Origin: Hyalangium minutum
Lineage (GTDB): Bacteria > Myxococcota > Myxococcia > Myxococcales > Myxococcaceae
Length of the DNA stretch: 64,000 bases
NCBI RefSeq assembly: GCF_000737315.1
Contig: NZ_JMCB01000003.1
Span: forward strand, 496,001 to 560,000
Direction: 5' to 3'
Shown here piece by piece: positions 1 to 64,000 of the stretch. Position 1 is the stretch's first letter, and each line of letters begins with the position of its first letter. The notes below the pieces were generated by a model that did no database searches, was not told where the DNA came from, and saw only the letters and a list, made by a program, of their open reading frames with translations. Made by a program: the position numbers and the translations under genes.

Positions 1-102
1 TACCGAGAAGGAGTGGCCGTGCAACCGTCGGCACTTGTGTCCCTCGGGAGTGAAGGGGAGCCGGTGTGCAGCCTCGAAGGTGAACGCCTTAAAGATCTCC
101 AT
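1..102 (-). CDS. queD: 6-carboxy-5,6,7,8-tetrahydropterin synthase QueD (5' part only; runs off the left edge)
   Basis: Not in the ORF track. Manual translation from ATG at 102 gives [34 protein letters not shown], with the QueD F-x-AAH and C-x2-LHGH motifs. Lies directly downstream of queE. Confidence 0.92.
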
Positions 103-110
103 GCGCCACC

Positions 111-752
111 TTAGGGGATACCGAGGAGTTTGTGGGTCTGCAAGGACAGCCTCCAGCGCGGATGCGCGAGGCAGTACTCGACACAGGACTGGGTGTGTCG
201 CTCACGGTCGGGACCATCGAGCGGCTGCAGGAAGAAGTGGGAGAACTCCAGGGACTCGAAGTTCTCGGGAGGCATGCCCGCCTGGGGATAGACCAGCTTG
301 AGTTCCTGGCCCGCGCGCAGGGCAAGCTGAGTGTTCGCCTTAGGGCTGACGCAGATCCAGTCAATGCCCGGCGGTGGCAGGAGCGTCCCATTGGTCTCGA
401 TCGCTATCTCGAACGACCGGCGGTGGAGTTCCTCGAGGAGGCTCACATCGAGTTGCAGGAGCGGCTCGCCTCCGGTGCAGACCACGAGCCTCTTGCCGTG
501 CCGCCCGCGCCAAGTGGCCTCTACCGCCGCAGCCAGTTCTTCAGCATTCCGGAAACTGCCACCTCCTGCGCCATTGGTGCCGACAAAATCGGTATCGCAC
601 CACCGCGAGCAGCCACCGGCTCCGTGAGGCCGGTCCGCCTCGCGGCCGCTCCAGAGGTTGCAGCCGGCAAACCGCAGGAAAACAGCGGCCCGGCCTGCCT
701 GACCGCCCTCTCCCTGAAGAGTATAGAAGATCTCCTTGACTGCGTACGCCAT
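111..752 (-). CDS. queE: 7-carboxy-7-deazaguanine synthase QueE (radical SAM, long-loop type)
   Basis: [21 protein letters not shown]...[29 protein letters not shown]; sits between queC and queD. Confidence 0.95.
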
Positions 753-755
753 CCC

Positions 756-1457
756 CTACTCCGCCCGGTACCGTGCTGGATCTTTCGCACCGGCTTCGCG
801 GAATCCCTTGAGCCGAAGCTGGCAGGAATCGCAGTGGCCACAGGCCTCGCCCAGGGGCGACGGATCGTAACAACTCAAGGTGATCCCATAGTTCACCCCC
901 AGCGTGAGTCCAGCGCGGATGATCTCGGCCTTGCTCAGCGAAATAAGGGGGGTATGAATCCGGAGCCGCTGGTGCCCTTCTACTCCGGCCTTGGTAGCCA
1001 AGTTCGCCAGTCGCTCATAGGCCTCGATGTACTCCGGGCGGCAGTCCGGGTAGCCCGAGTAATCGAGCGCGTTGACTCCGATGAAGACATCGCTCGCGCC
1101 GAGCACCTCGGCCCAGGCCAGCGCGAAGGACAGGAAGATGGTGTTGCGCGCCGGCACATAGGTGACCGGAATCCCTTGGGATATCTCGGACGCGGGCCGA
1201 TCCTTGGGCACAGCGATGTCCGCCGTCAGGGCTGAGCTCCCGAACATGCTCAGATCGATCTGAGTGATCTCATGCCGGACGGCACCCAGGCTAGCGGCCA
1301 CGCGCTTTGCCGCCTCAAGTTCCACCTCGTGCCGCTGGCCGTAGCGAAAGCTGAGAGCATAGGGCATGAACCCCTCGGACTGGGCCATGGCGAGTGCCGT
1401 GGCTGAGTCGAGACCACCACTGAGGAGCACCACCGCCGTGCGTTCCGTGCCGGACAT
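756..1457 (-). CDS. queC: 7-cyano-7-deazaguanine synthase QueC
   Basis: SGGLDS PP-loop, [23 protein letters not shown]-terminal Zn motif CY...CGHCDSC. Start placed at ATG 1457 (MSGTERT). Confidence 0.97.
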
Positions 1458-2080
1458 GCCATCTCCCAACCGCGCTCGTCGGATCCACACGAACCACGGC
1501 TACCCGCCGTTAGGCGGGCACCCGATAGCACACGCGTTCGCTGTTTCACAGGCGCGGTCGCCATCCTACGTGACGATCCTACTGTGCAGGTAGATAGCAC
1601 CCTGGGCGTTTTAGGCAACTTAACAGGTTGTATCTGGAGTGCTCCGCCGCTCGCTTCCCAGGCTTACGAAGCGCAGTGCCCGTCCTCTGCAACTCCTGTA
1701 AACTGCGCGTCGCGGTCCTTACGGTGCTTCTCCGGGGCTTGGCGAGCCCCGGGGCCGGAACGCGGGACTTGACTCGCGGCGCGAACTCGCGTCTCAGGTA
1801 GTACCCCCACACATCTTAGTATGAGGCGGCCCTCGACGGGCCGAGCATATGCCTCGGCCAGCTTGACACCCCAGGGGATTCCGCGGAGGCGCTCCTGGGA
1901 TGCCGAAGCCGCCTCAAGGTGGGCGGGCCCGCCCTGCCCATTCCAAGCAGAAGTGCTCAACAGGTTGATTGCACCCGCGACGGTGCCTCGATAATGTCGG
2001 GCCTCAATCAGTCATGCTTGCCTGCGGGGGCTGAGACGCGGGCCCACGCCTCTTCAGAAGCCGCCGCGCCGCCGCGCCTG

Positions 2081-3466
2081 ATGAACGTCATCGTCAAGTC
2101 ACGCACTGGTTGGTTGGCGTTGGTCTTACGGTCCAACGCCAGCACGGCAGGGTATCCGTACTACAGCCTCGAATGGCAGAAGCCCGGTTCTCCCGAGCCC
2201 TCCCGGTACTTCATCTGGCAGAACGAACTGCCCTGGCTTTGCCACAGCCTCACTGTGCTTGCGACCCGTTTGGACCTCGCTCGCTTTCGCGAAGAAGGCC
2301 TTCATCCCCTGCTGGCGCAACTCGGCCCCTCGGGTGGACCTGTGTGGTTCGCGCAGATTCAGAACGGTGAAGCGCACCTGACGCTGCGCCGCTACCGGGA
2401 TACCTGGACACCCCAGAACGGCGAGAAGACCCACACGCGCTACTTGGTCTTCGACCGCAGTGGCAGATTCCCACTCCAGATCCGGCTGCCCGCCGCCTTC
2501 GTGCGCTCGGAGGCAATGGGGGACTTCGCGCGGCAATGCATCGCGGCGCTGGGGGGGGAAGTTCAACGCCTTGAGGGTGCCTTTTCTCTGCCAGCCGGGC
2601 AGGACGCGCGCTCTCCCCGGGCCTTCTTCCAACAGGTGGCCGTGCGGCTGCGGGTGAAGGACACCTTCCGCCGCATCCTTGCCTTCCCGGGCATGCCCGT
2701 CGAGCAGGTCGAGGTCTCCATGCTGCAGGAGCCCGCGCTCGTCGCCGCCCTGAGAGCGTGCGAGCAGTCTCGCACGCCCGAGGAGGTCAGTGCCGAAATG
2801 GGACAACTGCTGGACGCACGGGCCCTCTCGGAACTGCTCGCGTGGCCGCAGCGCTACGCGCCCGAAGTCCTGCAAACGGGCTACATCCTGACGCCCGTGG
2901 AGCAGCGCAAGCTCGTGGCGGTGAAGGACCTCAAGGTGTACGCAGCGGACCCGCTGCTCACCGCGCTCCAGCCCACCCTCCCCGCGCTCACCTCCGGCCC
3001 TGAACGCCCTGTCCTGCCCCCGCAATGCACCGAGCAGCAGTTGTTGGCGGCCCGGAAGCGCGCCCTGAGCACCACGTCCCTGTCCACCGCCTTCGGGCAG
3101 GCCGCGCTGCCCAGTCCGGAGTGGGCCCAGACCATTCATCAGTTCCTGCGTCCGCCCCCCGCGCTGCGTATCCACCGTTGGCGGCTCCTCCAACTGATGA
3201 CACTGGCGGCGTGCCAATCCTGCAACCTGCCCGGGGGGCTCGAAGACGCACCGCTCCTGGATCTCCAAAGGCTCGCCCTCTTGACGCACGATGTCACAAA
3301 CCTGTTCGCGGAGGATGGGAGCGAAGACATCCGCGCCCACACCGAGGCGGTGCGTCAGCAGTGGAGAGACCTGCTCCAAGGACGTTCCACCCCCCTGCCC
3401 CTGGCCCAGCTTCCCAAGCGTGGGGAGGAGGCAGCCCCTGCGCGGCAAGGACAAGGACGAAGATGA
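2081..3466 (+). CDS. Hypothetical protein, gene 1 of the six-gene operon (start could be 1994 or 2081)
   Basis: Long open frame; its stop overlaps the next ATG (ATGA at 3463-3466). No family motif recognised. Confidence 0.72.
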   Translation: MNVIVKSRTGWLALVLRSNASTAGYPYYSLEWQKPGSPEPSRYFIWQNELPWLCHSLTVLATRLDLARFREEGLHPLLAQLGPSGGPVWFAQIQNGEAHLTLRRYRDTWTPQNGEKTHTRYLVFDRSGRFPLQIRLPAAFVRSEAMGDFARQCIAALGGEVQRLEGAFSLPAGQDARSPRAFFQQVAVRLRVKDTFRRILAFPGMPVEQVEVSMLQEPALVAALRACEQSRTPEEVSAEMGQLLDARALSELLAWPQRYAPEVLQTGYILTPVEQRKLVAVKDLKVYAADPLLTALQPTLPALTSGPERPVLPPQCTEQQLLAARKRALSTTSLSTAFGQAALPSPEWAQTIHQFLRPPPALRIHRWRLLQLMTLAACQSCNLPGGLEDAPLLDLQRLALLTHDVTNLFAEDGSEDIRAHTEAVRQQWRDLLQGRSTPLPLAQLPKRGEEAAPARQGQGRR

Positions 3467-4494
3467 ACGACTTCGCGATGCAACTCGTCGACGCCTGCAT
3501 GCGGTCCGTGGGCCGCCTCAGGCAACACCTTTCCCACCAACCCACCCAGCCTGATGCCAGCAAGATCCTCCTCACGCGCATGCGTAGGCGCCTGGGCAGC
3601 GACTACCGCCCTGGCCAGAGTCTCCCGCGCAACACCGTGGACGATCTCGTGCAGGAGGTCATTCACGGCGACGAGCACGTGGCCGGTGTGCCCGCCAAGC
3701 CCGCTGAACTGCGCGACACCTTCACCGACAAGCACCAGATCTTCATCCAGCTCGCGGATGGTTGGCGGCTCTCCGAAAGAGGGGAGATGCTGAACAAAGC
3801 GATGTTCTCCGGCTTGGAGATCCTCCAAGCCCCGAGCGACGCCCACGCGCTCCACCGCTTCGCCCACAACCACCTGTTGCTCTACCCGGAGACGTTTCCC
3901 CTGCTGCGCGCCTTTGCGCCCCCGGGCAGCGAGAAGTCCGCCCTGGACCGTTGGGCCGGCCACTTCTTCTTCTCGCGAAAGGTGAACAGCGTCACCATCG
4001 ACTACATCGCTTGGGAACTCGAACACCTGCAAATCGTCCGCAAGGGCCAGGGATTCGAGCTGTTCAGGCCCGCGCCCGCAGTCATCGCGTACAACTTCGT
4101 CGACGCCTACCTCCAGGCTTCGGACATGCGGCTCGATTACGGCGTGCCCATCCAGGATATCGTCACGCAACTCAACATGTACTTCCGCGAGGCGCGCCGG
4201 TACCTGCTCTCACCGGATTGGCAAAGGGATCTGCGGCCCTCGGGAGGCCCTCTCATGAAGCGGGAGATGGGGGACTCCCAACTGCGCCTGGAGCGCGCGG
4301 ACTTCCTGTGGCTCACGGAGCACTCGCTCGTCGAGCCCAGCTTGGTGGGGCGCGTGCTGCGCGAGATGAAGTCCTTCGCGGCCCTGCAGGCGCTGCGCGA
4401 GAAGCTCGAACCCATCCTCATCAAGAACACGCCCATCAACGAACACGATTACCTCTCGGCACTCTCTCCGGACGAGAACGAGCTTTCGCGATGA
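3463..4494 (+). CDS. Hypothetical 343-aa protein, possibly winged-helix (BrxA/DUF4007/DpdG-like position and size)
   Basis: ATGA overlaps at both ends. GWRLSERG resembles a wHTH wing. The domain call is a weak inference. Confidence 0.75.
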   Translation: MNDFAMQLVDACMRSVGRLRQHLSHQPTQPDASKILLTRMRRRLGSDYRPGQSLPRNTVDDLVQEVIHGDEHVAGVPAKPAELRDTFTDKHQIFIQLADGWRLSERGEMLNKAMFSGLEILQAPSDAHALHRFAHNHLLLYPETFPLLRAFAPPGSEKSALDRWAGHFFFSRKVNSVTIDYIAWELEHLQIVRKGQGFELFRPAPAVIAYNFVDAYLQASDMRLDYGVPIQDIVTQLNMYFREARRYLLSPDWQRDLRPSGGPLMKREMGDSQLRLERADFLWLTEHSLVEPSLVGRVLREMKSFAALQALREKLEPILIKNTPINEHDYLSALSPDENELSR

Positions 4495-7364
4495 GCTTCT
4501 TCAACTCTCCCTTCAACTACATGGCCTCGCTGCAGCAGGCGGCGAGCGAGTTCAGCCCCACCGAGACGGAACAGCTGGTCCGCGGCTACCTGGAGGACTT
4601 GAGCCGTGCGGTCTCCGAAGACTCCTTCGATCCCACCGGAGGCGTGAACGCGCTCGTCTTTGGCGAGTGGGGTCACGGCAAGAGCCAGGTCATGTACCGC
4701 ACCGCGGACCACCTGACGCGCCACCACCCGAAGGTGCTCACCGTCCGGATCATCGCGGCCCGGCTCGCTCCCCGCGACATCCTCGAGGCCGCTCTGTTCG
4801 ACCTGAAACGCCAGTCCGGCACGCATGAGGAGGCCGAAGGGCTCCACCGGTCCATGGCGGAACTGGGCGACATGGCGGATGACGATCCCCACGCCCGGAA
4901 GATCGCGGCCAGGGCCCTGGCCAGCATGGCCTCGCACACCCAGCGTCTCCACACCGCCCTGCTCTTCGATGAGGCCGCGCAGACCTCGGGCATCGACTTC
5001 CAGGAGTTCCTGCGCGAGCTCGAGCAGGCTTTCTCGTCTACGCACAGTGTCCTCCACACCATGCAGTGCCACAGCCTGGCCACCCTGGATCGGGCGCGGC
5101 AGGTGGCGAATAACCTGGGGGACTGGGCACGATCCGCCCGGCAGATCCACCTGCCGTCGCTCCAGCTGGCTCAGGCCTATGATTTCTTCCGTACGCGTTT
5201 GGCCGCGCGCACCCATGACTCGCTGCTGGCCGAGCAGCTCATCCCTCCCGGCATCGCCAAGACGCTCTGCGCCGCAGCGGGTGGTAACCCCCGGCGGATG
5301 CTGCAGTACGCATCCCAGATCTGGGAAGCCTGCCATCGCCATGGCGAGCATCGGTTCACCGGGCGCCGCGTGCTCGAGGTCTTCCGCAGTGAAGCCGGTG
5401 TGGCGGCCGGCACCAGCCTGTTCATGGAAGCCCGCTTCCGACGCATCCTCGATCTACTGCCCCAGGAGTGGGGAAGCTTTGGGCAGAAGGTCCGCCTCTT
5501 CTTGGAGCGCCGGATCCCCACTTTGCTCGGTGAGTCGGAACTGATATCCCCCATGCAGCTGGCAGCGGATCTCGGCAACGTTTCCATCGGAGAGTTGCAG
5601 AAGATCACTCGCGAGGTAGGTGGCATCCCGCTCTTCGAGACGAAGACGGACGAGTTTGACGACACCACCTACGGGCTGACACACGCCTTCCGCTCGGATC
5701 TGTGCGGTGCCTTCGGCTCTACGGGCGGGCTTGATCTCAAGCAGATCCAGATCAAACTGCTTCTCAAGCCGCGCGAGGAGCAGAACCTCATCGCCAGCGG
5801 GCTGGCCAACGTGCTGCGGCACAAGGGCTACACCCAAGTCGCGCCGAGGCTCGTCCGTCTGGGGGAGTTCCCATCCGAAGCCCACGCCCATCACCAGACG
5901 CCCATCCGGGGCTTCATCATGCAGGTTCAGATTCCGGACACCACTATTGACGTCCCGGTGCTCGTCACGGGCCTGTGCGGTGTCGCGCCCCCGTCGGCGA
6001 TGATCGAGCGCATTGCCCGGGGGCTGGCTGACCGGGAATGGTTGTTCGCCTACATGCTGTACGCCAACGAGGATCTGTTCTGGGATGACTGGCTCCACGG
6101 GGAGGCGGCCCGGCAGCTTCCAGCAGATCTGCACGAGAAGGCCTCCCGGATCCGGACGCTGAACCCTTCCGAGAAGCTCGTTTCCCCCTCGGCGGTTGAA
6201 CAGGCGCATCCGCCCGGCGTGGCGGCGGCCATTTTCTTCGCCCACCTTATTGGCGCCGGCCAGCAATACTCCGAGGGCAAGCTCCCTCCGGAGGAGATTG
6301 CCCCCATCATCGAAGGTACTGTCGCGGAGATGAACGAGGCACTCCCCCAGCTTCGGGATGTGCGTTACCTCCCCTCCGAGTCTGAGCGGAAGCTCCTGGA
6401 CAACTCCTGCTGGGACAATGCCTCGGCGGAGAACGGGCTCACCCTCAAACAGATCAGCGAGGCCACGCAGGAGAGGCTGACGGGCACCAGCCTCGAGAAC
6501 CTGCTGGGGGGCTACCTGGAGAAGCGCGGGGGCCTCTACTTCCGCAACAAGAGCGCTGGCTTCCCCATCTTCAGCGTAGTCCGCGACGTGCTGAAGGCTC
6601 GGCAGCGGTGCTCTATGGACGCGCTGATCGAGGAGGTCCGCAGCGCGGAGATCTTCGTTGGCGGCGGCGACCGGCTGCGGATCAATGTCGAATGGATCGT
6701 GGAGAAGCTCAAAACCGCAGGGTTGGCCCGGCGTGAGCAATCGGAACTGCTCTTCGTTGACCTCACCAAGGCGCTCAAGGAGAAGGACCAGAAGTACAAG
6801 TCGCAACTGCAGGTATTCACGAAGCGGATCGCCCAAATCGAGCAGTACGAATCGAGCCGCGCCGAGCCCTTGCAACGGAGCCTCGAGGACATCCGGAAGC
6901 GAAAGACGCCGGACGCGAGCCTCTCCGAACGCAGCGAACAACTCGATGAACTCCTGCTGGACCTAGAGCAACTGTCCGGACGCATCGCCGACGAAGAGCA
7001 GGCGATCGTGACCGACAAGCAGACGTACATCAACTACTTCACCGGGGAGCTCGCGGAGCTGAAGCGGCTCAGGGAAGGGCTGGCGCCAGAGTGGCAGAAC
7101 CGGGCATTCACCGAAGAGGAATACCTGGACGCCGACAACCTCTTTGAGACATTCCGGAAGAACCTCGAAACACCGGTGGGCAACAACCAGCGCAATGTCA
7201 TCATGCGCGAGCGGCGCTCCCTGCAGAATCGGATCGACGCACTGAGAGCCCGGGCCCAGGGCAAGGCCGCTGCCGCGCCCGAGGATCCATCCTCGCAGAT
7301 CGTTAACCGCATCCTGTCGAAGCAGCCGTTCGACCGGCTGGTCGTCACCGTGGAGGAAGTCTAG
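4491..7364 (+). CDS. P-loop ATPase (957 aa) with C-terminal coiled coil
   Basis: Walker A GEWGHGKS, Walker B LLFDE, AAGGNPRRMLQ AAA-like helix, heptad-rich C-terminus. Start at ATG 4491 overlapping the previous stop. Confidence 0.87.
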   Translation: MSFFNSPFNYMASLQQAASEFSPTETEQLVRGYLEDLSRAVSEDSFDPTGGVNALVFGEWGHGKSQVMYRTADHLTRHHPKVLTVRIIAARLAPRDILEAALFDLKRQSGTHEEAEGLHRSMAELGDMADDDPHARKIAARALASMASHTQRLHTALLFDEAAQTSGIDFQEFLRELEQAFSSTHSVLHTMQCHSLATLDRARQVANNLGDWARSARQIHLPSLQLAQAYDFFRTRLAARTHDSLLAEQLIPPGIAKTLCAAAGGNPRRMLQYASQIWEACHRHGEHRFTGRRVLEVFRSEAGVAAGTSLFMEARFRRILDLLPQEWGSFGQKVRLFLERRIPTLLGESELISPMQLAADLGNVSIGELQKITREVGGIPLFETKTDEFDDTTYGLTHAFRSDLCGAFGSTGGLDLKQIQIKLLLKPREEQNLIASGLANVLRHKGYTQVAPRLVRLGEFPSEAHAHHQTPIRGFIMQVQIPDTTIDVPVLVTGLCGVAPPSAMIERIARGLADREWLFAYMLYANEDLFWDDWLHGEAARQLPADLHEKASRIRTLNPSEKLVSPSAVEQAHPPGVAAAIFFAHLIGAGQQYSEGKLPPEEIAPIIEGTVAEMNEALPQLRDVRYLPSESERKLLDNSCWDNASAENGLTLKQISEATQERLTGTSLENLLGGYLEKRGGLYFRNKSAGFPIFSVVRDVLKARQRCSMDALIEEVRSAEIFVGGGDRLRINVEWIVEKLKTAGLARREQSELLFVDLTKALKEKDQKYKSQLQVFTKRIAQIEQYESSRAEPLQRSLEDIRKRKTPDASLSERSEQLDELLLDLEQLSGRIADEEQAIVTDKQTYINYFTGELAELKRLREGLAPEWQNRAFTEEEYLDADNLFETFRKNLETPVGNNQRNVIMRERRSLQNRIDALRARAQGKAAAAPEDPSSQIVNRILSKQPFDRLVVTVEEV

Positions 7365-10300
7365 ATGCGCTCGATCGGACGCGAAAAGGAGTTGGAGCGG
7401 GTACTCGCCCAGATCGCGCGGCGGGTGGATGCCCAGGGCAACCGGATCACCTCGCCAGCGGCGACCTCGATGGGCTCGCAGGTCCACATCTCCGTGGAAG
7501 CCCCTCCGCGAGGAGGCCTCTCCCTCTTCCTGGAGGACGCGAAGGAGACCCTCGCGCAAAGGCCGGGCTTGTATCCCGTGCTGGTGACCGTGCAGGACAG
7601 CTCCCGTCCTCAGGACGCGCTGCGCCTCGCACTTGAGGAAATTGCCCGGGCTGCGGGAGTCCCGCATCCCTCGGACACCACCAACCTGAGCCTCTTCCAG
7701 CTCTGCGAGCAACTCTGGGAGAGCCAGAAGCGGGTCGCCGTCCTCATGCTGGACGTCACCCAGGCGCTGGAGCAACTGCACGGCAACGAGAGCCTTCGCC
7801 AGAAGGCGTCTTCGAACGCGCTGCTGCAACGTCTGCGCATCCTCGTCAACGACATGGAGGACAAGCAGCCGACTCTCGCGGCGATCGTCGGCTGGCGCAA
7901 CGATTTCCGCGAGCGCAGCATCGAGTGGAAGGCCCAGGACGTGGAGATGCGCTACTACCCGCACATCACGCTCTGGCCCGACTTCAAGCAAGAGGACGCG
8001 TGGCCCCTGTTCGAATCCATTCTGCGCGCTCAGGGTTACACGAACATCGACGGCCACTATCCCGGCTTCTGCCGCACCGGGCTGACGGTTGGTGACATCC
8101 TCGAGGAACTGAAGCAGACGGGTGCGCACCGGGTGGATGGCCCCCTGCTTCTCTCCACGCTGAACCGAAAAAAGCCTCTGGAGCAGGACGTGGCGACAGT
8201 CCCCTCGGATCTGCTCGTGGCGCTCTGCCTGCAAGATGCCCGGATCGGCCCCTCGCATCCGCTCCACGAGAAGATCTCGTCCCCTGCGGTCAAACCGTTC
8301 GTCAATCCGGAGAGGACCGAGCAGGACGAGGTAGTCTATGTGGCTAACGAGGACCTGTACCGGGCGGCCCACGTGCTGCCAAACCGGTTTCTCATCTCCA
8401 CTGTCCGCGACTACCAGCGGCGGTTCGAGGATCGCGATCCGGAGTTCGCTCTGGAGTTGCTGGCAGGACTGCCGCCCGCGCTCACCGGCGTCGCGGCCCC
8501 GGAGGTCCCTCAGAAGCTCGGGGGCTACGCGAAGATCGCCTTCAACTTGCCGTCCGATCTCGTGCCGCCTGGGCTGAAGGAGATGCGGGTCACTGCCTAC
8601 TGCACGCTGGCCAGCGAGATCAGCAACGACCTGAAGACCGACCTCATCGCCCAGTTGAACGCCACCGAGAGTACCCCGCTTTCACGGGCGACCCAATGCG
8701 TGCTCGTGCTGCACTCCGAGGCGGGACAGGACAGCCAGCTCCACGCGGCCGTCCTGTCCTCGCCTCGGCCCGATTGGCGGATCCTCCAACTCAAAAAGGG
8801 GCGGCTCACCAAGGACGAGGCCGCAGCGCTCTGCACCATCGACATCAAGGCCGAGCAGGCCACAGAGCTCGCCTTCAAGAAGGTGGATCCTTCGCGGCAG
8901 TCCAAGGATCTCTCCACCTACCTGCAGCGCCAGATCCGGACGCGCTTCAACAGCCTGCTGGGCAAGTACCCCGCCTTGGACAGTCAAGCCTTCGACGGGC
9001 AGCACCTGCCACGGTTGATGGTGGAGAGTCACACCTTCGTGGACCTCGCCACCTCGGGGGATGACGTCTCAGAGACCGCCATCAAGGTGCTCGAAAACCT
9101 GCAGGTGGTGGAGCGCAAAACCAGGAAGGAACTGTGTTGGGCGTTCGAGAAAGACATGCTCCTCAAGAACCTGCTCGATCGGGCGTCGCACGCGGCCGGG
9201 AACTTGAGCGAGGAGATGTCGAGGCTCTACACCTTCGATCCCCGGAACTGGCCGTCCATCGCCGCCGCGCTCGCCACGGCGTATTCCGACTTTCTTGAGC
9301 CGCAGGGCTCCACCCTCCGGGAGAAGCCGCCACAGAACTCGCTCACCCAGCGCGTCCGGATCGCCTTCACCCGTCTCGATCCCCTACTCCAGGAACTGCG
9401 GGACCTGAGCGCGCAGGGCAAGGCTGTCACCCTTGAGCACGAACGCGAGGAGCTCGATTCGCAGCTCACCTCCGCGCAGAACATTTCCAGCATCGAGTTG
9501 ATCTGTGAGGAGACGCTCGCCCTCGTGGAGAAGGGAAAACGAGCCGTCGAGGAGACTCAAGAGCGCCGGGACCAGTTGGTGACACAACTTCAGAGCGACT
9601 ACAACGAACTGGAGCGACGAGCGCCCGACCCCTCGCTCTCCAATATGCGCTCGGAGCTCTCGAAGAAGGCCAAGCAGATTCTGGCCAGGCAGCCTCCCCT
9701 GCTCGCCGAACTGGAGGAGATCCAGCGCAGCTTCGAGACCTACCGGGCCAAGGCGCGCGCGGTCCAGGAGAAGCTCCAGACCAACCTCCAGGATGCCGCT
9801 CTTCTGCGCCAGCACATCCAGGCCCGCCGAACCACGCTAGAGAACCTTGAGAAGCAGGCTGCTGCGCTCGATGGAGAGGCCCATCACCGGATCCAAGAAG
9901 CGCTGAGGTCCATCCACCAACAACTCGACGAGCTCCATTCCCAGCTCGGCGATGAGAAGAAGCACCCCAGCATTCCGCCCGATGCGCGGGAGAAAGAGCT
10001 GATCACCATCCGCACGGCCCTGGACACGCTCGCCAGCCAACTGCAGGAGCGCTCCCGCTGGATGGTGGCTCCACGAAAGGCTCCTGCGCCCAGGCCTGCG
10101 ACGAGCCCTCAGCCGGCTCCCCCAAGCAGCGCCGCGCCTCAGCCCTCGGCGGGCGGGGGGATGTCCACGCAACCCTCGGCTCTTCCCCCTCAGGCGTCCC
10201 CTGCTCCTCGCGACGACACGCACCGGCCTGAAACGTCGGCGCCCCCCGTCGTGGCCGCTCCGGCCTCCGGACTCCCGAAGCAGCTTCCCTCCTCTCCGCC

Positions 10301-10607
10301 CGTCATGCCCGTGGCAGGCACCGCGCCCACTCCGCCGCCCAACCCGGCGACTATGGCCGCGCCGCCCTTTGTGCCCCAGGGCATCGCGGCCGCGCCACCG
10401 CCCGAGACTGGCTCTCAGGCGTCGCAATCGCCGATTGCGCCTGTCCCCGAGCTTCCCCAAGCGCCTCCAGAAACCCGGCCTGCGGCTCCGCGTGAGCGGC
10501 GAACCCTCACCTTCATGCCCACCCCCGAAGACCTGCGCGTGCTCGCGGAGTTCCTGGACACCCAACCTCACATCGTCCACTTCAACTTCGAGCCTCCCCA
10601 AAGCTGA
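7365..10607 (+). CDS. 1080-aa protein: probable degenerate P-loop domain, coiled coil, Pro/Ala-rich linker and short C-terminal module
   Basis: ATG directly follows the previous TAG. EAPPRGGLS (Walker-A-like, no Lys) and VAVLMLD. Long helical region; Pro-rich stretch at about 10075-10495. Confidence 0.78.
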   Translation: MRSIGREKELERVLAQIARRVDAQGNRITSPAATSMGSQVHISVEAPPRGGLSLFLEDAKETLAQRPGLYPVLVTVQDSSRPQDALRLALEEIARAAGVPHPSDTTNLSLFQLCEQLWESQKRVAVLMLDVTQALEQLHGNESLRQKASSNALLQRLRILVNDMEDKQPTLAAIVGWRNDFRERSIEWKAQDVEMRYYPHITLWPDFKQEDAWPLFESILRAQGYTNIDGHYPGFCRTGLTVGDILEELKQTGAHRVDGPLLLSTLNRKKPLEQDVATVPSDLLVALCLQDARIGPSHPLHEKISSPAVKPFVNPERTEQDEVVYVANEDLYRAAHVLPNRFLISTVRDYQRRFEDRDPEFALELLAGLPPALTGVAAPEVPQKLGGYAKIAFNLPSDLVPPGLKEMRVTAYCTLASEISNDLKTDLIAQLNATESTPLSRATQCVLVLHSEAGQDSQLHAAVLSSPRPDWRILQLKKGRLTKDEAAALCTIDIKAEQATELAFKKVDPSRQSKDLSTYLQRQIRTRFNSLLGKYPALDSQAFDGQHLPRLMVESHTFVDLATSGDDVSETAIKVLENLQVVERKTRKELCWAFEKDMLLKNLLDRASHAAGNLSEEMSRLYTFDPRNWPSIAAALATAYSDFLEPQGSTLREKPPQNSLTQRVRIAFTRLDPLLQELRDLSAQGKAVTLEHEREELDSQLTSAQNISSIELICEETLALVEKGKRAVEETQERRDQLVTQLQSDYNELERRAPDPSLSNMRSELSKKAKQILARQPPLLAELEEIQRSFETYRAKARAVQEKLQTNLQDAALLRQHIQARRTTLENLEKQAAALDGEAHHRIQEALRSIHQQLDELHSQLGDEKKHPSIPPDAREKELITIRTALDTLASQLQERSRWMVAPRKAPAPRPATSPQPAPPSSAAPQPSAGGGMSTQPSALPPQASPAPRDDTHRPETSAPPVVAAPASGLPKQLPSSPPVMPVAGTAPTPPPNPATMAAPPFVPQGIAAAPPPETGSQASQSPIAPVPELPQAPPETRPAAPRERRTLTFMPTPEDLRVLAEFLDTQPHIVHFNFEPPQS

Positions 10608-13600
10608 TGCGTCCCCTCAACGAATACACCGCCATTCGTGAGCGGGCAGGACGGATGCTCGAGGTTCTCATCGAGAAACAGCATTACGACGGGCTGTGCG
10701 CCGATCTGCTGTACGTGCTCGACGAGGAGTGCCGCCAGCGGCTCAACGCGGGAGCGAGCGAAGTCTTCGGCTCCGTCAAGAGCCTCTGGGAGCCCTTTCT
10801 GGACGCGATCCGCACCATTGCGCCGGAGATCGGCCTCACCGCCGGAGTGAGTAATGCCCGCCTCCTTCAGGAAGAACTCTTCCAGATGATCCTGCGCCGG
10901 ATGGTGAAGGAAGGAGACCTCATCTTCGCCAGCGACCGCCAGCGGGCGCGCAGCCGGGCGCTGGAAGTGGCTCACTACCTGCGTAACCTCCGCCAGCGAA
11001 CTGCCCTCAAGGAGCAGAGCGGCTTCCGCCCTCGGCTCGTCGAGATGATGAAGGTCGAGGTCCGCAAGCGGGAACGTCCTGTCCGCGCCCGCACACTCGA
11101 CGAGTTGCTGGATGCCCTGTCTGAGCTGGAGTACGAGCAGACCGCCGACCATCTCGAGGCGCTCCCGCCACTCCAGAAGTTGGAGGAGCTCAAGGAGGCA
11201 TTCGGGGCGTTCCTGCAGCGCGCCCTCCCCTCCCCTCAGTTCGCGGACTTCCAGATGCGCGCTTTCGAGCAACTCGTCACGGAGGCCTTCCTTAAGCAGA
11301 ACGCGGAGCCCAAGGCCGCCGTGATCGCCGCGGGCACGGGCTTTGGAAAGACCGAGGCCTTCCTCCTGCCCATCCTCTTCTACAGCGCCTATGCCCGGCT
11401 GCTGAAGCAGCACAACGTGCGGGAGGAGGGCGACCAGGACACCTCGGGCATCGACGCCCTGCTGCTCTATCCCCGCGTCGATCTCTGCGACAACCAAGCC
11501 GAGCGGCTCCTGGGGTACCTGTACCACCTCAACGCCGTTCTCCTCGAGAAGTTCGGCAAGGAGGCGTTGGGCGGGCCCCTGCGCCTAGCCCTCGCGCACG
11601 GCCGCATCAACGATACCTTCCGCATCCGCTGCCCGGCCTGTCTCAAGGAGGAAAAGGTCGCCGGCGTGGCCTGGACGGAGAATGACAAGAACAAGGCCTT
11701 CATCCGGCCGAAGTTCCGGGACACGGACAGGGTCGAAAGCTTCTTCTGCGATCGCAAGCTGGAGCACCAGCACGTCGCGGACATGCTCGTCTTTCAGGTG
11801 TACCGCGAATCGCGCGACGCGGATCTGTTGATCACCACCGTGGACACGCTGCACCGTCGGCTGATGGACCATCACGGCGAGGCTTCGATCTTCAAATCAC
11901 GCAAGCTGCCGCCGCGCTTCGTGGTCCTCGACGAGATGCACATCTACGAGGGACAGCACGGCGCGCACGTGGCGAACATCCTCCGCCGCTGCCGCCAGCG
12001 CATCTCCCATATGCGCCACGCCATCACAGTGCCGCCTCTCTTCATCGGGGCTTCGGCCACGGCCGGAAGCCCCGAGCAGCTAGCCGCGCGCATGTTTGGC
12101 GTGCCCTTGGACAAGATCCAGCTCATCCAACCGGGCAGCGACGAGAAGAAGACGCAGGGGCTGGAGTACTTCTTTTTCCTGCGCTCGCCGGGGAACCGAC
12201 TCGTCGAGGAGCGGCTTCCTCCCGCAGTCCTCGCGGACGAAGCCCCGGACGATGATACGCAGGACGACTTCCCCGTCCCTTCCCAGCCCCCATCCCCGAG
12301 CCACTTCGTCTCCGAGCGGGCGACGATGCTCCAGGCCGCCTTTGCGCTCCAGCACACGATGAAAGCACCGGGCCGGGTAGGGGCCAAGAGGAGGACGCTC
12401 GGCTTCGTCGACTCAGTGGACAGCGCCCAGCGTCTCGGCAGCCAACTCGATGACGCCGAGTGGCAGGACTTCGGTCAGGGAGCGATCGCGCGCAAGGGCG
12501 CACCGCCGGCGGGCCACCAGAAACCCCCGCTCTACGCCTACCGGCTGCCCGTGGGACGCCCCGGCGCGGGCTTGGCGGATCTGACCAACGCAATCCAGGC
12601 CTCGGGGGCGGAGATTTCCCGGGGCCTGGCGGCACCCTCCTCGTTCGCATTGCCACAACTCGGGGTGGGTTGCATCCGCCAGTCCTTGCGCGACTGCCAT
12701 CAACCTCCCCACCACCTCCTCGAGCGCTGCCAGCGCTACGAGCAGGGCGAGTGCTGGTTCGCCATGGCCCACTCTGGCGAGGAGGGGCTGCGTCCCATCC
12801 CCATCCAGACACACCGCTCGGGCCGCCGGGGCTGGGGAGACGCTCAGCGGCGGTGGGAGGACATCGACAAGGATCAATGGCGGCTACTCATCACCACCTC
12901 GGCGCTCGAGGTTGGCTTCGATCACCCCGAGATCATCGCGACGTGGCAGCATCATGCTCCTCCGAGCGTGGCCTCCTTCGTGCAGCGAAAGGGGCGCGGC
13001 GGACGTGGGCTGCGCGACTACCCCATCACGATGATGGTGTTGGGACCGAACGCGGATGACACCTACACCTTCCAGAACCACTTGAAGTTCGTGGACTCGG
13101 CCGACTTCAGCAACTACGTCGACGAGGAGAACCCGAGCGTGCGGATGCAGCACGTCTTCTCGGCGGTCCTGGACTGGTGCGCTTCCCAGCAAGGCTACCA
13201 ACAGGTCTACACCACGTATGAATTCGAACCGCTGTTGAAAGCCCTCCGTCAAACAGAGGTGCGCGACTGGGTCAGCGGCTGCCTCGACATGCGGAGCAAG
13301 GCGATCCACGACATCCTTACCGCGCTCCATGCGTACGTGGCGGAAGTCTGGCATGCGCCGCTCGATCCCTCCGGCAAGGAGTTCCTGGGCGGAGATTCGG
13401 TGCGGCCCAGCGATCTGTTCAAACCCACCGCCGCCCGGAAGATCGGCGTCTGGAAGGACCGGCTCCGGTCCCGCACGGACGTCGAACGCACGCGACAGTG
13501 GTTGGATGCGGCCGAACGCTTCTTCGAGGGTGGCGATAAGCGCATGCGCAACGTGGTGGACTTCTGCCAGTACGTCCCCGACGCCCTGCTCAAGAACCCG

Positions 13601-15430
13601 GATATGCACATTCCGGCCACGACGCTCTCGACGCCAGTGGGACGGTATGTAGACATGCTGGAGCGGCCCCAGGGGCGGCCGCTGCGCTGGGTTGCCCAGG
13701 AGCCCACAGAGTTCGCGCTGCGGGCATTCCTCCCCGGCGGCTTCAAGGCCCGCTACGACGGGCAACTGTGGATGGCTCCCTGGCAGCCCTCCGCCAACCT
13801 CGTGACTACGGGCAATGTCACCTGGGCGGCCACGCGCGCCCAGATCCACGAACTCTACAAGCCGGGCAATCCCATCACTCTGATCGATCTCCTCAAGGAG
13901 GCGAACCTCGAAGAGGGCACCCAGCGCCAGATTCTCTCGGCTGCGGGAGAGGACAGCGTGGTCGTGTTCCCCGCGGGCCTGGAGATCCGGCCGCTCGGCA
14001 GGCAGATGTCCCGCTCGTTCCAACTCGACGAGACAACGAAGACGATCGTCCCCACCAAGCCCCAGGGCGCCACCGGCACGTACACCCTGCTATCCCGGGA
14101 TCCGAACGTCACCCCACGCACGGTCGTCATTCCCCGGCGGAGCCAGAATCGGCGGCTCGTGGTCTCGTCTGGAACCGGGCTGCTGACGTCCATCTCCTTT
14201 CATGAGTCGTTCCGGCTCGTCGTGGCGTACTACGCCAACCTGGTCCACTGCTACCCGAAGGACGATGAGGTCCGGACAATCGTTGTGCGCTTTCAGGACG
14301 AGACGGTTTCGAAGCCGCTAGTGGCGGCCATGGAGGTACGCAGCCAGTGCGTGGAGTTCGTCATGCGCTGCCGCGAGGAACGCCTGCGCGGCTGGAGCGC
14401 GGCCCAGCGCGCCCGAGCCTTCTGGAGACGCGTCTCCTCCGAAGCGCTCGAGGTGCTCGTCGTCCGGCGGGGACTCCTGCCGAACATGTACCTGTTGCCA
14501 GGAATGATCGATCTGTTGCGTTGGGCGGAGGCCAAGCGCCGGGGCCGGGTGGGTGCCTTCTCCGAGCGCCCACCAACGGACGCGGAACTGCGCGAGGCCT
14601 TCACCCAGCCTCTTCCCGGACAGCAGGAGATGGCACGGCTTATCGTGCAAACCTCGGCGCCCCTGGCCCAGGTGCTCCAGGAGGCCGCGACGTGGACGGA
14701 CGCCCATGGCGCCCGCTTCACGCTCGCAGACAGTCTCGCGGTGGCCCTGGCACGCGCGCTGGGCAGCCATATCAACGTCTCGCCCAGGGCCCTGCGTAGG
14801 TTCGTCGACGTCCGAGGCGCGGACATCCACGTGATGCTGTACGACGACATCGACGGTGGGAGCGGCAACGCCCGGCGCATCGCCGAGGAGTTCAGCCGGT
14901 GGAGCCCGGAGCGTCTCTGGCAGGGAGTGGAGCGCGCCTTGGACTGCCCAGCTGCGGGGATGGACGCGGCAGTAGCCACGGCACTCTCCTCGAGGCTGTC
15001 TCCAGACATCCTCTCCACGATGGCCCACCGCAACCAACTCCCCGAAGAGTGGACGGCCCATCTCGCCAGCCCGGCCCGCGCCCGTCACCGGTTGCGGCAC
15101 CTGCTCGAAACCCCAGCTCTCGCGGCCTTCTACCTCTACGCCCATGAGGAATGGCGCCTGCTCCAGGAGCAACTCTCCGCTCCTCCTCCCCACTGCGCCT
15201 TCGTGGAGAGAATCCACTGCGCCCCCGCGCTCGATCCCCGCGCCGAGGCGCTGCGGCAGCAGTTCCTCCGGAGACAGGACGGGTTGGCCGAGCTCCCCGC
15301 CCGCCTGCAGGAGATGGAACCTTTGTGCGTGGCCGGCTGCCCGGAGTGCCTGACAGGGGCTCTGTTCGAGGAGGAGCGCTTCATCGATCGCACGTTTCTC
15401 CAGAAGCTGCTCACGGAGCGCACGGAATGA
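10607..15430 (+). CDS. Large SF2 DEAD/DEAH-box helicase (1607 aa) with DUF1998/MrfA-like C-terminus (DpdJ/DruE-like class)
   Basis: AGTGFGKTEAF (motif I), LLLYPR (Ia), ITTVDTLH (Ib), VVLDEMH (II), GASATAG (III), TTSALEVGFD (V), QRKGRGGR (VI), LYDDIDGGSG and C-terminal CVAGCPECL. Confidence 0.92.
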   Translation: MRPLNEYTAIRERAGRMLEVLIEKQHYDGLCADLLYVLDEECRQRLNAGASEVFGSVKSLWEPFLDAIRTIAPEIGLTAGVSNARLLQEELFQMILRRMVKEGDLIFASDRQRARSRALEVAHYLRNLRQRTALKEQSGFRPRLVEMMKVEVRKRERPVRARTLDELLDALSELEYEQTADHLEALPPLQKLEELKEAFGAFLQRALPSPQFADFQMRAFEQLVTEAFLKQNAEPKAAVIAAGTGFGKTEAFLLPILFYSAYARLLKQHNVREEGDQDTSGIDALLLYPRVDLCDNQAERLLGYLYHLNAVLLEKFGKEALGGPLRLALAHGRINDTFRIRCPACLKEEKVAGVAWTENDKNKAFIRPKFRDTDRVESFFCDRKLEHQHVADMLVFQVYRESRDADLLITTVDTLHRRLMDHHGEASIFKSRKLPPRFVVLDEMHIYEGQHGAHVANILRRCRQRISHMRHAITVPPLFIGASATAGSPEQLAARMFGVPLDKIQLIQPGSDEKKTQGLEYFFFLRSPGNRLVEERLPPAVLADEAPDDDTQDDFPVPSQPPSPSHFVSERATMLQAAFALQHTMKAPGRVGAKRRTLGFVDSVDSAQRLGSQLDDAEWQDFGQGAIARKGAPPAGHQKPPLYAYRLPVGRPGAGLADLTNAIQASGAEISRGLAAPSSFALPQLGVGCIRQSLRDCHQPPHHLLERCQRYEQGECWFAMAHSGEEGLRPIPIQTHRSGRRGWGDAQRRWEDIDKDQWRLLITTSALEVGFDHPEIIATWQHHAPPSVASFVQRKGRGGRGLRDYPITMMVLGPNADDTYTFQNHLKFVDSADFSNYVDEENPSVRMQHVFSAVLDWCASQQGYQQVYTTYEFEPLLKALRQTEVRDWVSGCLDMRSKAIHDILTALHAYVAEVWHAPLDPSGKEFLGGDSVRPSDLFKPTAARKIGVWKDRLRSRTDVERTRQWLDAAERFFEGGDKRMRNVVDFCQYVPDALLKNPDMHIPATTLSTPVGRYVDMLERPQGRPLRWVAQEPTEFALRAFLPGGFKARYDGQLWMAPWQPSANLVTTGNVTWAATRAQIHELYKPGNPITLIDLLKEANLEEGTQRQILSAAGEDSVVVFPAGLEIRPLGRQMSRSFQLDETTKTIVPTKPQGATGTYTLLSRDPNVTPRTVVIPRRSQNRRLVVSSGTGLLTSISFHESFRLVVAYYANLVHCYPKDDEVRTIVVRFQDETVSKPLVAAMEVRSQCVEFVMRCREERLRGWSAAQRARAFWRRVSSEALEVLVVRRGLLPNMYLLPGMIDLLRWAEAKRRGRVGAFSERPPTDAELREAFTQPLPGQQEMARLIVQTSAPLAQVLQEAATWTDAHGARFTLADSLAVALARALGSHINVSPRALRRFVDVRGADIHVMLYDDIDGGSGNARRIAEEFSRWSPERLWQGVERALDCPAAGMDAAVATALSSRLSPDILSTMAHRNQLPEEWTAHLASPARARHRLRHLLETPALAAFYLYAHEEWRLLQEQLSAPPPHCAFVERIHCAPALDPRAEALRQQFLRRQDGLAELPARLQEMEPLCVAGCPECLTGALFEEERFIDRTFLQKLLTERTE

Positions 15431-18400
15431 CTGGAACACTGCGCCGCTCGCTCGAGGAGTTGCACCGTTCGAGCCGGCAGGATCTGCCCTCCCTGTGCAA
15501 TGTGCTCGTCCAGATCAACGATACCCCCGTGTGGGTGTCCCAGCAGGGTGGGCGCTGGCAGCTCCGGGTGAGGAGCCTCTCCAACACGGTCAATGCGTTC
15601 ATCGCCGTGCATAAGGCTCCCGGGGAAACCGGGCTGGACTTGAAGTACACGAAGACGTCGGCCTCCCTGCTCGCGATGTTCGACGAGGTACCACTGCGGC
15701 GGCTCTTGTCCCCGGGAGAGATCGCGCTCGTCCAGGCCGAGCCCCGGCACAGCAGTGACGGCGAACTCTTCCTCAACGTTCAGGCTATCCTCTTGCTGAG
15801 GCCGTTCCAGACCTTCGGCCGCATCCAGGTGGACTACGAGTCGCGCTGCGCCCGCAAGAGCTATCTCTCGGTCACCAAGGGTGTTGGCACCAAACCCCCG
15901 GACACGCTCCACATGGGCAGCGTCGGAGGCATGGTGGCTCACGAGGTCTTCTCCCGTCTGGCCCAGCAGGAGAACCGGCGGGCAGATACCCCAGAGGAGA
16001 TTTTTGCCCACGCACTGGGCAGTGAGACCGTGGGCTCGCTCGTCTTCCTCGGGCTGAAATCGCCCGAGGACATGAAGGCCGCGCTGCGCCCGGGCCTGGA
16101 CGTCCAAGAGGTCATCACCCGCTCGGAAGCGCTGCGCCGGTTTCTGGCGTCCGATCAATGGGCTCCCGAGAGCGATGTGCTGAACAATGGCATCGTCGTG
16201 GCCCCGGATCTCCTCGGGCGCAAGCATGTCGCGGAGCTGAAGTACATCAGGCCCGGCTCGGATTACGACGACGCCGACAAGCAGCGCGGGCAGATCGAAG
16301 CCTACCTCGCTTGGGCGATGGTCGAGTACGGGCTTCCTGAGGTCTGCTCGGAATGGAAGGGGCTGCTCGTGCAGCTCCACCCGCAGGTGGACGAGGCGCA
16401 GCGGGTGCGGACGCTGCAAGCACAACCCGAGCTCATCGGGGGACGCCTGCTCAAACGGCACCGCCTGCTCGCACTCACCAACGGCGCGTGGCTGCCTGCT
16501 CCCAACCCGGACGAGTGCAACCAGTGCGAGTTCAGCGACAAGGCACTGCGCGGAGAGGAGCAACAAGCCGCGCCCGCGTGCACTTTCCACTGCCAGATGG
16601 AACGCGGCTGGGAGTGCTACACGCCTCCTCCGGGCCGTGCGTGCCCGCTGATCGACAAGTGCGATCAGTACAACCGCTTCGTCGCGTTCGAGCGCTTGGA
16701 TCAGTTCAACCGGCTCCGGGCCGATCTGCTCGACGAGGAGGAAGAACGGGCGGCCATCTCCCAGATCATTGAGGCGCTGACAGGCCGGGAGGGGGGCGAG
16801 GCCACGGGGCTCGTGCTTGGAGGGTTGAAGGTACTGGAGCACAAGCCAAGCACCTTGAAGGTGGAACTCCCGCCGCGCCTGCAGGTGCTCGACTTCGCGC
16901 ACCGGGACGAAGTCTTCGAGTTGTTGTGCGAGGGTCGGGCGGCCGGGCTCGTCCGCATGCACAAGCGCAGGGGCCGGGACCAGATGACGCTCTCCGAAAT
17001 CCACTCTTCGATGCGTCCGCTCGCCACTGGCACGCTCGTCGCCTTGAGGGCGGTGCCCGAGTGGCGGGTGAGCCCCCGTGATCAATTGAGGTACCTGGAC
17101 CTTGTGCAGCGCCATGACGAGCCTCCGATGAGCCTGCGGTCCGGAGCCCGCCGCGATCGGCTCCCGGCGTGCACGGAGTTGGCGTCCATCGAGCAGCTCT
17201 CCCCCGAGGCCCAACTGGTGCTGATCGACGCTCCCGGTCGCTCGGCGCTGCGCACTGCGGCGCAGAAGGTGCTCGATTGGATGCGCTCCAGCGGCACCGG
17301 ACGCATCCTGGTGGTGGATGCCATTGAAGGGCTCCAGCCCGCCCAGGAGTTCGCGGATCTGTCGGACCTGTCGTTGTCCGAGGCATTCCATGCCGACACT
17401 CTGCCGGTGGCGGAGCGCCTGCGCGCGCTCGTGGATGGCATCCAAGGCAAGCGCGTCTGGTGCGTTCCCCGCGAGCAACTCACCGGTATCCGGCTGAGCA
17501 CATTGGTGGAGTCCTTGGGGCGTTTCTCTGACGTCATCATCATCGGCGCAGAGACGTTCCCGCTGCTGGCCATCCACCGCTGCCTGGCGCTGGGCAAGCG
17601 CGTCACGCTGGTAGGTCAGGCCTCCGCCAGCGGCCCACGCGCGGAGAGCCTCCAGGCCCGGCAGTCGGAACTCTACCAGAACACGCTGCGGCTGCTTCTC
17701 GAGGCGGGACCCTCCATCTTCCCAGCCCAGGTGGAGCAGGTGGAGATCGTGCGCCTGCCGGCCGTGCACGGCTGCGCCGGAAGTGACCGCATCTTTAAGT
17801 TCAAGGGGATCCAGCGGGTGAGCCGACTGGAGCCCCATCCCTGCGCGGCTCCCGAGGAAGGACCGGAAGCGAGTACCCAGGCTCGGGTGCAAGGGGAGAT
17901 CGAGCTCACGCGGTTCGTGCCGCTCAGTCTTCATCAGGTGCAGAAACGCCACGTCATCGTGGAGGTGCTTCCTTCCGAACGGAACTCCGTGCGCCACCTC
18001 AAGGAACTGCTCAAGGGCATCACGGCGCGAAGCATCGAGCGGATGAACATCATGGCGAAGGGGCATCTGGACACGGCGCTCCTGGGAGAACGTGTCCGTA
18101 TCGTGGACATCCAACAGTCCACGGTTTCGGCGTCGCCGGGCACCGAGCACCGCGTGACGCTGCGCGTGCCCCATGACCGGTTCCCTTTCATCCAGGAGCG
18201 GCTGTTCACCAGCCGCACCGAAGTGGAGGAACTGCTCGCCTTCGCGAAGCAACGCCCCCAAGAGCAGTTTCACGTGACTTCGCCCTTCTTCGCGCAGTGC
18301 CTGCTGATAAGCCAGCTGGCGATGGAGAAGGAGATCCCTAACGTGATCGTGGTTCCCTTGGAGCACCTGGGGTGGAAGCGGCCTGGGGGGGACCGGAACC

Positions 18401-18576
18401 TGCTGGTCAGCACCGTCGTCACCCGGTCGAATCCGGGCTACCCCTATCCCATGAATGACCTGGGCCGACTCATCGAGTTGTTCACCGGGGACTATGCGGA
18501 GGTGCACCTCTTCTCCTCGAAGGAGGCCTTGACGCACCACCCCGTTCTCCTCCGCCTGACCAGCCCGCGGCTCTAA
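15427..18576 (+). CDS. Dna2/Cas4-like PD-(D/E)xK nuclease with Cys cluster, fused to a degenerate SF1-helicase-like region (1049 aa)
   Basis: YESRCARKSYL, GGMVAHEVF, APDLLG...AELKY, CNQCEF plus further Cys residues. Later IDAPGRS, VIIIGAET, VTLVGQ and VTSPFFAQ fall where SF1 motifs would but lack the catalytic residues. ATGA overlap at 15427. Confidence 0.78.
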   Translation: MTGTLRRSLEELHRSSRQDLPSLCNVLVQINDTPVWVSQQGGRWQLRVRSLSNTVNAFIAVHKAPGETGLDLKYTKTSASLLAMFDEVPLRRLLSPGEIALVQAEPRHSSDGELFLNVQAILLLRPFQTFGRIQVDYESRCARKSYLSVTKGVGTKPPDTLHMGSVGGMVAHEVFSRLAQQENRRADTPEEIFAHALGSETVGSLVFLGLKSPEDMKAALRPGLDVQEVITRSEALRRFLASDQWAPESDVLNNGIVVAPDLLGRKHVAELKYIRPGSDYDDADKQRGQIEAYLAWAMVEYGLPEVCSEWKGLLVQLHPQVDEAQRVRTLQAQPELIGGRLLKRHRLLALTNGAWLPAPNPDECNQCEFSDKALRGEEQQAAPACTFHCQMERGWECYTPPPGRACPLIDKCDQYNRFVAFERLDQFNRLRADLLDEEEERAAISQIIEALTGREGGEATGLVLGGLKVLEHKPSTLKVELPPRLQVLDFAHRDEVFELLCEGRAAGLVRMHKRRGRDQMTLSEIHSSMRPLATGTLVALRAVPEWRVSPRDQLRYLDLVQRHDEPPMSLRSGARRDRLPACTELASIEQLSPEAQLVLIDAPGRSALRTAAQKVLDWMRSSGTGRILVVDAIEGLQPAQEFADLSDLSLSEAFHADTLPVAERLRALVDGIQGKRVWCVPREQLTGIRLSTLVESLGRFSDVIIIGAETFPLLAIHRCLALGKRVTLVGQASASGPRAESLQARQSELYQNTLRLLLEAGPSIFPAQVEQVEIVRLPAVHGCAGSDRIFKFKGIQRVSRLEPHPCAAPEEGPEASTQARVQGEIELTRFVPLSLHQVQKRHVIVEVLPSERNSVRHLKELLKGITARSIERMNIMAKGHLDTALLGERVRIVDIQQSTVSASPGTEHRVTLRVPHDRFPFIQERLFTSRTEVEELLAFAKQRPQEQFHVTSPFFAQCLLISQLAMEKEIPNVIVVPLEHLGWKRPGGDRNLLVSTVVTRSNPGYPYPMNDLGRLIELFTGDYAEVHLFSSKEALTHHPVLLRLTSPRL

Positions 18577-19573
18577 TACTAAGTGATCACATGCGCGACG
18601 GTCTCCGAGGAACGCGGGAGCTGATGGGGTGCAAGCAGAGCGTGCAGTGATCGGTTCGGCGCTGCAACAGGTGCTGAAGGCGGCGACGTACCTGGCCCAG
18701 AATCCAGTGCGTTCTCCTCCGGAGGAGAAAAGCGCCCGACATAGGGCGAGGAAACCATAAGCCACCATGCAGACGGTGGCGTGGTGGTGGTGGTGACCTC
18801 GCCATGTGCGGCCTTCGAAGTGGTCCAGCCCCACCTCGTCCTTGAGTTCCTGGTAGTCGCGCTCCACCCTCCAACGCAGCTTGGCTAGGTACACCAACTT
18901 CTTGAGTGGCGTACTGCGAGGCCGCGAGCACAGGTAGTACTTCTTCTCCAGCAGCAGCCACACCTCATCGCTGGCCAATGCGCAGTGAATGTAACGCTCA
19001 GTGGTGTGCACACGCACTGCCACGAATCTCGAGGACTGCTCGCTGCGGCTGCGCTCACGCCAGGCCACCGTGTGGAACTCTTCCTTGGGGACTTGGCGGG
19101 CCAAATGCTCGATGCTCCAGGGCTCCACGCCTTCGGCCACGTAGCGGAGGCGGGGGCGGCCGTTGCTGCCTACCACCTTCGCAGGCCGTACCGGTTTCGC
19201 TCCGGGCGGCAACTCCTTGTGCCCTCCAGGCACTCCTTCCTCCAACTTCAACGCCAGTCTCCGACGCATCTCGGCATCGCTCCAGTAAGCCACCGCCACG
19301 TATTGCTGCAGCCGCTGCCGCATCGCCTCGCGCTCCTCCTTATCCACCAACCGCGCCGCCATCAGCTCCACTCTCTGGCGCTCTCCGTCCAGCAGCAGCC
19401 CCAGCTGGTACTGCCTCATGGCCCGGCGGCGCTCCGGCCGACCCATTCCGGCAACCATAGACTCGATGTACTCGCACAGTTCCGAGCCCCGCGTGCGCAT
19501 CTATGCAAGAGTCATCCTACCCGCAAGGTAAGCACATCTCGCGGCCGTCACACAACTAACTAGGTAGTATTAG
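18573..19573 (-). mobile_element. IS701-family element remnant (internally deleted, frameshifted transposase)
   Basis: Translation shows GLLLDGER, WSDAEMRRRLA, AKLRWRVERDYQELKDEVGLDHFEGRTWRG-HHH. The usual DDTG-containing catalytic segment is missing. The C-terminal tail is in another frame. Both ends carry a 9-bp inverted match, CTAATACTA (18573-18581) and TAGTATTAG (19565-19573). Confidence 0.82.
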
Positions 19574-19583
19574 GCGACCAAAG

Positions 19584-20956
19584 GACCTGAAGGCCCGCTC
19601 TGAGATCAAGCCCTCCAATGTCCTCGTCACCGAGAGCGGCGAGGTGAAGTTGCTGGACTTCGGCCTTGTCCCCGCAGAGCGACCTCTACTCGCTCGGACT
19701 CCCCCTCTATGAGTTGTGCACGGGCAACCTGCCCCGCCGCTCGTCGCCCAAGGCCCTCTCTCCCAGCACGCCCCCGGAGCCCTCCACAGGCTCCCCCGCT
19801 TCCGAGGGCGCTCCGTCTATCGCCTTCAAGCCGGGCATGAATCCGGACTTCGCCGCCATCGTCCTCCGCTGCCTCGCTCCCAGCCCGGCCGAGCGCTTTG
19901 CCTCCGCGGGGCTCCTGGCCGAGGCACTGGAGCGCCTGGAGCAGATCTTCGGCCCCGCGCCGCTGACCGTTGGCAATCCCTACCGGGGCCTGGAGCCCTT
20001 CGAGTCCGAGCACCGCGCGCTCTTCTTCGGCCGCGACGCGGACGTCCGCGCCGTACTCGAGCGCCTGCGCCGCCAGTCCCTGGTGCTCATCGCGGGAGAC
20101 TTGAGCGCCAGCAAGTCCTCGCTGTGCCGCGCGGGCGTCCTGCCCCGAGTGGCCGCCCAGGCACTGGACGAGGGCCGAGAGATCGCCACCGTCACCCTCG
20201 GGCCCGGAGCCCGGCCACTCCAGTCGCTCGCCGCCGCGCTCGCGCCGCTGCTGGGCTGCAAGGAGTCAGAACTCGTCACCGCGTTCGCGGATAGCCCCGC
20301 CTCGGTGGGGCAGGCGCTGCGCGAGGCCTATCCGGGGCCGCGCGGCCTGCTACTCTTCGTCGATCAACTCGAGGAGTTCAGCACCCTGGCCAAGCCCTCC
20401 CAGGCAGCGCGCTTCGCCACGGCGCTCGGCGAGCTCGTCTTGCCGTCCGCCGGAGTGAGCGTGCGCTTGGCCGTGCCAGGGGACTTCCTCGGCCCCATGT
20501 CCTCCGAGGGGGTGCGCAAGGCCATCACCGACCCGGCGCGCAACCGGGGCGTGGCGTTCGAGTCCGAGGAGTTCATCCAGACGCTGGTGGCGTCCACTGC
20601 CCACGGCGCGGGCAGCCTGCCCCTGCGCCAGTTCGCGCTCGCCGAGCGGTGGGCGCGGCACAACCCGGCGCAGGGCACCATCACTTGGGCCTCGCTCGAG
20701 CAGATGGGGGGTGTGGCGGGAGCGCTGTCCCGGCACGCGGACGGGGTGCTCGCGGGACTCGATCCGGCAGGCGGCGCGGCGGCTCCTCCTCCAACTCGTG
20801 ACGGTGGCGGGCACGCACGGTGAGCGTAGTGCGGAGGAACTGGGGATGACCTCGGACGCCGTCTCCCGCACCGCCCTGCACGTGCTCACCGAGGGCCGAC
20901 TCCTCCATTCTGTCTGCTGGCTGACAGCGCTGGAGCCCGGGGGCTCCAAAAGGTGA
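19584..20956 (+). pseudogene. Decayed Ser/Thr kinase fused to nSTAND-type NTPase
   Basis: Fragments IKPSNVLVTESGEVKLLDFGL, SDLYSLG, RCLAPSP, NPYRGLEPF, FFGRD, eroded Walker A (GDLSASKSS) and LFVDQLEEF, spread across frames with no intact start. Confidence 0.8.
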
Positions 20957-21000
20957 AGGCCCTGGAGTCACCGGCTTTCGCCAGAAACTCCAGGGCCTTC
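20955..21000 (-). terminator. Strong hairpin just downstream of tRNA-Pro
   Basis: Perfect 14-bp inverted repeat GAAGGCCCTGGAGT / ACTCCAGGGCCTTC. Confidence 0.6.
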
Positions 21001-21002
21001 GA

Positions 21003-21079
<77 letters not shown>

Positions 21080-21178
21080 GGACTGCCCGTCGGAAACGGG
21101 CCGCTCTTATGCCCCCACATGGCTCCAGCGTCAAGCACGAGCCGCTGGCGACCGTGAGAAAACCTCCGGCGGACGCCC

Positions 21179-21565
21179 CTACTTCCCGTCCGCCTCGTCG
21201 GCGAAGTCCTGATCGTCCGACTCGAACTCGTCGTTGTCGTCCGCCTCCTCTTCGCGCGCGTCGATCTCCGCGTGGTTCTCCGGCGGGGCCTCGCCATTGA
21301 GCGCACTCTTGAGCACCTGGCTCGGCCGGAAGGTCAGCACCCGACGGGCCGAGATCTCGATCTCCTTGCCCGTCTGCGGGTTCCGCCCCACGCGCGCCTT
21401 CTTCTGCCGCACCTGGAAGTTCCCGAAGCCGGAGATCTTGATCTTGTCCCCGCGCTCCAGCGTCTCCTTCAAGGTGTCGAAGACGAGCTCGACGATCTCG
21501 GCCGACTCCTTCTTGGAGAAGCCCACCTTCTCGTAGACGCCTTCGATGATGTCCGCCTTCGTCAT
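21179..21565 (-). CDS. ihfA: Integration host factor alpha subunit with acidic C-terminal tail
   Basis: MTKADI..., KISGFGNF, GRNPQTGKEIEI, RRVLTFRPSQ; follows pheT. Confidence 0.93.
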   Translation of the reverse strand: MTKADIIEGVYEKVGFSKKESAEIVELVFDTLKETLERGDKIKISGFGNFQVRQKKARVGRNPQTGKEIEISARRVLTFRPSQVLKSALNGEAPPENHAEIDAREEEADDNDEFESDDQDFADEADGK

Positions 21566-21654
21566 ACGGTGCCTCGGACCCCTTCAGCGGTAAACGCCGT
21601 GGATGCTGGCAGCCTTCCCACAGGCGTGTCAACCCTCTGACTTCACTCAGGAAT

Positions 21655-24066
21655 TCAGGAGCGCAGCGCGCCGCCCAGCCGCTGGTTCACCTCGGAGATG
21701 ATCCGCTGGTGGGCCTCGCCCACCTCCGCATCGGTCAGCGTGCGCTCGGGAGAGCGGTAGCGGATGGCGTACGCCAAGTTCTTCTTCCCCTCGGGGATGG
21801 GCTTGCCCGTGTACACGTCGAAGATGAGCGCGTCCTCCACCAGCGCCCCGCCCACCTCGAGGATGACCCGGCGGACTTCGTCGTTCCGCAGCTCCACCGG
21901 GACGACCACCGCCAGATCCCGGAGCACGGCCGGGAAGCGAGGCAGCGAGTGGTACTCGGGCACCAGCCGGGCCGCCGCGTACAGGGGCTCGGTGTCCAGC
22001 TCGAAGGCGAACACACCTTGGGGCAGGCCCAGCGCCTTGGTGATACGCGGGTGCAGCTCGCCCACGTACCCGAGCGCCGAGCCATCGGCCAGCTGCACCT
22101 GGGCGCAGGCCCGCGGGTGCCAGGCCGGTGCCTCGGCGGGTGTGAAGCGGACCCCGTCCACGTGCAGGGCGTGGAGCACCGCCTCCACGGCGCCCTTGGC
22201 GTCATAGAAGTCCATCTGGGCGTCCTTCTGCGTCCAGGTCCGCCCGGAGCGCAGGCCCCAGACGAGCCCTCCCGCCCGAGGCACCTCGCGCGTGGCCGGG
22301 CGCCGGCCCTGGCCGCCCTCGGGATCGCGGAAGTAGGCGCGGCCCGTCTCGTAGATGGCCACCCGCTCCACCTGGTGCCGCACGCTGCGAGAGAGGTTCT
22401 CCAGCAGCCCGGGCAGCAGGCTCGTGCGCATGACGGACTGCTCCACGCTGAGCGGGTTGATGAGCGCCACCGGCGCGTCCTTCCCGCCCAGCACCTCCAG
22501 GCTCTTCGGCGCCACGAACGAGTAGTTCACCACCTCGTTCAGCCCGGCGCCCGAGAGCGCTTGGCGCAGCCGCCGCTCGGCCTCGGCGGAGGCGGGCTCG
22601 GGAGCCAGCTCCGCCACGCCGCGAGGCAGCCGGGCGGGGATGTTGTCGTAGCCGTACACACGGGCGATCTCCTCCAGGAGATCCTCCTCGCGCTCCACGT
22701 CCACGCGAGCCCGAGGTACCTCGAACGTCGTCTGCCCGGCGCCCTCCTCCACCGCCTTGAACCCGATCGCCCCGAGGATGCGGCGGCACTCCGCCTCGGG
22801 CACGGCCGTGCCGAGGAACGTCTCCACCCGCCCATAGCGCAGCGACACGCGCCGGGCCGGCTTCGCGCTCGGGTACACATCCACGCGGCCCGAGGCCACC
22901 GTGCCCCCGGACAGCTCCGCGATCAGCTGGGCGGCCCGGTCGATGGCCGGAGCCACCGCGTCGATGTCCGCGCCGCGCTCGAAGCGGTGCGACGCCTCCG
23001 TGTGCAGGGCGTGGCGCTTGGAGGTGCGGCGCACGCTGGAGGGCTGGAAGTTCGCGGACTCGAGGACGATGGTCTTCGTGCCTTCGGTCACCTCGCTGTC
23101 GGCGCCGCCCATCACGCCGGCGATGGCCTGGGGCCGATCCCGATCACAGATCGCCAGATCGTCCGCGTCGAGCGTGCGCTCCTTGCCGTCCAGGGTGTTG
23201 ATCTTCTCGCCCTGCTTCGCGCAGCGGACGACGATCTCCCGGCCCGCCAGCTTCTCCAGGTCGAAGGCGTGCAGCGGCTGGCCGTACTCGAGGTTGACGT
23301 AGTTGGTCACGTCCACCACGTTGTTGATGGCGCGCACGCCACAGGCCTTGAGCCGATCCTGCATCCACTGGGGCGAGGGCTTGATCGTGACGTTCTCGAC
23401 GATCCGAGCCGCGTACCGAGGGCACCGCGCCGGATCCTCGATCCGCACCTTGATCGCCTCGGCCGTGGAGCCCCCCTTCTCTGCGGGCTTGGGCTCGGGC
23501 GGCTTGAACGTGGCGCCGGTGACGACGCCCACCTCGCGAGCCACGCCCAGGTGCGAGAGCGCATCCGGCCGGTTCGGGGTGACGTTCACCTCCAGCACCA
23601 CGTCATCCAGGCCCAGGGCCTCGGCGATCGGCATGCCCGGCTTCGCGTCCGGAGACAGGATGAGCAGCCCCGAGGAGTCTTCGGTCAGCCCCAGCTCCTT
23701 GGCCGAGCACAGCATGCCCGAGCTGTCCACGCCTCGGAGCGCGGCCTGCTTGATCTCCACGCCATTGGGCAGCTTGGTGCCCACGGTGGCCAGCGGCACC
23801 TTGTCGCCGACCTTGTAGTTCTTCGCGCCGCAGACCACCTGCAGCAGCGAGGGGCCGCCCAGGTCCACCTTCGTCACGGACAGCTTGTCCGCGTTGGGGT
23901 GCTGCACGGACTCCTTGATCTGCGCCACCACCACACCGCGCAGCGCCTCGCCCGGGCGATCCAGGCCCTCGATCTCCAGCCCTGCGGCCGTCAGCTTGCG
24001 CGCCAGCTCATCCACCGACGCCGGCAGCGCCACGTAATCGCCGAGCCACTTCACCGAAATCTTCAC
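21655..24066 (-). CDS. pheT: Phenylalanine--tRNA ligase beta subunit
   Basis: HPNADKL, VVCGAKN, LEVNVTPNRPDALS, RFERG, FPAVLRDLA; 803 aa; follows pheS. Confidence 0.98.
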   Translation of the reverse strand: MKISVKWLGDYVALPASVDELARKLTAAGLEIEGLDRPGEALRGVVVAQIKESVQHPNADKLSVTKVDLGGPSLLQVVCGAKNYKVGDKVPLATVGTKLPNGVEIKQAALRGVDSSGMLCSAKELGLTEDSSGLLILSPDAKPGMPIAEALGLDDVVLEVNVTPNRPDALSHLGVAREVGVVTGATFKPPEPKPAEKGGSTAEAIKVRIEDPARCPRYAARIVENVTIKPSPQWMQDRLKACGVRAINNVVDVTNYVNLEYGQPLHAFDLEKLAGREIVVRCAKQGEKINTLDGKERTLDADDLAICDRDRPQAIAGVMGGADSEVTEGTKTIVLESANFQPSSVRRTSKRHALHTEASHRFERGADIDAVAPAIDRAAQLIAELSGGTVASGRVDVYPSAKPARRVSLRYGRVETFLGTAVPEAECRRILGAIGFKAVEEGAGQTTFEVPRARVDVEREEDLLEEIARVYGYDNIPARLPRGVAELAPEPASAEAERRLRQALSGAGLNEVVNYSFVAPKSLEVLGGKDAPVALINPLSVEQSVMRTSLLPGLLENLSRSVRHQVERVAIYETGRAYFRDPEGGQGRRPATREVPRAGGLVWGLRSGRTWTQKDAQMDFYDAKGAVEAVLHALHVDGVRFTPAEAPAWHPRACAQVQLADGSALGYVGELHPRITKALGLPQGVFAFELDTEPLYAAARLVPEYHSLPRFPAVLRDLAVVVPVELRNDEVRRVILEVGGALVEDALIFDVYTGKPIPEGKKNLAYAIRYRSPERTLTDAEVGEAHQRIISEVNQRLGGALRS

Positions 24067-24126
24067 AGGTCAGCCCTCAATCCGGACTTCATCCAACCGG
24101 TTTGCGTGAGTGAGTCGAACCGCCGC

Positions 24127-25176
24127 TCAGAACTGCTCCAGGAAGCGCGCGTCGTTCTCGAACATCATCCGCAGGTCATCGATGCGGTAGCGCAGCATGG
24201 CGATGCGCTCCACGCCCATGCCAAACGCGTACCCCGTCACCTCGCGCGGGTCATACCCGGCGGCGGTGAAGACGTTGGGGTGCACCATGCCGCTGCCCAG
24301 CACCTCCAGCCACCCGGTCTGCTTGCACACCCGGCAGCCCTTGCCGCCGCACGAGGTGCAGGAGATGTCCACCTCGGCCGAGGGCTCGGTGAAGGGGAAG
24401 AAGGACGGGCGGAAGCGCGTGCGCGTCTCCGAGCCGAAGAACGCCTTCACGAACGCATCCAGCGTGCCCTTCAGCTCCGCGAAGCTCACGTTCTTGTCCA
24501 CCAGCAGGCCCTCCACCTGGTGGAACATGGGCGTGTGCGTGATGTCCGAGTCCCGCCGGTACACACGGCCGGGCATGATCGCGCGGATGGGCGGCTTGCG
24601 CGCCAGCATGTGCCGCACCTGCACCGGGGACGTGTGCGTGCGCAGCAGCACGGGGCTGTCCGCCTTCTTCGCATGGCCGAGCGTCGCCTCGTCCACGTAG
24701 AAGGTGTCCTGCATGTCCCGCGCGGGGTGATCCTTGGGCAGGTTGAGCGCCTCGAAGTTGAAGTAGTCCAGCTCGATCTCCGGACCCACCGCCACCTCGA
24801 AGCCGAGCCGTGCGAACGTGCGCGAGATCTCCTCCATCGTCCGAGACACCGGGTGGCGGCTGCCCGGGGCCACTCCGCGGCCGGGCAGCGTCACGTCCAG
24901 CTTGGCGCCCTTGAGCTCCTGCTCGAGCGCGGCCTCCTCGGCACGCTGGAGCGCCTCGGAGAGCAGCTTCTCGATCTCCGCTTTGACTTGGTTGGCCACC
25001 TCGCCCAGCGCCTTGCGCTCTTCGGGGGGCAGCTTGCCCATGCCGCCCAGCACTCCGGACAGCTCTCCCTTCTTCCCCAGGTAGCGCACCCTCAACGTCT
25101 CCACGGCGGAGACCTCGGAGGCGACGGTGATGTCCCGCCGCGCGGCTTCCGCGAGGGCCTGCAAGCGATCCCGCAT
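24127..25176 (-). CDS. pheS: Phenylalanine--tRNA ligase alpha subunit
   Basis: HPARDMQDTFY, LRTHTSPVQ, FHQVEG, FFPFTEPS, GFAFGMGVER-like motif 3. Confidence 0.98.
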   Translation of the reverse strand: MRDRLQALAEAARRDITVASEVSAVETLRVRYLGKKGELSGVLGGMGKLPPEERKALGEVANQVKAEIEKLLSEALQRAEEAALEQELKGAKLDVTLPGRGVAPGSRHPVSRTMEEISRTFARLGFEVAVGPEIELDYFNFEALNLPKDHPARDMQDTFYVDEATLGHAKKADSPVLLRTHTSPVQVRHMLARKPPIRAIMPGRVYRRDSDITHTPMFHQVEGLLVDKNVSFAELKGTLDAFVKAFFGSETRTRFRPSFFPFTEPSAEVDISCTSCGGKGCRVCKQTGWLEVLGSGMVHPNVFTAAGYDPREVTGYAFGMGVERIAMLRYRIDDLRMMFENDARFLEQF

Positions 25177-25214
25177 GACTTCGCTCCCCTGCCCCGCTCC
25201 TCAGGAGCACGGGC

Positions 25215-25247
25215 AAAAAAAAGGGCCGCCCCCTGCGAGGGCAGCCC
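25215..25247 (-). terminator. Intrinsic terminator between rplT and pheS
   Basis: Minus-strand RNA GGGCUGCCCU-loop-GGGGCGGCCC followed by 8 U. Confidence 0.75.
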
Positions 25248-25327
25248 GTTGACTCATTCCCGCGCGCGAGGCTCTCAGCGGAGCCTCCCGAGCGCTCTGT
25301 GCACCGGCCTCACGGCCGGGCGTGGGA

Positions 25328-25675
25328 TCAGGCCGCCTTCGCGATGTTGGCGACGGCAGCAAAGCCCGCGGGATCCGCGATGGCCATGTCGGCCAGCACC
25401 TTGCGGTCCAGGGAGATCTTCGCCTTGGCCAGACCCGCGATCAGCTTCGAGTAGGACAGGCCCACGCCGCGAGCGGCCGCGTTGATGCGGACGATCCACA
25501 GCGAGCGGAAGTTCCGCTTGTTCACCGCGCGGTCACGGCTGGCGTAGTCCAGCGCGCGCTCCACGGCCTGGTTGGCCCGCTTGTAGCAGTTCTTGCGACG
25601 GCCGCGGAAACCCTTGGCCAGCTTCAAAATCCGATTACGACGGCGGCGAGCCTTGAAACCCTTCTTGACGCGCAT
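25328..25675 (-). CDS. rplT: 50S ribosomal protein L20
   Basis: MRVKKG..., [30 protein letters not shown]. Confidence 0.98.
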
Positions 25676-25757
25676 GACACACTCCTCAACTGCTCAGGCT
25701 AGGGAACCTGCGGCGCAGGCTTCACGCCGCTCCGACAGGGTCCAGGTGATTTTCTGC

Positions 25758-25967
25758 TTAGTTCGCCCCGTAGGGGAACATTTCCTTGATGACCTTCTTC
25801 GCGTCCATGTCACGAAGGTGACCCGTGCCGCGGTTGCGCCGCTTCTGGGCCGGGGTCTTGCCGTGGGTGAACAGGTGCTTGCCGTAGGCTTTGCCGTGCT
25901 TGACCTTGCCAGTCTTCTTCACCTGCAACCGCTTCTTCGCAGCACTCCGCGTCTTCAACTTGGGCAT
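25758..25967 (-). CDS. rpmI: 50S ribosomal protein L35
   Basis: MPKLKTRSAAKKR; located between infC and rplT. Confidence 0.96.
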   Translation of the reverse strand: MPKLKTRSAAKKRLQVKKTGKVKHGKAYGKHLFTHGKTPAQKRRNRGTGHLRDMDAKKVIKEMFPYGAN

Positions 25968-26059
25968 TGTCCCAGTCCTTCCCTCTAGGTTCGCCGTCAG
26001 CCCTGCAGCCTTCGGCCCTTGGTTACAGGCCGACAGCCGAAGCCGACAGCCAAAACTTC

Positions 26060-26791
<732 letters not shown>

Positions 26792-26910
26792 GGCAGAACC
26801 CTCCAAATACGAGAGCTTGGGCCTGCCTCGCTCTCTTGGAAGAGGTGCACCATACTTTTCTGTACCAGGGAGTCAAGAGAGGTCAGCACCTTCCGGACCT
26901 CACACGACAC

Positions 26911-28839
26911 CTACGGTAGCCCCGCCTCCTTTGCCAGCAGCACCTCGAAGGCGTCCAGCTTCATGCTCTTGAGGTCCTCGCCGCCGTACTTGCGGGGGGC
27001 CACGGCGCCCGCCTCCACCTCGTTGTCTCCGATGACCAGGGTGTAGGGAATCTTCTGGATCTGCGCCTCGCGGATCTTCGCGTTCAGCGTCTGGCCGCGC
27101 TCGTCCAGCTCCACCCGGTAGCCCTTGGCCCGCAGCCCGTCGCGCACCTTCCGCGCGTACTCCAGCTGACGGTCCGCCACCGTGACGATGGTCGCCTGCA
27201 CCGGCGCCATCCATGTGGGGAAAGCACCTGCAAAGTGCTCGGTGAGGATGGCGATGAAGCGCTCGAAGGAACCGAAGATGGCGCGGTGGAGCACCACGGG
27301 CTTGTGCTCAGCGTTGTCCTCGCCGACGTAGGACAGGTCGAAGCGCTGAGCGGCCAGGTAGTCGAGCTGGATGGTGCCCAGCTGCCACTTGCGGCCGATG
27401 CTGTCGGACACGTCGAAGTCGATCTTCGGGCCGTAGAAGGCGCCCTCGCCGGCCTTCACCTCGTAGGGCACGTTGAGCGTCTTGAGCACGCCCTCGAGCG
27501 CCGTCTCCGCGCGATCCCAGGTGGCGTCATCGCCCAGGCGCTGCTCGGGGCGGGTGGAGAACTTGGCCGAGTACTTCAGGCCCACGGCGTTATAGACGTG
27601 GTCCAGGAACTCGACGAAGCGGCGGACCTCGTCGCCGATCTGGCTCTCCATGCAGTAGATGTGAGCGTCGTCCTGGGCGAACTGGCGCACGCGGGTGAGG
27701 CCACCCAGCGAGCCCGCGGCCTCGTTGCGGTGGAGCACGTCCTGGGTGTGGAAGCGCAGCGGCAGGTCGCGGTAGCTGTGCTTCTTGAAGCCGAAGTACA
27801 GGTGGTGCGAGGGGCAGTTCATCGGCTTGAGGGAGAAGTCGTGCTCGCCGGACTCGTTGTCGAGTACCAGGAACATGTTCTCCTTGTACTTGCCCCAGTG
27901 GCCGCTGGTCTCCCAGAGGCCCTTGTTGAACATCAGCGGCGTCTTGATCTCCACGTACCCGCGCTCGGAGGTGAGGCGGCGCATCCAGCTGGAGAGCGTC
28001 TGGTAGAGCGAGGTGCCCTTGGGCGTCCAGAAAGCCGAGCCCGGCGCGTACGGGTGGAAGTGGAACAGGTCCAGCTCCTTGCCCAGCTTGCGGTGGTCGC
28101 GCTTCTTGGCCTCCTCGATGCGCGTCAGGTGCTCCTGCAGGGCCTTCTTGTCGAAGAACGCCGTGCCGTAGACGCGCTGGAGCATCGGGTTGCGGTGATC
28201 ACCGCGCCAGTACGCGCCGCTCGAGGACAGGATCTTGATGACGCCGATGCGGCCCGTGGTGGGGCCGTGGGGCCCGAGGCAGAAGTCCACCCAGTCCCCG
28301 TGCTTGTAGAGCGTCAGCGTCTTGGCGCCCTTGGCCGCGATGTCCTTGACGATCTCGACCTTGAACTTCTCGCCCTTGCCCTCGAAGAGGCTCACCGCCT
28401 CGTCCATGGAGATCTCCGAGCGGACGAAGGGCAGGTTCTGGGCGATCTCCTTGTTGGCCTCGGCCTCGATCTTCTCCAGGTCCTCGGGGGTGAAGGGCTT
28501 CTCTCGGAAGAAGTCGTAGTAGAAGCCCTCCTCCGTGGCCGGGCCGATGGTGACCTGAGTGCCCGGGAAGAGGCGCTGCACGGCGCTGGCCACCACGTGG
28601 GCAGCGTCGTGGCGGATGAGCTCCAGGGCCTCGGGGCTCTTGGTGGTGAAGACCTGGAGCTTGGCGTCTTCGGTGAGCGGCCGGGCCAGATCCACGTCCT
28701 GGCCGTTGATGCGCGCGAAGAGCGCTGCCTTGGCCAGACCGGCTCCGATGCCGTCACGCACGAAGTCCGCGATAGTCGTTCCCCGGGCCGTCTGCTTCTG
28801 GCTGCCGTCGGGGAGCGTCACCGTGATCATGTCGGACAT
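26911..28839 (-). CDS. thrS: Threonine--tRNA ligase
   Basis: TGS N-terminus, [50 protein letters not shown]. Confidence 0.98.
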
Positions 28840-28859
28840 GTGAGAGACCTCGAAACGCG

Positions 28860-28895
28860 ACGGGCGGCAGGCTTGCTGGAAGCCTTGCCGCCCGT
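28860..28895 (-). promoter_or_regulatory. Stem-loop between tRNA-Val and the thrS start (terminator or processing/regulatory element)
   Basis: ACGGGCGGCAGGCTT / AAGCCTTGCCGCCCGT inverted repeat with one bulge; no U-tract. Confidence 0.45.
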
Positions 28896-28915
28896 TGTGA
28901 GACTTCCATTGATGA

Positions 28916-28987
<72 letters not shown>

Positions 28988-29080
28988 GTGCCCGAAAGGC
29001 GCGGCGGGAATAGCAGTGGCCTCCCGCAGCTGTCAAGGAAACATGGACGCGGGCTGCATGTCTTCCTGACCCCGTTCGAT

Positions 29081-29770
29081 TCATGGGGGCGCGGTAGCCA
29101 ACAGTTGCCGCACCCGGGCCATGACGGCGTCGAACATCGCGGGCGTGAGCCGGCCCGTCTGCGTGTTCTGCTGGCTGACGTGGTAGCAGCCCACGAGGGT
29201 CTGCCCGCCCGGCAGGGGTACCTCCGCGCCGTGTCCGAAGGCAGGCCGGGGCGTGGGCAGGACCACCCCCGTCCGAGCCAGCGCCACCAGGGCCGCGTTC
29301 CACCCAATGGCCCCGAGCGCCAGGAAGACCCGGGCAGGCAGCAGCGCCAGCTCCCGATCGAGGAAGGGGCCGCAGTGGGCCAGCTCCTCCGGGAGCGGCT
29401 TGTTGTCCGGGGGCGCGCAGCGGGCCGCGCAAGTGATGTAGGCGCCCTTCAGCGTGAGTCCGTCGTCCCGGTGCTGGCTCGTGGGCTGGTTGGCGAACCC
29501 CGCCCGGTATAGCCCCGCATAGAGGAAGTCCCCGGAGCGATCGCCCGTGAAGAGCCGCCCTGTCCGGTTGGCGCCATGGGCCGCGGGGGCAAGGCCCACG
29601 ATGACCAGCCGAGCGCGCGGATCTCCGAAGCCAGGCACCGGGCGGCCCCAGTAGGTCCACTCCCGGTATGCGCGGCGCTTCACCCGGGCGACTTCCTCAC
29701 GCCACTCCACGAGCCGAGGACAGGCCCGGCACTGGGTGATGTCCGCATGCAGTCGCTCGAGCTTCGTCAC
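29081..29770 (-). CDS. Uracil-DNA glycosylase, family 5 (UdgB-like, Fe-S)
   Basis: CRACPRL, GLAPAAHGANRTGR-x-FTGD, CAPPDNKP, YHVSQQNT. GTG start overlaps the upstream stop. Confidence 0.9.
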   Translation of the reverse strand: MTKLERLHADITQCRACPRLVEWREEVARVKRRAYREWTYWGRPVPGFGDPRARLVIVGLAPAAHGANRTGRLFTGDRSGDFLYAGLYRAGFANQPTSQHRDDGLTLKGAYITCAARCAPPDNKPLPEELAHCGPFLDRELALLPARVFLALGAIGWNAALVALARTGVVLPTPRPAFGHGAEVPLPGGQTLVGCYHVSQQNTQTGRLTPAMFDAVMARVRQLLATAPP

Positions 29771-30555
29771 CTGCGCTGACCTCTCACCGCTTCTTCCAGC
29801 TTCCGGACCCAGGCGCGTGCCTGATCCAGAGAATTCGCTCCAGGCCCGATGGGGAGCTCCAGTTCCGTAGCGGGACCTCGCCTGAGCAAGGGTCCCAGCG
29901 GGACCTCCTCGGGAGGGCTTTTTATGAGAACCCGGCGCCCCAGGCCGCAAGTTTGATGGCTTGTCCCCTCCTCCACCCGGAGGGAGATCGTGGCCAGGGC
30001 CCCACGCTCGGGTAGCTCTGGACACTCGGGCCCCAGCGTTCCGGCCCACGTGAGCAGCTTGCGCCCAGGAAGCTGAGCGAAGGTCCCCCAGGCCTCCAAG
30101 CTGATGTCCGAGGCGCCCGGCGTCCACAGGCTCCACGCGGGCCGCAGCACGATCAACCGCCGGACAAGCTCCGCATCGAGGGGGCCTCGGAGCTCCACCG
30201 CGCTCCGCCGAGGCCCCAGCCAGTGCAGCCCCGGCCCCGTGAGCGTCTGAGCGTCCAGCCATGCCCCCACGCGAGGAGCCTTGCGGAGCTGCCGGAGGTG
30301 CTCCTCCTTCAAAGGCGTGCGGAGTTGGACGTAGGCCTCGGGAAAGAGGGCCAGGGCCTCGATCGTGGAGTCCTTCAGCGTGTTCGAGCGAGTTCGCAGC
30401 CAGAGCACCGTCCCACTGCCAACGAGCGCCCTGAGGTCATCCGCCTCCACGGACTCGTCCACCACCAGGTGCAGGCGATACCCGGGTAACAGGGGCTCGG
30501 CGGGAGCCGGAGCCTGGGCCAGGAGCGTCACCAGCACGGCGGCGACGGCGCTCAC
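29767..30555 (-). CDS. Hypothetical exported protein
   Basis: Signal-like N-terminus (AVAAVLVTLLAQA); overlaps both neighbours by 4 nt. Confidence 0.7.
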   Translation of the reverse strand: MSAVAAVLVTLLAQAPAPAEPLLPGYRLHLVVDESVEADDLRALVGSGTVLWLRTRSNTLKDSTIEALALFPEAYVQLRTPLKEEHLRQLRKAPRVGAWLDAQTLTGPGLHWLGPRRSAVELRGPLDAELVRRLIVLRPAWSLWTPGASDISLEAWGTFAQLPGRKLLTWAGTLGPECPELPERGALATISLRVEEGTSHQTCGLGRRVLIKSPPEEVPLGPLLRRGPATELELPIGPGANSLDQARAWVRKLEEAVRGQRR

Positions 30556-31694
30556 GGCTTGGCGGCCTCCCCCATGTAGAGCCGCGTCTTCTGGTACCGC
30601 AGCACCACCACGCGCAGCACCACCTTGAGGATGGCGCTCACGGGTACGGCGAGCAGGATGCCCACGAAGCCGAAGAGCTCTCCGAAGCCGAGGATCGCGA
30701 TGATGATCGTCACCGGCCGGAGCCCCACCTTCTCGCCCACGATGCGCGGGGTGATGACGAGCCCCTCCGAGAGCTGCGCCACCAGGAACGTCCCCGCGAC
30801 CACCGCGATCTGCCAGGGCCCCTGCCAGGACAGCATCAGCCCGAGCATCGCCAGCACCAGGCCCATCGCCGTCCCCATGTAAGGCACCATGTTCCCGAAC
30901 CCCGTGATGACGCCGATGACGATGGCCATGTCGAGCCCCGCGATGGACAACCCCGTGCTGTAGATGACCGACAGGATGGAGCCCACCGTGAGCTGGCCCT
31001 GGACGAAGGCAGAGAGCACGTCGTCCACCTCAGAGAAGCGCTGGCGCACCAGTCCCACCGCTGGCCGGGGAATGAGGTCCCGCACCCGCCCGATCAGCTT
31101 CGGGTAGTCCTGCAGGAAGAAGAACCCGAGCACCGGCACCACCGCCAGCCCGAGCAGCGTCGCCATGAACCGCGCGGTGTTGCCCGCGAAGCTCGCCGCC
31201 AGCCGCGCCGCCGCGGGCCCCGCACTCTGGAGAAGCTCGGAGGCCTTGGCGCCCAGCTCCGCGGTCCGTTGGTTCACGAACTCCGGCACCGAGACCCCCA
31301 GCAGTGCCTCGATCTGGGGAACCACCTGGGTGCTCGCCTGGCGGAAGAACTCCGGCAGCTTGGCGGCCTCCTCCTGGAAAACAGGAATGAGGTAGAGCAC
31401 CGCGCCCACCATCACCAGTGTGCAGCCTCCGAAAACGATGGTCGTGCCCCAGGTCCGGTTCAGCCCACGCCGCTCGAGCGCGCTGACCACCGGGTTGAAG
31501 ACGTAGGCGCCCGTGAGCGCCAGCAACACCGGCACCGCCACGCCGCCGAACACCGCCAACAGCCCGAACACGAGCCCGAGCGCTCCCACCATCACCAGCG
31601 ACCAGGTGAGATCGATCCGCCGGGCCGCCTCTTCTGGCAGTTCGGGAACTGCCGGCGCTGGCACGGCATGGAGTGGCGGAGCCGGAGGCTCCAC
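30552..31694 (-). CDS. AI-2E family transporter (start uncertain)
   Basis: Multiple TM segments, AYVFNPVV, FGNMVPYMG, ITPRIVGEKVGL-x-P, GILLAVP. Confidence 0.9.
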   Translation of the reverse strand: MEPPAPPLHAVPAPAVPELPEEAARRIDLTWSLVMVGALGLVFGLLAVFGGVAVPVLLALTGAYVFNPVVSALERRGLNRTWGTTIVFGGCTLVMVGAVLYLIPVFQEEAAKLPEFFRQASTQVVPQIEALLGVSVPEFVNQRTAELGAKASELLQSAGPAAARLAASFAGNTARFMATLLGLAVVPVLGFFFLQDYPKLIGRVRDLIPRPAVGLVRQRFSEVDDVLSAFVQGQLTVGSILSVIYSTGLSIAGLDMAIVIGVITGFGNMVPYMGTAMGLVLAMLGLMLSWQGPWQIAVVAGTFLVAQLSEGLVITPRIVGEKVGLRPVTIIIAILGFGELFGFVGILLAVPVSAILKVVLRVVVLRYQKTRLYMGEAAKP

Positions 31695-31767
31695 CGGGGT
31701 GAGAGCCGAGGCCTCCTGAGTACTGCCTTTCTTGCGACGTCCGATGACGAGACTCCTCTTCAGAGAG

Positions 31768-32532
31768 CTACTGATTGCGCTCTACGAAACGGCCAAACGT
31801 GTCCTTCATTGCGCTCGCGTCCAGGGCCTGGGCCTTGGCGGGCTTCAGCTCGCTGTCCACCACCACCTGCTGGTTCTTCTGGAGCTCGATGAAGTTCTTC
31901 TCCCACTCCTCTTCGGAGACCTGCTGAGGCCCGGCCACCTGCTTCCGCTCACCCTTCTTCCCTTCCGATCCGGAGGGGAGCTTGCCCTGGATGGCCTTGC
32001 GGACCTCCTGCGTCACTACCACCCGCCCCTCCACCACCCGGACGATCATCCGCTGTTTCTGCGCCGGGATCATCGCCTTCGCCGTGTCGCCGTAGTCCAC
32101 CCGGAAGACCGTGCCGCGCACCCCGGCCACCGCGCGCTCCGTCTGCACCTCGAACTTCGAGTCCGAGCCCGCCAACGCCTTCTTCACCTTCGCCCAGACC
32201 TTGCCGAGCCCCAGCCGCGCCGCGAAGCCCTTGCGCTCCTGCCCCTCGAACGTGGCCTCGTCGATGATGAGCTGGCTGCGCTCGCCCAGCATGAGCACGC
32301 TCTCGTCCGTCAGCGTGAGCTTCACGTTGGAGGCGGCCCCCACCTCGATCGTGTCATTCAGCTCGATCTCCGAGCCCGCCTGGAGCGCCACGGTCTGGCC
32401 TCCGTTCGTCCGCGTCGCCGTGCCCTCCAGCACCGTCACCGATCCGATGCTCGCCAGCGCCAGGCCCGGCAGCAGCAGCGCGGCAGCGGCAACGCCCCAC
32501 TTGCCCACGGTTGACTCGTGCCATGCCTTCAC
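31768..32532 (-). CDS. FecR domain-containing exported protein
   Basis: Signal peptide, LTLTDESVLMLGE, TERAVAGVRGTVF. GTG start overlaps the upstream stop. Confidence 0.85.
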   Translation of the reverse strand: MKAWHESTVGKWGVAAAALLLPGLALASIGSVTVLEGTATRTNGGQTVALQAGSEIELNDTIEVGAASNVKLTLTDESVLMLGERSQLIIDEATFEGQERKGFAARLGLGKVWAKVKKALAGSDSKFEVQTERAVAGVRGTVFRVDYGDTAKAMIPAQKQRMIVRVVEGRVVVTQEVRKAIQGKLPSGSEGKKGERKQVAGPQQVSEEEWEKNFIELQKNQQVVVDSELKPAKAQALDASAMKDTFGRFVERNQ

Positions 32533-32900
32533 GGAGTACCTCGCTCGGGAATGTCGCTCCCCATCGGCTGAAGCAGCACGTTCAGCACGGCCCGCGTCCC
32601 ATGGGGGTCGATATAGGTGGTGTACGGCCAGTGGCCTTCCTTCTTCACCTCGATCTGGTGCAGCCCCTCGCCCACCCGCAGCCCCCGAGGCGCCCCTCGG
32701 AAGTCGCTGCACAGCCCCCGGGTGACGCCATCCAAGATGACCTCGGCGTCCTCGGGCTCGCACCTCAGCACCACGTCGCCGCTCGGCGACTCGGCCTTGC
32801 GCAGCAGCTCCCGGGCCTGCGCCATCGCCGGGGACTCCTCCTGGCGCCCCGCACAGCCCAGCGTGACGAGTGCCACCGTGAGCCAGCCCCCGCCACGCAT
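32529..32900 (-). CDS. PEGA domain lipoprotein
   Basis: Lipobox LGC, CEPEDAEVILDG, GLHQIEVKKEG. Confidence 0.82.
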   Translation of the reverse strand: MRGGGWLTVALVTLGCAGRQEESPAMAQARELLRKAESPSGDVVLRCEPEDAEVILDGVTRGLCSDFRGAPRGLRVGEGLHQIEVKKEGHWPYTTYIDPHGTRAVLNVLLQPMGSDIPERGTP

Positions 32901-34111
32901 CAGCGCGCCAGCGTGATCTCGAGGGTGTTGCCCGTCACGCCCGTCACGCTGATCTTCTTTCCCTGGTAGGTCTTCCCACTGACGGCCTCGGCCAAGGTGT
33001 CCGCCGTGCCCACGAGGGTGACGTCGAACCGGGCCTTGCCATCCTTGAGCGTGGCCTGCCCCATCTGACGCACCTCGCTCACCGACTGCGAGAGGACCTT
33101 CATGAAGCCCTGGACGGCGGCGTAGTCCACGCCTCCGTTCAGCCTCACCACCACCCGGCTGCCGTTGAACATCGCGTTGCGGAGGTACTCGCCAATCGGC
33201 GCTCGCACCGACTCGATGATCTCACGGCTGCGCTCATCGGTGATCTCTCTCGCCGTCTGATCGTAGGAGATCGTCTGTTGCACGCTCTTCTTGCCGGTCT
33301 GCCCCGGGTTCCGGTTGAACTTGCCAGCAACCTTGGCGATCTGCGTGCCGCTGTCCGTCGCGAAGAAGGCCAGGTTGTACTCACCGCTGACAAAGAAGAC
33401 GAGCTGCTTGCCCTGCGCGTCCAGCTCCGGCACCAGGCCTCCCTCCTGCGGCGCGTGGTACCGGTAGGTCACGTTCCCGTAGAGGATGTAATCCGCTTGC
33501 GTCAGGTCCCCCAGCTCCTTGGCCTCGGCGGTGGAGAGCGCCGTGGCGCCGGGCTGCAGCCGGACCTTTCCCTGCGCGAAGTGGGGATCGATGATCGTCC
33601 AGCCATCCTGGGAGAACGTCTCGGTGAGCACCGTGCTCATCGTCTGGCTCTCGATGGACTTCGCATCGGAAGTAACGGTCTGCTCGTAGAGCAGGATGAC
33701 CAGCTTGCGGTTCCCAAGCTGCTGGACCAGCGCCTGCATGGCCTGCAGATCCTTGTCGATCCGGCCCGAGCCCACCTGCGCCCGGACCTTCACCTTCATC
33801 ACCCCGCGCTCCTCCTTCTTCTCGAGGATCTGGACGTCGCGCACGTAGCCGTCCACCTTCGCGAGGATCTTGTCGGTGATGAGCTGGCTGTTGGAGGTCA
33901 GCGTCGTGGAGGAGATCGCCACCCCCACCACCACCTCCACCGCGTCCCGGAGCGCGGCGTTCTTCGCCTCCTGGAAGGCCTTGTCGCGGTTGTTGTCCAC
34001 GATGGCGGCCTCGCCCGTCACCTCCTGGGTGACGAACTCGGGCTGCGCGTCGGCGGCCACCGCCACCGCGGCCACCATCCACGTGAGGACCGTCAGCTTC
34101 AGCGCCTGCAT
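32900..34111 (-). CDS. Exported protein with FlgT-N-like N-terminus and CsgG/TolB-N-like core
   Basis: Signal peptide; GEAAIV...AFQEAKNAALRDAVE...GV-x-ISS pattern; YILYG. Confidence 0.65.
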   Translation of the reverse strand: MQALKLTVLTWMVAAVAVAADAQPEFVTQEVTGEAAIVDNNRDKAFQEAKNAALRDAVEVVVGVAISSTTLTSNSQLITDKILAKVDGYVRDVQILEKKEERGVMKVKVRAQVGSGRIDKDLQAMQALVQQLGNRKLVILLYEQTVTSDAKSIESQTMSTVLTETFSQDGWTIIDPHFAQGKVRLQPGATALSTAEAKELGDLTQADYILYGNVTYRYHAPQEGGLVPELDAQGKQLVFFVSGEYNLAFFATDSGTQIAKVAGKFNRNPGQTGKKSVQQTISYDQTAREITDERSREIIESVRAPIGEYLRNAMFNGSRVVVRLNGGVDYAAVQGFMKVLSQSVSEVRQMGQATLKDGKARFDVTLVGTADTLAEAVSGKTYQGKKISVTGVTGNTLEITLAR

Positions 34112-34127
34112 GGGAGACCTCTCGGGG

Positions 34128-34898
34128 TTACGGGGTGACGATGGCCACCCGGCCCTCGGCCAGGAACGAGGCGTTTGCTTCCATCAGCTTCTTCAGCGCG
34201 TCCTCGGCCAGCACCAGATCCGTGCCCTGGAGTTGCGCCGCCTTCACCACCAGCGGCTTCTCGCCCACCAGCGCGCTCTTCTGGGCCTCCTCGACGCTCT
34301 TGAACCAGGCGGCCACGGCCGCCGTCTTGCGAGCCTCCGCGGAGAGGGCCTCGGCCCCGTAGACGGCCTTGCCCGCGCCATCCAGCAGCCTCGGCGTAAG
34401 CACCGGCTTGGCGCCCAGGCCTCGTGCGTCCACCACCAGCCCCGTGTACTTCTTCTCGCCCTGTGTGTTCACGGCGATGCCCGAGTCTGGGGCAGGCGCC
34501 AGCGCGGATGTGAGCGCCGCCAGCGGCACCTCCACATCCATCTCCACGCCGCTGTCCGAGTAGTAGCGCTTGTTGACGACCTTGAAGCCGCGGACGACGC
34601 CCTCGACGCGGCCGCGGATCTCCTCGTTGCCCATGGCGTCACCCACCGTGCGGCCGGCGCTGATCTGCACGCCCTTGGCCTGCTCCAGCAGGTTGCGGAA
34701 CGCGTCCATCTTCGCCGCGCGCTCGGCGCCCAGCCGCGCCTGGGCCGGGTTGGAGGCCTTCATGTCCGGAGCGCCCGCGCCGGTGGCCCGGAGCAGCTGT
34801 CCTTCCCAGTTCACCCCGGTCTCAGGCCTGGCGTCCTTTCCCTGGGCCGAGGCCCACAGCGGCACGACCAGGGCCAGCATCCACAACGAGCGCTTCAC
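34128..34898 (-). CDS. Exported LPP20-like protein
   Basis: Signal peptide; ATGAG...AERAAKMDAFRNLLE; YTGLVVDARG. GTG start at 34898. Confidence 0.65.
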   Translation of the reverse strand: MKRSLWMLALVVPLWASAQGKDARPETGVNWEGQLLRATGAGAPDMKASNPAQARLGAERAAKMDAFRNLLEQAKGVQISAGRTVGDAMGNEEIRGRVEGVVRGFKVVNKRYYSDSGVEMDVEVPLAALTSALAPAPDSGIAVNTQGEKKYTGLVVDARGLGAKPVLTPRLLDGAGKAVYGAEALSAEARKTAAVAAWFKSVEEAQKSALVGEKPLVVKAAQLQGTDLVLAEDALKKLMEANASFLAEGRVAIVTP

Positions 34899-35057
34899 GG
34901 GGGGCCTCCGTACCTCACCGGATGGCGAGGCGACGCGACTGAATGGCGGGCCATTCAATCGACCGGCTTCCCGGGAAGTCAAGGCAGGCTCCGATAGGAA
35001 ACCTGCCCGCCTGCTCATGGCTCTCACCCTCCGGGGCTGCAGCCACAACGCGCCGTG

Positions 35058-35393
35058 TCAGTTGCCCTGAGCGCGGCTCACGTAGGCGTCGATCATCCGG
35101 CGGTGCCGCTCGGTCAGCAGCGTGAAGCGCACACCGGAGCGCTCGTTGCGAGACGCGTCCAACTGGGCCCACTCGCGGACAACTTCGCCCTCCGCGTAGA
35201 TGACCTCTTCCGAGCCCGGGAGCTGGAACTGGAGGCCCACCCGGCGGGCGTGGTGCTGCGGCTCGATGAGCTGCGCGAGGCTCAGGCCCTCATGGCTGAT
35301 GTCGGAGGCGCGGGTGAGGTAGGGCACTCCGCCCATGTACTTGTTCAGATAGATGTCGATTGGAGCCCGCTTCGCCTTCCGCTTGTCGCTCAT
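35058..35393 (-). CDS. PilZ domain protein
   Basis: RKAKRAPI (RxxxR) and DISHEG (D/NxSxxG). Confidence 0.85.
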   Translation of the reverse strand: MSDKRKAKRAPIDIYLNKYMGGVPYLTRASDISHEGLSLAQLIEPQHHARRVGLQFQLPGSEEVIYAEGEVVREWAQLDASRNERSGVRFTLLTERHRRMIDAYVSRAQGN

Positions 35394-35488
35394 CTGGTCC
35401 CCTCGGGTGTCGCAACAGCCTGCTTCCAAGATGAAGCAGGTTGTTGCGAAGGTAGAGGCAAACGGGGACCTGGCAAGAAAACGGCCGC

Positions 35489-36952
35489 CTATGGGGCCGG
35501 TGGCGTGGCGATCGGGCAGCGGCCCGCTGGCCGGAATGGCAGCGCCCACAGCTTCTGGCCGCGCGGGCCATCCTCGGCCGTGAAGAAGACATTCCAGCCG
35601 GAGCGCATGAACTCACCGGAGGGCAAGGCCTGCATCTCTGAAGTGTGCGCCTCCGCCGTGGGGCCTTCGATGGGGAGCGTCCCCTCCATCGTGCCGTCGC
35701 TCATCCACGGGGTCCGGCCGCTCCCCTCTTTGTTCGCGTAGAAGAACAAGTGTCCTTGAATCGCCGTCAGCACCTCCGGGGACGAGCCCATCTCCCCCAC
35801 GAGGAGATCCTCGAAGAGCTGCGTCCCGGCGGCCGTGCCGTCGCTCACCCACAGCTCGCGCCCATGCACCCCGTCGTCCGCGGAGAAGAAGATCCGCCGC
35901 CCCAGCACCGTGAAGCTCTGAGGCATCGAAGCCTCGGCGCCCAGCCGAAGGTCCTTCACCCGGAGCGTGCCGGCCGCAGTGCCATCACTGCGCCAGAGCT
36001 CCACTCCCGCCGGGTCCTCCATCGAGCTGGCGCTGAGGTACAGGCGTCCGCCCATCGTTGCCAGCTCGTGCACCTCCGAGAACATCTTCAGCAGCACGGG
36101 CTGCCCTCCATCCGTCATCCACAGCTCGGTCATGTGGTCGTGCATGGAGGCCGTGAGAAAGAACAGCCGCCGGCCCACGAGCGTCAGGGATTCCAGGGTG
36201 TTCATCTCATCCACGCGGAACAGCTCGACAGCGCCAGCCTCGCCATTGCTCCACATCAACACCCGGTAGCTGCCACGCTCGACGACGAAGTAAAGCGAAC
36301 CCCCGCCCCCGAGGGTCAGGGACTGCGGCGAGCTGCCCTCCACGCCAGGCTCCAGATCCTCCACGAGGAAGGTGCCCTCGGCCGTACCGTCGCTGCGCCA
36401 CAGCTCTTGGCCGTTCTTCTCGTCCACCGCGGAGAAGTAGAGCAGGCCATTGAACTCGAACAGCGACTGCGGGAACGAGCCTATCGGGCCGGGCCAGAGA
36501 TCCTTCACCTCCCGGGTTCCTTCCGGAGTGCCGTCCGTCACCCAGAGCTCCCGCCCATGCTCTGGAGCCTCGGCGGTGAAGAAGACGCGAGTCCCCACGC
36601 GGGTGGGTTCCAGGGGACTCAGGTCTGCCAGCAAGGGGGTGAAGTCCTTCACTCGCAAGGTGCCTGCTCGCTCGGGGCCGATGCTCTTCCAGAGATCGAG
36701 CCCGCCTTTGCCGTTGTATGCGCTGAAGATGAGGCCTGACTCCGCACGCACGAGCTCGCCCGGATCGAGCACCACCGCGTCGGGTGAGTATTCCAGGGAT
36801 GTGGCCGTGTGACTGCAGGGCCCCCATCCCACGGGCTCTTCGGCGAGCTGCGCACCCCCGGCTGCCTCAGCGGGAGAGGGCCCGGAGTGAGCCGACAGGC
36901 TGCCAAGCAGCGCTAGCACGATGGAGAACGCACGCCAGACGCGCATCTGCAT
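35489..36952 (-). CDS. Secreted ELWxxDGT repeat beta-propeller protein
   Basis: Signal peptide; repeats ELWVTDGT, ELWRSDGT (twice), ELWMTDGG, ELWVSDGT, PWMSDGT. Confidence 0.92.
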   Translation of the reverse strand: MQMRVWRAFSIVLALLGSLSAHSGPSPAEAAGGAQLAEEPVGWGPCSHTATSLEYSPDAVVLDPGELVRAESGLIFSAYNGKGGLDLWKSIGPERAGTLRVKDFTPLLADLSPLEPTRVGTRVFFTAEAPEHGRELWVTDGTPEGTREVKDLWPGPIGSFPQSLFEFNGLLYFSAVDEKNGQELWRSDGTAEGTFLVEDLEPGVEGSSPQSLTLGGGGSLYFVVERGSYRVLMWSNGEAGAVELFRVDEMNTLESLTLVGRRLFFLTASMHDHMTELWMTDGGQPVLLKMFSEVHELATMGGRLYLSASSMEDPAGVELWRSDGTAAGTLRVKDLRLGAEASMPQSFTVLGRRIFFSADDGVHGRELWVSDGTAAGTQLFEDLLVGEMGSSPEVLTAIQGHLFFYANKEGSGRTPWMSDGTMEGTLPIEGPTAEAHTSEMQALPSGEFMRSGWNVFFTAEDGPRGQKLWALPFRPAGRCPIATPPAP

Positions 36953-37168
36953 AGTCGAAGCTCCTGGGAATGATGGTGAAGGGTCTTCAACGTGGGAGCC
37001 GCAGCACTTCGCGCCCAGTCGGGCGGCGGTCCTGTAGGAGTCACCTCCCACCAACGGTTCGGCACGGGTCACCATTGGCTCGGACGTGAGGGGCAGTTGG
37101 CGCGCCAGCGCTGCCAGATAGGTTTGTCATTCCTCAAAGCAGCCACCCTTCCTTCCCTGGAGGTGCTT

Positions 37169-38626
37169 ATGCCGGTTCAATCCTTCTCTCGATGGCCGAA
37201 GGTCCTCGCATTAGGACTCATCGGATGCGTGGTGTTGGCAGCCCCGGCCCAAGCCCAGGCTCCTGCGGAGGTGGGGCAGTGGGCGAGCACCATGAACTGG
37301 CCCATCTCCGCGACGCACGCCAGCCTTCAGCCCGACGGCAAGGTGATGTTCTTCGGCGAGTTCGACGATGGACTGGGGCCGCCGAGGCGCTGGGACCCCG
37401 CCACGAACGCCATCTCCTCCCTGCCCGTGGCGGGCTACAACATCTTCTGCGCCGGGCACTCGTACCTCGCGGACGGAAAGCTGCTGGTGACGGGAGGCCA
37501 CCTGGCAAGCCACGAGGGGCTCGCGGACGCGAGCCTCTTCGACCCGTTTACGGGCACCTGGACCCGCCTGCCAGACATGAATGACGGGCGCTGGTACCCC
37601 TCCAACACCACACTCCCCAATGGGGATGTGATGGTGATCAGCGGGGAGATAGACGGCGTCGGTGACTTCAACGAGATCCCGCAGCGGTACATCGCGGCCA
37701 CCAAGACCTGGAAGAACCTGACCACCGCCAAGGAAGAAATTCCGTACTACCCCCGGATGTTCTTGGCCCCCAACGGCAAGCTCTACTTCGCCGGGCCGGG
37801 GCGAGAAACACTCTGGCTGGATCCGGCCGGAACTGGCTCCTGGAAAGCCGGCCCCAAGAGTCTCTTCGGCAAGCGGACCTATGGTCCGGCGGTGTACATG
37901 GATGGCAAGGTGGTCTTCATCGGTGGAGGCGATCCGCCTACGGCCACCGTGGAGATGATCGATCTCGCGGTCGCTGCACCGAAGTGGCAATACATGGCGC
38001 CCATGAGTGTGAAGCGGCGCCAGCACAACGCGACGCTGCTGCCCGATGGCACGGTGCTCGTCACAGGGGGGAGCAGCGGCAACGGCTTCGACAACGCCAA
38101 GAAGCCGGTCTTCCTCACGGAGTTGTGGGACCCCGGCACGAACAAGTGGACCAAGTTCTCCAGCAACAAGATCTATCGCGGCTACCACTCCACCGCGCTG
38201 CTGCTGCCTGACGGGCGAGTGCTCGGCGCGGGTGGCAAGAATACGAAGAACGGGGAGCTCTTCTCTCCCCCCTATCTCTTCAAGGGCGCGCGGCCGACGG
38301 TCAGCTCCGCGCCGGGCGATGTGGCTCCCGGGTCGACCTTTACCGTCTCAACCCCGGACGCAGCCCGTATCAAGAAGGTGACGCTGATCGCCATCGGCTC
38401 GGTGACGCACGCCTTCGATATGAATCAGCGGCTCCTGACCTTGAACTTCACGAAGGGCAACGGCAGCATCACGGTCACCGCACCGTCGAACAACAACGTG
38501 GCGCCTCCGGGCTACTACCAATTGTTCCTGGTGAACGAGCAGGGCGTTCCTTCTATCGGCAAGATGGTGAAGATCACCATCGTGTCTGCTTCCTCGCCGT
38601 CTGCGGCCACCCTGCCCGATCCTTAA
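37169..38626 (+). CDS. Secreted copper radical oxidase (galactose oxidase/GlxA-like, kelch plus DUF1929)
   Basis: Signal peptide; NIFCAG (Cys), RWYP (Tyr), RGYHS (Tyr-His), VTHAFDMNQR (His). Confidence 0.9.
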   Translation: MPVQSFSRWPKVLALGLIGCVVLAAPAQAQAPAEVGQWASTMNWPISATHASLQPDGKVMFFGEFDDGLGPPRRWDPATNAISSLPVAGYNIFCAGHSYLADGKLLVTGGHLASHEGLADASLFDPFTGTWTRLPDMNDGRWYPSNTTLPNGDVMVISGEIDGVGDFNEIPQRYIAATKTWKNLTTAKEEIPYYPRMFLAPNGKLYFAGPGRETLWLDPAGTGSWKAGPKSLFGKRTYGPAVYMDGKVVFIGGGDPPTATVEMIDLAVAAPKWQYMAPMSVKRRQHNATLLPDGTVLVTGGSSGNGFDNAKKPVFLTELWDPGTNKWTKFSSNKIYRGYHSTALLLPDGRVLGAGGKNTKNGELFSPPYLFKGARPTVSSAPGDVAPGSTFTVSTPDAARIKKVTLIAIGSVTHAFDMNQRLLTLNFTKGNGSITVTAPSNNNVAPPGYYQLFLVNEQGVPSIGKMVKITIVSASSPSAATLPDP

Positions 38627-38726
38627 CTCCCCGTTCCTCCAAGCAAGCGGCCGTGCGCCTGAAATCGTGCACGGCCGCTCGGACGCCGCCCTATATTCAC
38701 GCGGCTCTCGCGAAGAGGAGGAAGCA

Positions 38727-39434
38727 ATGAGAACGAAGTTGCTGGCGACGGTGGTGATGGGGCTTCTGGCGTCTCAGGCCTGGGCCCAGGGCAAGGCGAA
38801 GCCTGCTCCCGCTGCGGCGCCATCCGCGTCCGCGCAGCCCCAGACGGACGAAGAGAAGACGATGTACGCGTACGGGTTCCAGTTCGGGAAGTCGCTCGGA
38901 GTGCTCGCGCTGAGCCCGCAAGAGCTCGAGATGCTCAAGAAGGGCCTCACCGATGCCCACAACAACGCGCAGCCCGTGGTGAACGTGGAGGAGTTCGGCC
39001 CGAAGATCCAGACGCTGGCGCGCACTCGGCAGAACGTGGTCAGCGAGCGGTTCCTGGAGAACGCGGCCAAGGAGAAGGGCGCGCAAAAGCTGCCCTCGGG
39101 CATCATCTACCAGGAGCTGAAGGCTGGCACGGGCTCCAGCCCCAAGGCCTCGGACACCGTGGCGGTGCACTACCGCGGCACGCTGACTTCGGGCGAGGAG
39201 TTCGACAGCTCCTACAAGCGCAACCAAGTCGCCGAGTTCCCCCTCAATGGCGTCATCGCCTGCTGGACCGAGGGCGTGCAGAAGATGAAGGTCGGCGGGA
39301 AGGCGAAGCTCACCTGCCCCGCCAACAAGGCCTACGGGGAGCGTCCGCCCCCCGGTTCGAAGATCCCGCCGAACGCCGTGCTCCAGTTCGAGATCGAGCT
39401 GGTGAACATCCCCGGCTTCACCGGCGGGAAGTAG
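38727..39434 (+). CDS. FKBP-type peptidyl-prolyl isomerase (FkpA/Mip-like)
   Basis: Signal peptide; VHYRGTL..GEEFDSS, VIACWTEG, AYGER...IPPNAVLQFEIEL. Confidence 0.95.
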   Translation: MRTKLLATVVMGLLASQAWAQGKAKPAPAAAPSASAQPQTDEEKTMYAYGFQFGKSLGVLALSPQELEMLKKGLTDAHNNAQPVVNVEEFGPKIQTLARTRQNVVSERFLENAAKEKGAQKLPSGIIYQELKAGTGSSPKASDTVAVHYRGTLTSGEEFDSSYKRNQVAEFPLNGVIACWTEGVQKMKVGGKAKLTCPANKAYGERPPPGSKIPPNAVLQFEIELVNIPGFTGGK

Positions 39435-39453
39435 CCGCGCCTGGGCGCCGAGG

Positions 39454-41586
39454 TCAGCGCTTGAGCGCGGCCTCGGTGGCCCGGAGCAGAGGCTCAGCGC
39501 TGATCGGCGCGCCCGTGGCGTTGACCATCCACTGGTCCGGCGTCACCGCCCCGTAGCGAGCCATCCGCTCGAACTCCGCCCCCAAGGGCCCCTTCTTCTT
39601 CATGTGCTCCTCGATCTGGAACGCGATGAGGTGCCCCAGGGGGTAGTCGGGCAGGTACATCGGGTAGGCGATCATGTGGCTGTAGATGCCCAGCAGCGCC
39701 GTCCCCGGCCCGCCCAGCACCGGCGCGTAGTAGCGATCCCAGGTCTCCTTCGCGATCGCCACCGTGGCATCGCGGAGCTGCGCGGGCGTGGCATCCGGGT
39801 GCTCGTACATCCAGTGCCACACGGCGATGTCCACCAGCGCCACGCCGGCGATCTCCCACGTGGCCCAGAAGTCATTGAGCACCCGCTCGCGCTCGGCCGC
39901 CGCGTCCGGCTTGCCCAGCCCCAGCAGCTCCTGGTCTCGCGCCTGGAAGACGAAGGCCAGCGCCTCCGTGAAGGCGTTGTTGGGCACGCCCTGCAACAGC
40001 GTGTGGTCCACATCATAGAGCGAGAACACCTGCTCCACGTTGTGCCCCAGCTCGTGCACGGCGATGTTGTAGCCCTTGTAGTTCATCCCCTCCTTCTCCA
40101 CCCGTGTGCGCAGGTGGGGGAAGTCGCCCCGCCGCATCGCCTGCATGGCGTGGCCCGCCCCGCGCGAGGGATCCACCCGGATGTGCTCGGCCAGGTACGC
40201 CGCGCGCTCCTTGGTGAAGCCCAGCCCCTGGAGAATGCGCGGAATGTCCTTGGCGAAGGCCTCCGCCGTCGGGTAGCGCTGCCGGGTCATCTTGTCGAGC
40301 TCCGTCTCCGAGCGCGACGAGCCCGGCCGGAACCCGTTGAACCACAGATCCTGCGGCTCCAGCTTGCGCCCCAGCCGCTGCTCGATGAGCCGGGCCGCCT
40401 GGGGCACCAGCGGCGAGGTGAGCACCTGCGTCAGCAGCGCCTTCACCCGCTCCTCGGGGATCTCTCGCTGGAACTCGAACGTCCGCGCGATCTGCGTGGG
40501 CGCCACTGGCACGTACGGGTCCACCTTCTCCGCCGCGTGGAAGTGCGCCTGCAGCCGCGCGTAGCGCGTGTCGGGCTCGGGCGCCGTGTCCACCTTCGCC
40601 GGGCGGTTGGGCGCATTGGGCTCCACCGTGTCCGCGGGCGCCACCGAGACGGTGTTCGTGAACGGATCCCAGTCCACCCGCGGGTTGTCGATGACGATGG
40701 CCGGGATCGTCTGCGTGACGATGCGCTCCATCACCTTGACGATCAGCCGCTGCTTGTCCAGCCCCTCTGCCTTGTTGGCGTAGTTGGCCTTCAGCTCGTC
40801 ACGCAGGTTCCAGTGGCTGATGAGCCGCAGTCCCTTCGGGAAGAGCCGCCGCCCCTTCCCGTCCACCACGTGGTGCATCCACACGTTGTACTCGGCGATG
40901 TAGAGGTCCGCCGCCGCGCCCGCGCGGGACACCTCCTGCTGCACCTCGGCCGGCACCCGGCGGTAGAAGCGGCCCGCCAGCCGCGCCTCGGCCCACTGGC
41001 GGCGCGTGTAGTCCTGGGCGTGCGCAGTGCGCTCGGCCAGCGTCGTCAGCGGGAAGTTCAGCAGCACCACGAAGCCGATCTTCGACTGGAACAGATCGTC
41101 CGTGACGTGAGCGCTCGGATCGTACGCCGCCAGCAGCGGATCCACCGGCAGCAGCGGCCCCAGATCCAGATCCGTGGCCCACCGCAGCTCGCGGCCCAGC
41201 TCGTTGAAGTGCCCATCCAGCTGCTCGAAGATCCGCTCCAGCCGCGCGAACGTATCGTCCAGCGCCTTCGGGTCGGCGATGAAGTACTCGCGGACGAACG
41301 CCGCCAGATCCCCGTCCTCCTCGCGCCACTGCGCGGCCACCTGCTCCACTCCGCGCTCAATCCGCGCGCGCTGCGCCTCGCCGTGCTTGGCCACCAGCTC
41401 CGCCTTCAGGGCGGCGGTGTCCAGCTTCTTCGTGGGCTTGGGCATGGGCGTGGACTCCGAGGCAGGGGCCGCCGCCTGCGCCGAGGGCTCGGCGGGCTGC
41501 GAAGGAGCGCTGGGCTGCGCGGTCGCGCATCCGAGCATCGTCAACACGGGGAGCAGTCGAGCGGAGCGGGGCAGGAACGTTCGCAA
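39454..41586 (-). CDS. Lipoprotein, putative gluzincin metallopeptidase (M3/M32-like)
   Basis: Lipobox MLGC; HELGH followed by NAFTEA. Start uncertain. Confidence 0.7.
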   Translation of the reverse strand: MRTFLPRSARLLPVLTMLGCATAQPSAPSQPAEPSAQAAAPASESTPMPKPTKKLDTAALKAELVAKHGEAQRARIERGVEQVAAQWREEDGDLAAFVREYFIADPKALDDTFARLERIFEQLDGHFNELGRELRWATDLDLGPLLPVDPLLAAYDPSAHVTDDLFQSKIGFVVLLNFPLTTLAERTAHAQDYTRRQWAEARLAGRFYRRVPAEVQQEVSRAGAAADLYIAEYNVWMHHVVDGKGRRLFPKGLRLISHWNLRDELKANYANKAEGLDKQRLIVKVMERIVTQTIPAIVIDNPRVDWDPFTNTVSVAPADTVEPNAPNRPAKVDTAPEPDTRYARLQAHFHAAEKVDPYVPVAPTQIARTFEFQREIPEERVKALLTQVLTSPLVPQAARLIEQRLGRKLEPQDLWFNGFRPGSSRSETELDKMTRQRYPTAEAFAKDIPRILQGLGFTKERAAYLAEHIRVDPSRGAGHAMQAMRRGDFPHLRTRVEKEGMNYKGYNIAVHELGHNVEQVFSLYDVDHTLLQGVPNNAFTEALAFVFQARDQELLGLGKPDAAAERERVLNDFWATWEIAGVALVDIAVWHWMYEHPDATPAQLRDATVAIAKETWDRYYAPVLGGPGTALLGIYSHMIAYPMYLPDYPLGHLIAFQIEEHMKKKGPLGAEFERMARYGAVTPDQWMVNATGAPISAEPLLRATEAALKR

Positions 41587-41665
41587 CGAGGGGGCCTCCA
41601 GAAAAGCGATGGGGGCCCGACCCTCTCGGATCGGCCCCCCGGGTGCAACGAAGAACGAGAGCTGG

Positions 41666-41869
41666 CTACCCTGCGCGCACGTTCTGAGCCTGGAGGCCCT
41701 TGGGGCCGCGCGTTACCTCGAACTGAACCTTCTGCCCTTCCTGCAGGGTGCGGAAGCCGTCCATGTTGATGGCAGTGTGATGGCAGAACACGTCCTCACC
41801 CCCGCCATCCTGCGTGATGAAACCGAACCCCTTGGCATCGTTGAACCACTTCACAGTACCAGTCGCCAT
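41666..41869 (-). CDS. cspA: Cold-shock protein
   Basis: [29 protein letters not shown]. Confidence 0.95.
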
Positions 41870-41985
41870 TGCTCTTCTTCCTTCGTCTCCACGGACGCGA
41901 AAATCGCCGTCCGGTCTAACGAGAAAAACCCGCTAGAGGCCCCAGAATTTAAGGCGGGGCCTCTACCTATGTCCATCCGGGAAGT

Positions 41986-43815
41986 TCACCAACCGCAGGT
42001 CTGGCCCTTGTTCTGCTGCTGGAGCCATTGACGCAGTGGGCTGAAGTACTCGATGAGCGGCGTGGCATCCATCTGCCGCTGGCCCGTCATGGCGAACAGG
42101 GCCTCCTGCCACGGCTTGCTGGCGCCCAGCTCGAGCATGGCCTGGAGCCGCTTACCGGCCTCCTTGTTCCCAAACACCGAGCACTCGTGGAGAGGGCCCT
42201 TGTAGCCAGCCGCCTCACACATGGCCTTGTGGAACTGGAACTGGAGGATACGGGCCAGGAAGTAGCGCGTGTAGGGCACGTTGGCGGGCACGTGGTACTT
42301 GGCGCCCGGATCGAAGTCCTGCTCGGTGCGGGCCACCGGCGGGGCCACGCCCTGGTACTTCTGGCGCAGCGCCCACCACGCCTTGTTGTAGTCGGCCGGC
42401 GCCGTCTTCCCGGAGAACACGTCCCAGCGCCACTGATCGATCAGCAGGCCGAACGGCAGGAACGCCACCTTCTCCAGCGCGTCCTTCAGCTGGAGGTTGA
42501 TGAGGTTCTTCTCGTTCTTCGGCACGTCTTTCAGCAGGCCGATCTGCTTGAGGTAGGCCGGGGTGATGGACAGGGTGATCGCGTCGCCAATGGCCTCGTG
42601 GAAGCCGTCATTGGCGCCCGCCTGGAAGAGCACGGGGAGCTGGTAGTAGTAGGTGAAGTAGTAGTCGTGGCCCAGCTCGTGGTGGATCGTGACGAGATCC
42701 TCCTCGGTGGGCTTGATGCACATCTTGATGCGCAGATCGTTGTTGAACGTCACGTCCCACGCGCTGGCGTGGCACACCACCTCGCGATCGCGCGGCTTGG
42801 TGAACTGCGAGCGCTCCCAGAAGGTCTGCGGCAGCGGCTTGAGCCCCAGCGACGTGAAGAACGACTCGCCCGTCTTCACCATCTTGATGGGATCGTAGCC
42901 CTGCGACTTGAGGGCCGCCGTCACGTCCAGGCTGGCCTGGCCGGGGTACGGCTCCACCAGCGGATAGATGTTGGCCCACTCCTGGGACCACATGTTGCCC
43001 AGCAGGTGCGCCGGGATGGGCTTGCCCGCGGGCACCTTGTCCGCGCCGTACTTCTTGGCCAGCTGGCCACGCACGTAGCAGTGCAGATCGTCATAGAGCG
43101 GCTTCACCTGCTGCCACAGCCGCTGGGTGTCCTTCTCGAAGGCGTCCGGCGACATGTCGTAGGCGGACTTCCAGAGATCGCCGATGTTGGCGAAGCCGAT
43201 CTCCTTGGCGCCCTCGTTGCCCAGCGCGACGAAGCGCTCGTAGAGCGGGCGCATGGGCTGGGAGATGGAGTGCCAGCCGCGCCACGCGTCCAGCAGCTCG
43301 TCGTAGTTGCGGCTGGTGGAGAGCACATCCTCCAGCTCGCCCAGGTCCTTGCAGGACTCCTTCCCGGCGTTGTCCTTCTTGCAGTACTTGCCCTTGCCGT
43401 AGAGGCCCTCGAGCTTGGCGGCGATGGCGGCCAGGTCCGCGCGCTTCTGCGCGTCCGAGGGCGCGGCGATGGCCGAGCTCACCTTCAGCAGGTGGATGGT
43501 GCGCGCGGTGTCCGCATCCAGCTTCAGCCCCTCGAAGCGGCGCGAGTCCTTGATGGCCTGGTTCATGTACGCGAGCACCTCCTCGTTGATGGAGGCCGCG
43601 TTCCGCTCGGTGTCGTCGGTGATGTACGTGGACTTGATCCACTCGGCCGTGGACTGCTTGACCCAGAGGCGCTTCAGGTCCGAGTTGACGCGCTCGGCGA
43701 ACTGCTTGGCGTCCGCGGCGGTGGGCTTGCTCTGGGCGGCTGCCGGCAAGGCGGACAGGAGCGCGGCCGCGCAGGCCACGCGCACGGTGGACAGCAAGGA
43801 GGGGTGTCGGATCAT
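41986..43815 (-). CDS. Secreted M2-family peptidyl-dipeptidase (ACE-like)
   Basis: HLLGNMWSQEW, HASAWD, HHELGH, FHEAIGD, FDPGAKYHV, YTRYFLA. Confidence 0.95.
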   Translation of the reverse strand: MIRHPSLLSTVRVACAAALLSALPAAAQSKPTAADAKQFAERVNSDLKRLWVKQSTAEWIKSTYITDDTERNAASINEEVLAYMNQAIKDSRRFEGLKLDADTARTIHLLKVSSAIAAPSDAQKRADLAAIAAKLEGLYGKGKYCKKDNAGKESCKDLGELEDVLSTSRNYDELLDAWRGWHSISQPMRPLYERFVALGNEGAKEIGFANIGDLWKSAYDMSPDAFEKDTQRLWQQVKPLYDDLHCYVRGQLAKKYGADKVPAGKPIPAHLLGNMWSQEWANIYPLVEPYPGQASLDVTAALKSQGYDPIKMVKTGESFFTSLGLKPLPQTFWERSQFTKPRDREVVCHASAWDVTFNNDLRIKMCIKPTEEDLVTIHHELGHDYYFTYYYQLPVLFQAGANDGFHEAIGDAITLSITPAYLKQIGLLKDVPKNEKNLINLQLKDALEKVAFLPFGLLIDQWRWDVFSGKTAPADYNKAWWALRQKYQGVAPPVARTEQDFDPGAKYHVPANVPYTRYFLARILQFQFHKAMCEAAGYKGPLHECSVFGNKEAGKRLQAMLELGASKPWQEALFAMTGQRQMDATPLIEYFSPLRQWLQQQNKGQTCGW

Positions 43816-43993
43816 GGCGCGGGACCCTAGAGGAAGCGCTGCTTGAAGGCACCCTGAAACGTTGGATCTCAGGAGGGGACTTCCCTGCTGACGCAGTGCG
43901 AAAAGCGCCAGGCATTCAGTCCTTGCTCGGAGAGCGAGCGGGCGGAGTGCGGGCGCCCTCGCGCTGGGCTGCCGGGCGCTACAGCTTGAGTCC

Positions 43994-45091
43994 ATGCTGC
44001 TGGGACTGACAGGGGATCCAGGGTGGCCCGCGCCCGCCGAAGCGCTGGCGAAAGCGCGTCGCTTCCTGGAGGCACAGAAGGACCGTCATGTCCTCGTGGC
44101 GCCTCATACCGACGTGGATGGGCTCTCCTCGGGAGTCTTGGCGCTGCGGGCACTGCGGACGCTCGGGGCGCGGACCACCTCGCGGCTCCCGGGCAAGGGT
44201 GAGCACGCTCACTCGCCTGCCTTCCAAGAGCGCATGGCCAAAGTGGGCGCCGAGGCGCTCGTGGTGCTCGACATGGGGAGCCGCTCCGCCCCCATCCTTC
44301 CGGGCGTGCCCACGCTCGTCGTGGACCACCACCCGTCCACGGAGTACCCGGAGGGAGCGCTGGTGCTCACCAGCTACGGCCATGAGCCCATCGCCCCCAC
44401 GAGCCTGTTGACCTATTCGCTCGTCTCGCCCCTGGTCATCCCTGGCCCACTGGAGTGGCTGGCTGTGCTCGGCACCGTGGCGGATCTCGGGGTGGATGCT
44501 CCCCTGCCCTCGCTCAAGGACGCGCTGCGACGCGCGGGGCGTAAGGCCGTGACGGAAGCCGTGGCCTTGCTCAATGCCGCGCGACGCTCGTCCCACTTCG
44601 CCGCGTCCCTGGGGCTCGAGGTGCTGATGCGCGCGGGCAGCGCCGCGGACATCAACGAGGGCCGAGTGCCCGGCGTGGACGCGCTTCGTGACTGCCGTCT
44701 GGAGGTCCAGCGCGAGGTGACCCGCTGTGCGAAGACCCCTCCCCGCTTCTCTGGGAACGTGGCGCTGCTGCTGTTCAGCTCCGGCGCCCAGGTCCACCCG
44801 CTGGTGGCGGTGCGCTGGGCCCAGCGGCTGCCCGAGCACATCGTCATCGCCGCCAACGCGGGCTATCTCCCCGGCCGGGTGAACTTCGCCGTGCGCAGCC
44901 GCGAGCCGAGGGATCTCATCGCCTTCTTGCGCGGGCTGGAGCTGCCCTTCGAGGGCGAGTACGCCCGGGGCCATGCCCAGGCCACCGGAGGCAGCCTCTC
45001 CGCCCGGGAGTTCCTCCAGTTCACCGAGGCGCTCGGCTTCCGAGGGCTCCAGGCGAACGACGTGGAGCGCCGGGGCGTCGCGCCAGGCTGA
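43994..45091 (+). CDS. DHH family phosphoesterase (RecJ-like)
   Basis: HTDVDGLSS, LDMG, VDHH, GTVAD, GHAQATG. Confidence 0.88.
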   Translation: MLLGLTGDPGWPAPAEALAKARRFLEAQKDRHVLVAPHTDVDGLSSGVLALRALRTLGARTTSRLPGKGEHAHSPAFQERMAKVGAEALVVLDMGSRSAPILPGVPTLVVDHHPSTEYPEGALVLTSYGHEPIAPTSLLTYSLVSPLVIPGPLEWLAVLGTVADLGVDAPLPSLKDALRRAGRKAVTEAVALLNAARRSSHFAASLGLEVLMRAGSAADINEGRVPGVDALRDCRLEVQREVTRCAKTPPRFSGNVALLLFSSGAQVHPLVAVRWAQRLPEHIVIAANAGYLPGRVNFAVRSREPRDLIAFLRGLELPFEGEYARGHAQATGGSLSAREFLQFTEALGFRGLQANDVERRGVAPG

Positions 45092-45114
45092 GCCCCTTGA
45101 GGTATGAGGAGGCC

Positions 45115-45636
45115 ATGCTCCGGCTCTCCCTCGTACTCCCACTCCTGTCGGTCTCGCTTCTGGCTTGCTCCTCCGAGTCCGATGATTGTGAGCGCTTCGA
45201 CTTCCCCCTGGCCCCGCAGGTCTCGGCGAATCACACCCCCACCTGCGCGAGTGCTTGTGGCAACGGGCTGAGCCCTCCGAACGCGGGCCCCCACTGCAGC
45301 TCCACCCTCGCCTGCCAGACCTATGACATCGAGCAGCCGACGTGCGTCTGGCTGCACAACCTGGAGCACGGCCACGGGGTCTTCCTCTACAACTGTCCCG
45401 AGGGTTGCCCGGACGAGGTCGCCAAGCTCGAGCAGGCCCGGAACGAGGCGCGCGCTGGCTCTAATGGTGTCCGGCGGGCGCTGGTGGCTCCGGCCTCGGG
45501 TCTGCCCAACCGGGTCGCCGCGCTCCTGTGGCGCCGCACGTACCTGGCGGACACAGCGGATCCCGAGGCCCTCCGCTGCCTGCTCAAGCTCCAGGATCAG
45601 GACGCCCCCGAGCCGGGCCTCAGCTGCGCGCAATAA
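45115..45636 (+). CDS. DUF3105-like lipoprotein
   Basis: Lipobox LLAC; PP-x-AGPH, WLHNLEHG-x-GV-x-LYNC. Confidence 0.8.
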   Translation: MLRLSLVLPLLSVSLLACSSESDDCERFDFPLAPQVSANHTPTCASACGNGLSPPNAGPHCSSTLACQTYDIEQPTCVWLHNLEHGHGVFLYNCPEGCPDEVAKLEQARNEARAGSNGVRRALVAPASGLPNRVAALLWRRTYLADTADPEALRCLLKLQDQDAPEPGLSCAQ

Positions 45637-45758
45637 ATAACCTGGGAGCTCGGCGGTCCAACCCGTTGAATCCTCAAGACTCACTGGGTTTTTTCCGCGC
45701 GTAGATCGAATCGGGGACTCGTGCGTTCGAGATTTATTCCCTCGAACACGGAGCCTCC

Positions 45759-47606
45759 ATGTCTCAGTCGCTGCGCCGCCTGTCCCGCTGGGGAAGCACC
45801 TTCCTCGCCATGAGCCTCATCCCCGGGTGCGCCACCAAGAGCCCCCAGGAGGCCTCCGCTGTCCAGAAGGAGCGCGCCGACATTGCGCAGCAGGTCGCGC
45901 CCCAGCAGCCCCGCGCGCGGGCTGAGGCTCTGCCTCTCGTCGCGCCGGCCGAAAAGGTGGCCAAGGCGCAGCCCCCTGCGGAGCCCGAGGCCTCCGAGGA
46001 GGATGTCGAAGGCGAAGTGGTCGGAAGTGTCGAGGGAATGGTCATGGGCGGGGTGCTGGGAGCCCAAGTCTCGTCCGAATCCTCTCGGGCGTATGCCCCT
46101 CCGCCTCCGCCTCCGCCTACCAGCATGGCCTACCGGGCCAAGCCGGGGAAGAAGGCGATGATGCAGCCGGGGAGCATGGCGCCGAGCCCCAAGCCCAGCA
46201 CTCCCCCCGTCACCGAGGTCGAGGACGGCGTCACCACCCAGCACGGCAACACCTTCGAGGCCTACGCGGCCAACCCCTTCACCACCACGAAGGAGGACGC
46301 GCTCTCCACCTTCGCGGTGGACGTGGACACCGCCTCGTACTCGCTGGCGCGCCGCTACCTGAAGCAAGGCTCCCTGCCCCCGCCCGAGGCCGTGCGCGTC
46401 GAGGAGTTCGTCAACTACTTCAAGTACCGCTACGCCCCGCCGGAGAAGGGCGCCTTCACGGTGCACATCGAGGGTGCGCCCTCCCCGTTCGGCGAGGGCC
46501 GGCACTTCCTGCGCGTGGGCGTGCAGGGCAAGATCGTCTCGCGCTCGCAGCGCAAGGCGGCGCACCTCGTGTTCCTGGTGGACACCAGCGGCTCCATGCA
46601 GTCCGAGGACAAGCTGCCGCTCGTCAAGGAGGCGATGAAGATCGCCGTCAAGAACCTCAACGAGAACGACACGGTGGCCATCGTCACCTACGCGGGCTCC
46701 ACGCAGGACGTGCTGCCTCCCACGCCCGCCACGGACCAGAAGCGCATCTACGCGGCGATCGACTCGCTCCAGTCCGGCGGTGGCACGGCCATGGGCACGG
46801 GCATGGAGATGGCGTACCGCCACGCCGTGAGGAAGGTGGGCGGCAACGTGGTCTCCCGCGTGATCGTCCTCACGGACGGTGACACCAACATCGGGCCCAA
46901 CCTCTCCGCGGACTCCATGCTGACGAGCATCAAGAACTACGTGGCCGAGGGCGTCACGTTGACGACGGTGGGCTTCGGCATGGGCAACTACCGCGACGAC
47001 ATGATGGAGAAGCTGGCGGACAAGGGGAACGGCAACAGCTTCTACGTGGACAGCTTCGCGGAGGCGAAGAAGGTCTTCGAGACGCAGCTCACGGGCACGA
47101 TCGAGGTGATCGCCAAGGACGTGAAGCTCCAGGTGGAGTTCAACCCGGCCTCCGTGCGCCGCTACCGGCTGGTGGGCTACGAGAACCGCAACGTGGCGGA
47201 TCGGGACTTCCGCAACGACAAGGTGGACGCGGGAGAGATCGGCGCGGGCCACAACGTCACGGCGCTGTACGAGGTGGAGCTGACCGGCGAGCAGGCCCCG
47301 CTGGCCACGGTGCGCATCCGCGCCAAGGCGCCCAACGGCACCGAGGCCGCCGAGCAGGCCTTCCCCTTCGAGCGGAGCATGCTGCGCTCCTCGGTGGAGG
47401 AGGCCTCCTCGGACTTCCGGTTCGCGCTGGCGGTGGCGTCCACGGCGGACATCCTGCGGCACAGCCCGGCTTCGAAGGACTGGAGCCTGGCCACCGCGCG
47501 CAAGCTCGGCGAGGGCGCCTCCGATGGCACCGCCGAGCGCACCGAGTTCCTGAAGCTGGTGACGCAGGCCCAGGCACTCATGGGCGCCTCGGCCGCGCGC
47601 CGTTAG
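45759..47606 (+). CDS. VWA domain lipoprotein (YfbK-like)
   Basis: Lipobox; STFAVDVDTASY, VRVEEFVNYF, DTSGSM, TDGD, YRLVGYENR, DAGEIGAGH. Confidence 0.92.
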   Translation: MSQSLRRLSRWGSTFLAMSLIPGCATKSPQEASAVQKERADIAQQVAPQQPRARAEALPLVAPAEKVAKAQPPAEPEASEEDVEGEVVGSVEGMVMGGVLGAQVSSESSRAYAPPPPPPPTSMAYRAKPGKKAMMQPGSMAPSPKPSTPPVTEVEDGVTTQHGNTFEAYAANPFTTTKEDALSTFAVDVDTASYSLARRYLKQGSLPPPEAVRVEEFVNYFKYRYAPPEKGAFTVHIEGAPSPFGEGRHFLRVGVQGKIVSRSQRKAAHLVFLVDTSGSMQSEDKLPLVKEAMKIAVKNLNENDTVAIVTYAGSTQDVLPPTPATDQKRIYAAIDSLQSGGGTAMGTGMEMAYRHAVRKVGGNVVSRVIVLTDGDTNIGPNLSADSMLTSIKNYVAEGVTLTTVGFGMGNYRDDMMEKLADKGNGNSFYVDSFAEAKKVFETQLTGTIEVIAKDVKLQVEFNPASVRRYRLVGYENRNVADRDFRNDKVDAGEIGAGHNVTALYEVELTGEQAPLATVRIRAKAPNGTEAAEQAFPFERSMLRSSVEEASSDFRFALAVASTADILRHSPASKDWSLATARKLGEGASDGTAERTEFLKLVTQAQALMGASAARR

Positions 47607-47615
47607 CTTCCAGCC

Positions 47616-48911
47616 TCAGTCCACCGAGGCCTGCGTGGCGAAGAAGACCACGCGGCCTCCCGAGGCGGGATCCGTGACGCCACTGACGCCCTCGGTGGCC
47701 GTCCACAGGTTGGTGCCCGAGCCCGTGGCGTGCATGCCCTCGGGCATCTTCGCCCACTGGGCGCTGCCCGACAGGTAGGCCGTGCGCGAGGCGCTCGTGG
47801 ACACCTTGAAGAGCGCCCCGCCATAGCGCGTGGAGCTCAGCCAGTACGAAGTGGCCGCCGTCGAGGTCATGATCGGAGCCACGCCCTGCACGTTGGGCTC
47901 GTTCATGATGTAGGCCTTCTCAGGGGCCACCAGGCCACTCACCGTCTTCAGCTTGTTCGTGGCGGAGTCCAGCGGCCAGCGGTAGAGCCGTCCACCCAGC
48001 CCCGGCGTCGAGCCGTCATAGGGGCACGAGGTGCCGGTGTTGTTGCAGTACTCGCCCGAGAGCACCACCGGCGTGGTGCCGCGCGTGTCCTTGCCCAGGA
48101 AGGAGAACTTCGGGCGGCACGGGCTCACGGTGGCCGTGGGCACCACGTACGCGCTCACCTGCGGCAGCACGTACTTGTACCCGTAGGCGCACCACACCGA
48201 GCCCACCTTCCCGATCGCCGTCTCACACGTAGTGCTGGTGTCCACCTGGCGGATCTGCGTGAGGTCGAACACGCGGATGCCATCGGCGGTGTCGGCCATA
48301 TAAAGGTAGTTGCCGAACCAGGCCAGGCCACCGCCGTGCTCGGGGATGGTGGTGAAGTTGCCGGAGCTGGTGGGCCGCACCAGCAGCACGTGCCGGTAAT
48401 TCACCGCGCTCAGGGACATGTCCGAGATGTCCGCCACGGAGATGCGCACGCCCTTGTCCGGAGCGGCGGCCGCGTAGTGCCAGGCGACGACGGCGACGTT
48501 GGTGCTACCGGAAACGCCCGCCGTCATGCCCTGGGGGATCCACTCTGTGGTGGACATGTCCCCGTCGTTCCAACGGAAGCCGCCCTTGTAGCCCGCCGCC
48601 GGCGGGTGGTTGAGCGAGCCCAGCACAGGCCCTGCACGGTTCAGATCCAGCAGGACATCATCCAGCCCCAGTGCCGGACCCACAGGCGTCATGTACGAGG
48701 TGTAGGCGCTCCAGGTGTTCTGATCCTGCAGCTTCAGGCAGCTCGCATCGTGCGTCGCGAGCGGGGCGCCCTCGGTGAGGGCCTGCTGCACGGCCCCCGA
48801 GCCCTCCTCTGGGAGCGCCTCGGCCTCGGGGCCACACCCCGTCAGCCCCGCCCCCGCCAGACACACCGCGATGAACAGGCCTCTTCCCTCTGTGAACGCG
48901 CTCTTCAACAT
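47616..48911 (-). CDS. Secreted hypothetical lipoprotein, probably beta-propeller
   Basis: Lipobox LTGC; PQG, HGGGLAW, NVQG and MPEG blade-like motifs. Confidence 0.72.
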   Translation of the reverse strand: MLKSAFTEGRGLFIAVCLAGAGLTGCGPEAEALPEEGSGAVQQALTEGAPLATHDASCLKLQDQNTWSAYTSYMTPVGPALGLDDVLLDLNRAGPVLGSLNHPPAAGYKGGFRWNDGDMSTTEWIPQGMTAGVSGSTNVAVVAWHYAAAAPDKGVRISVADISDMSLSAVNYRHVLLVRPTSSGNFTTIPEHGGGLAWFGNYLYMADTADGIRVFDLTQIRQVDTSTTCETAIGKVGSVWCAYGYKYVLPQVSAYVVPTATVSPCRPKFSFLGKDTRGTTPVVLSGEYCNNTGTSCPYDGSTPGLGGRLYRWPLDSATNKLKTVSGLVAPEKAYIMNEPNVQGVAPIMTSTAATSYWLSSTRYGGALFKVSTSASRTAYLSGSAQWAKMPEGMHATGSGTNLWTATEGVSGVTDPASGGRVVFFATQASVD

Positions 48912-49019
48912 GTGCTCCTTGCTCGAACCGTGTCCCCATCAGAGGGCCCGAAATCACGGTTATCCCAATTTAATTGGATTTTTCCTGTTAGACTGGGACA
49001 TCACCGCCGAGGCCCTCTC

Positions 49020-50033
49020 ATGGCGCCGTCCCCCCGGAAAGCTCCCCCCACTCCCTTTGGGGACTACCTCCTCCTCGATCGCATCAGCATTGGCGGCATG
49101 GCCGAGCTCTGGCGCGCCAAGATGTTCGGGAGCGAGGGCGGCGGGCGGCTCGTGGCGCTCAAGCGGATCCTCCCGTTCCTGTCGATGGACGAAGAGTTCA
49201 TCGCGATGTTCCTGGACGAGGGGCGGCTGGGGCTCCAGCTGCTCCACACCAACATCGCGCAGACCTTCGAGATGGGACAGGTCAACTCCGAGCCCTTCCT
49301 CTCCATGGAGTACGTGGCCGGCAAGTCGCTGGGAGACATCTTCGAGCACCACCGCAAGGGGGGCGAGCCCGCGCCCCTGCCCCTGGTGCTCCACTGCATC
49401 GCGGAGATGTGCGCGGGCCTGGACTACGCGCACCGGAAGAAGGACGGCACGGGGAGAGACTTGAACCTCGTCCACCGAGGCCTCTCCCCCCACGACGTGC
49501 TGCTCTCCTTCAACGGTGAGGTGAAGGTGATCGACTTCGGGATCGCCAAGGCCACGGGCCGGGTGACGCAGACGCAGCCCGGCATCATCAAAGGCAAGTT
49601 CGGCTACATGAGCCTGGAGCAGATCGACGGCCCGGCGGTGGATCGGCGCGCGGACGTATTCGTGATCGGCGTGTGCCTCTACGAGCTGCTCACGGGCGAG
49701 CGGCTCTTCCCGGGGGATAACCCGATCGACATCATCGAGAAGATGCGCCAGATGCAGGTGGCGCCGCCGTCCCAGTTCAACGCCGACGTGCCCCAGGTGC
49801 TGGATCGGATCGTCTTCCGCGCGCTGGCGCCCAACGTGAACGAGCGCTACGCGTACGCGAGCGAGCTGGGCGACGATCTGCGGCGCTTCCTGGCCCAGTA
49901 TGGCGAGCGCTTCACGCAGGAGGATCTGCGGAAGTACCTGCGCACCACCTTCGCGCAGGATGTCCAGAGAGAGGAGCAGCGGCTGCGGGAGTACGCGCAG
50001 ATGACGCCGCCCAAGGACTTCGACTTCTCCTGA
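49020..50033 (+). CDS. Pkn-type Ser/Thr kinase domain with degenerate catalytic loop (probable pseudokinase)
   Basis: IGGMAEL, VALKRI, DFGIAK and GKFGYMS are present, but HRD...N reads HRGLSPHD. Confidence 0.88.
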   Translation: MAPSPRKAPPTPFGDYLLLDRISIGGMAELWRAKMFGSEGGGRLVALKRILPFLSMDEEFIAMFLDEGRLGLQLLHTNIAQTFEMGQVNSEPFLSMEYVAGKSLGDIFEHHRKGGEPAPLPLVLHCIAEMCAGLDYAHRKKDGTGRDLNLVHRGLSPHDVLLSFNGEVKVIDFGIAKATGRVTQTQPGIIKGKFGYMSLEQIDGPAVDRRADVFVIGVCLYELLTGERLFPGDNPIDIIEKMRQMQVAPPSQFNADVPQVLDRIVFRALAPNVNERYAYASELGDDLRRFLAQYGERFTQEDLRKYLRTTFAQDVQREEQRLREYAQMTPPKDFDFS

Positions 50034-50038
50034 GCGCG

Positions 50039-50377
50039 CTACCCGGCGAGGAGGCTGTGGGCCTCGACGGGGACCTGGGTGAAGCGCACGCCCATGCGGC
50101 TGGGGGACTGGGACTCACCGGCGGGCTGGGCCCAGACCACCTCGCCCCGGAAGGGCAGCTCGCGGCCATCGACTTCGAAGGTGCCGTGGAGCAGCGAGCC
50201 GGGGATGAAGACGAACGGAGCCTCCACGCTGAAGCCACCCGCGGAGACATCCGCGGTGTGGACCGGCAGCCGATTGCCGAGGAGGAGCGAGACACTGCGA
50301 GCGCTACGGGCAGAGCGGGAACGGAGCATGCACACATGGTGATACATCCCTGTGGCTCCGCAAGTTTCCCGCTCCAC
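50039..50377 (-). CDS. PilZ domain protein (start uncertain)
   Basis: DVSAGG, GEVVW and MGVRF beta-barrel motifs. Confidence 0.75.
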   Translation of the reverse strand: MERETCGATGMYHHVCMLRSRSARSARSVSLLLGNRLPVHTADVSAGGFSVEAPFVFIPGSLLHGTFEVDGRELPFRGEVVWAQPAGESQSPSRMGVRFTQVPVEAHSLLAG

Positions 50378-50451
50378 CCTTCTCTTCCTCCGGTCTCATC
50401 CCCTCTGAGAGATTGTTCGGTCCCGGCATGTTGCCGGGCGGTCCATGAATG

Positions 50452-50964
50452 TCAGCGAGGCTCTGGCTCAACCGGCTCCTTGAGCCTCTGAAGAGGGACT
50501 GCGTCCCGGCTCTTGGGGACAACGTGGGCACTGACCAACCACTTCCCAGAAGGATCCCCTCCTACAATAAGCAGGATGGGTTCAGGGCAGCGATAATCCG
50601 CAGTGCTTGCGATGATCTCGAGTTGCTGAAGATCTGTATCGCTCGGCACCGGCGCAGCGTAGGGGTGGAAGTGCCACTCACCCAGATAATGGGCACCACG
50701 TGAGGCCCAGCGGCGATCGAGCCATCTCTGGAGACCTCTCGTGCCACGCTGGAACCAGCTTGGCCCGCGAACCGAATCTACGGGGGAGCCAGACGCAGCA
50801 CTCACCCGAGCACAATCGAGCGCGGCGGAGTACACCCCCACGAGGATGCCTCCCGTCTCTTTCCTCCACGAAGAGCGGCACAGGTGGAGAAGCCGCCGGA
50901 CGGTGGCCCCTGGGATATGCACACCGAAGCGGGCATCCGCAGAGCGAAATTCAAGATCGGGCAT
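50452..50964 (-). CDS. cap3: CBASS Cap3-type JAB/Mov34 peptidase
   Basis: ETGGIL, YLGEWHFHP, PSDTD; follows the E2-E1 gene. Confidence 0.9.
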   Translation of the reverse strand: MPDLEFRSADARFGVHIPGATVRRLLHLCRSSWRKETGGILVGVYSAALDCARVSAASGSPVDSVRGPSWFQRGTRGLQRWLDRRWASRGAHYLGEWHFHPYAAPVPSDTDLQQLEIIASTADYRCPEPILLIVGGDPSGKWLVSAHVVPKSRDAVPLQRLKEPVEPEPR

Positions 50965-52783
50965 GGGCTTCCACAGGGGACACATGGTTCACTCCGCGGA
51001 AGAAGTCGTTGTGTTCATCACGCTCATAGACATCAAGACGCGCGGCAGGGCGCGCCGTTGCCGCCTGCACCAGCGACTTCACTGCGATAGCAGCGGCCAA
51101 CGCCACGTCATCCGCCCGAGCAGGAAAGACGGGATGCCAGCAACCGAGTCCCTCCCTGGGAAGATTGGTGCGCTTGAGCTCGTCGTGCTCCAGGCGGATC
51201 CACGACCCGGCCTGCTTCCAGAACTCCTCGAACGGAAAAGAGGTGCCCGTAGCGCTGAAGCACAAGAGACGCCGGGCCCTCACACCAAAGGAAGTGGAGA
51301 AGAACAGGCGGGACGCTTCCCAGGCAAACCGGTGCAGCGTCTCAAGGACCTCGTCCGAGGCGGTACAGTCCAGGATCGTGTCGCAACGAGATACGAGCCA
51401 AGTGCTTCGAGCCATTTGATCGTCTAACTGTTTCCGAAAGGCATGGACCTGCAGGTCCGGATTGAGGGTGCGCAGATGATGCGCGAGCGCCTCGGCCTTG
51501 GAATACCGGACATCCGTTACGTCGAGTGTGTGGCGGACGAGATTCCCGGCTTCGAGAGTTTCTCCATCCAGAATGACTAGGCGGGAGACGCCGCCACGGA
51601 CGAGCAATTCCGCCATGGCGGAGCCCAGAGCCCCTGCGCCAAGCAACAACACCCATGAGCTTCGCAGCGGCTCCGGCAGCGCTCCACGGCTCCGCAAATC
51701 TTCGGGCGCCCAGTTTTCAGTGCGGAGCCAGTGAATCGGACGTGCTTTCTCGAACAGATTGACCTGATCGTAGAGCCAATACCCCTGCTCGTTACGGCGG
51801 TAGCCGCGCGGAGCCAGGTCGCCATGGGCGAAGATTGGCAGCCGAAGCGCCCACCAATGCATGCGCACGTTCGGCCCATCGATCTTCTCCGGAATCGGAA
51901 AGCCGATGAGGCACAGGTGGCGCTCGCCATCCCGGAGCTTCGAGGAAAAACCCTGAAGCTCCTTTCGGAGCTCCAGTCCCCGGGACCGAAGCGCCTCCTC
52001 CAGCTCGGGCCAGCACGTGGGAGGGGCATAGGGGGACAAAACTGGGAGCGAGTCACACCGCATCCACGGTACACGGAAGCGTCGTCGTCGAGACCTTGAG
52101 CGGAACAGGTCTCCCCAGTCGAGCGAGACCAGCCGCCGGCCGTCGAGCGAGGAGAACGCATCGACAACACACAGCCGCGGGTTTCCAGGAACCGTGACCA
52201 AGTCCGCCCATCCCCGCGACTCTTGGCACTTCATCCAAGTGCCAAGTTCCCCAGGTCTCTCCCTGAAGACCACTTGCAAGGTTCCGTCCGTGGGCAGGTC
52301 GGGCAGTTCAAAGGCGTGACCTGGGGCGAGTAGACGGCCTTGGGCCGCAGCTTCAAGCCAGTCCCGTGCGCCCTTCACGTGCCACGCGAGCCGTGCCTCA
52401 GGGCTCCGGGGTTCCTCCTCTCTTGCCCGCAGTCCAAGCGCTGCAAGCCCTGTCTGCAGACACAGCCGCCCTTCCCGCCACGGCCGAGCTGCTGGCCCTG
52501 GATTGTTCAGGCGTTGGTGCGGATGCGTGCCCTCGATTCCACCCTTCTTGGAGGGGAAGAAGTCGATTCGTCCCCAGGGATAGTGCGCGTCGATGAGCGC
52601 ATACCAGTCCGTCCATGCGGGGATGGAGCTCCCCGTGGTGTCCGCACGAAGGCGCAACGGGAGGACCCAACACTGCTCCTCTGAGTCCCAGTCCACGTCT
52701 CCGAGCAGTTCCACTCCGGCTATTCCATCCAGGACACGACGGCCCAGGCGGAGTGAGTCCGTCAGCGAGGGCGCGTCTGTCAC
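50951..52783 (-). CDS. cap2: CBASS Cap2-type E2-E1(ThiF) fusion
   Basis: N-terminal E2-like region (YPWGRIDFFP, HQ, GRLCL); ThiF LLGAGALGS, DGETLEAGNLVRH, DCTA; C-terminal GCWHPVFPA. Confidence 0.92.
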   Translation of the reverse strand: MTDAPSLTDSLRLGRRVLDGIAGVELLGDVDWDSEEQCWVLPLRLRADTTGSSIPAWTDWYALIDAHYPWGRIDFFPSKKGGIEGTHPHQRLNNPGPAARPWREGRLCLQTGLAALGLRAREEEPRSPEARLAWHVKGARDWLEAAAQGRLLAPGHAFELPDLPTDGTLQVVFRERPGELGTWMKCQESRGWADLVTVPGNPRLCVVDAFSSLDGRRLVSLDWGDLFRSRSRRRRFRVPWMRCDSLPVLSPYAPPTCWPELEEALRSRGLELRKELQGFSSKLRDGERHLCLIGFPIPEKIDGPNVRMHWWALRLPIFAHGDLAPRGYRRNEQGYWLYDQVNLFEKARPIHWLRTENWAPEDLRSRGALPEPLRSSWVLLLGAGALGSAMAELLVRGGVSRLVILDGETLEAGNLVRHTLDVTDVRYSKAEALAHHLRTLNPDLQVHAFRKQLDDQMARSTWLVSRCDTILDCTASDEVLETLHRFAWEASRLFFSTSFGVRARRLLCFSATGTSFPFEEFWKQAGSWIRLEHDELKRTNLPREGLGCWHPVFPARADDVALAAAIAVKSLVQAATARPAARLDVYERDEHNDFFRGVNHVSPVEAHARS

Positions 52784-53874
52784 GCGAACCTACCGCTGCC
52801 CACCATTCCCGGCCCTCCCTGGTGCGGTGTGAAGTTTCCTTGTGGGGGTGAGCCGCGCCCGGGCTCCGGGGCTCGTGGGAACTTGTCGCCAAAGAGCTCT
52901 CGCCATAGCGGCGCCGCCGTCTGCGCATCGGGTGCCTCGAAGGCTTGGCGTGCCTTTTTCGCGGCAGCGGCCACCTGCGCATGGAACTTCGCGAAGTCGT
53001 CACCGCTGATACGTGCCATGACGTTCTGATCCACACCCCGGTCTGGTGCGTAGGGAGCGTGCGTATTGGCGGCATGCAATGCGTAGCTCTGAGTGAACCG
53101 CTCCAAAGTCCGGACCACACCCTCGGCCACGGACGAGATTCCGTCCGGGCAGCAATCGCCGATGAGGTGCTCCAGTGGATAGCTCTTGGGCCGGTCAGGC
53201 AGTGCGCCCGCGTGAACAAGCCGCCACCACTTGAGGGCCTTCACGACGTTGACGAAGTGCCCCGAGCACCGGGCGTTCTTTTGGCTCGTCCAGCTCAGCT
53301 GTACCAGCGGGTGGGTGTCCTGCCACGCGCCCAAATCCCGGTCCGGAATCCGTAGCGGCTCCGACTTCCACTGAGGGTTGCCGTTCGAGTCTGTCTTGAC
53401 GATCGGCTGCGACTCGTCCTCTTCGATCTGGAGGACGTCCTCGCTCTTGGCGAACGCGCTGTAGACACCAGCCTCGGCTTCCACCGGCGCGGCAGTAATG
53501 ACGAGGTCCATCTCCACGGTGGACATCACGATGCCGAAAGAGCGGCCCTGCTGCCGGTACTTGTCGTGGTAGTACTTCTCGAGAAAGGGCCTGAAGCAAG
53601 CCATGGCCTCAGCGGGCGTGAACTCGGACTCCTTCATGCGGGTCACAACGATGAGGTCGACATCCGCCTTCTTGCCGTCCTTGGGCCGGACCGCTGTGCG
53701 GCGCTTGTAGCTGCCCTGGAGGAACATGCTCACGAAGCCTGTCTTGAGCTGCGCGTCCGACTGCAGGCGCTCCTTCAGCCTGGAGTACCCATCAATCATC
53801 TCGGCACGCTGGGCTTTGGTCGGACGGATGTCTTGGAGGAAATCAGCGAAGTAGGTGGGAAGGGGAAGTGTCAT
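52780..53874 (-). CDS. cGAS/DncV-like nucleotidyltransferase (CD-NTase 1, Cap2-associated, 364 aa)
   Basis: FLQGSYKRRTAVRP...ADVDL, MDLV, VKALKWW, PKSYPLE; C-terminus ...GSGRFA. Confidence 0.93.
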   Translation of the reverse strand: MTLPLPTYFADFLQDIRPTKAQRAEMIDGYSRLKERLQSDAQLKTGFVSMFLQGSYKRRTAVRPKDGKKADVDLIVVTRMKESEFTPAEAMACFRPFLEKYYHDKYRQQGRSFGIVMSTVEMDLVITAAPVEAEAGVYSAFAKSEDVLQIEEDESQPIVKTDSNGNPQWKSEPLRIPDRDLGAWQDTHPLVQLSWTSQKNARCSGHFVNVVKALKWWRLVHAGALPDRPKSYPLEHLIGDCCPDGISSVAEGVVRTLERFTQSYALHAANTHAPYAPDRGVDQNVMARISGDDFAKFHAQVAAAAKKARQAFEAPDAQTAAPLWRELFGDKFPRAPEPGRGSPPQGNFTPHQGGPGMVGSGRFA

Positions 53875-53935
53875 GGCACATGGATCACGAATGGCGCGGC
53901 ACTTGTTACATGCGCCGCCATGGCTTTCCTGAGGC

Positions 53936-55387
53936 TCAGCGCGAAAGCCGGTCCACGAGCCGCACCGCCGGGTCTCCCAGCAGGGTGTAGCTTGTGAGGT
54001 CGTGCCGCTCCATCCACAGGTGGGCTCGCTCCGTGGTCCGCTCTTTGGCCTGCTCCTCGTCAATCTCTCCGGACAGCGACTGACCCGAGGAGCCAGCTGC
54101 GGCGGTCTCTTGGTGATACTTCCGAAGTTCCCTGTCTGCCTTCGAGGCAAAGCGCGACAGGGAATGAAGCGCGAGCCCCACCCGGGAGCCCTCCACCATG
54201 GTCGTCAGCACATCCTCCAGCCGGTGGGTATGCGTCTCCCCGTTCCGGGGATTATGGAAAGCGCAGATCCATGCCATGTCCAGGTGGCCGATAACAGCGA
54301 GGGGCCCTTTGGGATTGGCCAGCGCTGCTTGGGGCAATGCTGCGATAAAGGGCCGCGCATCTAGGGGGCGGGACCGATCGACACGCTCCAGTACCCATTG
54401 CGACATCACGCTCGTTTGGACGAGTTGCTCCATCCAGGGCCGGAACACGCTCCGCGTCGGCGTGCCCGCGCCGAAGCAAGCAAAGTAGAACCAGATGCCT
54501 CCCGGCAGGAACTCCTTCTGACGGACCTCGTCGGCAGTCAATGCGGTTCCCTGGCCGAACCACATGTTGCCCTGCTCCCGCCTCTGCGCTTCCGGGCTCA
54601 CCCAACCCGAGGTTGGCGCCCCAACGCCATGACTCAAAGTGAAGAGCAGGCCAGGCTCCGGAGCACGGACCAGTTCCAGCAGCTTTTCTTTGGCGCCCGC
54701 GGGCAACTGCTCCACCGTCAGGGAACTCGCCGGAAAGTATCCCTTGTCGCGAGCCTCCGAGCACCGCTGTGCCGCCGGAGCGACGACGAACCTGTGGCCG
54801 CTCAGCACCGGGGGCGACATGTCCTGCGCCGTCAAAAATACAGCCCGGGCCTGCTGAGGACGTGCCGCATCCCGCTCACGGGTCAGCACCTTCTCAACAT
54901 AAGCTGCGTAGTCGTCCTCTCGCTCGAAGGGCAGGCGCCCCACGAGGGTGACGCCTTCGCCCGTCAGTTCCTCCTGCAGTTCCATCGAGAGATCTTCTGG
55001 TGTCCCAGCGAGCAGCACGTAGCTGGCGTGCTCTCGCGAAGACCGGGACGTCGGGTACATCGTGTCGGCCAGGAACTTACGTGCCTCTTTCTCATTCATC
55101 CCCGGAGGGGCACGGTAAATGTCCACGCTCCGGCGCTGCTCTTCCGCACGACGCTTGCAAAGCGGCGAGAGGATGGCTTCGAGGCGCCGGCCTCTCTCGT
55201 TGTCAGGAACTACGAGCGCCCATCTCTGCTCCTCGAGCGAGTTCGGATCGGCGGACAGGTTGTACAGGTGGGTGGGCTTGGGCAGGGGCACTGGAAGCGG
55301 TGCCTCCCACAGGGACTCCAGCGGAAGAGGCATCTCGATGACGGGGCGCCCGTCTCCTGCCTGTGCGAGCAATAGCTGCAGTGTCAC
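53936..55387 (-). CDS. Gingipain(C25)-like clan CD cysteine protease
   Basis: YVLLAG, VGRLPF, TLSHG (His), YFACFGAG (Cys), AVIGH, LLGDP. No obvious signal peptide. Confidence 0.75.
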   Translation of the reverse strand: MTLQLLLAQAGDGRPVIEMPLPLESLWEAPLPVPLPKPTHLYNLSADPNSLEEQRWALVVPDNERGRRLEAILSPLCKRRAEEQRRSVDIYRAPPGMNEKEARKFLADTMYPTSRSSREHASYVLLAGTPEDLSMELQEELTGEGVTLVGRLPFEREDDYAAYVEKVLTRERDAARPQQARAVFLTAQDMSPPVLSGHRFVVAPAAQRCSEARDKGYFPASSLTVEQLPAGAKEKLLELVRAPEPGLLFTLSHGVGAPTSGWVSPEAQRREQGNMWFGQGTALTADEVRQKEFLPGGIWFYFACFGAGTPTRSVFRPWMEQLVQTSVMSQWVLERVDRSRPLDARPFIAALPQAALANPKGPLAVIGHLDMAWICAFHNPRNGETHTHRLEDVLTTMVEGSRVGLALHSLSRFASKADRELRKYHQETAAAGSSGQSLSGEIDEEQAKERTTERAHLWMERHDLTSYTLLGDPAVRLVDRLSR

Positions 55388-55740
55388 TTCTTCCCTCCCT
55401 TGCCGTCTCCCTTGCTGTCTCCCTTGCCTTCCTTGATCCCAGGACGGCTGGTGCTGCCCGCTTTGTCTCCTCCCGTGTTGGTATCGGTCGGAGGCATGCC
55501 GTAAGTCACCCGCGCTCCCTCGGCCTTGACCTGCGCCACAAAGCGGTCGAGATCCGCGAGCGACCCCTGGACTACAAAGATGACCTGCGGCTGGTCATCC
55601 ATCACCCCATAGGCAGTGAAGCTTCCCTCCTCGCGCGACTGGACGATGTAAACGTGACGCCCTTCCTCTGGATACCCCTCGAAGAACGGCTTGCTATCCC
55701 ACTTCGAAAAATCCAGCGGCTCCACCGACTCACCCGTCAT
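55384..55740 (-). CDS. Small hypothetical protein (118 aa) with Gly/Lys/Asp-rich tail
   Basis: GGAGG RBS before ATG 55740; stop overlaps the next GTG. Confidence 0.75.
   Translation of the reverse strand: MTGESVEPLDFSKWDSKPFFEGYPEEGRHVYIVQSREEGSFTAYGVMDDQPQVIFVVQGSLADLDRFVAQVKAEGARVTYGMPPTDTNTGGDKAGSTSRPGIKEGKGDSKGDGKGGKK
55396..55431. repeat. Three 12-bp near-tandem repeats encoding the (D/E)-x-K-G tail
   Basis: TCCCTTGCCGTC, TCCCTTGCTGTC, TCCCTTGCCTTC. Confidence 0.8.
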
Positions 55741-55787
55741 GACGCCTCCCTGTTGCATGATGACTGCCGCGATGCGGCAGCAAGCTC

Positions 55788-58757
55788 TCACTCGAACACC
55801 AAGACGCCATTGATCCAGTCGGAGTCTTTACCCCCGCGCAGCCACTCGAGGCGTTCGTCGCGAGTAGCAATGCTAGGAGACGCACCTGCCCGGATGCGCT
55901 CGCGCACACTGCCGAAGAAGTCGGATGCGTCCTCGTTGGGGATGGGCTGGGTCGCAGCCAGCACCGTGCGTGCCCCCGCAGTGAGAAAGGCGTTGGGTAG
56001 GCTGCCATGCTCATGAAGGGCGGAGGTTCCGCGCGCGGCCTCGCAGGCCGCCAGGACGACCAGAGGCGCACTTGGGAGCTTCAGCTTGCGAATGCGGTCC
56101 TCGTAAAGCTCATCACTGCCATCCGACCCTGGGGCCAACAGCAAGTAGGCTGTGTTCGAGCCCGGATCGATCTGACCGTGCGTCGCCAGGTCGATTTCCG
56201 TCGCCTCTTGCAAGGCCGCCAGCACGCGGTTCGGGGTGGCATCCAAGTCCCGCAGGGTCCGAAGTGACGCGCCCGGCGCCACATGGGGCGACCACGTCAG
56301 TGAGAGTTGACTGCGTTGCTCGTCGTACCGGACCTCGCTCACCACGACGTGCACGCTGAGCCCTTGCGGAGGTTGGGGCGAAGTGGACCGCGTCCGGTAC
56401 CGCCAGGCGAACTCTGGAGGAAGGAGTCCAGCGCGTCCCTGCAAAGGAGGCCGGGCCAGGACATCCACCGAGGCACAGGGTCTGAGGGCCTCCACCATGT
56501 CCTGGGGTACGACTCCCGCCAAGCTCGTGGGTTCGAACCTCTCACCGCGCACGGGGGCGTATTTGCTCATCCACTGCCCCTCCGAGCCCCGCGCCACCAA
56601 CAGGCTTCGCTCGGTATCCTCAGTGAGCGCGAGGACGCACCGCGCCGGTACAGCGAGGCCCAACTCCGAGCCGAAGAGCCCCAGCGCCGCCGCGAAGTCG
56701 CTCTTCGCGGCGGCGGCGAAGATGAGGGACGTGTAGCTGTAGGCACGGGCATGCCTTGCCGTGACATCATCCGGCGACGCGGAATCCGCCTCGTGGATGG
56801 CCTCTTCCAGCAGCGCACGTCCCTTAATGGCATCCACCTCCACCAGGAAACGCCCCTGAAGGAACTTCGCGTAGGCCTGCTGCCCCAGGGTGTTCCCTGG
56901 CTCCAGCGCCAGCGCCTGCTCCACGGCCGCAGCGTCTCGGGGAGAGCGACGCGTCCGGGCCACGTCCACCAGAGCTTCAATGCCATGCCACGTGAGTGGC
57001 AATCCAACAGCCATGGCTTGATCCAGTTCGGCCCGCGCGTCATCCAACTCCAACGCCTGAATGGCCAGATGGGCGAGGTTCTGATGGATGTTGCGCGCGC
57101 TCTTCGAGTCGCCCTCGGACATCAAGAGAGCCTCGCCGAAGTAAGCACGGCCCAGTGTCACGTCCGCCGCCAGACGCGCGGCGTTGCCCAGCGTCTGCAG
57201 CAGCACTCGCTCCCGATCCCACTGGGCCAGCCGGGCCAATGCCAATCCAGCGCGGGCGTGCCGCTCGGCATCGCTGACCTGAAAGAGCCAGCCAAACACG
57301 TGGGACAAATCGTTCTCAACATCAATGCACCGATAGACCAGTTGCTCTCTCTTGCAGAGGTCGAGCGCCTCCTCGAGGAGTTTCTGCGCCCGGGTGTAGC
57401 GCTCCTGTTCTTGTTCCCGCGATGCCTCCACCTGGAGTCCCAGAACCCGGAACCAAGGGTCCGGGTGAGCACGGGTCCGCTCCACGAGCTTGCTGGCGTA
57501 TTGAGGACGGTGCTGGATGAGGTACGTGAGCGCGCCTAGAGCGAGATCGTCCTCACGCGACGCGAGAAACTTCTGGAGCAGCGCCTCCTCGTCGCGCGCT
57601 TCCACCTGCCCATTCATCAACTGGGCATATTGGGCCGCCAGCGGGGCGCGGACCGAGAAGTCCCGTGCGGCGATGCGCTGCACGTACTCCGCGAGCACCG
57701 TGCCGCCTCCCACGCTCTCATCCAGTTTCCTGGCCAAGGGAAGGAACTCGCGAACTTCCGCAGCGGACGTCCGGGCACGCACAGCGTGATAGAAGTCACG
57801 GCGCATCAACGGAACGTCTGCATAGAGAAGCGCCTGCGACAGTGCGGGAACGCCTCGGGCAATGAGCTCGCCTCCGGCTGCATCTGCTTTCTGCCAACGC
57901 TCCTTTCTCTGCAAGGCGCCGGAAAGCCGCTCCCTCTTTGCCCGGGCCTCGTTCCGCCAGCGCTCATCAGGCTCGGTACGCTCCAGCGACTCCAAGTCCG
58001 CCATGGCTGACAGGGGCAGCCCCAGGTCCCGGAACACCAGGGCACGGTTCCAACGCGCCTGGACGTGACCCGGCTCCCTGCGAAGCACCTCATTGAAAAG
58101 ATGGAGCGCTTCCCGGAACTCCGCCATCGCGCTGGAAACCTCCTGGGACCGGGCGGCCACATAGTGCGCAACCCCCAGGTCACAGAGCACGTTCGCGTCC
58201 CATTTGCGCTCGCTCCGCATCCGCTTCAGGAGCACCTTGGCACGCGCGGTATCGGGTGCGCCGCCCGCCAAGTAGGCCGCAGCCAACTGAGGCAGATCCC
58301 CCCGTTCCTCCAACTGCCCCATGACAGCGTGAGAGAACCCATTCACATTCGAAGTGGGTGCGGAGCCCATGGGAATCTGGGCCAACGATCGGTAGGTGTC
58401 CGCCTCTGGATACGTGACGCGTGCTTCCAGCGTCCGCTGCTGCCGCGCCCACAGCGCGGGCTCCACTCGCGATACGGACTTGCCCGTGAGGCCCAAAGCG
58501 AGCAGCAGCACGGCGGCAACGGATACCACCGCCGCACTGGCCGCCAACCACCGGTTCCGCGGAACGGCGTGCCAAGGCACCTCTACCGGGCCATGCCGCT
58601 CCAGGTAGCGCTTGCCGAGTTGTTCAAGCTGCAGCAGCCGAGTCAGCTCTGCCTGGCACCGCTCACACCCTGCCAGGTGCTTGCCGAAGGCCTGGGCGTC
58701 TGCTGGCGAGAGTTCTCCATCCGCGAAGGACTGGAGTGGGTCGCAGGGAGAGGACAT
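55788..58757 (-). CDS. Zinc-finger anti-sigma (zf-HC2), hydrophobic segment, TPR and CHAT protease fusion (989 aa)
   Basis: HLAGCERC (Hx3Cx2C); LAASAAVVSVAAVLLLALGL; TPR-like ARWNRALVFRDLGL; CHAT LATHG and VLAACE. Confidence 0.88.
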   Translation of the reverse strand: MSSPCDPLQSFADGELSPADAQAFGKHLAGCERCQAELTRLLQLEQLGKRYLERHGPVEVPWHAVPRNRWLAASAAVVSVAAVLLLALGLTGKSVSRVEPALWARQQRTLEARVTYPEADTYRSLAQIPMGSAPTSNVNGFSHAVMGQLEERGDLPQLAAAYLAGGAPDTARAKVLLKRMRSERKWDANVLCDLGVAHYVAARSQEVSSAMAEFREALHLFNEVLRREPGHVQARWNRALVFRDLGLPLSAMADLESLERTEPDERWRNEARAKRERLSGALQRKERWQKADAAGGELIARGVPALSQALLYADVPLMRRDFYHAVRARTSAAEVREFLPLARKLDESVGGGTVLAEYVQRIAARDFSVRAPLAAQYAQLMNGQVEARDEEALLQKFLASREDDLALGALTYLIQHRPQYASKLVERTRAHPDPWFRVLGLQVEASREQEQERYTRAQKLLEEALDLCKREQLVYRCIDVENDLSHVFGWLFQVSDAERHARAGLALARLAQWDRERVLLQTLGNAARLAADVTLGRAYFGEALLMSEGDSKSARNIHQNLAHLAIQALELDDARAELDQAMAVGLPLTWHGIEALVDVARTRRSPRDAAAVEQALALEPGNTLGQQAYAKFLQGRFLVEVDAIKGRALLEEAIHEADSASPDDVTARHARAYSYTSLIFAAAAKSDFAAALGLFGSELGLAVPARCVLALTEDTERSLLVARGSEGQWMSKYAPVRGERFEPTSLAGVVPQDMVEALRPCASVDVLARPPLQGRAGLLPPEFAWRYRTRSTSPQPPQGLSVHVVVSEVRYDEQRSQLSLTWSPHVAPGASLRTLRDLDATPNRVLAALQEATEIDLATHGQIDPGSNTAYLLLAPGSDGSDELYEDRIRKLKLPSAPLVVLAACEAARGTSALHEHGSLPNAFLTAGARTVLAATQPIPNEDASDFFGSVRERIRAGASPSIATRDERLEWLRGGKDSDWINGVLVFE

Positions 58758-59299
58758 CAGTGAGTTCCCTCATCGAGGTAAGGCTTGAGCAACTCGCCGA
58801 GCCTCTGGCGAGCATCGAACAACCGCTTGGCCACGAGTCCAGCAGACACGCCCAGCTTGCTGGCGATCTCCTGGTTGCGCAGTCCCTGGGAGCGGAGCAG
58901 AAAGGTGAGCCGCTGCTGCCGGGGCAGCTTCTCGATGGCCCACTCGAAGCGCTCCCGGGTGATGCGCTCGTACGTGTCCGAGGCCGCTCCCTGTCCCAGC
59001 GTCCAGCGGGTGATGGTCGGATCGTCTTCTGCCTTCTTCCGGCCCATGGTGCCTCGGATCAGGTCATAGAAGTGATTGGTCATGACGGTAATGAGCCAGC
59101 CATCCACTGGCTCTTCGTCCGCCTGGAGCGCTCCAGTGAAGCGCTCGACGAAGCGCAGCAGCGCCTCCTGGACCAGGTCTCTGGGTTCTATGCCCCCGAA
59201 GGCGCGACACAGTTTCTCGGCAATGGGCATCAGCAGCGCGTAATGCTTGGCGTGCCACTCATCGAAATTGCTGGCCACAATCTCCCCGGCGCTCTTCAT
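58757..59299 (-). CDS. ECF (sigma-70 group 4) sigma factor
   Basis: DLVQEALLR, WLITVMTNHFYDLIR, region 4 GLRNQEIASKLGVSAGLVAKRLFDARQRL. Stop overlaps the anti-sigma start. Confidence 0.93.
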   Translation of the reverse strand: MKSAGEIVASNFDEWHAKHYALLMPIAEKLCRAFGGIEPRDLVQEALLRFVERFTGALQADEEPVDGWLITVMTNHFYDLIRGTMGRKKAEDDPTITRWTLGQGAASDTYERITRERFEWAIEKLPRQQRLTFLLRSQGLRNQEIASKLGVSAGLVAKRLFDARQRLGELLKPYLDEGTH

Positions 59300-59381
59300 G
59301 ACCGTGTCTCCGGTCCGTCCCCAATAAGGACACGGAGGGCACATGAATTATTACGTCCCGACATGCGGGCAGCAGGGAGGA

Positions 59382-61331
59382 TCATGAGCGGCGCCCGGCT
59401 TTGCGCGTGACGCATCCAGACCAGGGGACCTCCACATAGCCCTCGGACCTCCGGAAGTTGAAGAGCTTGAAGGTGGGATGCGTTTTCGGGTTGTAGACCC
59501 TGCCCAGTGCTGCTGCCAGACTGGCCGGACACGCCAGCGCGAGCCACACCTCTTGAACGTCTGGCCATTCAGCGCGGATGCGCTCCAGACATGTGCGGAA
59601 CTCCTCGACGGCATGTGCCGTGTCCAGAGGTCCTCGCAGCACCGTAGGTGAGGGCCCACGGGCTGCCACCAGGCGCACCAGCGCGGGAGGTGCCTCGGTC
59701 CCCAGCCACCGGGCCAGTTCCTCGGAGTGGATGGACAGGTTCACCTCAAGGGTCATGGCCAGGCGTCCCCCCGATGCGCGTCCGGCCTCGGGAGCCGGCC
59801 AAGCCTCCTCCCGGAAGAACTTCTCCTCAGAAGAAGGCTGCTGCATGGAGTCGTAGCCACAGGTCCAAACGCCGGTGCGTCCTCTTTGCTCCTGGTACAC
59901 GCTCAGCTTCCACCGGCTCAACCGCCACCCCAGATGGAACATGAGCGGCAAGGGGGCACGCCCGAAGAGGTGCACCTTTGAAACGTGTGTTCCAAGCGCG
60001 TCTACGAGCTGATCGGCCTGATCGAGTGCGCGCCGCCACTCCCGGGAGGTGGCGGGCAAATCATCCCTGACCTTGTCAAAGGGCTGCAGCACGACGACAT
60101 CCGGATCCTCACCGGCCTCTCCTTTGAGCGCCTCGATGATGGAGGCATGCGCCACGTTGAAGTTCACCTCGTAGGCCACCACGAGTTCCTCCGGAAGCTC
60201 GGGGAGCGGCGTGTCTGGCGAGAACACTATGCGTTGCCCGCGCGCACGGGCCTCGGGCGGAGACTGCGCAAAGAACTGGAGCGATGCCCAGTCGAGGGAC
60301 GACGCACTCAGTACCTCATGGGCTTTCTGAAAGGCTTCGTAGATGGGGACATTCTGTCCGCAGAGAGCTTGGTAGAACGCCCCCGTCATCTGTACAGAGC
60401 CGTTGATGCTCAGGGGCATCTGCGATGCGATGACCGCTGGGATGCCGAGGCGGTGAAGGTCGTGGGCCACCCCTCCAAACATGCTCCCCACCTGACCAGG
60501 ATTACCGCCGTGACATGCGCTCAGCACGATTGCCTGTAGATCCCGGTGATAGGGACCCAGCACATCGCGAAGGCTGTCTCCATCAATCCGCGTGGGTCTG
60601 CTCGGCCGATGGGGATCTTTCCAGCTCAGTCCAAACGTTCCTCCGGGAACTGGGCCTCCGTGACACAGGATGTGGAGGATGCGAAACGGCTTCCCCTCTT
60701 GGCGTGCCTTTTTCAACCTGCTGCGAAGCGAATCCAGGGTCACATCCTTGAGTGCGTCCTGATCCTGATTGAAGTCGGGACACGCCTTCTGGATGGCGGA
60801 GAGATGGCGGTCCTCCTCGACATCCCCCTCCGCGTCGGACCAGGCGAACAGAACCCGGCCATGGCGGTGGGAGGCCGGGGGAGTCAACGTGTTGTGGGCC
60901 CATTCGAACTGCAGGGGATGCGGCGCGATCGTGCCAAGGCTTCGGCCTCCATGGCTGAGCGAAGTCAGTGACCAGGGGAGGCTGAACAGTTCCCCTGCGC
61001 TGAAGCGAAATAGCAGCCGACGAGGTGTGTGCGTTTCCTCGGCCTCAAGTAGAGCGTTCTCGTAGGCCTCCCAGCCCTCCAGTTCTTTCAGCACGTCCTC
61101 GAGAAATCTGCGCAGCAGATCACCCATCTGCCTTCGTACGGAGGAGGAGGGATCCGGGCGCAAGAACTCCGAACGAAGCGTCTCCACCTTGTCCCATGCG
61201 AGAAGGGCCGCCCCCAGCTTCCCCTTCGCACCTCGCGCGAAGTACTGCTGGGGCCTTCCATCAAACGCATAGGGCTCGTTCGGCCTCTCCGAGCGGCCCA
61301 ACTCGATTGTCAGCGTGCGCAGTCCAGGCAT
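59382..61331 (-). CDS. CHAT protease-SAVED sensor fusion (649 aa)
   Basis: CHAT: ELFSLPW, LHILCHG, VLSACHGG, AVIASQMP. SAVED: VHLFGRAPLPLMFHLG, VYQ, VWLALACPASLAAALG, GYV. Confidence 0.9.
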   Translation of the reverse strand: MPGLRTLTIELGRSERPNEPYAFDGRPQQYFARGAKGKLGAALLAWDKVETLRSEFLRPDPSSSVRRQMGDLLRRFLEDVLKELEGWEAYENALLEAEETHTPRRLLFRFSAGELFSLPWSLTSLSHGGRSLGTIAPHPLQFEWAHNTLTPPASHRHGRVLFAWSDAEGDVEEDRHLSAIQKACPDFNQDQDALKDVTLDSLRSRLKKARQEGKPFRILHILCHGGPVPGGTFGLSWKDPHRPSRPTRIDGDSLRDVLGPYHRDLQAIVLSACHGGNPGQVGSMFGGVAHDLHRLGIPAVIASQMPLSINGSVQMTGAFYQALCGQNVPIYEAFQKAHEVLSASSLDWASLQFFAQSPPEARARGQRIVFSPDTPLPELPEELVVAYEVNFNVAHASIIEALKGEAGEDPDVVVLQPFDKVRDDLPATSREWRRALDQADQLVDALGTHVSKVHLFGRAPLPLMFHLGWRLSRWKLSVYQEQRGRTGVWTCGYDSMQQPSSEEKFFREEAWPAPEAGRASGGRLAMTLEVNLSIHSEELARWLGTEAPPALVRLVAARGPSPTVLRGPLDTAHAVEEFRTCLERIRAEWPDVQEVWLALACPASLAAALGRVYNPKTHPTFKLFNFRRSEGYVEVPWSGCVTRKAGRRS

Positions 61332-61336
61332 GGTTC

Positions 61337-62218
61337 CTACCGGACTGGGTAGTCCGTCCCCAACAACTCCCGCCAGAGTTCGTTCGCGCCAGGCATGTCG
61401 ACCCGCCGCTCAAGTTCCAGCGCTCGGGCCGCCTTGCGTGAGGCGCCCGAAAGCCGCTGCTGCCCTTGCTGAAGATGCCCCTCCCCTACTCCGGCATTCA
61501 CAGGAGGCCCGAGCCCAGCGGGATCCTTCCAGTCAGCCCGGATGTGCTCGCTCATGAACTGAAACAGATGCGCCATGCCCTGCGCGTAGACGGACGGGTG
61601 GGACTCCGGCTGGAACGAGGCAATGCCCTCGTAGGCCATCACCTCCAGCAAGAACGACGGCACCGGCTTGCCTTGGAGTTGGTTCCAGCGCTTGATGGCC
61701 TTGATGAGCGGCTTCAGCCGCTGCATCGCTTTCCTGTTCGCCTCGTCACAGGCCGCGATGTGCTTGCGCGGATTGCTCCGGATCCACTGCCCCAAGCGCA
61801 TATCGGGAATCCAGTAGATGCCCGGCTGGCGCAGATCTTCGAACGCGGGGACCACATCGAAACCGATGCCCGTCCCGGAGAACTCAATGTTGACCGAGCG
61901 GTTTTGCAGTCGCGGTTGCTTGCCGCGGAACTCCTTCCGCAGCGCTTGCGCGACGCGCTCGAGAAACTCTTGTGGCTGCAGGACCTTTCCGTTTCCGCTC
62001 GAGTCCGTCGTGAAGATGAGGAAGAGGTCGATATCGTGCAAAGGCCGGATGGCCGTATTCCGTCCATACGAGCCACTGAGAATGGACTCCCGCGGGCTCA
62101 GATGGTGACGCAACGCATCGAAGACGACCCGCTCCTGACGCTGCGCCTCGCGGTTCTCACCTTCGCGGAGCTCTAGGTCCTGCATGAACTGCTCGAATGA
62201 CTGCGCCACAGTCGGCAT
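61337..62218 (-). CDS. Second CD-NTase/SMODS nucleotidyltransferase (293 aa)
   Basis: LSGSYGRNTAIRPLHDIDL, FDVVPA, NPRKH, LIKAIKRWN, SFLLEVMA. Confidence 0.92.
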   Translation of the reverse strand: MPTVAQSFEQFMQDLELREGENREAQRQERVVFDALRHHLSPRESILSGSYGRNTAIRPLHDIDLFLIFTTDSSGNGKVLQPQEFLERVAQALRKEFRGKQPRLQNRSVNIEFSGTGIGFDVVPAFEDLRQPGIYWIPDMRLGQWIRSNPRKHIAACDEANRKAMQRLKPLIKAIKRWNQLQGKPVPSFLLEVMAYEGIASFQPESHPSVYAQGMAHLFQFMSEHIRADWKDPAGLGPPVNAGVGEGHLQQGQQRLSGASRKAARALELERRVDMPGANELWRELLGTDYPVR

Positions 62219-62414
62219 CGTTGGTGTCTCCTCTCTTGCTAAGAGACACGAAGGAGACCGCAGGCATTACATCTGCTGAGCACAGCAAGCCGACAATTCC
62301 TGGACTACATTGCCCCACCTCCTTCGCGCAGGGCGTCCAGCGCGAGGAGCAGGAGAGAGCAAATTTCCCGCTCTCCCCCTCCCCTTCAGCTCAAGGCCGC
62401 GCGAGCGTCTCCGC

Positions 62415-63680
62415 TCACCACTTCCCGTTCTTGCTCAGGCCCTTGAGCTTGGTCTCGGCCTTGGCGAAGTTGTCGGCCGCCTTCCCCTTGCCGGAGAGCG
62501 TGGCGTAGACGCTGTTGCGGAACTCGTTGCTCACCTGGTTGTACTTCGTGCCGGTGATGGTCGGCCGAGGCACCGCGTTGGTGAAGGTGGTGTAGAGGCT
62601 GCCGAAGAACGGGTTGGCCTTCAGCAGCTCCGCGTCCTGGTAGAGGCTGGTGATGGTCGGGTTGAACGCACCCACCAGGGCCCGGCGCTTCTGCTCCTCG
62701 TAGCTGGTCAGGTACTTCACCAGATCCACCGCCAGATCCTTGTGCAGCGAGTACTTCGGCACCCCGAGCTGCCAGCCACCCAGCGTGCCCGTGGACTTGC
62801 CGTCCGCGCCACCCTTGGGCAGCGCCATCACGCCCACCTTGCCCTTGATCGGGCTGTCCTTGTTGTTGGCCAGCGCCCACGCATACGGCCAGTTGCGCAT
62901 GAACACCGCATTGCCGGACTGGAAGGCGCCGCGAGCCCCCTCCTCCTCGTAGCTCAGCACGCCCTTGGGCACCACGTTGCCCACCAGCGAGGCGATGAAG
63001 TCGACGGCCTCCGCGGCCTTCGGGTTGTTGAGCGTGACCTTGCCCTGGGGATCCACCACCGTGCCGCCGCCGAAGGAGTCCACCCACTCCAGCGCGTTGC
63101 ACGTCAGGCCCTCGTAGGACTTGCCCTGGAACACGAAGCCCACGAGCTTGTCATTGCCCGCCTTCTTCTCACCCTCCAGCACCGTGCGGGCCGCCTGCGC
63201 CAGCTCCTGCCACGTGGTGGGCGGCTTCTGCCCGTACTTCTCCAGCAGATCCGTGCGGTAGTAGAGCAGCCCCGCGTCCGTGAACCAGGGCATGGCCACC
63301 AGCTTCCCGTTCACCGTGTTGTTCTGCACGATGGGCTGGAAGTGCTGCTTCAGCACGTCCTCGGGGATGTAGGGCTTCAAGTCGATGAAGTGGTTGGCCA
63401 CGAGGCCCGGCCACACGATGTCGATGCGCGCGACATCCAGATCCGTCGAGCCCGCCGCCAGCAGCTGCTGAAGCTGTGCCAGCTCCTGGGTGGCATCCGT
63501 GGACGCGCTCATGATCTGCACGGTGTGCCCAGTCTTCTTCGCCCAGGCCTCCGCGCCCTGCGTGCACAGGTCCTTCTCCATGCCCACGCTGCCACAGGCG
63601 ATGTGGAGCGTCTCGGCTCGCGCCAGTGTGGGGTTGACCAGCGCCGCCGCAGCTACGAGCCCTGCCATGACCTTCTTCAT
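62415..63680 (-). CDS. Sugar ABC transporter substrate-binding protein (trehalose/maltose-like)
   Basis: Signal peptide; [44 protein letters not shown]. Confidence 0.93.
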
Positions 63681-64000
63681 TGCGTGTGTCTCCCTTGCTG
63701 CCAGGCGCTCCGGGCTTGGAGCGCGTCCCTACAAAAGGATCTCCAGCCGCCTCCAGTCCCCCTCCACGTCGAGCGTGAGCTTCCCCTCCGCGAAGCGGTG
63801 CTGTCGGGCGCCTCGCACCTCGCGGGGAGCGGGCAGGCCGTAAACACACAGCGTCTCCTGCTGGCGCGCCAGCGGCAACTCTCCTTCCGTTGCACGCTCG
63901 AGCACGCAGCGGCCGGACTGCCACTCTCCGACGAGCCGCGTTAGCCGCGCCGCGCCATAGCCCTCGCCCGCGTCTTCATACAGACGCGCGTCAATGCGCG

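Follow-up and report, generated by a model that had tools for sequence, protein, structure and literature searches.

A candidate Dpd-type 7-deazaguanine island of Hyalangium minutum with a rare six-gene operon as its probable restriction arm

Described systems and the layout of the island

The closest known system to the locus described here is the Dpd system of Salmonella enterica serovar Montevideo (dpdA-K; Thiaville 2016; Yuan 2018; Gedara 2023, PMC10164549), of which DpdA and DpdB have been reconstituted and swap guanine in DNA for preQ0 (PMC10164549). BRIGADE of halophilic archaea (Bell et al., bioRxiv 10.1101/2025.09.15.676423) resembles our locus in combining a 7-deazaguanine cluster with a YprA helicase of the Dpd branch; a large Dna2-like nuclease/helicase is often present as well. 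BRIGADE has been reported in Haloarchaea only, usually with two YprA helicases, one of them ARMADA-like with a BrxA-like insert, and usually also with DpdG, DpdHI/BrxC and a small PLD nuclease (bioRxiv 10.1101/2025.09.15.676423). DISARM, Druantia and ARMADA are likewise multi-gene defence operons built around a large DUF1998-type SF2 helicase and including a nuclease; however, they employ methyltransferases or no modification, and PLD or fused nucleases.

We analysed a window of 64,000 nucleotides of H. minutum, and beyond it the source contig (GCA_000737315.1, JMCB01000003.1; L001 coordinates). The queC, queE and queD genes lie on the minus strand, back to back with a plus-strand operon of six genes (g1 to g6), all of them present and ordered as in the preliminary description of this DNA. 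With Salmonella Dpd the island shares DpdA and DpdB orthologues above curated cutoffs, a gene that probably belongs to the DpdC (DUF6884) family, preQ0 genes as part of the island, a YprA helicase related to DpdJ that is encoded in a separate operon of several genes, and a horizontally mobile-looking context. In contrast, it has no DpdD, DpdE, DpdF, DpdG, DpdH, DpdI or DpdK; its nuclease is Dna2-like (PD-(D/E)xK with a predicted dead SF1B domain) and not PLD, its ATPase is ORC/Cdc6-like, includes a coiled coil and matches neither DpdH nor BrxC in sequence, and its operon has two extra proteins with no recognisable fold. The combination that marks BRIGADE, i.e., a deazaguanine cluster with a Dpd-branch YprA helicase and a PLD or PD-(D/E)xK/Dna2-like nuclease, is found in the H. 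minutum island. Unlike BRIGADE, g1-g6 is bacterial (Myxococcota, Planctomycetota), has one YprA helicase and carries g1-g4, and profile searches of the operon found no BRIGADE-type second YprA helicase, PLD, DpdG, DpdH, DpdI or BrxC. In our reading, g1-g6 is probably an alternative restriction arm of the island.

The que genes and the modification arm

1-102, minus strand: queD (6-carboxytetrahydropterin synthase), of which only the N-terminal 34 codons are inside the window, the rest lying left of position 1
111-752, minus strand: queE (7-carboxy-7-deazaguanine synthase, radical SAM, Cx14CxxC type; TIGR04508 331.5 bits, cutoff 240)
756-1490, minus strand: queC (7-cyano-7-deazaguanine/preQ0 synthase; TIGR00364 198.7 bits, cutoff 150.3; PF06508 E 3e-73)
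1491-2080: intergenic region from which queC and g1 diverge, presumed to hold the promoters of both arms
L001 11200-11991, between queD and dpdA: DpdC-like gene of the DUF6884 family (263 aa; by family comparison)
L001 11988-13274, about 1.2 kb left of position 1: dpdA (TGT-like DNA transglycosylase; NF041059 574.4 bits, cutoff 200)
L001 13313-14470: dpdB (DGQHR/DndB/ParB-like ATPase; NF041060 467.6 bits, cutoff 300; PF14072 E 5e-25)

The transcription order on the minus strand is queC, queE, queD, and the complete queD (L001 10651-11022) matches TIGR03367 (111 bits, cutoff 89) and PF01242 (E 8e-39). For queC, 1457 is a possible alternative start and is the NCBI gene call. In positions 1491-2080 we found neither a sigma-70-type promoter consensus nor a terminator consensus, and no Rfam family, including the preQ1 riboswitch. 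Left of the window, the series continues in the same direction from queD to the DpdC-like gene, dpdA and dpdB, the last two scoring higher than the curated equivalog cutoffs. The H. minutum DpdC-like copy itself has no Pfam or NCBIfam match at threshold; it aligns over its full length with the conserved same-position gene of about 70 dpd loci, a family in which PF21818 (DUF6884) was recorded in 21 of 33 members and PF03883 in three of 33. DpdC (DUF6884/DUF328 family) turns dPreQ0 into dADG. The DpdC domain is DUF6884 (PMC12235509). The island has a single dpdB, and most related clusters have two.

The preliminary description had proposed that the que genes supply DNA modification and that dpdA, dpdB, dpdC and folE would lie left of position 1. 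The first proposal is borne out, since the DpdC-like gene, dpdA and dpdB continue from queD; of the genes expected on the left, dpdA, dpdB and a DpdC-like gene were located, and folE, absent from the island and from the 10 kb searched left of the window, must be encoded elsewhere in the genome. QueC, QueE and QueD are identical enzymes to those of queuosine synthesis, which together with the lack of folE in the island would suit a housekeeping preQ0 pathway for tRNA queuosine that is adjacent to the operon by coincidence. We regard this as extremely unlikely: the que genes are co-directional and contiguous with the DpdC-like gene, dpdA and dpdB, this arrangement is conserved over dozens of dpd loci, and neither an adjacent tgt, queA, queF or queG nor the riboswitch accompanies them. 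Since about 70 of 80 DpdA loci, drawn from many phyla, contain the block queC-queE-queD-dpdC-(dpdB2)-dpdA-dpdB, the que genes belong to the dpd module. Judged by homology, the island thus holds a putatively complete gene set for the insertion of 7-deazaguanine into the host's own DNA.

The six-gene operon

2081-3466, plus strand: g1 (461 aa), conserved first operon gene, no recognisable domain
3463-4494, plus strand: g2 (343 aa), conserved second operon gene, no recognisable domain; its ATG overlaps the g1 stop
4491-7364, plus strand: g3 (957 aa), ORC/Cdc6-like AAA+ ATPase (weak AAA_22 and AAA_16 matches, motifs, AlphaFold2/Foldseek)
7365-10607, plus strand: g4 (1080 aa), degenerate ATPase with coiled coil (weak AAA_22 and SMC-like matches)
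10607-15430, plus strand: g5 (1607 aa), YprA/DpdJ-like SF2 helicase (PADLOC DpdJ PDLC02896, E 6.6e-68)
15427-18576, plus strand: g6 (1049 aa), Dna2-like, with a PD-(D/E)xK nuclease and Cys cluster followed by an SF1B helicase fold

The operon (2081-18576) faces away from the que genes, and its six genes are translationally coupled, with stop and start codons that overlap or abut and a coding-type GC3. Orthologues of g1 (452-479 aa) head every operon copy and are conserved from residue 1 on, and g2 orthologues were found in all copies. Neither has a recognised family: g1 had no match in Pfam, NCBIfam, PADLOC or PDB sequences, and g2 had no family or PDB match. Both Walker motifs of g3 are intact (A, GHGKS; B, DE), with G61-H-G-K64-S65 and D160-E161 invariant; after the ATPase come domains of alpha/beta and winged-helix-like type, and the C-terminal part is a coiled coil. 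Its AlphaFold2 model (pLDDT 83) is closest in Foldseek to Cdc6 (1FNN, 2e-7), then to ORC, RuvB and TnsC; DpdH and BrxC HMMs had no match in the 12 g3 family members searched. The N-terminal domain of g4 is P-loop-like (weak AAA_22 at residues 41-172), and its Walker A is degenerate, lacking GK[ST]; the protein carries a long coiled coil (SMC-like matches at 658-895) and a Pro-rich C-terminal stretch. Paralogy of g3 and g4 was not detectable (hhalign probability 4.5%).

Among all defence HMMs the best match of g5 is DpdJ, the DruE and DrmA models scoring far lower. Its motifs are GFGKT and DEMH, RecA1 contains an insert rich in Cys, and a putative DUF1998-like cluster of cysteines lies towards the C terminus. 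The DEAD (E 5e-13) and Helicase_C (E 5e-5) matches are both above their cutoffs, and MZB is a weak match below its cutoff (19.5 against 24.2 bits), with the C-terminal cysteines (DCPAA, CVAGCPEC) visible in the sequence. On the NCBIfam DpdJ model (NF041067), a bona fide DpdJ reaches 1189 bits, whereas g5 reaches 201.6 against a cutoff of 800 with its helicase core alone aligned, and its assignment as a DpdJ equivalog was rejected on this score. The core is about 26% identical to that of a bona fide DpdJ, and g5 and haloarchaeal helicases share 30-35% identity. The DUF1998 Zn cluster was lost in canonical DpdJ, whereas g5 keeps cysteines at that position, as seen in the g5 sequence alone. By sequence comparison, then, g5 is a relative of DpdJ and not its orthologue.

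The g6 protein belongs to a family with 88 representatives among 1.84 billion proteins, and PF12705 is on record for three homologues. Invariant residues include D261, K272, Q289 and Y293 and the cysteines 364, 367, 385, 389, 397, 406 and 412. In Foldseek its AlphaFold2 model (pLDDT 70.8) matches Dna2 best (5EAN, E 1.7e-20, aligned along the whole protein), with Upf1 and IGHMBP2 next. With eukaryotic Dna2 (PDB 5EAN) the predicted structure shares the overall architecture, a PD-(D/E)xK domain and Cys cluster leading into SF1B RecA domains, at about 12% sequence identity. Unlike Dna2, g6 lacks the Walker A lysine, has a degenerate Walker B and is probably not an ATPase, and its context is prokaryotic defence. 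The degeneration of both motifs extends to all homologues, which read IDAPGxS..R and xAE at the Walker positions. The SF1B domain is predicted to be ATPase-dead, and g6 is the predicted effector nuclease.

The preliminary description had compared the locus with Dpd islands, naming the DpdH ATPase and the DpdJ helicase; a likeness to DpdJ holds for g5, and no sequence match to DpdH was found in g3, nor is there a dpdD-K set. Against the NCBIfam and PADLOC models of DpdD, DpdE, DpdF, DpdG, DpdH, DpdI and DpdK, g1-g4 and g6 had no match; sequence similarity to a Dpd protein is thus limited to one of the six operon proteins (g5).

Distribution, surroundings and proposed function of the operon

18601-19500, minus strand: IS701-family transposase remnant (NF033540 150.5 bits, C-terminal part of the profile only)
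19666-20823, plus strand: Ser/Thr kinase/NTPase gene fragment (weak matches, C-terminal part of kinase models only)
21003-21079, minus strand: tRNA-Pro(GGG) (ARAGORN and Rfam), right edge of the accessory region

The IS701 remnant lies directly downstream of g6, its ORF reading into the g6 antisense strand, and the kinase fragment has no N-terminal kinase lobe. An accessory region next to a tRNA-Pro had been described earlier; the tRNA is present, with the IS701 remnant and the kinase fragment in between, and no att-type repeat of it was found, including at the left boundary. The surroundings of the operon are defence-island-like, with IS701 remnants, an integrase fragment and, in Myxococcus xanthus, a CBASS system adjoining the operon. 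YprA/MrfA helicases and Dna2 have repair roles and g3 is ORC/Cdc6-like, so one may picture the operon as a DNA-repair or replication-restart machine (cf. MrfAB repair and Dna2 end-processing) and not as immunity. We consider this very unlikely. The distribution is extremely sporadic, IS elements or integrase fragments flank the operon, its neighbours are CBASS and dpd modules, and the best matches of g5 are the defence-type helicases DpdJ, DruE and DrmA, not MrfA.

The operon is very rare and moves as a unit, g1-g6 being kept together in every copy seen. At least four lineages have it next to dpd modification genes, and three arrangements occur:

Arrangement 1, divergent: the H. minutum window
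Arrangement 2, co-directional, dpd genes downstream of g6: L009, L098 and L099
Arrangement 3, convergent, operon downstream of dpdB: Corallococcus exercitus (L014) and a Pirellulaceae MAG (L037)

Because the partner DpdAs of different arrangement groups are only 54-60% identical and the myxobacterial operons 78-93%, operon and modification module appear to have been paired repeatedly. In close relatives, the place of the operon is taken by canonical restriction genes: DpdE (917 bits) diverges from queC in Myxococcus sp. Y35, whose DpdA is 89% identical, and Micromonospora has DpdD, DpdK, DpdJ and DpdI downstream of dpdB. Searches by tblastn with genuine DpdD, DpdE, DpdI and DpdK found none of them in the window or in the other operon loci, which would leave the modification module of these loci without a restriction partner if g1-g6 were not one. 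The Haloarcula plasmid pHsi139 has a g5-like and a g6-like gene side by side, with queE, queD and a DpdA::DpdC-like fusion as neighbours; this locus is BRIGADE-like in gene content.

A self-contained anti-phage system of YprA helicase and Dna2-like nuclease, with no reading of 7-deazaguanine, is the alternative that we find possible yet rather doubtful; the dpdCAB module would then often share its defence islands, acting alone (e.g., as an orphan epigenetic or anti-restriction mark) or with another partner. Consistent with it, no dpd or que genes lie within 10 kb on either side of the operon in M. xanthus CP017169 and related read sets, where CBASS and an IS element flank one side and housekeeping genes the other, and where g4 is intact in several samples. 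Nor are dpd genes present in the visible flanks of the operon copies of L094, the contig of sample 3300056388 and a Halobaculum plasmid. Moreover, the YprA helicases of the related Druantia and ARMADA work without deazaguanine (bioRxiv 10.1101/2025.09.15.676423), and dpd islands without restriction genes have been reported in Myxococcota (PMC12235509). However, both elements are rare, as the size of the g6 family illustrates, and chance adjacency in so many lineages and orientations beside diverged DpdAs is very unlikely; the operon sits in the exact slot of the canonical dpd restriction genes of close relatives, and the association is seen again in Haloarchaea. The adjacency of operon and dpd modification genes thus holds for at least four lineages and fails within 10 kb in M. 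xanthus, for which reason their coupling is likely and not proven. The claim of the preliminary description that the operon is the restriction arm likewise gains support, short of proof, from the three arrangements, the shared dpdE or dpdD-K-J slot and the Haloarcula pair.

Under a restriction-modification reading, the leftward arm, partly in the window, would comprise queC, queE, queD, the DpdC-like gene, dpdA and dpdB. QueD, QueE and QueC would convert dihydroneopterin triphosphate, a precursor owed to folE elsewhere in the genome, to preQ0; DpdA with the ParB/DndB-like ATPase DpdB would replace guanine in genomic DNA with preQ0, by homology with the reconstituted Salmonella enzymes, and the DUF6884-family DpdC-like protein would probably hydrate dPreQ0 to dADG. 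The analysis shows gene identities, motifs, predicted folds and gene neighbourhoods; from these we infer that the DNA of this strain is modified, that g1-g6 restrict unmodified DNA and that some component reads the mark. The ORC/Cdc6-like g3 probably assembles on unmarked DNA with g4, its putative catalytically degenerate coiled-coil partner, and with g1 and g2. The DpdJ-like g5 would unwind or translocate on that DNA, and g6 would degrade the single strand so produced after threading it through the SF1B domain, which is predicted to be inactive. In this scheme g6 may stand in for the PLD nuclease DpdK, and g3/g4 for the BrxC-like DpdH/I. In essence, we favour, with moderate confidence, a Dpd-type 7-deazaguanine restriction-modification island in which a rare six-gene module has replaced the canonical restriction genes.

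Gene layout and the modification module

In our analysis, which is computational throughout, we found that the que genes, the divergent six-gene operon (g1-g6) and the tRNA-Pro noted in the preliminary description are all present in the window, and its observation was thus correct. Our favoured interpretation, which we hold to be rather probable, is that the locus is a restriction-modification island of the Dpd type (7-deazaguanine DNA modification and restriction, dpdA-K of Salmonella) in which the restriction arm has been swapped for g1-g6. Real genes were told apart by codon-position G+C, and the features are as follows.

Features of the window (coordinates, strand, description)
from 102 through the left edge, minus: queD, with 34 N-terminal codons inside the window
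111-752, minus: queE (TIGR04508, 331.5 bits against a cutoff of 240)
756-1490, minus: queC (TIGR00364, 198.7 bits against a cutoff of 150.3; PF06508, E 3e-73)
2081-3466, plus: g1, its start (2081) taken from full-length alignment with orthologues, distant ones included
3463-4494, plus: g2
4491-7364, plus: g3
7365-10607, plus: g4
10607-15430, plus: g5
15427-18576, plus: g6
18601-19500, minus: IS701-family transposase remnant, abutting g6
19666-20823, plus: 385-aa ORF of high GC3, the C-terminal part only of a Ser/Thr kinase plus NTPase-like region
21003-21079: tRNA-Pro(GGG)
21179-21565, minus: IHF-alpha-like gene (translation read by eye, without family scan)
21655-24066, minus: pheT-like gene (translation read by eye, without family scan)

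Each stop/start pair within g1-g6 overlaps or abuts. The 590-bp gap between queC and g1 showed no sigma-70-type promoter and no terminator, and an Rfam scan near the que genes returned no preQ1 riboswitch or other family. The accessory region has a G+C of ~65%, a little under that of its flanks, and ends at the tRNA-Pro, directly right of which housekeeping genes begin (window 21179-24066, minus strand). The ORF at 19666-20823 is probably a gene fragment stranded between the IS remnant and the tRNA-Pro. Classical tRNA-att integration at this tRNA was considered and is unsupported, as no repeat of the tRNA region of at least 13 nt was found at the left boundary.

Past queD, the source contig (JMCB01000003.1 of GCA_000737315.1, 1.23 Mb; Hyalangium minutum DSM 14724, with Myxococcaceae as the nearest relatives recovered) carries on the same strand genes of 263, 428 and 385 aa, followed after the last by a large Ser/Thr-kinase/GAF/histidine-kinase gene. 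The 428-aa protein is DpdA (NCBIfam, 574 bits against a cutoff of 200) and the 385-aa protein is DpdB (468 bits against 300); the dpdA and dpdB genes expected left of position 1 were therefore recovered above their cutoffs, whereas folE, expected there too, was not found within 10 kb to the left. The sequence of the 263-aa protein itself matches no family. It aligns end to end with the equivalently placed gene in about 70 of 80 DpdA loci, and members of its family match PF21818 (DUF6884; 21 of 33 scanned) or PF03883 (YaaA/DUF328; 3 of 33). As the DpdC domain has been reported as DUF6884 (PMC12235509) and DUF328 has been named for DpdC (PMC12839542), we call this protein DpdC-like. Residues 172-242 of the protein (gene at 11200-11991 of L001, the locus on the source contig) weakly match the KH-domain region of archaeal CPSF (2YCB, E 5.7e-4), and its C-terminal third may be a nucleic-acid-binding domain.

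The 80 loci come from a DpdA scan with one genome per species, with neighbours mapped by tblastn. The block queC-queE-queD-dpdC-(second dpdB)-dpdA-dpdB is kept in Actinomycetes, Acidobacteria, Planctomycetes, Myxococcota, and others. The que genes are part of the dpd module; that they belong instead to a housekeeping queuosine pathway is unlikely, and this conservation of the que-dpd block across many phyla makes such a reading untenable. In most related dpd clusters (L009, L010, L014, L027, L037, and L098 were compared), two DpdB paralogues, both exceeding the DpdB cutoff, flank dpdA; the source genome has the downstream one only, and its dpdC overlaps dpdA directly (L001 11200-14470). The Salmonella enzymes have been reconstituted, DpdA and DpdB putting preQ0 into DNA with ATP hydrolysis (PMC10164549). 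By orthology with them, DpdA and DpdB of this locus would insert preQ0, and the DpdC-like protein would convert it to dADG.

Predicted enzymes of the six-gene operon

The helicase and nuclease of the operon are g5 and g6. In g5 (1607 aa), an SF2 helicase, the DEAD and Helicase_C domains are accompanied by a weak MZB/DUF1998 match, Walker A GFGKT, DEMH, and C-terminal cysteines. DpdJ is its top defence model (PADLOC, E 6.6e-68), but on the NCBIfam DpdJ equivalog g5 reaches 201.6 bits against a cutoff of 800 with the helicase core alone covered, while a genuine DpdJ from Micromonospora, ~26% identical to g5, scores 1189 bits on the same model. The g6 protein (1049 aa) has no match in a family scan, although PF12705 was found on three of its homologues. 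In the alignment of its nine homologues, D261, K272, Q289, and Y293 never vary and make up PD-(D/E)xK and QxxxY motifs. Seven cysteines never vary either, and the N-terminal C141 hardly does. The AlphaFold2 model of g6 (pLDDT 70.8) matches the Dna2 nuclease-helicase 5EAN over its full length (E 1.7e-20), followed by the SF1B helicases Upf1 and IGHMBP2. In the helicase part, Walker A and Walker B have degenerated in every homologue. From these motifs and the model, g6 appears to be a nuclease of the Dna2 type whose threading domain is ATPase-dead.

In g3 (957 aa), Walker A and Walker B are both intact; the N-terminal ~400 residues of its model (pLDDT 83) match Cdc6/ORC, RuvB, and TnsC AAA+ proteins, and the C-terminal part is a long coiled coil. 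Shallow alignments, of 9 and 12 sequences, underlie the structure models. The g4 protein (1080 aa) matches AAA_22 weakly, lacks GK[ST] in that match, and contains a long coiled coil and a tail rich in Pro. This tail includes a Pro/Ala/Gln-rich low-complexity stretch of ~140 residues (~900-1040; window 10050-10500), after which comes a conserved C-terminal peptide of ~40 residues; together they look like a flexible tether. An identification of g3 as DpdH/BrxC was rejected, since a PADLOC scan of 12 of 12 g3 family members gave no such match, and paralogy of g3 and g4 is unsupported (hhalign probability 4.5%). No matches to g1 and g2 were found, profiles included, and even among their divergent orthologues there was no Pfam match. 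None of g1-g4 and g6 matched the DpdD-K models. Searches of PDB chains gave nothing useful with profiles of g1, g2, g3, and the DpdC-like family, nor with single sequences of g3, g4, g6, and the DpdC-like protein beyond coiled-coil noise and the KH-like match. In the proposed restriction mechanism, which follows from domain content, g3 and g4 would serve in AAA+ loading or sensing, g5 in unwinding, and g6 in the degradation of ssDNA. A role of g1-g6 in DNA repair is unlikely.

Distribution of the operon and its partners

The operon is very rare. A search of 5.8 billion protein clusters gave 9 relatives of g6 and 13 of g3, and an exhaustive search of 1.84 billion proteins gave 88 g6-family representatives, many of which are fragments. 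In every copy seen, g1-g6 stay together. Viewed within 10-kb flanks, the neighbourhoods were as follows.

Neighbourhoods of the operon
(a) source genome: dpd module divergent from g1
(b) L009, L098, and L099 (myxobacterial read sets/metagenomes): dpdC-like, dpdB2, dpdA, and dpdB co-directional downstream of g6; no que genes
(c) Corallococcus exercitus (L014 with L007): g6/g5 convergent with dpdB and separated from it by an IS701 copy (L014 11537-12697)
(d) Pirellulaceae MAG (L037): convergent on dpdB as in C. exercitus; g5 42% and g6 39% identical to the window copies
(e) M. xanthus CP017169 and related read sets: dpd and que genes absent from the 10 kb to either side
(f) several contigs with one flank visible: no dpd genes in that flank

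The g6 proteins of group (b) are 78-79% identical to the window copy. DpdA identity between groups (a), (b/c), and (d) is 54-60%, whereas the myxobacterial operons are 78-93% identical, which is indicative that the pairing of operon and dpd genes arose or was reshuffled more than once. As IS elements lie beside the operon in the window, in C. exercitus, and in M. xanthus, IS-mediated mobilization could explain this shuffling of modules.

The M. xanthus context is the strongest point for the main alternative, namely that g1-g6 is an autonomous defence system which often shares islands with dpd modules, an explanation we consider rather improbable. There, the operon has CBASS and IS genes upstream, and an integrase fragment and then secG-tpiA-pgk-gap downstream; no M. 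xanthus protein is among the best 120 of 4851 matches to DpdA. The CBASS of CP017169.1 (L002 445-5785; CHAT-SAVED, DncV-like cyclase, E2/ThiF, and JAB) lies just upstream of the operon, and DDE_5 transposase genes are found upstream of g1 (L002 6006-6861). The g4 gene of the same genome is in two pieces, of 680 and 342 aa (L002 12878-16119); it is intact, at 1080 aa, in related read sets.

With regard to our favoured interpretation of a swapped restriction arm, the position taken by g1-g6 is filled by other restriction genes in the closest relatives of the modification modules. Myxococcus sp. Y35, whose DpdA is 89% identical to that of the source genome, has DpdE (917 bits) divergent from queC, and in Micromonospora and a Bryobacteraceae MAG, DpdD-DpdK-DpdJ(-DpdI) converge on dpdB. 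The DpdA of C. aberystwythensis is 97.6% identical to that of C. exercitus, yet its restriction partner differs (L015 11701-19229), comprising a RecB-like nuclease of 756 aa together with a fusion protein (over 1772 aa) of an IGHMBP2/Upf1-type SF1B helicase and a DpdJ-like helicase. These genes are another uncharacterized Dpd-like restriction arm, with parts akin to g5 and g6. Canonical DpdD, E, I, and K were found in none of the operon-bearing loci. The Bryobacteraceae locus (L035) was rejected as a further operon copy because its 39% match to g5 is a canonical DpdJ beside DpdK and DpdD. This canonical cluster has three additional genes separating dpdB from dpdD (L035 2855-5680). Their products are a DNA glycosylase of the Fpg/MutM type (298 bits), an HNH-like protein, and a third DGQHR protein, which is divergent.

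When plasmids were searched by tblastn with g6, just two matches came up, both in Haloarchaea. On Haloarcula sinaiiensis pHsi139, a g5-like helicase (30-35% identical, E 1e-46) lying across the record origin is followed by a g6-like nuclease, and the pair adjoins queE, queD, a DpdA::DpdC-like fusion, a second TGT, a BREX-type ATPase, and an EVE protein. The fusion, a 969-aa "hypothetical protein" (L101 8533-11442), matches DpdA in its first part and DpdC-like proteins near its end, and from these matches appears to be DpdA::DpdC; it is adjoined by the second TGT and the EVE-domain protein (L101 11576-12049), which might read modified bases. The helicase-nuclease pair recurs on a Halobaculum plasmid, with DpdA absent within 16 kb.

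Comparison with known systems

The locus has the modification side of Dpd, namely DpdA, DpdB, preQ0 genes, and, at family level, a DpdC-family gene, but not its restriction side, as DpdD-I and DpdK are absent and DpdJ falls under its equivalog cutoff. It resembles BRIGADE, the haloarchaeal systems of deazaguanine genes and YprA helicases, in its deazaguanine cluster, Dpd-branch YprA helicase, and Dna2-like nuclease, but it is without a second ARMADA-like helicase, a PLD nuclease, and DpdG/HI, and its host is bacterial. We found no description of the g1-g6 operon in the literature, which admits "many uncharacterized ... Dpd-like classes" (Bell et al., bioRxiv 10.1101/2025.09.15.676423). We see about an even chance that g1-g6 represents an undescribed bacterial class of 7-deazaguanine-dependent restriction, with a YprA/Dna2-like core in common with BRIGADE-type loci, shuffled by IS elements onto DpdA/B/C modules.

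In Dpd restriction, the nuclease has yet to be defined, and so has the protein that reads the 7-deazaguanine mark (PMC10164549, PMC5699537). On our reading the locus would be a natural module swap, in which the same modification genes have a different effector set that is much easier to interpret, being predicted to comprise a single active helicase, a clear PD-(D/E)xK nuclease, and a single active AAA+ protein. Comparison of the canonical arm with g1-g6 thereby offers a handle on the essential functions in deazaguanine-dependent restriction. The association of deazaguanine genes with a Dna2-like nuclease, reported so far in Haloarchaea only, is extended to bacteria by this locus. The dpd islands of Myxococcota have been described with "reduced restriction operon content" (PMC12235509), and our observations suggest that such "reduced" or "restriction-less" islands may have non-canonical partners. 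The proposed class of 7-deazaguanine-dependent restriction, if real, would explain Myxococcota dpd islands that are seemingly without a restriction operon.

Follow-up and report, generated by a model that had tools for sequence, protein, structure and literature searches.

The six consecutive plus-strand genes g1 to g6 of the window, i.e., of the 64,000-nt stretch of the Hyalangium minutum genome analysed here (NZ_JMCB01000003.1:496001-560000), occupy the place held by dpdD-K in the Dpd 7-deazaguanine system, and judging from their sequences they probably function as the restriction (effector) half of a self-marking restriction-modification system of the Dpd type. The Dpd system of the Salmonella Montevideo type consists of dpdA-K (Thiaville et al. 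2016; PMC5699537, PMC10164549). Its restriction phenotype is conferred by dpdD-K, which include large helicase and nuclease genes, and in Salmonella DpdA, DpdB, and DpdC alone bring about the modification, both in vitro and in vivo (PMC10164549). Besides this role of canonical dpdD-K, the reading as restriction half is supported by the dpd/que context in H. minutum and the recurrence of this link across phyla in varied arrangements, by DpdJ as the best named match of g5, by catalytic residues that are invariant across the g3, g5, and g6 families, by the fitting folds of g6 (Dna2), g3 (Cdc6/ORC), and g4 (dead paralogue), and by the shared GC3 of the island. The version with helicase, ATPases, and Dna2-like nuclease is absent from current defence-system catalogues.

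All six ORFs (2081-18576) and all ATGA, TAG-ATG, and TGATG junctions, from which a coupled six-gene operon had been read, were found again (Table 1), and the gene order is kept in other phyla. Codon-position GC of the six genes is coding-like, with GC3 of 0.80-0.86 and GC2 of 0.40-0.49. An antisense ORF of 1454 aa at 15136-19500 was rejected as a shadow ORF. Such overlaps of stop and start codons suggest that the proteins are made together at fixed ratios, and from this translational coupling we infer a putative stoichiometric complex of the six proteins.

Table 1. Features of the operon and its surroundings. Positions refer to the window, except those marked L003, which are numbered along sequence L003 of the H. 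minutum locus and lie beyond the left edge of the window.
Feature	Position	Strand	Remarks
DpdC (preQ0 to ADG)	L003 11200-11991		PADLOC DpdC 1.2e-52
DpdA, TGT-like DNA transglycosylase	L003 11988-13274		~3 kb beyond left edge of window
DpdB, DGQHR/ParB-like ATPase	L003 13313-14470		NF041060 468 bits (curated cut-off 300); PADLOC 1.5e-144
queE, 7-carboxy-7-deazaguanine synthase (radical SAM)	111-752	-	preQ0 supply
queC, 7-cyano-7-deazaguanine (preQ0) synthase	756-1457	-	divergent from g1; likely start ATG 1457
queC-g1 divergent intergenic region	1458-2080	.	623 bp; promoters for both halves presumed
g1	2081-3466	+	461 aa from ATG; 515 aa from GTG at 1919
g2	3463-4494	+	343 aa; ATGA overlap with g1
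g3	4491-7364	+	957 aa; ATGA overlap with g2
g4	7365-10607	+	1080 aa; TAG of g3 then ATG, gap of 0 nt
g5	10607-15430	+	1607 aa; TGATG, 1-nt overlap with g4
g6	15427-18576	+	1049 aa; ATGA overlap with g5

The domains guessed earlier (an ATPase, a dead ATPase, an SF2 helicase that ends in DUF1998, and a Dna2-like nuclease) proved correct by profile, motif, and fold comparisons, and PADLOC and Pfam searches likewise bore out that the six proteins are without methylase, PglZ, PLD, and SNF2 domains. For g1 to g4 and g6, no model of PADLOC, Pfam, NCBIfam, or PHROGs was matched above noise. The possibly new complex proposed in the sequence-only reading was not refuted, as a published model was matched by g5 only and the homologues co-occur instead of being scattered. 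The composition of the cassette (helicase, nuclease, ATPases) fits a defence function.

The same reading had stated that the operon matches no system that could be named; this is not supported. That reading started from position 2081 and overlooked the minus-strand genes queC and queE (111-1457). QueE was identified by NCBIfam TIGR04508 (queE_Cx14CxxC; 331.5 bits, cut-off 240) together with a match to Pfam Radical_SAM, and QueC by Pfam QueC (3e-73) and NCBIfam TIGR00364 (198.9 bits, cut-off 150.3). Just past the left edge of the window, queD, dpdC, dpdA, and dpdB follow on the same contig. DpdA exceeds the curated cut-off of NCBIfam NF041059 by far (574 versus 200 bits; PADLOC DpdA 2e-178), and DpdC of this locus, identified by its PADLOC model, matched no NCBIfam model. 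Due to these que and dpdA/B/C neighbours the locus is read as a Dpd-type 7-deazaguanine modification system with the six genes in the place of dpdD-K. This explains the lack of a methylase, as the self-mark would consist in an exchanged base instead of a methyl group. GC3 amounts to 0.76-0.86 in the six genes together with the que genes (queE 0.76), as opposed to 0.94-0.95 in the adjacent housekeeping genes, and downstream of the cassette the remnant of a transposase and a gene for tRNA-Pro are located. GC3 contrast, transposase remnant, and tRNA-Pro gene point to a horizontally acquired island. The region between queC and g1 contains neither a gene with a family match nor an Rfam family, and a scan for the sigma-70 consensus, which is uninformative for a myxobacterium, yielded nothing.

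The same six-gene order with similar gene sizes was observed in Myxococcus, Corallococcus, MAGs of a Pirellulaceae, a Xenobiia, and a Planctomycetota member, and several metagenome contigs, with identities of g5 down to 28%; this arrangement is more than chance. Members of the Planctomycetota, Xenobiia, and Verrucomicrobiota carry relatives of the cassette. The stop/start overlaps are all kept in Logan contig L001 and almost all in locus L006. In the fetched flanks of 58 cassette loci from metagenomes and MAGs, many of them truncated, dpd or que genes were found for 30. The arrangements differ. In the Pirellulaceae MAG the cassette is followed by DpdB, DpdB, DpdA, DpdB, and DpdC; in the Xenobiia MAG a DpdC-DpdA fusion precedes it and DpdB-DpdA-DpdB follow; and in the Planctomycetota MAG FolE2 and DpdA are located before and DpdC, DpdB, and a DpdB-DpdA fusion behind the cassette. 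A JGI contig (32% identity in g4) carries queC, a radical SAM gene, and folE2 divergent from the cassette, as in the window, and in a Hodarchaeota MAG the cassette occurs with a DndB-like gene and a Vut_1/YhhQ transporter.

No dpd or que genes were found in the flanks of the M. xanthus copy (5 kb upstream, approximately 0.8 kb downstream), nor in the flanks examined (upstream only) of the C. exercitus copy and of L001. Hence, judging from these three close myxobacterial copies, the cassette may work without the mark, or dpd genes may be located elsewhere or off the contig. An autonomous, mark-independent defence system, which merely shares islands with dpd and senses DNA ends, replication intermediates, or phage proteins, similar to systems of the Druantia or Lamassu type that combine a helicase, a nuclease, and a coiled-coil ATPase, would account for these copies and for the 28 of the 58 surveyed loci in whose fetched DNA no dpd or que gene was found. 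It would also agree with the lack of a recognisable modified-base reader domain in the six proteins (PADLOC, Pfam, NCBIfam) and with company typical of defence islands, as the M. xanthus cassette adjoins CBASS genes and L001 carries a Type III-like methyltransferase/ResIII pair. Nevertheless, we regard this explanation as rather unlikely. Most of the dpd/que-less loci are situated on truncated contigs, and where flanking DNA of 12 kb or more was available, 20 of 27 loci possess dpd or que genes. Furthermore, adjacency to dpdA/B/C recurs in at least four phyla and in archaea, and the differing gene orders (upstream, downstream, divergent, fused) argue for selection and against inherited synteny. 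The que genes share the atypical GC3 of the operon, and its nearest named helicase is DpdJ.

The pair in L001 encodes an N6_N4 methyltransferase of 955 aa together with a ResIII helicase, and its genes are divergent and upstream of g1 at exactly the position of queC and queE in the window. This exchange brings to mind a restriction engine indifferent to the kind of modification, combined with Dpd in Hyalangium and planctomycetes and with an N6/N4 methyltransferase in L001. We consider such an engine highly improbable, since it is a single case and the pair has the appearance of an ordinary Type III-like restriction-modification system. Besides, the contig ends 116 bp past g6, so that dpd genes may be present downstream.

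Returning to the operon as restriction half, g5 provides its link to a named Dpd protein. It matched PADLOC DpdJ with 6.6e-68, limited to residues 93-527, and NCBIfam DpdJ with 201.6 bits, which is below the equivalog cut-off of 800; identity to DpdJ of E. cloacae is 26% by BLASTP and confined to the helicase core. YprA in the PDB (6ZNP, 8e-15), Pfam DEAD and Helicase_C, and weakly MZB were matched as well. Among 40 homologues, the helicase motifs GTGFGKT (243-249), D442-E443-x-H445, and QRKGRGGR (793-800) are invariant, as are cysteines C342/C345/C381 and C689/C697/C708/C716 of the zinc modules and the intact four-cysteine site of the C-terminal DUF1998/MZB region (C1447/C1574/C1578/C1581). 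This four-cysteine site was lost in canonical DpdJ (PMC12458937), and the C-terminal halves of both proteins are unrelated. Therefore, g5 is a predicted SF2 helicase of the YprA/MrfA family with DpdJ as closest named relative, DpdJ-like but not DpdJ. Models of DrmA, DruE, and BrxH were matched in the helicase core only, and no other match to BREX, DISARM, or Druantia was found.

For g6, the AF2 model (pLDDT 85.2, pTM 0.85) was placed by Foldseek with mouse Dna2 (5EAN/5EAX/5EAW; E 1e-24, TM 0.55 over the full length), followed by Upf1, Ighmbp2, and Setx, whereas at 12-13% identity to Dna2 no match was obtained at sequence level. Residues C141, H172, E248, D261, K272, Q289, and Y293 as well as C364, C367, C385, C389, C397, C406, and C412 are invariant in 35 homologues. 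RecB-type motifs (D261, E270-x-K272, Q289-x3-Y293) are present, as are, at the 4Fe-4S ligand positions of Dna2 and Cas4, a cysteine before the nuclease core and a CxxC behind it; the five further invariant cysteines suggest a second metal site. Among known proteins, g6 is closest to Dna2 of eukaryotes and to the Cas4/AddB Fe-S nucleases. In contrast to Dna2, the helicase domain has no Walker A lysine conserved among the 35 homologues (the window protein reads DAPGRS), and the gene is located in a defence operon. By sequence and model g6 appears as an N-terminal RecB/Cas4-type PD-(D/E)xK nuclease followed by an SF1B-fold domain devoid of ATPase motifs, and it is the predicted effector nuclease. 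Homologues match Pfam AAA_12, and one of clade C matches PADLOC Cas4. The family is small, with just 75 representatives among 1.84 billion.

YprA/MrfA (mitomycin repair) and Dna2 (flap and end processing) are best studied as repair proteins, and considering the matches to 6ZNP and 5EAN the cassette could serve modification or genome maintenance, either by opening DNA and handling intermediates for the base exchange by DpdA, which depends on an ATPase and might require the DNA to be opened locally (PMC10164549), or by repairing nicks and abasic sites that remain after an unsuccessful exchange. We judge this distinctly improbable: the three Salmonella modification proteins manage without the helicase and nuclease genes, which give restriction (PMC10164549), the mobile islands that harbour the cassette also carry transposases and further defence genes, and the YprA family has a defence branch, to which DpdJ belongs, apart from its repair branch (PMC12458937).

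Both ATPases are consistent with an effector role of the operon. In g3, Walker A (G58-x2-G61-x-G63-K64-S), Walker B (D160-E161), and GGNPR (264-268) are invariant. Its domains are ordered as AAA+ base and lid with sensor arginine, wHTH, alpha+beta, wHTH, and a C-terminal coiled coil (approximately 758-922) that matches those of SMC, Rad50, and myosin. The AF2 model (pLDDT 83) was matched best by Cdc6 (1FNN; E 2e-7, TMt 0.57), ORC, RuvB, and TnsC; due to its low pTM of 0.44 the arrangement of the domains is uncertain. Accordingly modelled, g3 is a putatively active AAA+ ATPase of the ORC/Cdc6 clade with a layout like BrxC/DpdH. The families of g3 and g4 align over 713 columns (hhalign probability 98%, E 2e-13). 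The Walker A lysine is missing from all g4 members, which read PPRGGLS in clade A and GxRRxGRS in clade B, and the D of Walker B lacks the following E. Weak AAA_22 and SMC coiled-coil matches, a coiled coil, a Pro/Ala-rich linker (approximately 900-1040), and a C-terminal domain that is small but conserved were also observed, and the Xenobiia homologue carries a TFIIE_alpha/MarR wHTH. Thus, g4 is a predicted catalytically dead paralogue of g3.

By published description (10.1101/2025.10.09.681413), BrxC/PglY of BREX and DpdH share with g3 the ORC/Cdc6-clade ATPase, the wHTH/alpha+beta/wHTH order, and the coiled coil, and BrxB is an inactive ATPase partner, a part that g4 would play here beside g3. 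Among PADLOC models neither BrxC nor DpdH was matched by g3 or g4, and no BrxC structure was among the Foldseek matches of g3. Unlike BREX, the operon is without PglZ, PglX, BrxA, and BrxL, and in the inactive partner, a paralogue of full length, a coiled coil is present as well. DISARM and Druantia, too, are built around a helicase of the YprA family with DUF1998, and the split of g5 in clade C into a helicase and a DUF1998 gene mirrors DrmA/DrmB, but DrmC (PLD), DrmD (SNF2), the DrmMI/MII methylase, DruA-D, and DruH are lacking.

Likeness to canonical Dpd comprises the adjacent orthologues of DpdA/B/C and queC/D/E, the location in mobile islands, and a large divergent or convergent operon with a YprA-family helicase of approximately 1500 aa, a nuclease, and a large ATPase behind a protein of approximately 300 aa. 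In contrast, DpdE (SNF2), DpdK (PLD), and DpdD/F/G/H/I are not detectable in the cassette, its nuclease is Dna2-like instead of PLD, and an active/dead AAA+ pair stands in place of DpdH(I). For g1, g2, g3, g4, and g6, no match to DpdD/E/F/G/H/I/K was obtained with PADLOC up to E = 10 and NCBIfam up to E = 0.01, and HMM and hhalign comparisons of these five families with the Dpd proteins of an E. cloacae plasmid were negative (best probability 1.4%). Due to this lack of similarity to DpdD-I and DpdK, equivalence to the canonical restriction genes is drawn from position and architecture instead of homology.

A further relative is BRIGADE, described in halophilic archaea only, with two YprA-like helicases of which at least one is ARMADA-like, usually accompanied by a PLD nuclease of small size, and in type I often with a DNA2-like nuclease (Bell et al. 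2025 preprint; PMC12458937). This preprint on the YprA family (PMC12458937, Suppl. Fig.) has overtaken the earlier statement that Dna2-like genes are not described as part of such systems; the likeness of g6 to the BRIGADE protein is one of description only. Genes for biosynthesis and insertion of 7-deazaguanine adjoin the window cassette as in BRIGADE. However, window and flanks contain a single, fused YprA-like helicase (g5) and no PLD, g4 and g1 are additional, and the host is a myxobacterium. No accession of a g5 homologue occurs in the available part of the supplements of PMC12458937. Clade C loci, with g5 split besides g3 and g6, many from hypersaline samples and some with an extra DruE/ARMADA-like helicase of 1830 aa, look like haloarchaeal BRIGADE type I.

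For the divergent modification half, partly beyond the left edge of the window, roles are transferred by orthology from Salmonella Montevideo: QueD, QueE, and QueC would supply preQ0, DpdA with the ATPase DpdB would swap guanine in DNA for it, and DpdC would convert it to the amide (dADG). For the effector half we propose that g3 pairs with its dead paralogue g4 as a DNA-bound scaffold that judges the presence of the mark and, on unmarked DNA, licenses the translocase g5 to unwind or move along the DNA. The single strand would then be fed to the Fe-S nuclease g6, which would degrade the invader, the helicase-fold domain with its lost ATPase probably being just a single-strand-binding clamp or tunnel.

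Adaptor or specificity subunits may be seen in g1 and g2, for which no relatives were detected outside the cassette. In case of g1, no match was found in PADLOC, Pfam, NCBIfam, or PHROGs, and the gene is confined to clade A loci. Clade B carries a different protein of approximately 385 aa in the same position, which was not detected by the clade A profile and gave a probability of 0.6% with hhalign. NCBI predicts a shorter g1 of 374 aa, but conservation with four homologues starts exactly at MNV/MNI and residues further upstream are not conserved, which supports the start at 2081. For g2, even a profile of 15 sequences matched no family or PDB entry, and hhalign against DpdG was negative. Nevertheless, g2 has homologues in all of clades A, B, and C, and is thus a conserved core component, which is always located immediately before g3, as DpdG is before DpdH.

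The genes that name the system sit just outside the six overlapping plus-strand genes g1-g6, here called the cassette. On the same contig of the source strain, Hyalangium minutum DSM 14724 (PMC5441343), queD, a DpdC homologue (PADLOC 1e-52), DpdA (NCBIfam equivalog NF041059, 574 bits, cut-off 200), and DpdB (NF041060, 468 bits, cut-off 300) follow in this order past queE, to the left of the window. Judged from sequence, queE, queC, and queD together with dpdC, dpdA, and dpdB are predicted to form a modification half of the Dpd type with no gene missing. The system of Salmonella Montevideo uses DpdA and DpdB to put preQ0 into DNA and DpdC to turn it into dADG, and dpdD-K account for restriction (PMC10164549, PMC5699537). 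Relative to the modification half, the cassette occupies the place of dpdD-K, and it probably represents the effector half of a Dpd-type restriction-modification system. The sequence-only reading, according to which the operon matches no system that can be named, was wrong in this respect because queC, queE, and the dpd genes adjoin the reported interval from outside. Its anatomy of the operon is accurate, with all six ORFs and their junctions matching exactly (overlaps of 4, 4, 0, 1, and 4 nt, in order).

Features of the island in the window and of its right-hand border
Feature	Position	Strand	Remark
queE	111-752	-	beside queC, upstream of g1
queC	756-1457	-	directly upstream of g1
g1	2081-3466	+	ORF
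g2	3463-4494	+	ORF
g3	4491-7364	+	ORF
g4	7365-10607	+	ORF
g5	10607-15430	+	ORF
g6	15427-18576	+	ORF
DDE_5/IS701-like transposase remnant	18737-19500	-	directly downstream of g6
nSTAND1 NTPase gene	19600-20823	+	right after the transposase remnant
tRNA-Pro(GGG)	21003-21079	-	beyond the nSTAND1 gene; then HU, pheT

Due to the GC content of the window (64-71%), long spurious ORFs are common; codon-position GC identifies the six frames as coding and a 1454-aa antisense ORF as a shadow. The start of g1 was placed at the ATG at 2081, since the alignment with four homologues is conserved from this point on. A search of the 623-bp divergent region for RNAs, including a preQ1 riboswitch, found none, and repeats within this region are trivial. 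The promoter scan, run with the sigma-70 consensus on this myxobacterial DNA, and the terminator scan were uninformative.

The que genes and the cassette (111-18576) have a GC3 of 0.76-0.86, compared to 0.94-0.95 for HU, pheT, and other housekeeping neighbours (21179-41586). Due to their cassette-like GC3, the que genes are members of the island and not housekeeping queuosine genes of the host, and the signature suggests that an island of approximately 25 kb was acquired as a unit. The transposase remnant matches Pfam DDE_5 (1e-12) and DDE_Tnp_1 (1e-4), and DDE_5 genes are situated directly upstream of g1 in the M. xanthus copy of the cassette as well; the cassette may travel with this DDE_5/IS701-like IS family. 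The nSTAND1 gene (1e-55) starts with a Ser/Thr-kinase-like motif (KPSNVLV...DFGL) and looks 5'-truncated by the insertion. The far-side neighbour of dpdB, left of the window (14687-19987 of the H. minutum locus L003), encodes a 1766-aa Pkinase-AAA_16-GAF-HATPase_c protein, and the truncated gene at the right end likewise combines a kinase motif with a STAND NTPase. The island might thus have inserted into or beside a family of kinase-STAND genes. The tRNA-Pro gene was rejected as integration site, its 3' end not being repeated at the left island border.

Compared to PADLOC, Pfam, NCBIfam, and PHROGs, g5 was matched and g3 and g4 were matched weakly, with no match for the other three proteins; a PDB sequence search with g6 and with profiles of g2 and g3 returned coiled-coil matches at most. 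No relatives of g1 and g2 outside the cassette were found in any library searched. g5 is a YprA/MrfA-family SF2 helicase, nearest to DpdJ in PADLOC and NCBIfam, with a match confined to the N-terminal core and scoring 201.6 bits at a cut-off of 800. It shares 26% identity with DpdJ of E. cloacae over residues 203-647 and 760-859. Across 40 homologues, no variation occurs in its Walker A, DExH, and motif VI residues, in two internal Cys clusters, or in the 4-Cys DUF1998 site at the C-terminus.

For g6, a confident AlphaFold model (pLDDT 85, pTM 0.85) finds three mouse Dna2 structures as best PDB matches over its whole length (E 1e-24, TM 0.55), followed by the SF1B helicases Upf1, Ighmbp2, and Setx. 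The RecB-type nuclease residues D261, K272, Q289, and Y293 are invariant in 35 homologues, as are H172, E248, and eight cysteines; E270, the acidic residue of ExK, is read from the window sequence and absent from the invariant columns. The helicase domain lacks Walker A, with DAPGRS at that position in the window protein.

In g3, Walker A, Walker B, and a GGNPR sensor motif are invariant. Its model (pLDDT 83, pTM only 0.44) matches archaeal Cdc6, ORC subunits, RuvB, and TnsC over the first ~400 residues; beyond the ATPase, wHTH-like and alpha+beta domains are followed by a coiled coil (~758-922). By hhalign (probability 98%, E 2e-13, 713 columns), g3 and g4 are paralogues; all members of the g4 family lack the lysine of Walker A and the glutamate of Walker B. 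In addition, g4 has a linker rich in Pro and Ala and, at its C-terminus, a small conserved domain. The stretch between coiled coil and C-terminal domain (residues ~900-1040, window 10062-10490) comprises ~140 Pro/Ala/Ser-rich residues and is likely a flexible tether; a 63-nt in-frame deletion lies within it in the homologue from the Logan contig.

The association with dpd and que genes recurs in distant relatives. A JGI contig whose g4 shares 32% identity encodes proteins of 460, 338, 959, 1077, 1590, and 473+ aa, with an HTH gene and divergent queC, a radical SAM gene, and folE2 upstream. In a Pirellulaceae MAG, six genes (458, 334, 953, 1043, 1612, and 1025 aa) are followed by DpdB, DpdB, DpdA, DpdB, and DpdC. 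The order is DpdC-DpdA fusion, six genes, DpdB-DpdA-DpdB in a Xenobiia MAG, and FolE2, DpdA, six genes, DpdC, DpdB, DpdB-DpdA fusion in a Planctomycetota MAG. A Hodarchaeota contig carries the last three cassette genes with a DndB-like gene and a member of the YhhQ/Vut_1 preQ0 transporter family. The modification modules of three MAG loci (L006, L008, and L009) are elaborated, with two or three DpdB paralogues flanking DpdA and fusions of DpdC-DpdA (677 aa) and DpdB-DpdA (775 aa). Two DpdA copies in a single locus might correspond to two target motifs or two deazaguanine derivatives.

A metagenome scan with the g5 alignment added 79 loci. Used as probe, the g4 alignment retrieved C. exercitus only from GTDB genomes and nothing from JGI metagenomes, since g4 is too divergent. 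When six-frame ORFs were screened against family HMMs, g5 and g6 were present in 58 loci, 30 of which contain at least one dpd or que gene within the DNA retrieved. With a flank of at least 12 kb, such a gene occurs in 4 of 6 loci with a fused and 16 of 21 loci with a split helicase.

Exceptions are given by three close myxobacterial relatives (M. xanthus CP017169, C. exercitus, and the Logan contig) without dpd or que genes in the available flanks, of which only the upstream one was covered for C. exercitus. They keep alive the explanation that the cassette is an autonomous defence system merely sharing islands with dpd. The dpd genes lie upstream, downstream, divergent, or fused depending on the locus, a variation that speaks for a functional link rather than inherited synteny. 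Autonomy is rated as rather unlikely. In M. xanthus (locus L002), a transposase and a CBASS operon (DncV-like, E2/ThiF, JAB), which the cassette abuts, are located upstream and an integrase fragment downstream. The annotation divides its g4 into a 680-aa and a 342-aa gene (10001-13242), owing to a single-base deletion in a C8 homopolymer compared to the Hyalangium and Logan copies; genuine decay and phase variation are conceivable causes, as is a homopolymer error of long-read sequencing. Gene decay at this locus was dropped as evidence that restriction without modification gets lost, as the 1-nt deletion could be a sequencing error.

Upstream on the Logan contig, which ends 116 bp past g6, a methyltransferase is paired with ResIII. 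This pair resembles a common Type III-like restriction-modification system that lies nearby, and it is considered an alternative marking module with low probability only. That the cassette is an engine indifferent to the kind of modification appears highly improbable.

The canonical cluster used for comparison, on E. cloacae plasmid NZ_CP086409, comprises dpdE, F, G, H, an unnamed 282-aa gene at the DpdI position, J, K, and D. Family HMMs and hhalign gave no match of g1, g2, g3, g4, or g6 to this cluster; the highest probability, 1.4%, fell on DpdH, in its Walker A motif. At the level of sequence (HMM, and hhalign of profile against single sequence without secondary structure, which may miss very remote relationships), homology between g1-g4 or g6 and DpdD-I or DpdK is thus rejected, and what the two sets have in common lies in gene position and architecture rather than in homology that could be demonstrated. 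g2 stands before g3 in the way DpdG stands before DpdH, g3 and g4 resemble DpdH(I)/BrxC-like proteins, g5 resembles DpdJ, and the PLD nuclease DpdK is replaced by g6; DpdD, DpdE (SNF2), and DpdF have no counterpart in the cassette. Compared by description, g3 has the published layout of BrxC, i.e., an ORC/Cdc6 AAA+ ATPase, wHTH, alpha+beta, wHTH, and a coiled-coil extension; BrxC has been equated with DpdH-I (10.1101/2025.10.09.681413).

The analysis shows which genes are present, that their linkage to dpdABC and que genes is conserved, that catalytic motifs are intact in g3, g5, and g6 and dead in g4 and in the helicase domain of g6, and which folds g3 and g6 have; the remaining steps we infer. 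Host DNA would be marked with preQ0 or ADG. The ORC-like g3/g4 pair with g2, and perhaps g1, would bind DNA, discriminate unmarked DNA driven by ATP, and license the g5 translocase, which would pass single-stranded DNA to the g6 nuclease. A role of the cassette as an accessory of modification or repair is given little credence. How Dpd restricts unmodified DNA was stated as unknown in the 2016 review (PMC5699537), and no paper describing the mechanism was found, including later ones.

Three clades of the cassette are distinguished. Clade A (myxobacteria, the Pirellulaceae MAG, the JGI contig, and locus L011) and clade B (Xenobiia, Planctomycetota, Hodarchaeota, and others) both possess six genes, g5 among them in fused form; no relation was detectable between g1 of clade A and the ~385-aa first gene of clade B. 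Clade C, with many members from hypersaline samples, lacks g4 and has g2 of ~265 aa, g3 of ~1120 aa, g5 split into ~920 and ~710 aa, and g6 of ~1065 aa. Some of its loci (L039, L051, L078) encode an extra YprA helicase of 1820-1870 aa with DruE1 as best PADLOC match; in L039, an LmuA/Avs1a-like nuclease-domain protein of 478 aa is also present. The families are rare, with five g4 clusters among 5.8 billion proteins and 75 g6 representatives among 1.84 billion. g5 has ~46 full-length relatives (~1580 aa, 27-48% identity) in Planctomycetota, Verrucomicrobiota, Xenobiia, one Asgard archaeon, and haloarchaea.

Clade C matches the published description of BRIGADE type I, BRIGADE being haloarchaeal Dpd-like systems with two YprA helicases (Bell et al. 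2025, PMC12458937), whereas the clade of the window is neither haloarchaeal nor equipped with two helicases. That preprint also names "deeper branching Dpd-like systems" in which DUF1998 is retained. The supplements of that preprint, one of them covered in part, yielded no accession of a g5 homologue (PMC12458937), and no paper describing the bacterial six-gene form was found. Common g2, g3, g5, and g6 families would link the bacterial loci to haloarchaeal BRIGADE. The locus is a Dpd-like system with a BrxC-like pair of active and dead ATPases and a Dna2-like nuclease, lying outside current defence-system models and only partly anticipated by the 2025 preprint.

We see even chances that the cassette represents a distinct and phylogenetically wide class of Dpd-linked restriction machinery ("type II Dpd") which arose independently of dpdD-K and in which the ORC-like pair senses 7-deazaguanine without a dedicated reader domain. 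Its order would be g2, active BrxC-like AAA+ ATPase, dead paralogue, YprA helicase, and Dna2-like nuclease, and its range Myxococcota, Planctomycetota, Verrucomicrobiota, Xenobiia, and Asgard archaea, with haloarchaea in split-helicase form. The dpdEFJK genes "have a more variable distribution" (PMC5699537), and censuses score myxobacterial and verrucomicrobial dpd islands as having few or no restriction genes ("reduced restriction operon content"; GATOR-GC preprint, 10.1101/2025.02.24.639861). Our data suggest that these islands carry the alternative cassette instead; if the type II Dpd class is real, they would be complete systems with an unrecognised effector set. As five of the six proteins lack PADLOC, NCBIfam, and Pfam models, the cassette at present escapes defence annotation.

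Having another effector set, not homologous to the first, on the same DpdA/B/C marking machinery provides a natural comparison, in which the elements common to both sets, namely a YprA helicase, an ORC-clade ATPase with a small partner, and a nuclease, should be those needed for reading the mark. The invariant PD-(D/E)xK residues of g6 make it a predictable nuclease and a direct mutational handle, which the canonical system lacks.

On plasmid NZ_CP073079 of Caulobacter sp. S6 (25100-40759 of locus L092), dpdB-dpdA-dpdB-queE-queD-queC are followed by a non-canonical set comprising a 736-aa helicase-related protein, hypothetical proteins of 299, 1093, and 230 aa, a 2102-aa AAA-domain protein, and a 762-aa hypothetical protein. 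None of these genes carries a DpdD-K annotation, and further effector variants of Dpd probably exist.

Follow-up and report, generated by a model that had tools for sequence, protein, structure and literature searches.

A Hyalangium minutum counterpart of the DdvS/DdvA-regulated CBASS island of M. xanthus, with a gingipain-like protease as the likeliest target of CHAT-SAVED

When one run of co-oriented genes encodes two CD-NTases, three cysteine proteases, and an ECF sigma factor with its anti-sigma, which component acts first, and which does the killing? A sequence-only reading of a 64-kb stretch of Hyalangium minutum DNA (NZ_JMCB01000003.1:496001-560000, here called the window) had picked out such a cluster and proposed that a cyclic nucleotide signal sets off a protease cascade that frees the sigma factor. 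We consider it probable that the window instead carries an orthologue of the DdvS/DdvA-regulated CBASS island of M. xanthus, that the sigma factor stands upstream and arms the island, and that CHAT-SAVED is activated by the cyclases, with the C25-like protease as its likeliest target.

An ORF check of the window found nine co-oriented minus-strand ORFs spanning 50452-62218, all at the coordinates first reported, and profile searches of the window ORFs with Pfam, PADLOC, and NCBIfam, from which the domain calls are taken, agreed with the identities given to them. Listed in the direction of transcription, with identities to the M. xanthus proteins, they are as follows.

61337 to 62218, minus strand: CD-NTase2, 293 aa, type I CBASS cyclase, orthologue of MXAN_7291 (Pfam SMODS, 2.8e-24; PADLOC cyclase, 4.8e-85; NCBIfam CBASS_cyclase_b, 197 bits; 56% identity)
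59382 to 61331, minus strand: CHAT-SAVED, 649 aa, orthologue of MXAN_7290 (Pfam CHAT, 2.6e-16, and SAVED, 5.1e-26; PADLOC SAVED_CHAT, 4.9e-83; 58% identity)
58757 to 59299, minus strand: ECF sigma factor, 180 aa, orthologue of DdvS, MXAN_7289 (Pfam Sigma70_r2 and r4_2; NCBIfam TIGR02937; 75% identity)
55788 to 58757, minus strand: transmembrane anti-sigma, 989 aa, orthologue of DdvA, MXAN_7288 (Pfam zf-HC2, TPR, and C-terminal CHAT; 64% identity)
55384 to 55740, minus strand: 118-aa protein (no family match)
53936 to 55387, minus strand: gingipain-like (C25, clan CD) cysteine protease by predicted fold, 483 aa, orthologue of MXAN_7287 (weak Pfam Peptidase_C25 match, 1e-5)
52780 to 53874, minus strand: CD-NTase1, 364 aa, type II CBASS, C-terminus GRFA, orthologue of MXAN_7286 (PADLOC cyclase, 1e-138; 76% identity)
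50951 to 52783, minus strand: Cap2, E1/E2 fusion, 610 aa, orthologue of MXAN_7285 (PADLOC E1-E2, 2.9e-203; Pfam ThiF, 1.4e-23; 63% identity)
50452 to 50964, minus strand: Cap3, JAB isopeptidase, 170 aa, orthologue of MXAN_7284 (PADLOC JAB, 4.1e-49; Pfam Prok-JAB, 5.7e-10; 70% identity)

Junctions were taken from ORF coordinates, with start codons backed by further sequence comparison, and are as tight as had been described (gaps of 82 nt or less, or overlaps). Gaps separate CD-NTase2 from CHAT-SAVED (5 nt), CHAT-SAVED from the sigma gene (82 nt), the anti-sigma from the 118-aa gene (47 nt), and the C25-like gene from CD-NTase1 (61 nt), while the sigma stop codon overlaps the anti-sigma start codon by 1 nt, the 118-aa gene stop codon overlaps the C25-like gene start by 4 nt, CD-NTase1 overlaps Cap2 by 4 nt, and Cap2 overlaps Cap3 by 14 nt. 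No nuclease, phospholipase, or TIR effector was detected in the cluster by Pfam or PADLOC, as the first reading had held, and the same searches found no pore-forming effector. The strand 3' of Cap3 carries no further gene; 50034-50451 is intergenic and is followed by a convergent Ser/Thr kinase gene.

The arrangement had been thought undescribed, but a M. xanthus island with this content, MXAN_7291-7276, is published as a DdvS/DdvA-regulated CBASS-CRISPR-Cas island (Bernal-Bernal et al., NAR 2018, PMC6061681; Sci Adv 2024, PMC11506125; PDB 8ROT, 8RW5, and 8RLZ), and Fig. 1A of PMC11506125 shows exactly these genes in identical order. Each of the nine window proteins had one tblastn match in the M. 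xanthus locus (L003), in the same order and orientation and at 54-76% amino acid identity, including an orthologue of the small protein whose gene is unannotated in the DK1622 record. By sequence comparison, then, the cluster is the counterpart of this island. The window proteins are most similar (70-80%) to those of Hyalangium, Archangium, and Vitiosangium, and all nine are collinear with Vitiosangium at that identity. A check on chance insertion had been proposed in the form of co-occurrence across genomes; because the nine genes stand in this order in M. xanthus and in nine or more further species-level genomes, the arrangement is not a chance one. The two islands also have in common the architecture of the anti-sigma and its catalytic and zinc residues. 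They differ in that M. xanthus carries type III-B cmr genes, a CRISPR array, and a fourth promoter where the window has the convergent kinase gene, and in that the window is known from sequence alone. MXAN_7283, Cmr1, Cas10, Cmr3, and Cmr4 had no tblastn match in the window, which also lacks a CRISPR-like array and, even allowing one mismatch, a fourth DdvS-type motif downstream of Cap3. The cmr module is likewise absent from several orthologous islands.

M. xanthus DdvS drives promoters of the form GTAA-N16-CGT (PMC6061681). Exactly three minus-strand sites in the 64 kb match this motif, each 12-32 nt 5' of an operon start, against a chance expectation of about 1.08 sites on both strands of the whole window. 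All three, which the first reading missed, are exact matches.

62248 to 62270, minus strand: P1, DdvS-type ECF promoter GTAATGCCTGCGGTCTCCTTCGT, 29 nt 5' of the CD-NTase2 start codon
59332 to 59354, minus strand: P2, autoregulated DdvS promoter GTAATAATTCATGTGCCCTCCGT, 5' of the ECF sigma gene
53887 to 53909, minus strand: P3, DdvS-type promoter GTAACAAGTGCCGCGCCATTCGT, 12 nt 5' of the CD-NTase1 start codon

Because an ATG at 59344 falls within P2, the true start of the sigma factor is 59299 (MKSAGE...). The motif recurs at the equivalent three positions in 10 orthologous loci, and the M. xanthus island has it before the corresponding three operons. Sequence here, and experiment in the orthologue, support the assignment of CD-NTase2 and CHAT-SAVED to P1, of ddvS, ddvA, the small gene, and the C25-like gene to P2, and of CD-NTase1, Cap2, and Cap3 to P3; P_MXAN_7291 and P_MXAN_7286 are DdvS-dependent by experiment (PMC6061681). 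An earlier suggestion that the sigma factor might induce the second CBASS is supported by the DdvS promoter that precedes MXAN_7286-7284 (CD-NTase, Cap2, and Cap3) in M. xanthus (PMC6061681) and by the matching motif 5' of CD-NTase1 in the window.

Aligned over its whole length, the anti-sigma scores 1361 bits against chain 8ROT_B of the DdvA cryo-EM structure; it also matches the NMR structure 8RLZ, and it has the layout that a DdvA-type protein requires: a CHCC zinc ZAS domain, a single transmembrane helix, TPR repeats, and, at the C-terminus, a CHAT domain that carries a His-Cys dyad. Zinc residues C5/H27/C31/C34 and dyad H860/C905 are invariant in 19 to 20 of 20 relatives, the dyad being kept in all 20. 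The helix, a hydrophobic stretch read from the sequence at about residues 70-92, had been overlooked. DdvA is a single-pass membrane protein with a periplasmic TPR-CHAT region (cryo-EM 8ROT; PMC11506125), and with compartments assigned from that work, the ZAS domain of the window protein is cytoplasmic and its TPR-CHAT part periplasmic. The three proteases, once pictured as a single cascade, are thus not in one compartment.

Published work on M. xanthus indicates what this anti-sigma does. The cytoplasmic ZAS (zinc) domain of membrane-bound DdvA holds the ECF sigma factor DdvS, transcription depends on DdvS and on CarD-CarG, and either deletion of ddvA or expression of ddvS gives resistance to phage Mx4 that is lost when the locus is deleted (Bernal-Bernal et al.; PMC6061681, PMC11506125). 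The DdvS regulon comprises MXAN_7291-7276; its four promoters require DdvS and stay silent until DdvA is taken away, and the CD-NTase2/CHAT-SAVED operon is DdvS-dependent, with 572-fold and 285-fold induction on DdvA removal (PMC6061681). DdvA lacking the TPR-CHAT domain, whose fold resembles Csx29 and separase, is cleaved by RseP (PMC11506125). In the window, DdvA would similarly hold DdvS through its ZAS domain and, once inactivated, would leave DdvS to transcribe the three operons from P1, P2, and P3, which would place the sigma factor upstream, arming an otherwise silent island and amplifying its own expression. In the published proposal, inactivation would begin with a periplasmic cue and proceed through CHAT autoproteolysis in trans to intramembrane cleavage by RseP.

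The opposite order, proposed from the sequence at the outset, has a phage-activated CD-NTase signal lead CHAT-SAVED to cut the cytoplasmic part of the anti-sigma and release the sigma factor, a CBASS version of CalpL-CalpT-CalpS that might be the primary trigger or might, following an initial release, amplify the response by positive feedback. A sensor-linked protease does adjoin a sigma/anti-sigma pair here, the CalpL and Craspase systems show the same adjacency (see the summary by Steens et al., bioRxiv 10.1101/2023.06.23.546230), and the cytoplasmic DdvA domain is unstable once exposed (PMC11506125). We also surveyed 77 myxobacterial loci carrying a C25-like gene, taking neighbours within 10 kb, and a second, cytoplasmic CHAT-sensor protein adjoins 16 of the 20 DdvA-like blocks. 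However, the CHAT-SAVED operon itself requires DdvS and is not expressed in uninduced cells (PMC6061681), infection with phage Mx4 leaves ddvS uninduced in the wild type, which is as sensitive as a locus deletion (Bernal-Bernal et al.; PMC6061681, PMC11506125), and just some 70 residues of the anti-sigma are cytoplasmic. SAVED-CHAT of Haliangium cut neither the sigma factor nor PCi (Steens et al., bioRxiv 10.1101/2023.06.23.546230), and the sigma/anti-sigma/small/C25 block also exists without any SAVED protein, there being neither CD-NTase nor SAVED within 10 kb of it in three surveyed loci (L083, L084, and L078). We regard this order as very improbable; as the primary trigger, CHAT-SAVED is disfavoured by the periplasmic location of TPR-CHAT and by the published position of the sigma factor upstream of both CBASS. 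The window resembles CalpL-CalpT-CalpS and Craspase (Csx29-Csx30-CASP-sigma) in linking a nucleotide- or RNA-activated protease genetically to a sigma/anti-sigma pair, but it has neither a Lon protease nor gRAMP, its anti-sigma is membrane-anchored with its own CHAT periplasmic, and its sigma factor acts upstream of the genes for nucleotide signalling, not downstream. Membership in the CalpL-CalpT-CalpS group was rejected, as Pfam finds no Lon domain and the anti-sigma is membrane-anchored rather than soluble.

Two CBASS types are placed under this sigma factor. CD-NTase1 aligns nearly end to end, at 2.4e-88, with solved chains that bear the name 'Cyclic AMP-AMP-GMP synthase' (7LJL, 7D48, and 7TO3), and the closest solved structures to CD-NTase2 are nucleotidyltransferase chains 6P8U, 6P82, and 6P8J (5e-33). 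We take these relatives to be the CdnD cyclic-trinucleotide synthases of E. cloacae and P. aeruginosa, and judging from them, both cyclases probably make cyclic trinucleotides. CD-NTase2 and the CHAT-SAVED sensor-effector fusion, adjacent under P1 without Cap2/Cap3 or HORMA/TRIP13, form a type I CBASS. CD-NTase1, Cap2, and Cap3, overlapping in one operon, form a type II core like that of Enterobacter cloacae CdnD-Cap2-Cap3-Cap4, with an E1/E2 Cap2, a JAB Cap3, a related cyclase, and a small-residue C-terminus on CD-NTase1 (GRFA, kept in 9 orthologues). Unlike such systems, the window operon contains no gene for a cyclic-nucleotide-activated effector, the minus strand being empty after Cap3; the sole SAVED protein belongs to another operon, which has a cyclase of its own, and an ECF sigma factor controls the system as a whole. 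A separate protein with a SAVED domain comes after Cap3 in C. exercitus and in a Myxococcaceae MAG, so a type II module can have an effector of its own.

That observation favours a reading in which the modules are independent defence systems with a common regulator and no protein-level cross-talk, the type II effector being encoded elsewhere. Defence islands often juxtapose unrelated systems. We nevertheless think this improbable: the nine-gene order and all three promoters are kept in at least 10 species, the type II module of the window lacks an effector of its own, and the pairing of a CHAT-sensor protein with a C25-like protease recurs across different contexts.

The proteins of that pairing have intact catalytic dyads, and the claim that all three proteases keep their His and Cys withstood comparison with relatives. 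CHAT-SAVED has an N-terminal CHAT protease (H224/C273, invariant in 43 of 43 sequences) and, fused to it at the C-terminus, a SAVED sensor for cyclic oligonucleotides, the inverse of the domain order in 8TL0, to which the SAVED part alone matches, weakly (1.3e-5). The C25-like protease, whose dyad H253/C304 lies in a C-terminal catalytic domain and is invariant in 20 of 20 sequences, has no PDB sequence match; its AlphaFold model (pLDDT 90.8) gave gingipains Kgp 4RBM (2e-9) and RgpB 1CVR (6e-8) as best Foldseek matches, full length over about 465 columns. A PCaspase (peptidase C14) was rejected for this second protease on the gingipain/C25 fold, the C-terminal position of H253/C304 against H79/C146 in PCaspase, and the lack of a PDB sequence match. 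No signal peptide was found, and residues 1-10 are conserved with a mean pLDDT of 91; judging from this N-terminus, the protease is cytoplasmic. It has more than 700 homologues, and those named are all from Myxococcota. The 118-aa protein has an alpha/beta core of about 85 aa, the conserved motif PPxDTNTGGDKAxxTSRPG, and a tail that is basic and disordered (alignment and AlphaFold, pLDDT 72), no match in Pfam, PADLOC, or NCBIfam, and no significant fold match or detectable similarity to known inhibitor folds. Just 21 close homologues were found, and in the myxobacterial survey the protein is confined to loci carrying a DdvA-like gene.

A precedent for linking these proteases comes from the type III-B system of Haliangium ochraceum, in which SAVED-CHAT, once activated by cA3, cuts PCaspase and switches it on (Steens et al., bioRxiv 10.1101/2023.06.23.546230; Science 2024); the same work noted that relatives of SAVED-CHAT occur in Myxococcota in CBASS-like operons, where two or three cyclases are accompanied by a sigma factor and thiF. 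In both systems, a SAVED-linked CHAT protease is encoded together with a sigma factor of ECF-like type, a small protein, and another cysteine protease of clan CD. They differ in domain order (CHAT-SAVED in the window), in the second protease (C14 PCaspase in Haliangium, gingipain-like C25 in the window), in having the kinase PCk where the window has a membrane anti-sigma, and in the source of the signal, Cas10 rather than CD-NTases. In our survey, a close paralogue of the window CHAT domain (single-pass phmmer, E of 5e-32 or better) lies within 10 kb of the C25-like gene in 26 of 77 loci, fused to SAVED or to nSTAND1/WD40 STAND NTPases, and two paralogous clusters with a single cyclase (L055 and L075) run from the C25-like gene directly to CHAT-SAVED and then CD-NTase-Cap2-Cap3. 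From this neighbourhood association and the SAVED-CHAT/PCaspase precedent, it is plausible that CHAT-SAVED activates the C25-like protease.

The C25-like and 118-aa proteins might alternatively be parts of the sigma/anti-sigma module, removing the released ZAS fragment to free DdvS, for example, or cleaving DdvS to end the response, while CHAT-SAVED kills through direct cleavage of other proteins of the cell. Under P2, the four genes make up a single operon, and they stay together in 19 of 20 DdvA-like loci (a search of L033 found no homologue of the small protein); because the block occurs in some loci without CD-NTase or SAVED, the protease may belong with the sigma factor rather than with CBASS. 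The restriction of the small protein to DdvA-like loci points the same way, as does the cleavage of the associated sigma factor by Haliangium PCaspase (Steens et al., bioRxiv 10.1101/2023.06.23.546230). Against this, 57 of the 77 C25-like loci lack a DdvA-like gene and many of those pair with CHAT-STAND NTPases, which fits a protease-activated effector, and deletion of MXAN_7287-7284 in a ddvA deletion background left DdvS-dependent crRNA production unchanged (PMC6061681). We judge this alternative unlikely.

Under the reading we prefer, in which the sigma factor arms the island, both cyclases would respond to phage once expressed, Cap2 and Cap3 would modulate CD-NTase1 through its GRFA C-terminus, and CHAT-SAVED, the sole cyclic-nucleotide sensor in the window, would become activated and cleave its targets. 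The likeliest of these would be the co-induced cytoplasmic gingipain-like protease, acting as executioner much as PCaspase does downstream of SAVED-CHAT in Haliangium, and the 118-aa protein may regulate it. More tentatively, the gingipain-like (C25-fold) proteins could form a second family of executioner proteases in bacteria, one found to date in Myxococcota alone and switched on by one CHAT subfamily with interchangeable sensors (SAVED in CBASS, nSTAND1/WD40 STAND NTPases elsewhere), with one CHAT-SAVED reading two cyclases in this island.

Nine co-oriented minus-strand ORFs, tightly spaced or overlapping, occupy positions 50452-62218 of the window; their earlier identification was borne out by ORF calls and by Pfam, PADLOC, and NCBIfam scans. 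In transcription order, they are as follows.

61337-62218, minus strand, CD-NTase2
59382-61331, minus strand, CHAT-SAVED protein
58757-59299, minus strand, ECF sigma factor
55788-58757, minus strand, zf-HC2/TPR/CHAT anti-sigma factor
55384-55740, minus strand, 118-aa protein, without a family match in Pfam, PADLOC, or NCBIfam
53936-55387, minus strand, protease, weakly C25-like
52780-53874, minus strand, CD-NTase1, C-terminus GRFA
50951-52783, minus strand, Cap2
50452-50964, minus strand, Cap3

All three proteases keep His and Cys (H224/C273 in CHAT-SAVED, H860/C905 in the anti-sigma factor, and H253/C304 in the C25-like protein), and these residues are invariant among relatives. As the sequence-only reading had also observed, the nine-gene region holds no nuclease, phospholipase, TIR, or pore-forming effector detectable by Pfam or PADLOC. 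Its type II CBASS (CD-NTase1, Cap2, and Cap3) has no effector of its own. The sequence-only reading had overlooked a hydrophobic transmembrane segment at about residues 70 to 92 of the anti-sigma factor and the fact that an ATG at 59344 falls inside a promoter, which places the start of the sigma gene at 59299. Among solved chains, CD-NTase1 matches those bearing the name 'Cyclic AMP-AMP-GMP synthase' (2.4e-88), and CD-NTase2 is most similar to the nucleotidyltransferase chains 6P8U/6P82 (5e-33). We take these chains to represent CdnD of E. cloacae and P. aeruginosa, synthases of cyclic trinucleotides, and both window cyclases plausibly have products of the same class. The GRFA C-terminus of CD-NTase1 is conserved among orthologues; in type II CBASS, such a conserved C-terminus is expected of a Cap2 substrate.

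The same nine-gene order is found in M. xanthus DK1622 and Vitiosangium, on the contigs encoding relatives of the C25-like protein. All nine window proteins are collinear with the M. xanthus locus at 54-76% identity, identities with the Vitiosangium locus are 70-80%, and the window anti-sigma factor matches the DdvA structure (8ROT chain B) end to end with 1361 bits. By these comparisons, the locus is the orthologue, in another myxobacterium, of the already known arrangement around DdvS, an ECF sigma factor, and its anti-sigma factor DdvA, and it shares every sequence-level hallmark of the M. xanthus island except the adjoining CRISPR-Cas module. Because the two loci correspond in this way, the arrangement, of which the sequence-only reading knew no description, is one already published for M. 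xanthus (PMC6061681, PMC11506125). The genes had thus been read correctly and the mechanism in part, while the claim of novelty fell away.

In M. xanthus, DdvA is a single-pass membrane anti-sigma factor (Bernal-Bernal et al. 2018, PMC6061681), and the DdvS regulon, essentially MXAN_7291-7276, has four GTAA-N16-CGT promoters that are silent unless DdvA is inactivated (PMC6061681). A later study explicitly described the locus in four parts, among them a type I CBASS (CD-NTase and CHAT-SAVED) and a type II CBASS (CD-NTase, E1/E2, and JAB) (Bernal-Bernal et al. 2024, PMC11506125). Derepression of the island countered phage Mx4, not Mx1, and Mx4 itself did not induce the island (PMC11506125). Cryo-EM of DdvA-DdvS revealed a periplasmic TPR-CHAT dimer, and the authors proposed that a signal leads to CHAT autoproteolysis and then to RseP cleavage (PMC11506125).

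The promoter motif is retained in the window, where GTAA-N16-CGT has four exact matches in the whole 64 kb versus about 1.08 expected by chance. On the minus strand there are three, each 12-32 nt upstream of a gene start: CD-NTase2 (promoter P1), the sigma gene (P2), and CD-NTase1 (P3). The sole plus-strand match, at 57141-57163 (+), is antisense within the anti-sigma gene and is probably a chance occurrence. Ten orthologous loci carry the motif at the same three positions, with essentially no further copies apart from a fourth site that is present only where extra genes come after Cap3. This fourth promoter lies at the end of Cap3 (M. xanthus locus L003, 14887; L005, 14143(-); L008, 14888; L009, 12702; L017, 11940), and what follows it varies: the cmr operon and CRISPR4 in M. 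xanthus, one more CD-NTase in an Archangium MAG, a third CBASS (a CD-NTase/ThiF pair seen in this species only) alongside a SAVED-domain protein in Corallococcus exercitus, and a SAVED-domain protein of the same kind in a Myxococcaceae MAG. The SAVED-domain cargo proteins are 481-489 aa long. Since the window has no fourth promoter, even at one mismatch, and neither Cmr homologues nor a CRISPR array were found in it, we regard its locus as the three-operon core without optional cargo. What is conserved is the core of nine genes and three promoters, and CRISPR-Cas of M. xanthus is one among several optional fourth-promoter cargoes.

Two further observations concern these orthologous loci. The island of C. 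exercitus AB043A (L009 11464-12210) is without CD-NTase1 and the N-terminal part of Cap2, a gap that looks like a deletion sparing P3. MXAN_7283 (L003 14918-15649), whose annotation is that of the first cas gene in the M. xanthus cmr operon and which is also similar to the start of Cmr1, resembles (2e-22) an ORF overlapping the post-Cap3 SAVED-domain gene of the Myxococcaceae MAG (L017/L086 12950-13978).

Convergent to Cap3 across a 418-nt gap lies a Ser/Thr protein kinase gene, 47730-50033 (+), with its kinase domain at residues 452-708 and PADLOC PD-T4-6 matches (1e-58) that are generic kinase matches. A place in the island as its PCk-like member is unsupported: the gene has no DdvS motif, lies on the opposite strand, and has a correspondingly placed orthologue in a single close relative only, an Archangium MAG (L020). 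Elsewhere in the window, a full-length homologue of Peptidase_M2, the angiotensin-converting-enzyme family (41986-43995 (-), E 5e-234), is followed by a vWA/YfbK protein at 45759-47606 (+). About 35 kb away from the island, at 3762-15430 (+) and 15136-19500 (-), there may be a second defence system of unclassified type: three large consecutive ORFs of 1200, 1080, and 1607 aa, with a DDE transposase-like ORF adjoining them on the other strand. The 1607-aa ORF encodes a helicase of the DEAD/SNF2 type that strongly matches DpdJ (6.6e-68) and DruE in PADLOC, and the first two ORFs match no family in Pfam or PADLOC.

The C25-like protein has more than 700 relatives by homology search, the named ones all from Myxococcota and including MXAN_7287 of M. 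xanthus. A PDB sequence search with it gave no match, and fold comparison alone was informative. Its predicted fold (pLDDT 90.8) aligns over its full length with the two-subdomain catalytic unit of the gingipains Kgp and RgpB (E 2e-9 to 6e-8), with weaker matches to caspases, separase, Craspase, and SAVED-CHAT. As the whole protein corresponds to this unit, a nucleotide-sensor domain in its N-terminal half was rejected; periplasmic-binding-protein matches of the model were weak (TM 0.15-0.2). The protein is not homologous to the C14 PCaspase. Because its N-terminus is conserved, confidently modelled (mean pLDDT 91 over residues 1-10), and free of signal-peptide features, the protein is probably cytoplasmic.

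Its neighbour, the 118-aa protein, combines a small alpha/beta core with a conserved PPxDTNTGGDKAxxTSRPG motif and a basic disordered tail, belongs to no family in Pfam, PADLOC, or NCBIfam, and has only 21 close homologues. Its AlphaFold model is of moderate confidence and gave nothing significant in Foldseek (best E 0.076, ribosomal proteins). With neither a family nor a significant fold match, identity as a PCi- or CI-2-like inhibitor is unsupported. In two relatives, from Hyalangium and Archangium genomes (P0121 and P0122), a single gene holds two tandem copies of the core. The Gly/Lys-rich tail is encoded by a 12-nt tandem repeat at window positions 55395-55428.

A scan with the C25-like alignment, limited to one genome for each species, yielded 77 loci, all from Myxococcota, whose ORFs were searched with the window proteins, with representatives checked by Pfam. 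The sigma/DdvA-like anti-sigma/C25-like block occurs in 20 loci, with the small gene in 19 of them. Nine of the 20 have the full nine-gene form, and four have a single CD-NTase-Cap2-Cap3 set plus CHAT-SAVED (L026, L055, L057, and L075). In three more, CD-NTases are absent but there is a second CHAT protein; a STAND NTPase is fused to it in L029/L082 and L076, while the L030 contig stops before its C-terminal domain. The remaining four (L027/L084, L028/L083, L078, and L033) have neither a CD-NTase nor another CHAT protein within 10 kb. CD-NTases therefore adjoin 13 of the 20 blocks; the block does not occur mostly apart from them, and the link is not obligatory. The 2024 paper likewise presents the link to CBASS cyclases as not obligatory (PMC11506125).

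C25-like proteins extend far beyond the block, as no DdvA-like gene is present in 57 of the 77 loci. Within 10 kb, 26/77 loci have a close paralogue of the window CHAT domain, fused to SAVED or nSTAND1/WD40 (single-pass phmmer, E 5e-32 or better); we rely on this figure, since the 41/77 obtained by iterated jackhmmer may contain clan-CD cross-hits. A single protease domain that combines with swappable sensors next to an unchanging partner protein is a pattern typical of effector modules activated by proteases (10.1101/2025.11.14.688446). C25-like proteins, which often carry an HTH extension of about 80 aa at the C-terminus, adjoin CHAT-nSTAND1(-WD40) STAND NTPases in L087 (10001-18176, with a metallophosphoesterase-like gene in between), L034, L049, L076, L081, and L082. 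These pairs, encountered in this survey in Myxococcota only, resemble a family of sensor-protease/effector modules, and a literature search returned nothing relevant on the gingipain, CHAT, and STAND combination. Two C25-like paralogues stand within a few kilobases in many loci from Sorangium, Minicystis, and Polyangia (L014-L016, L019, L021, L023, L042, L060, L063, L066, L068, L071, and L081).

On the best-supported reading, the sigma factor acts upstream of the CBASS systems. Inactivation of DdvA, by a trigger proposed to be periplasmic, would free DdvS to switch on P1-P3, arming both CBASS systems and the C25-like protease; these gene-regulatory steps are established in the M. xanthus orthologue and mirrored here in sequence. 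Phage sensing would then yield cyclic oligonucleotides that activate CHAT-SAVED. The sequence-only reading had CHAT-SAVED cleave the anti-sigma factor, which as the primary trigger conflicts with a P1 that is silent and DdvS dependent, with Mx4 failing to induce the island, and with a TPR-CHAT region that lies in the periplasm. Cleavage of the anti-sigma factor as a feedback amplifier is improbable. By analogy with SAVED-CHAT/PCaspase, the likeliest substrate of CHAT-SAVED would instead be the gingipain-like protease, cleaved and thereby activated. The main evidence for this step, to which we give slightly less than an even chance, is that one CHAT domain recurs with interchangeable sensors beside a constant C25-like partner. 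Blocks at loci without CBASS leave room for another role, in which the sigma module itself would be what the C25-like protease and the small protein serve, an option we judge unlikely while taking it seriously. The literature searched holds no functional assignment for the CHAT-SAVED targets, the C25-like protease, or the small protein.

CBASS-like operons that hold several cyclases together with a sigma factor and thiF have been noted as the setting of SAVED-CHAT relatives in Myxococcota (Steens et al., 10.1101/2023.06.23.546230). The window island would work much as SAVED-CHAT/PCaspase, CalpL, and Craspase do, but it belongs to none of them, as their defining features were tested for and not found. 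Its kind of system is not new, but as comparative material for the published one it is useful, and its remaining value lies in evidence for the pairing of CHAT and gingipain-like proteases and for modular fourth-promoter cargo. The comparison sharpens questions about the targets of CHAT-SAVED, the effectorless type II CBASS, and the roles of the C25-like and small proteins, and the recurrent pairing of C25-like proteins with CHAT sensors offers a concrete hypothesis that is directly testable in a genetically tractable model organism.
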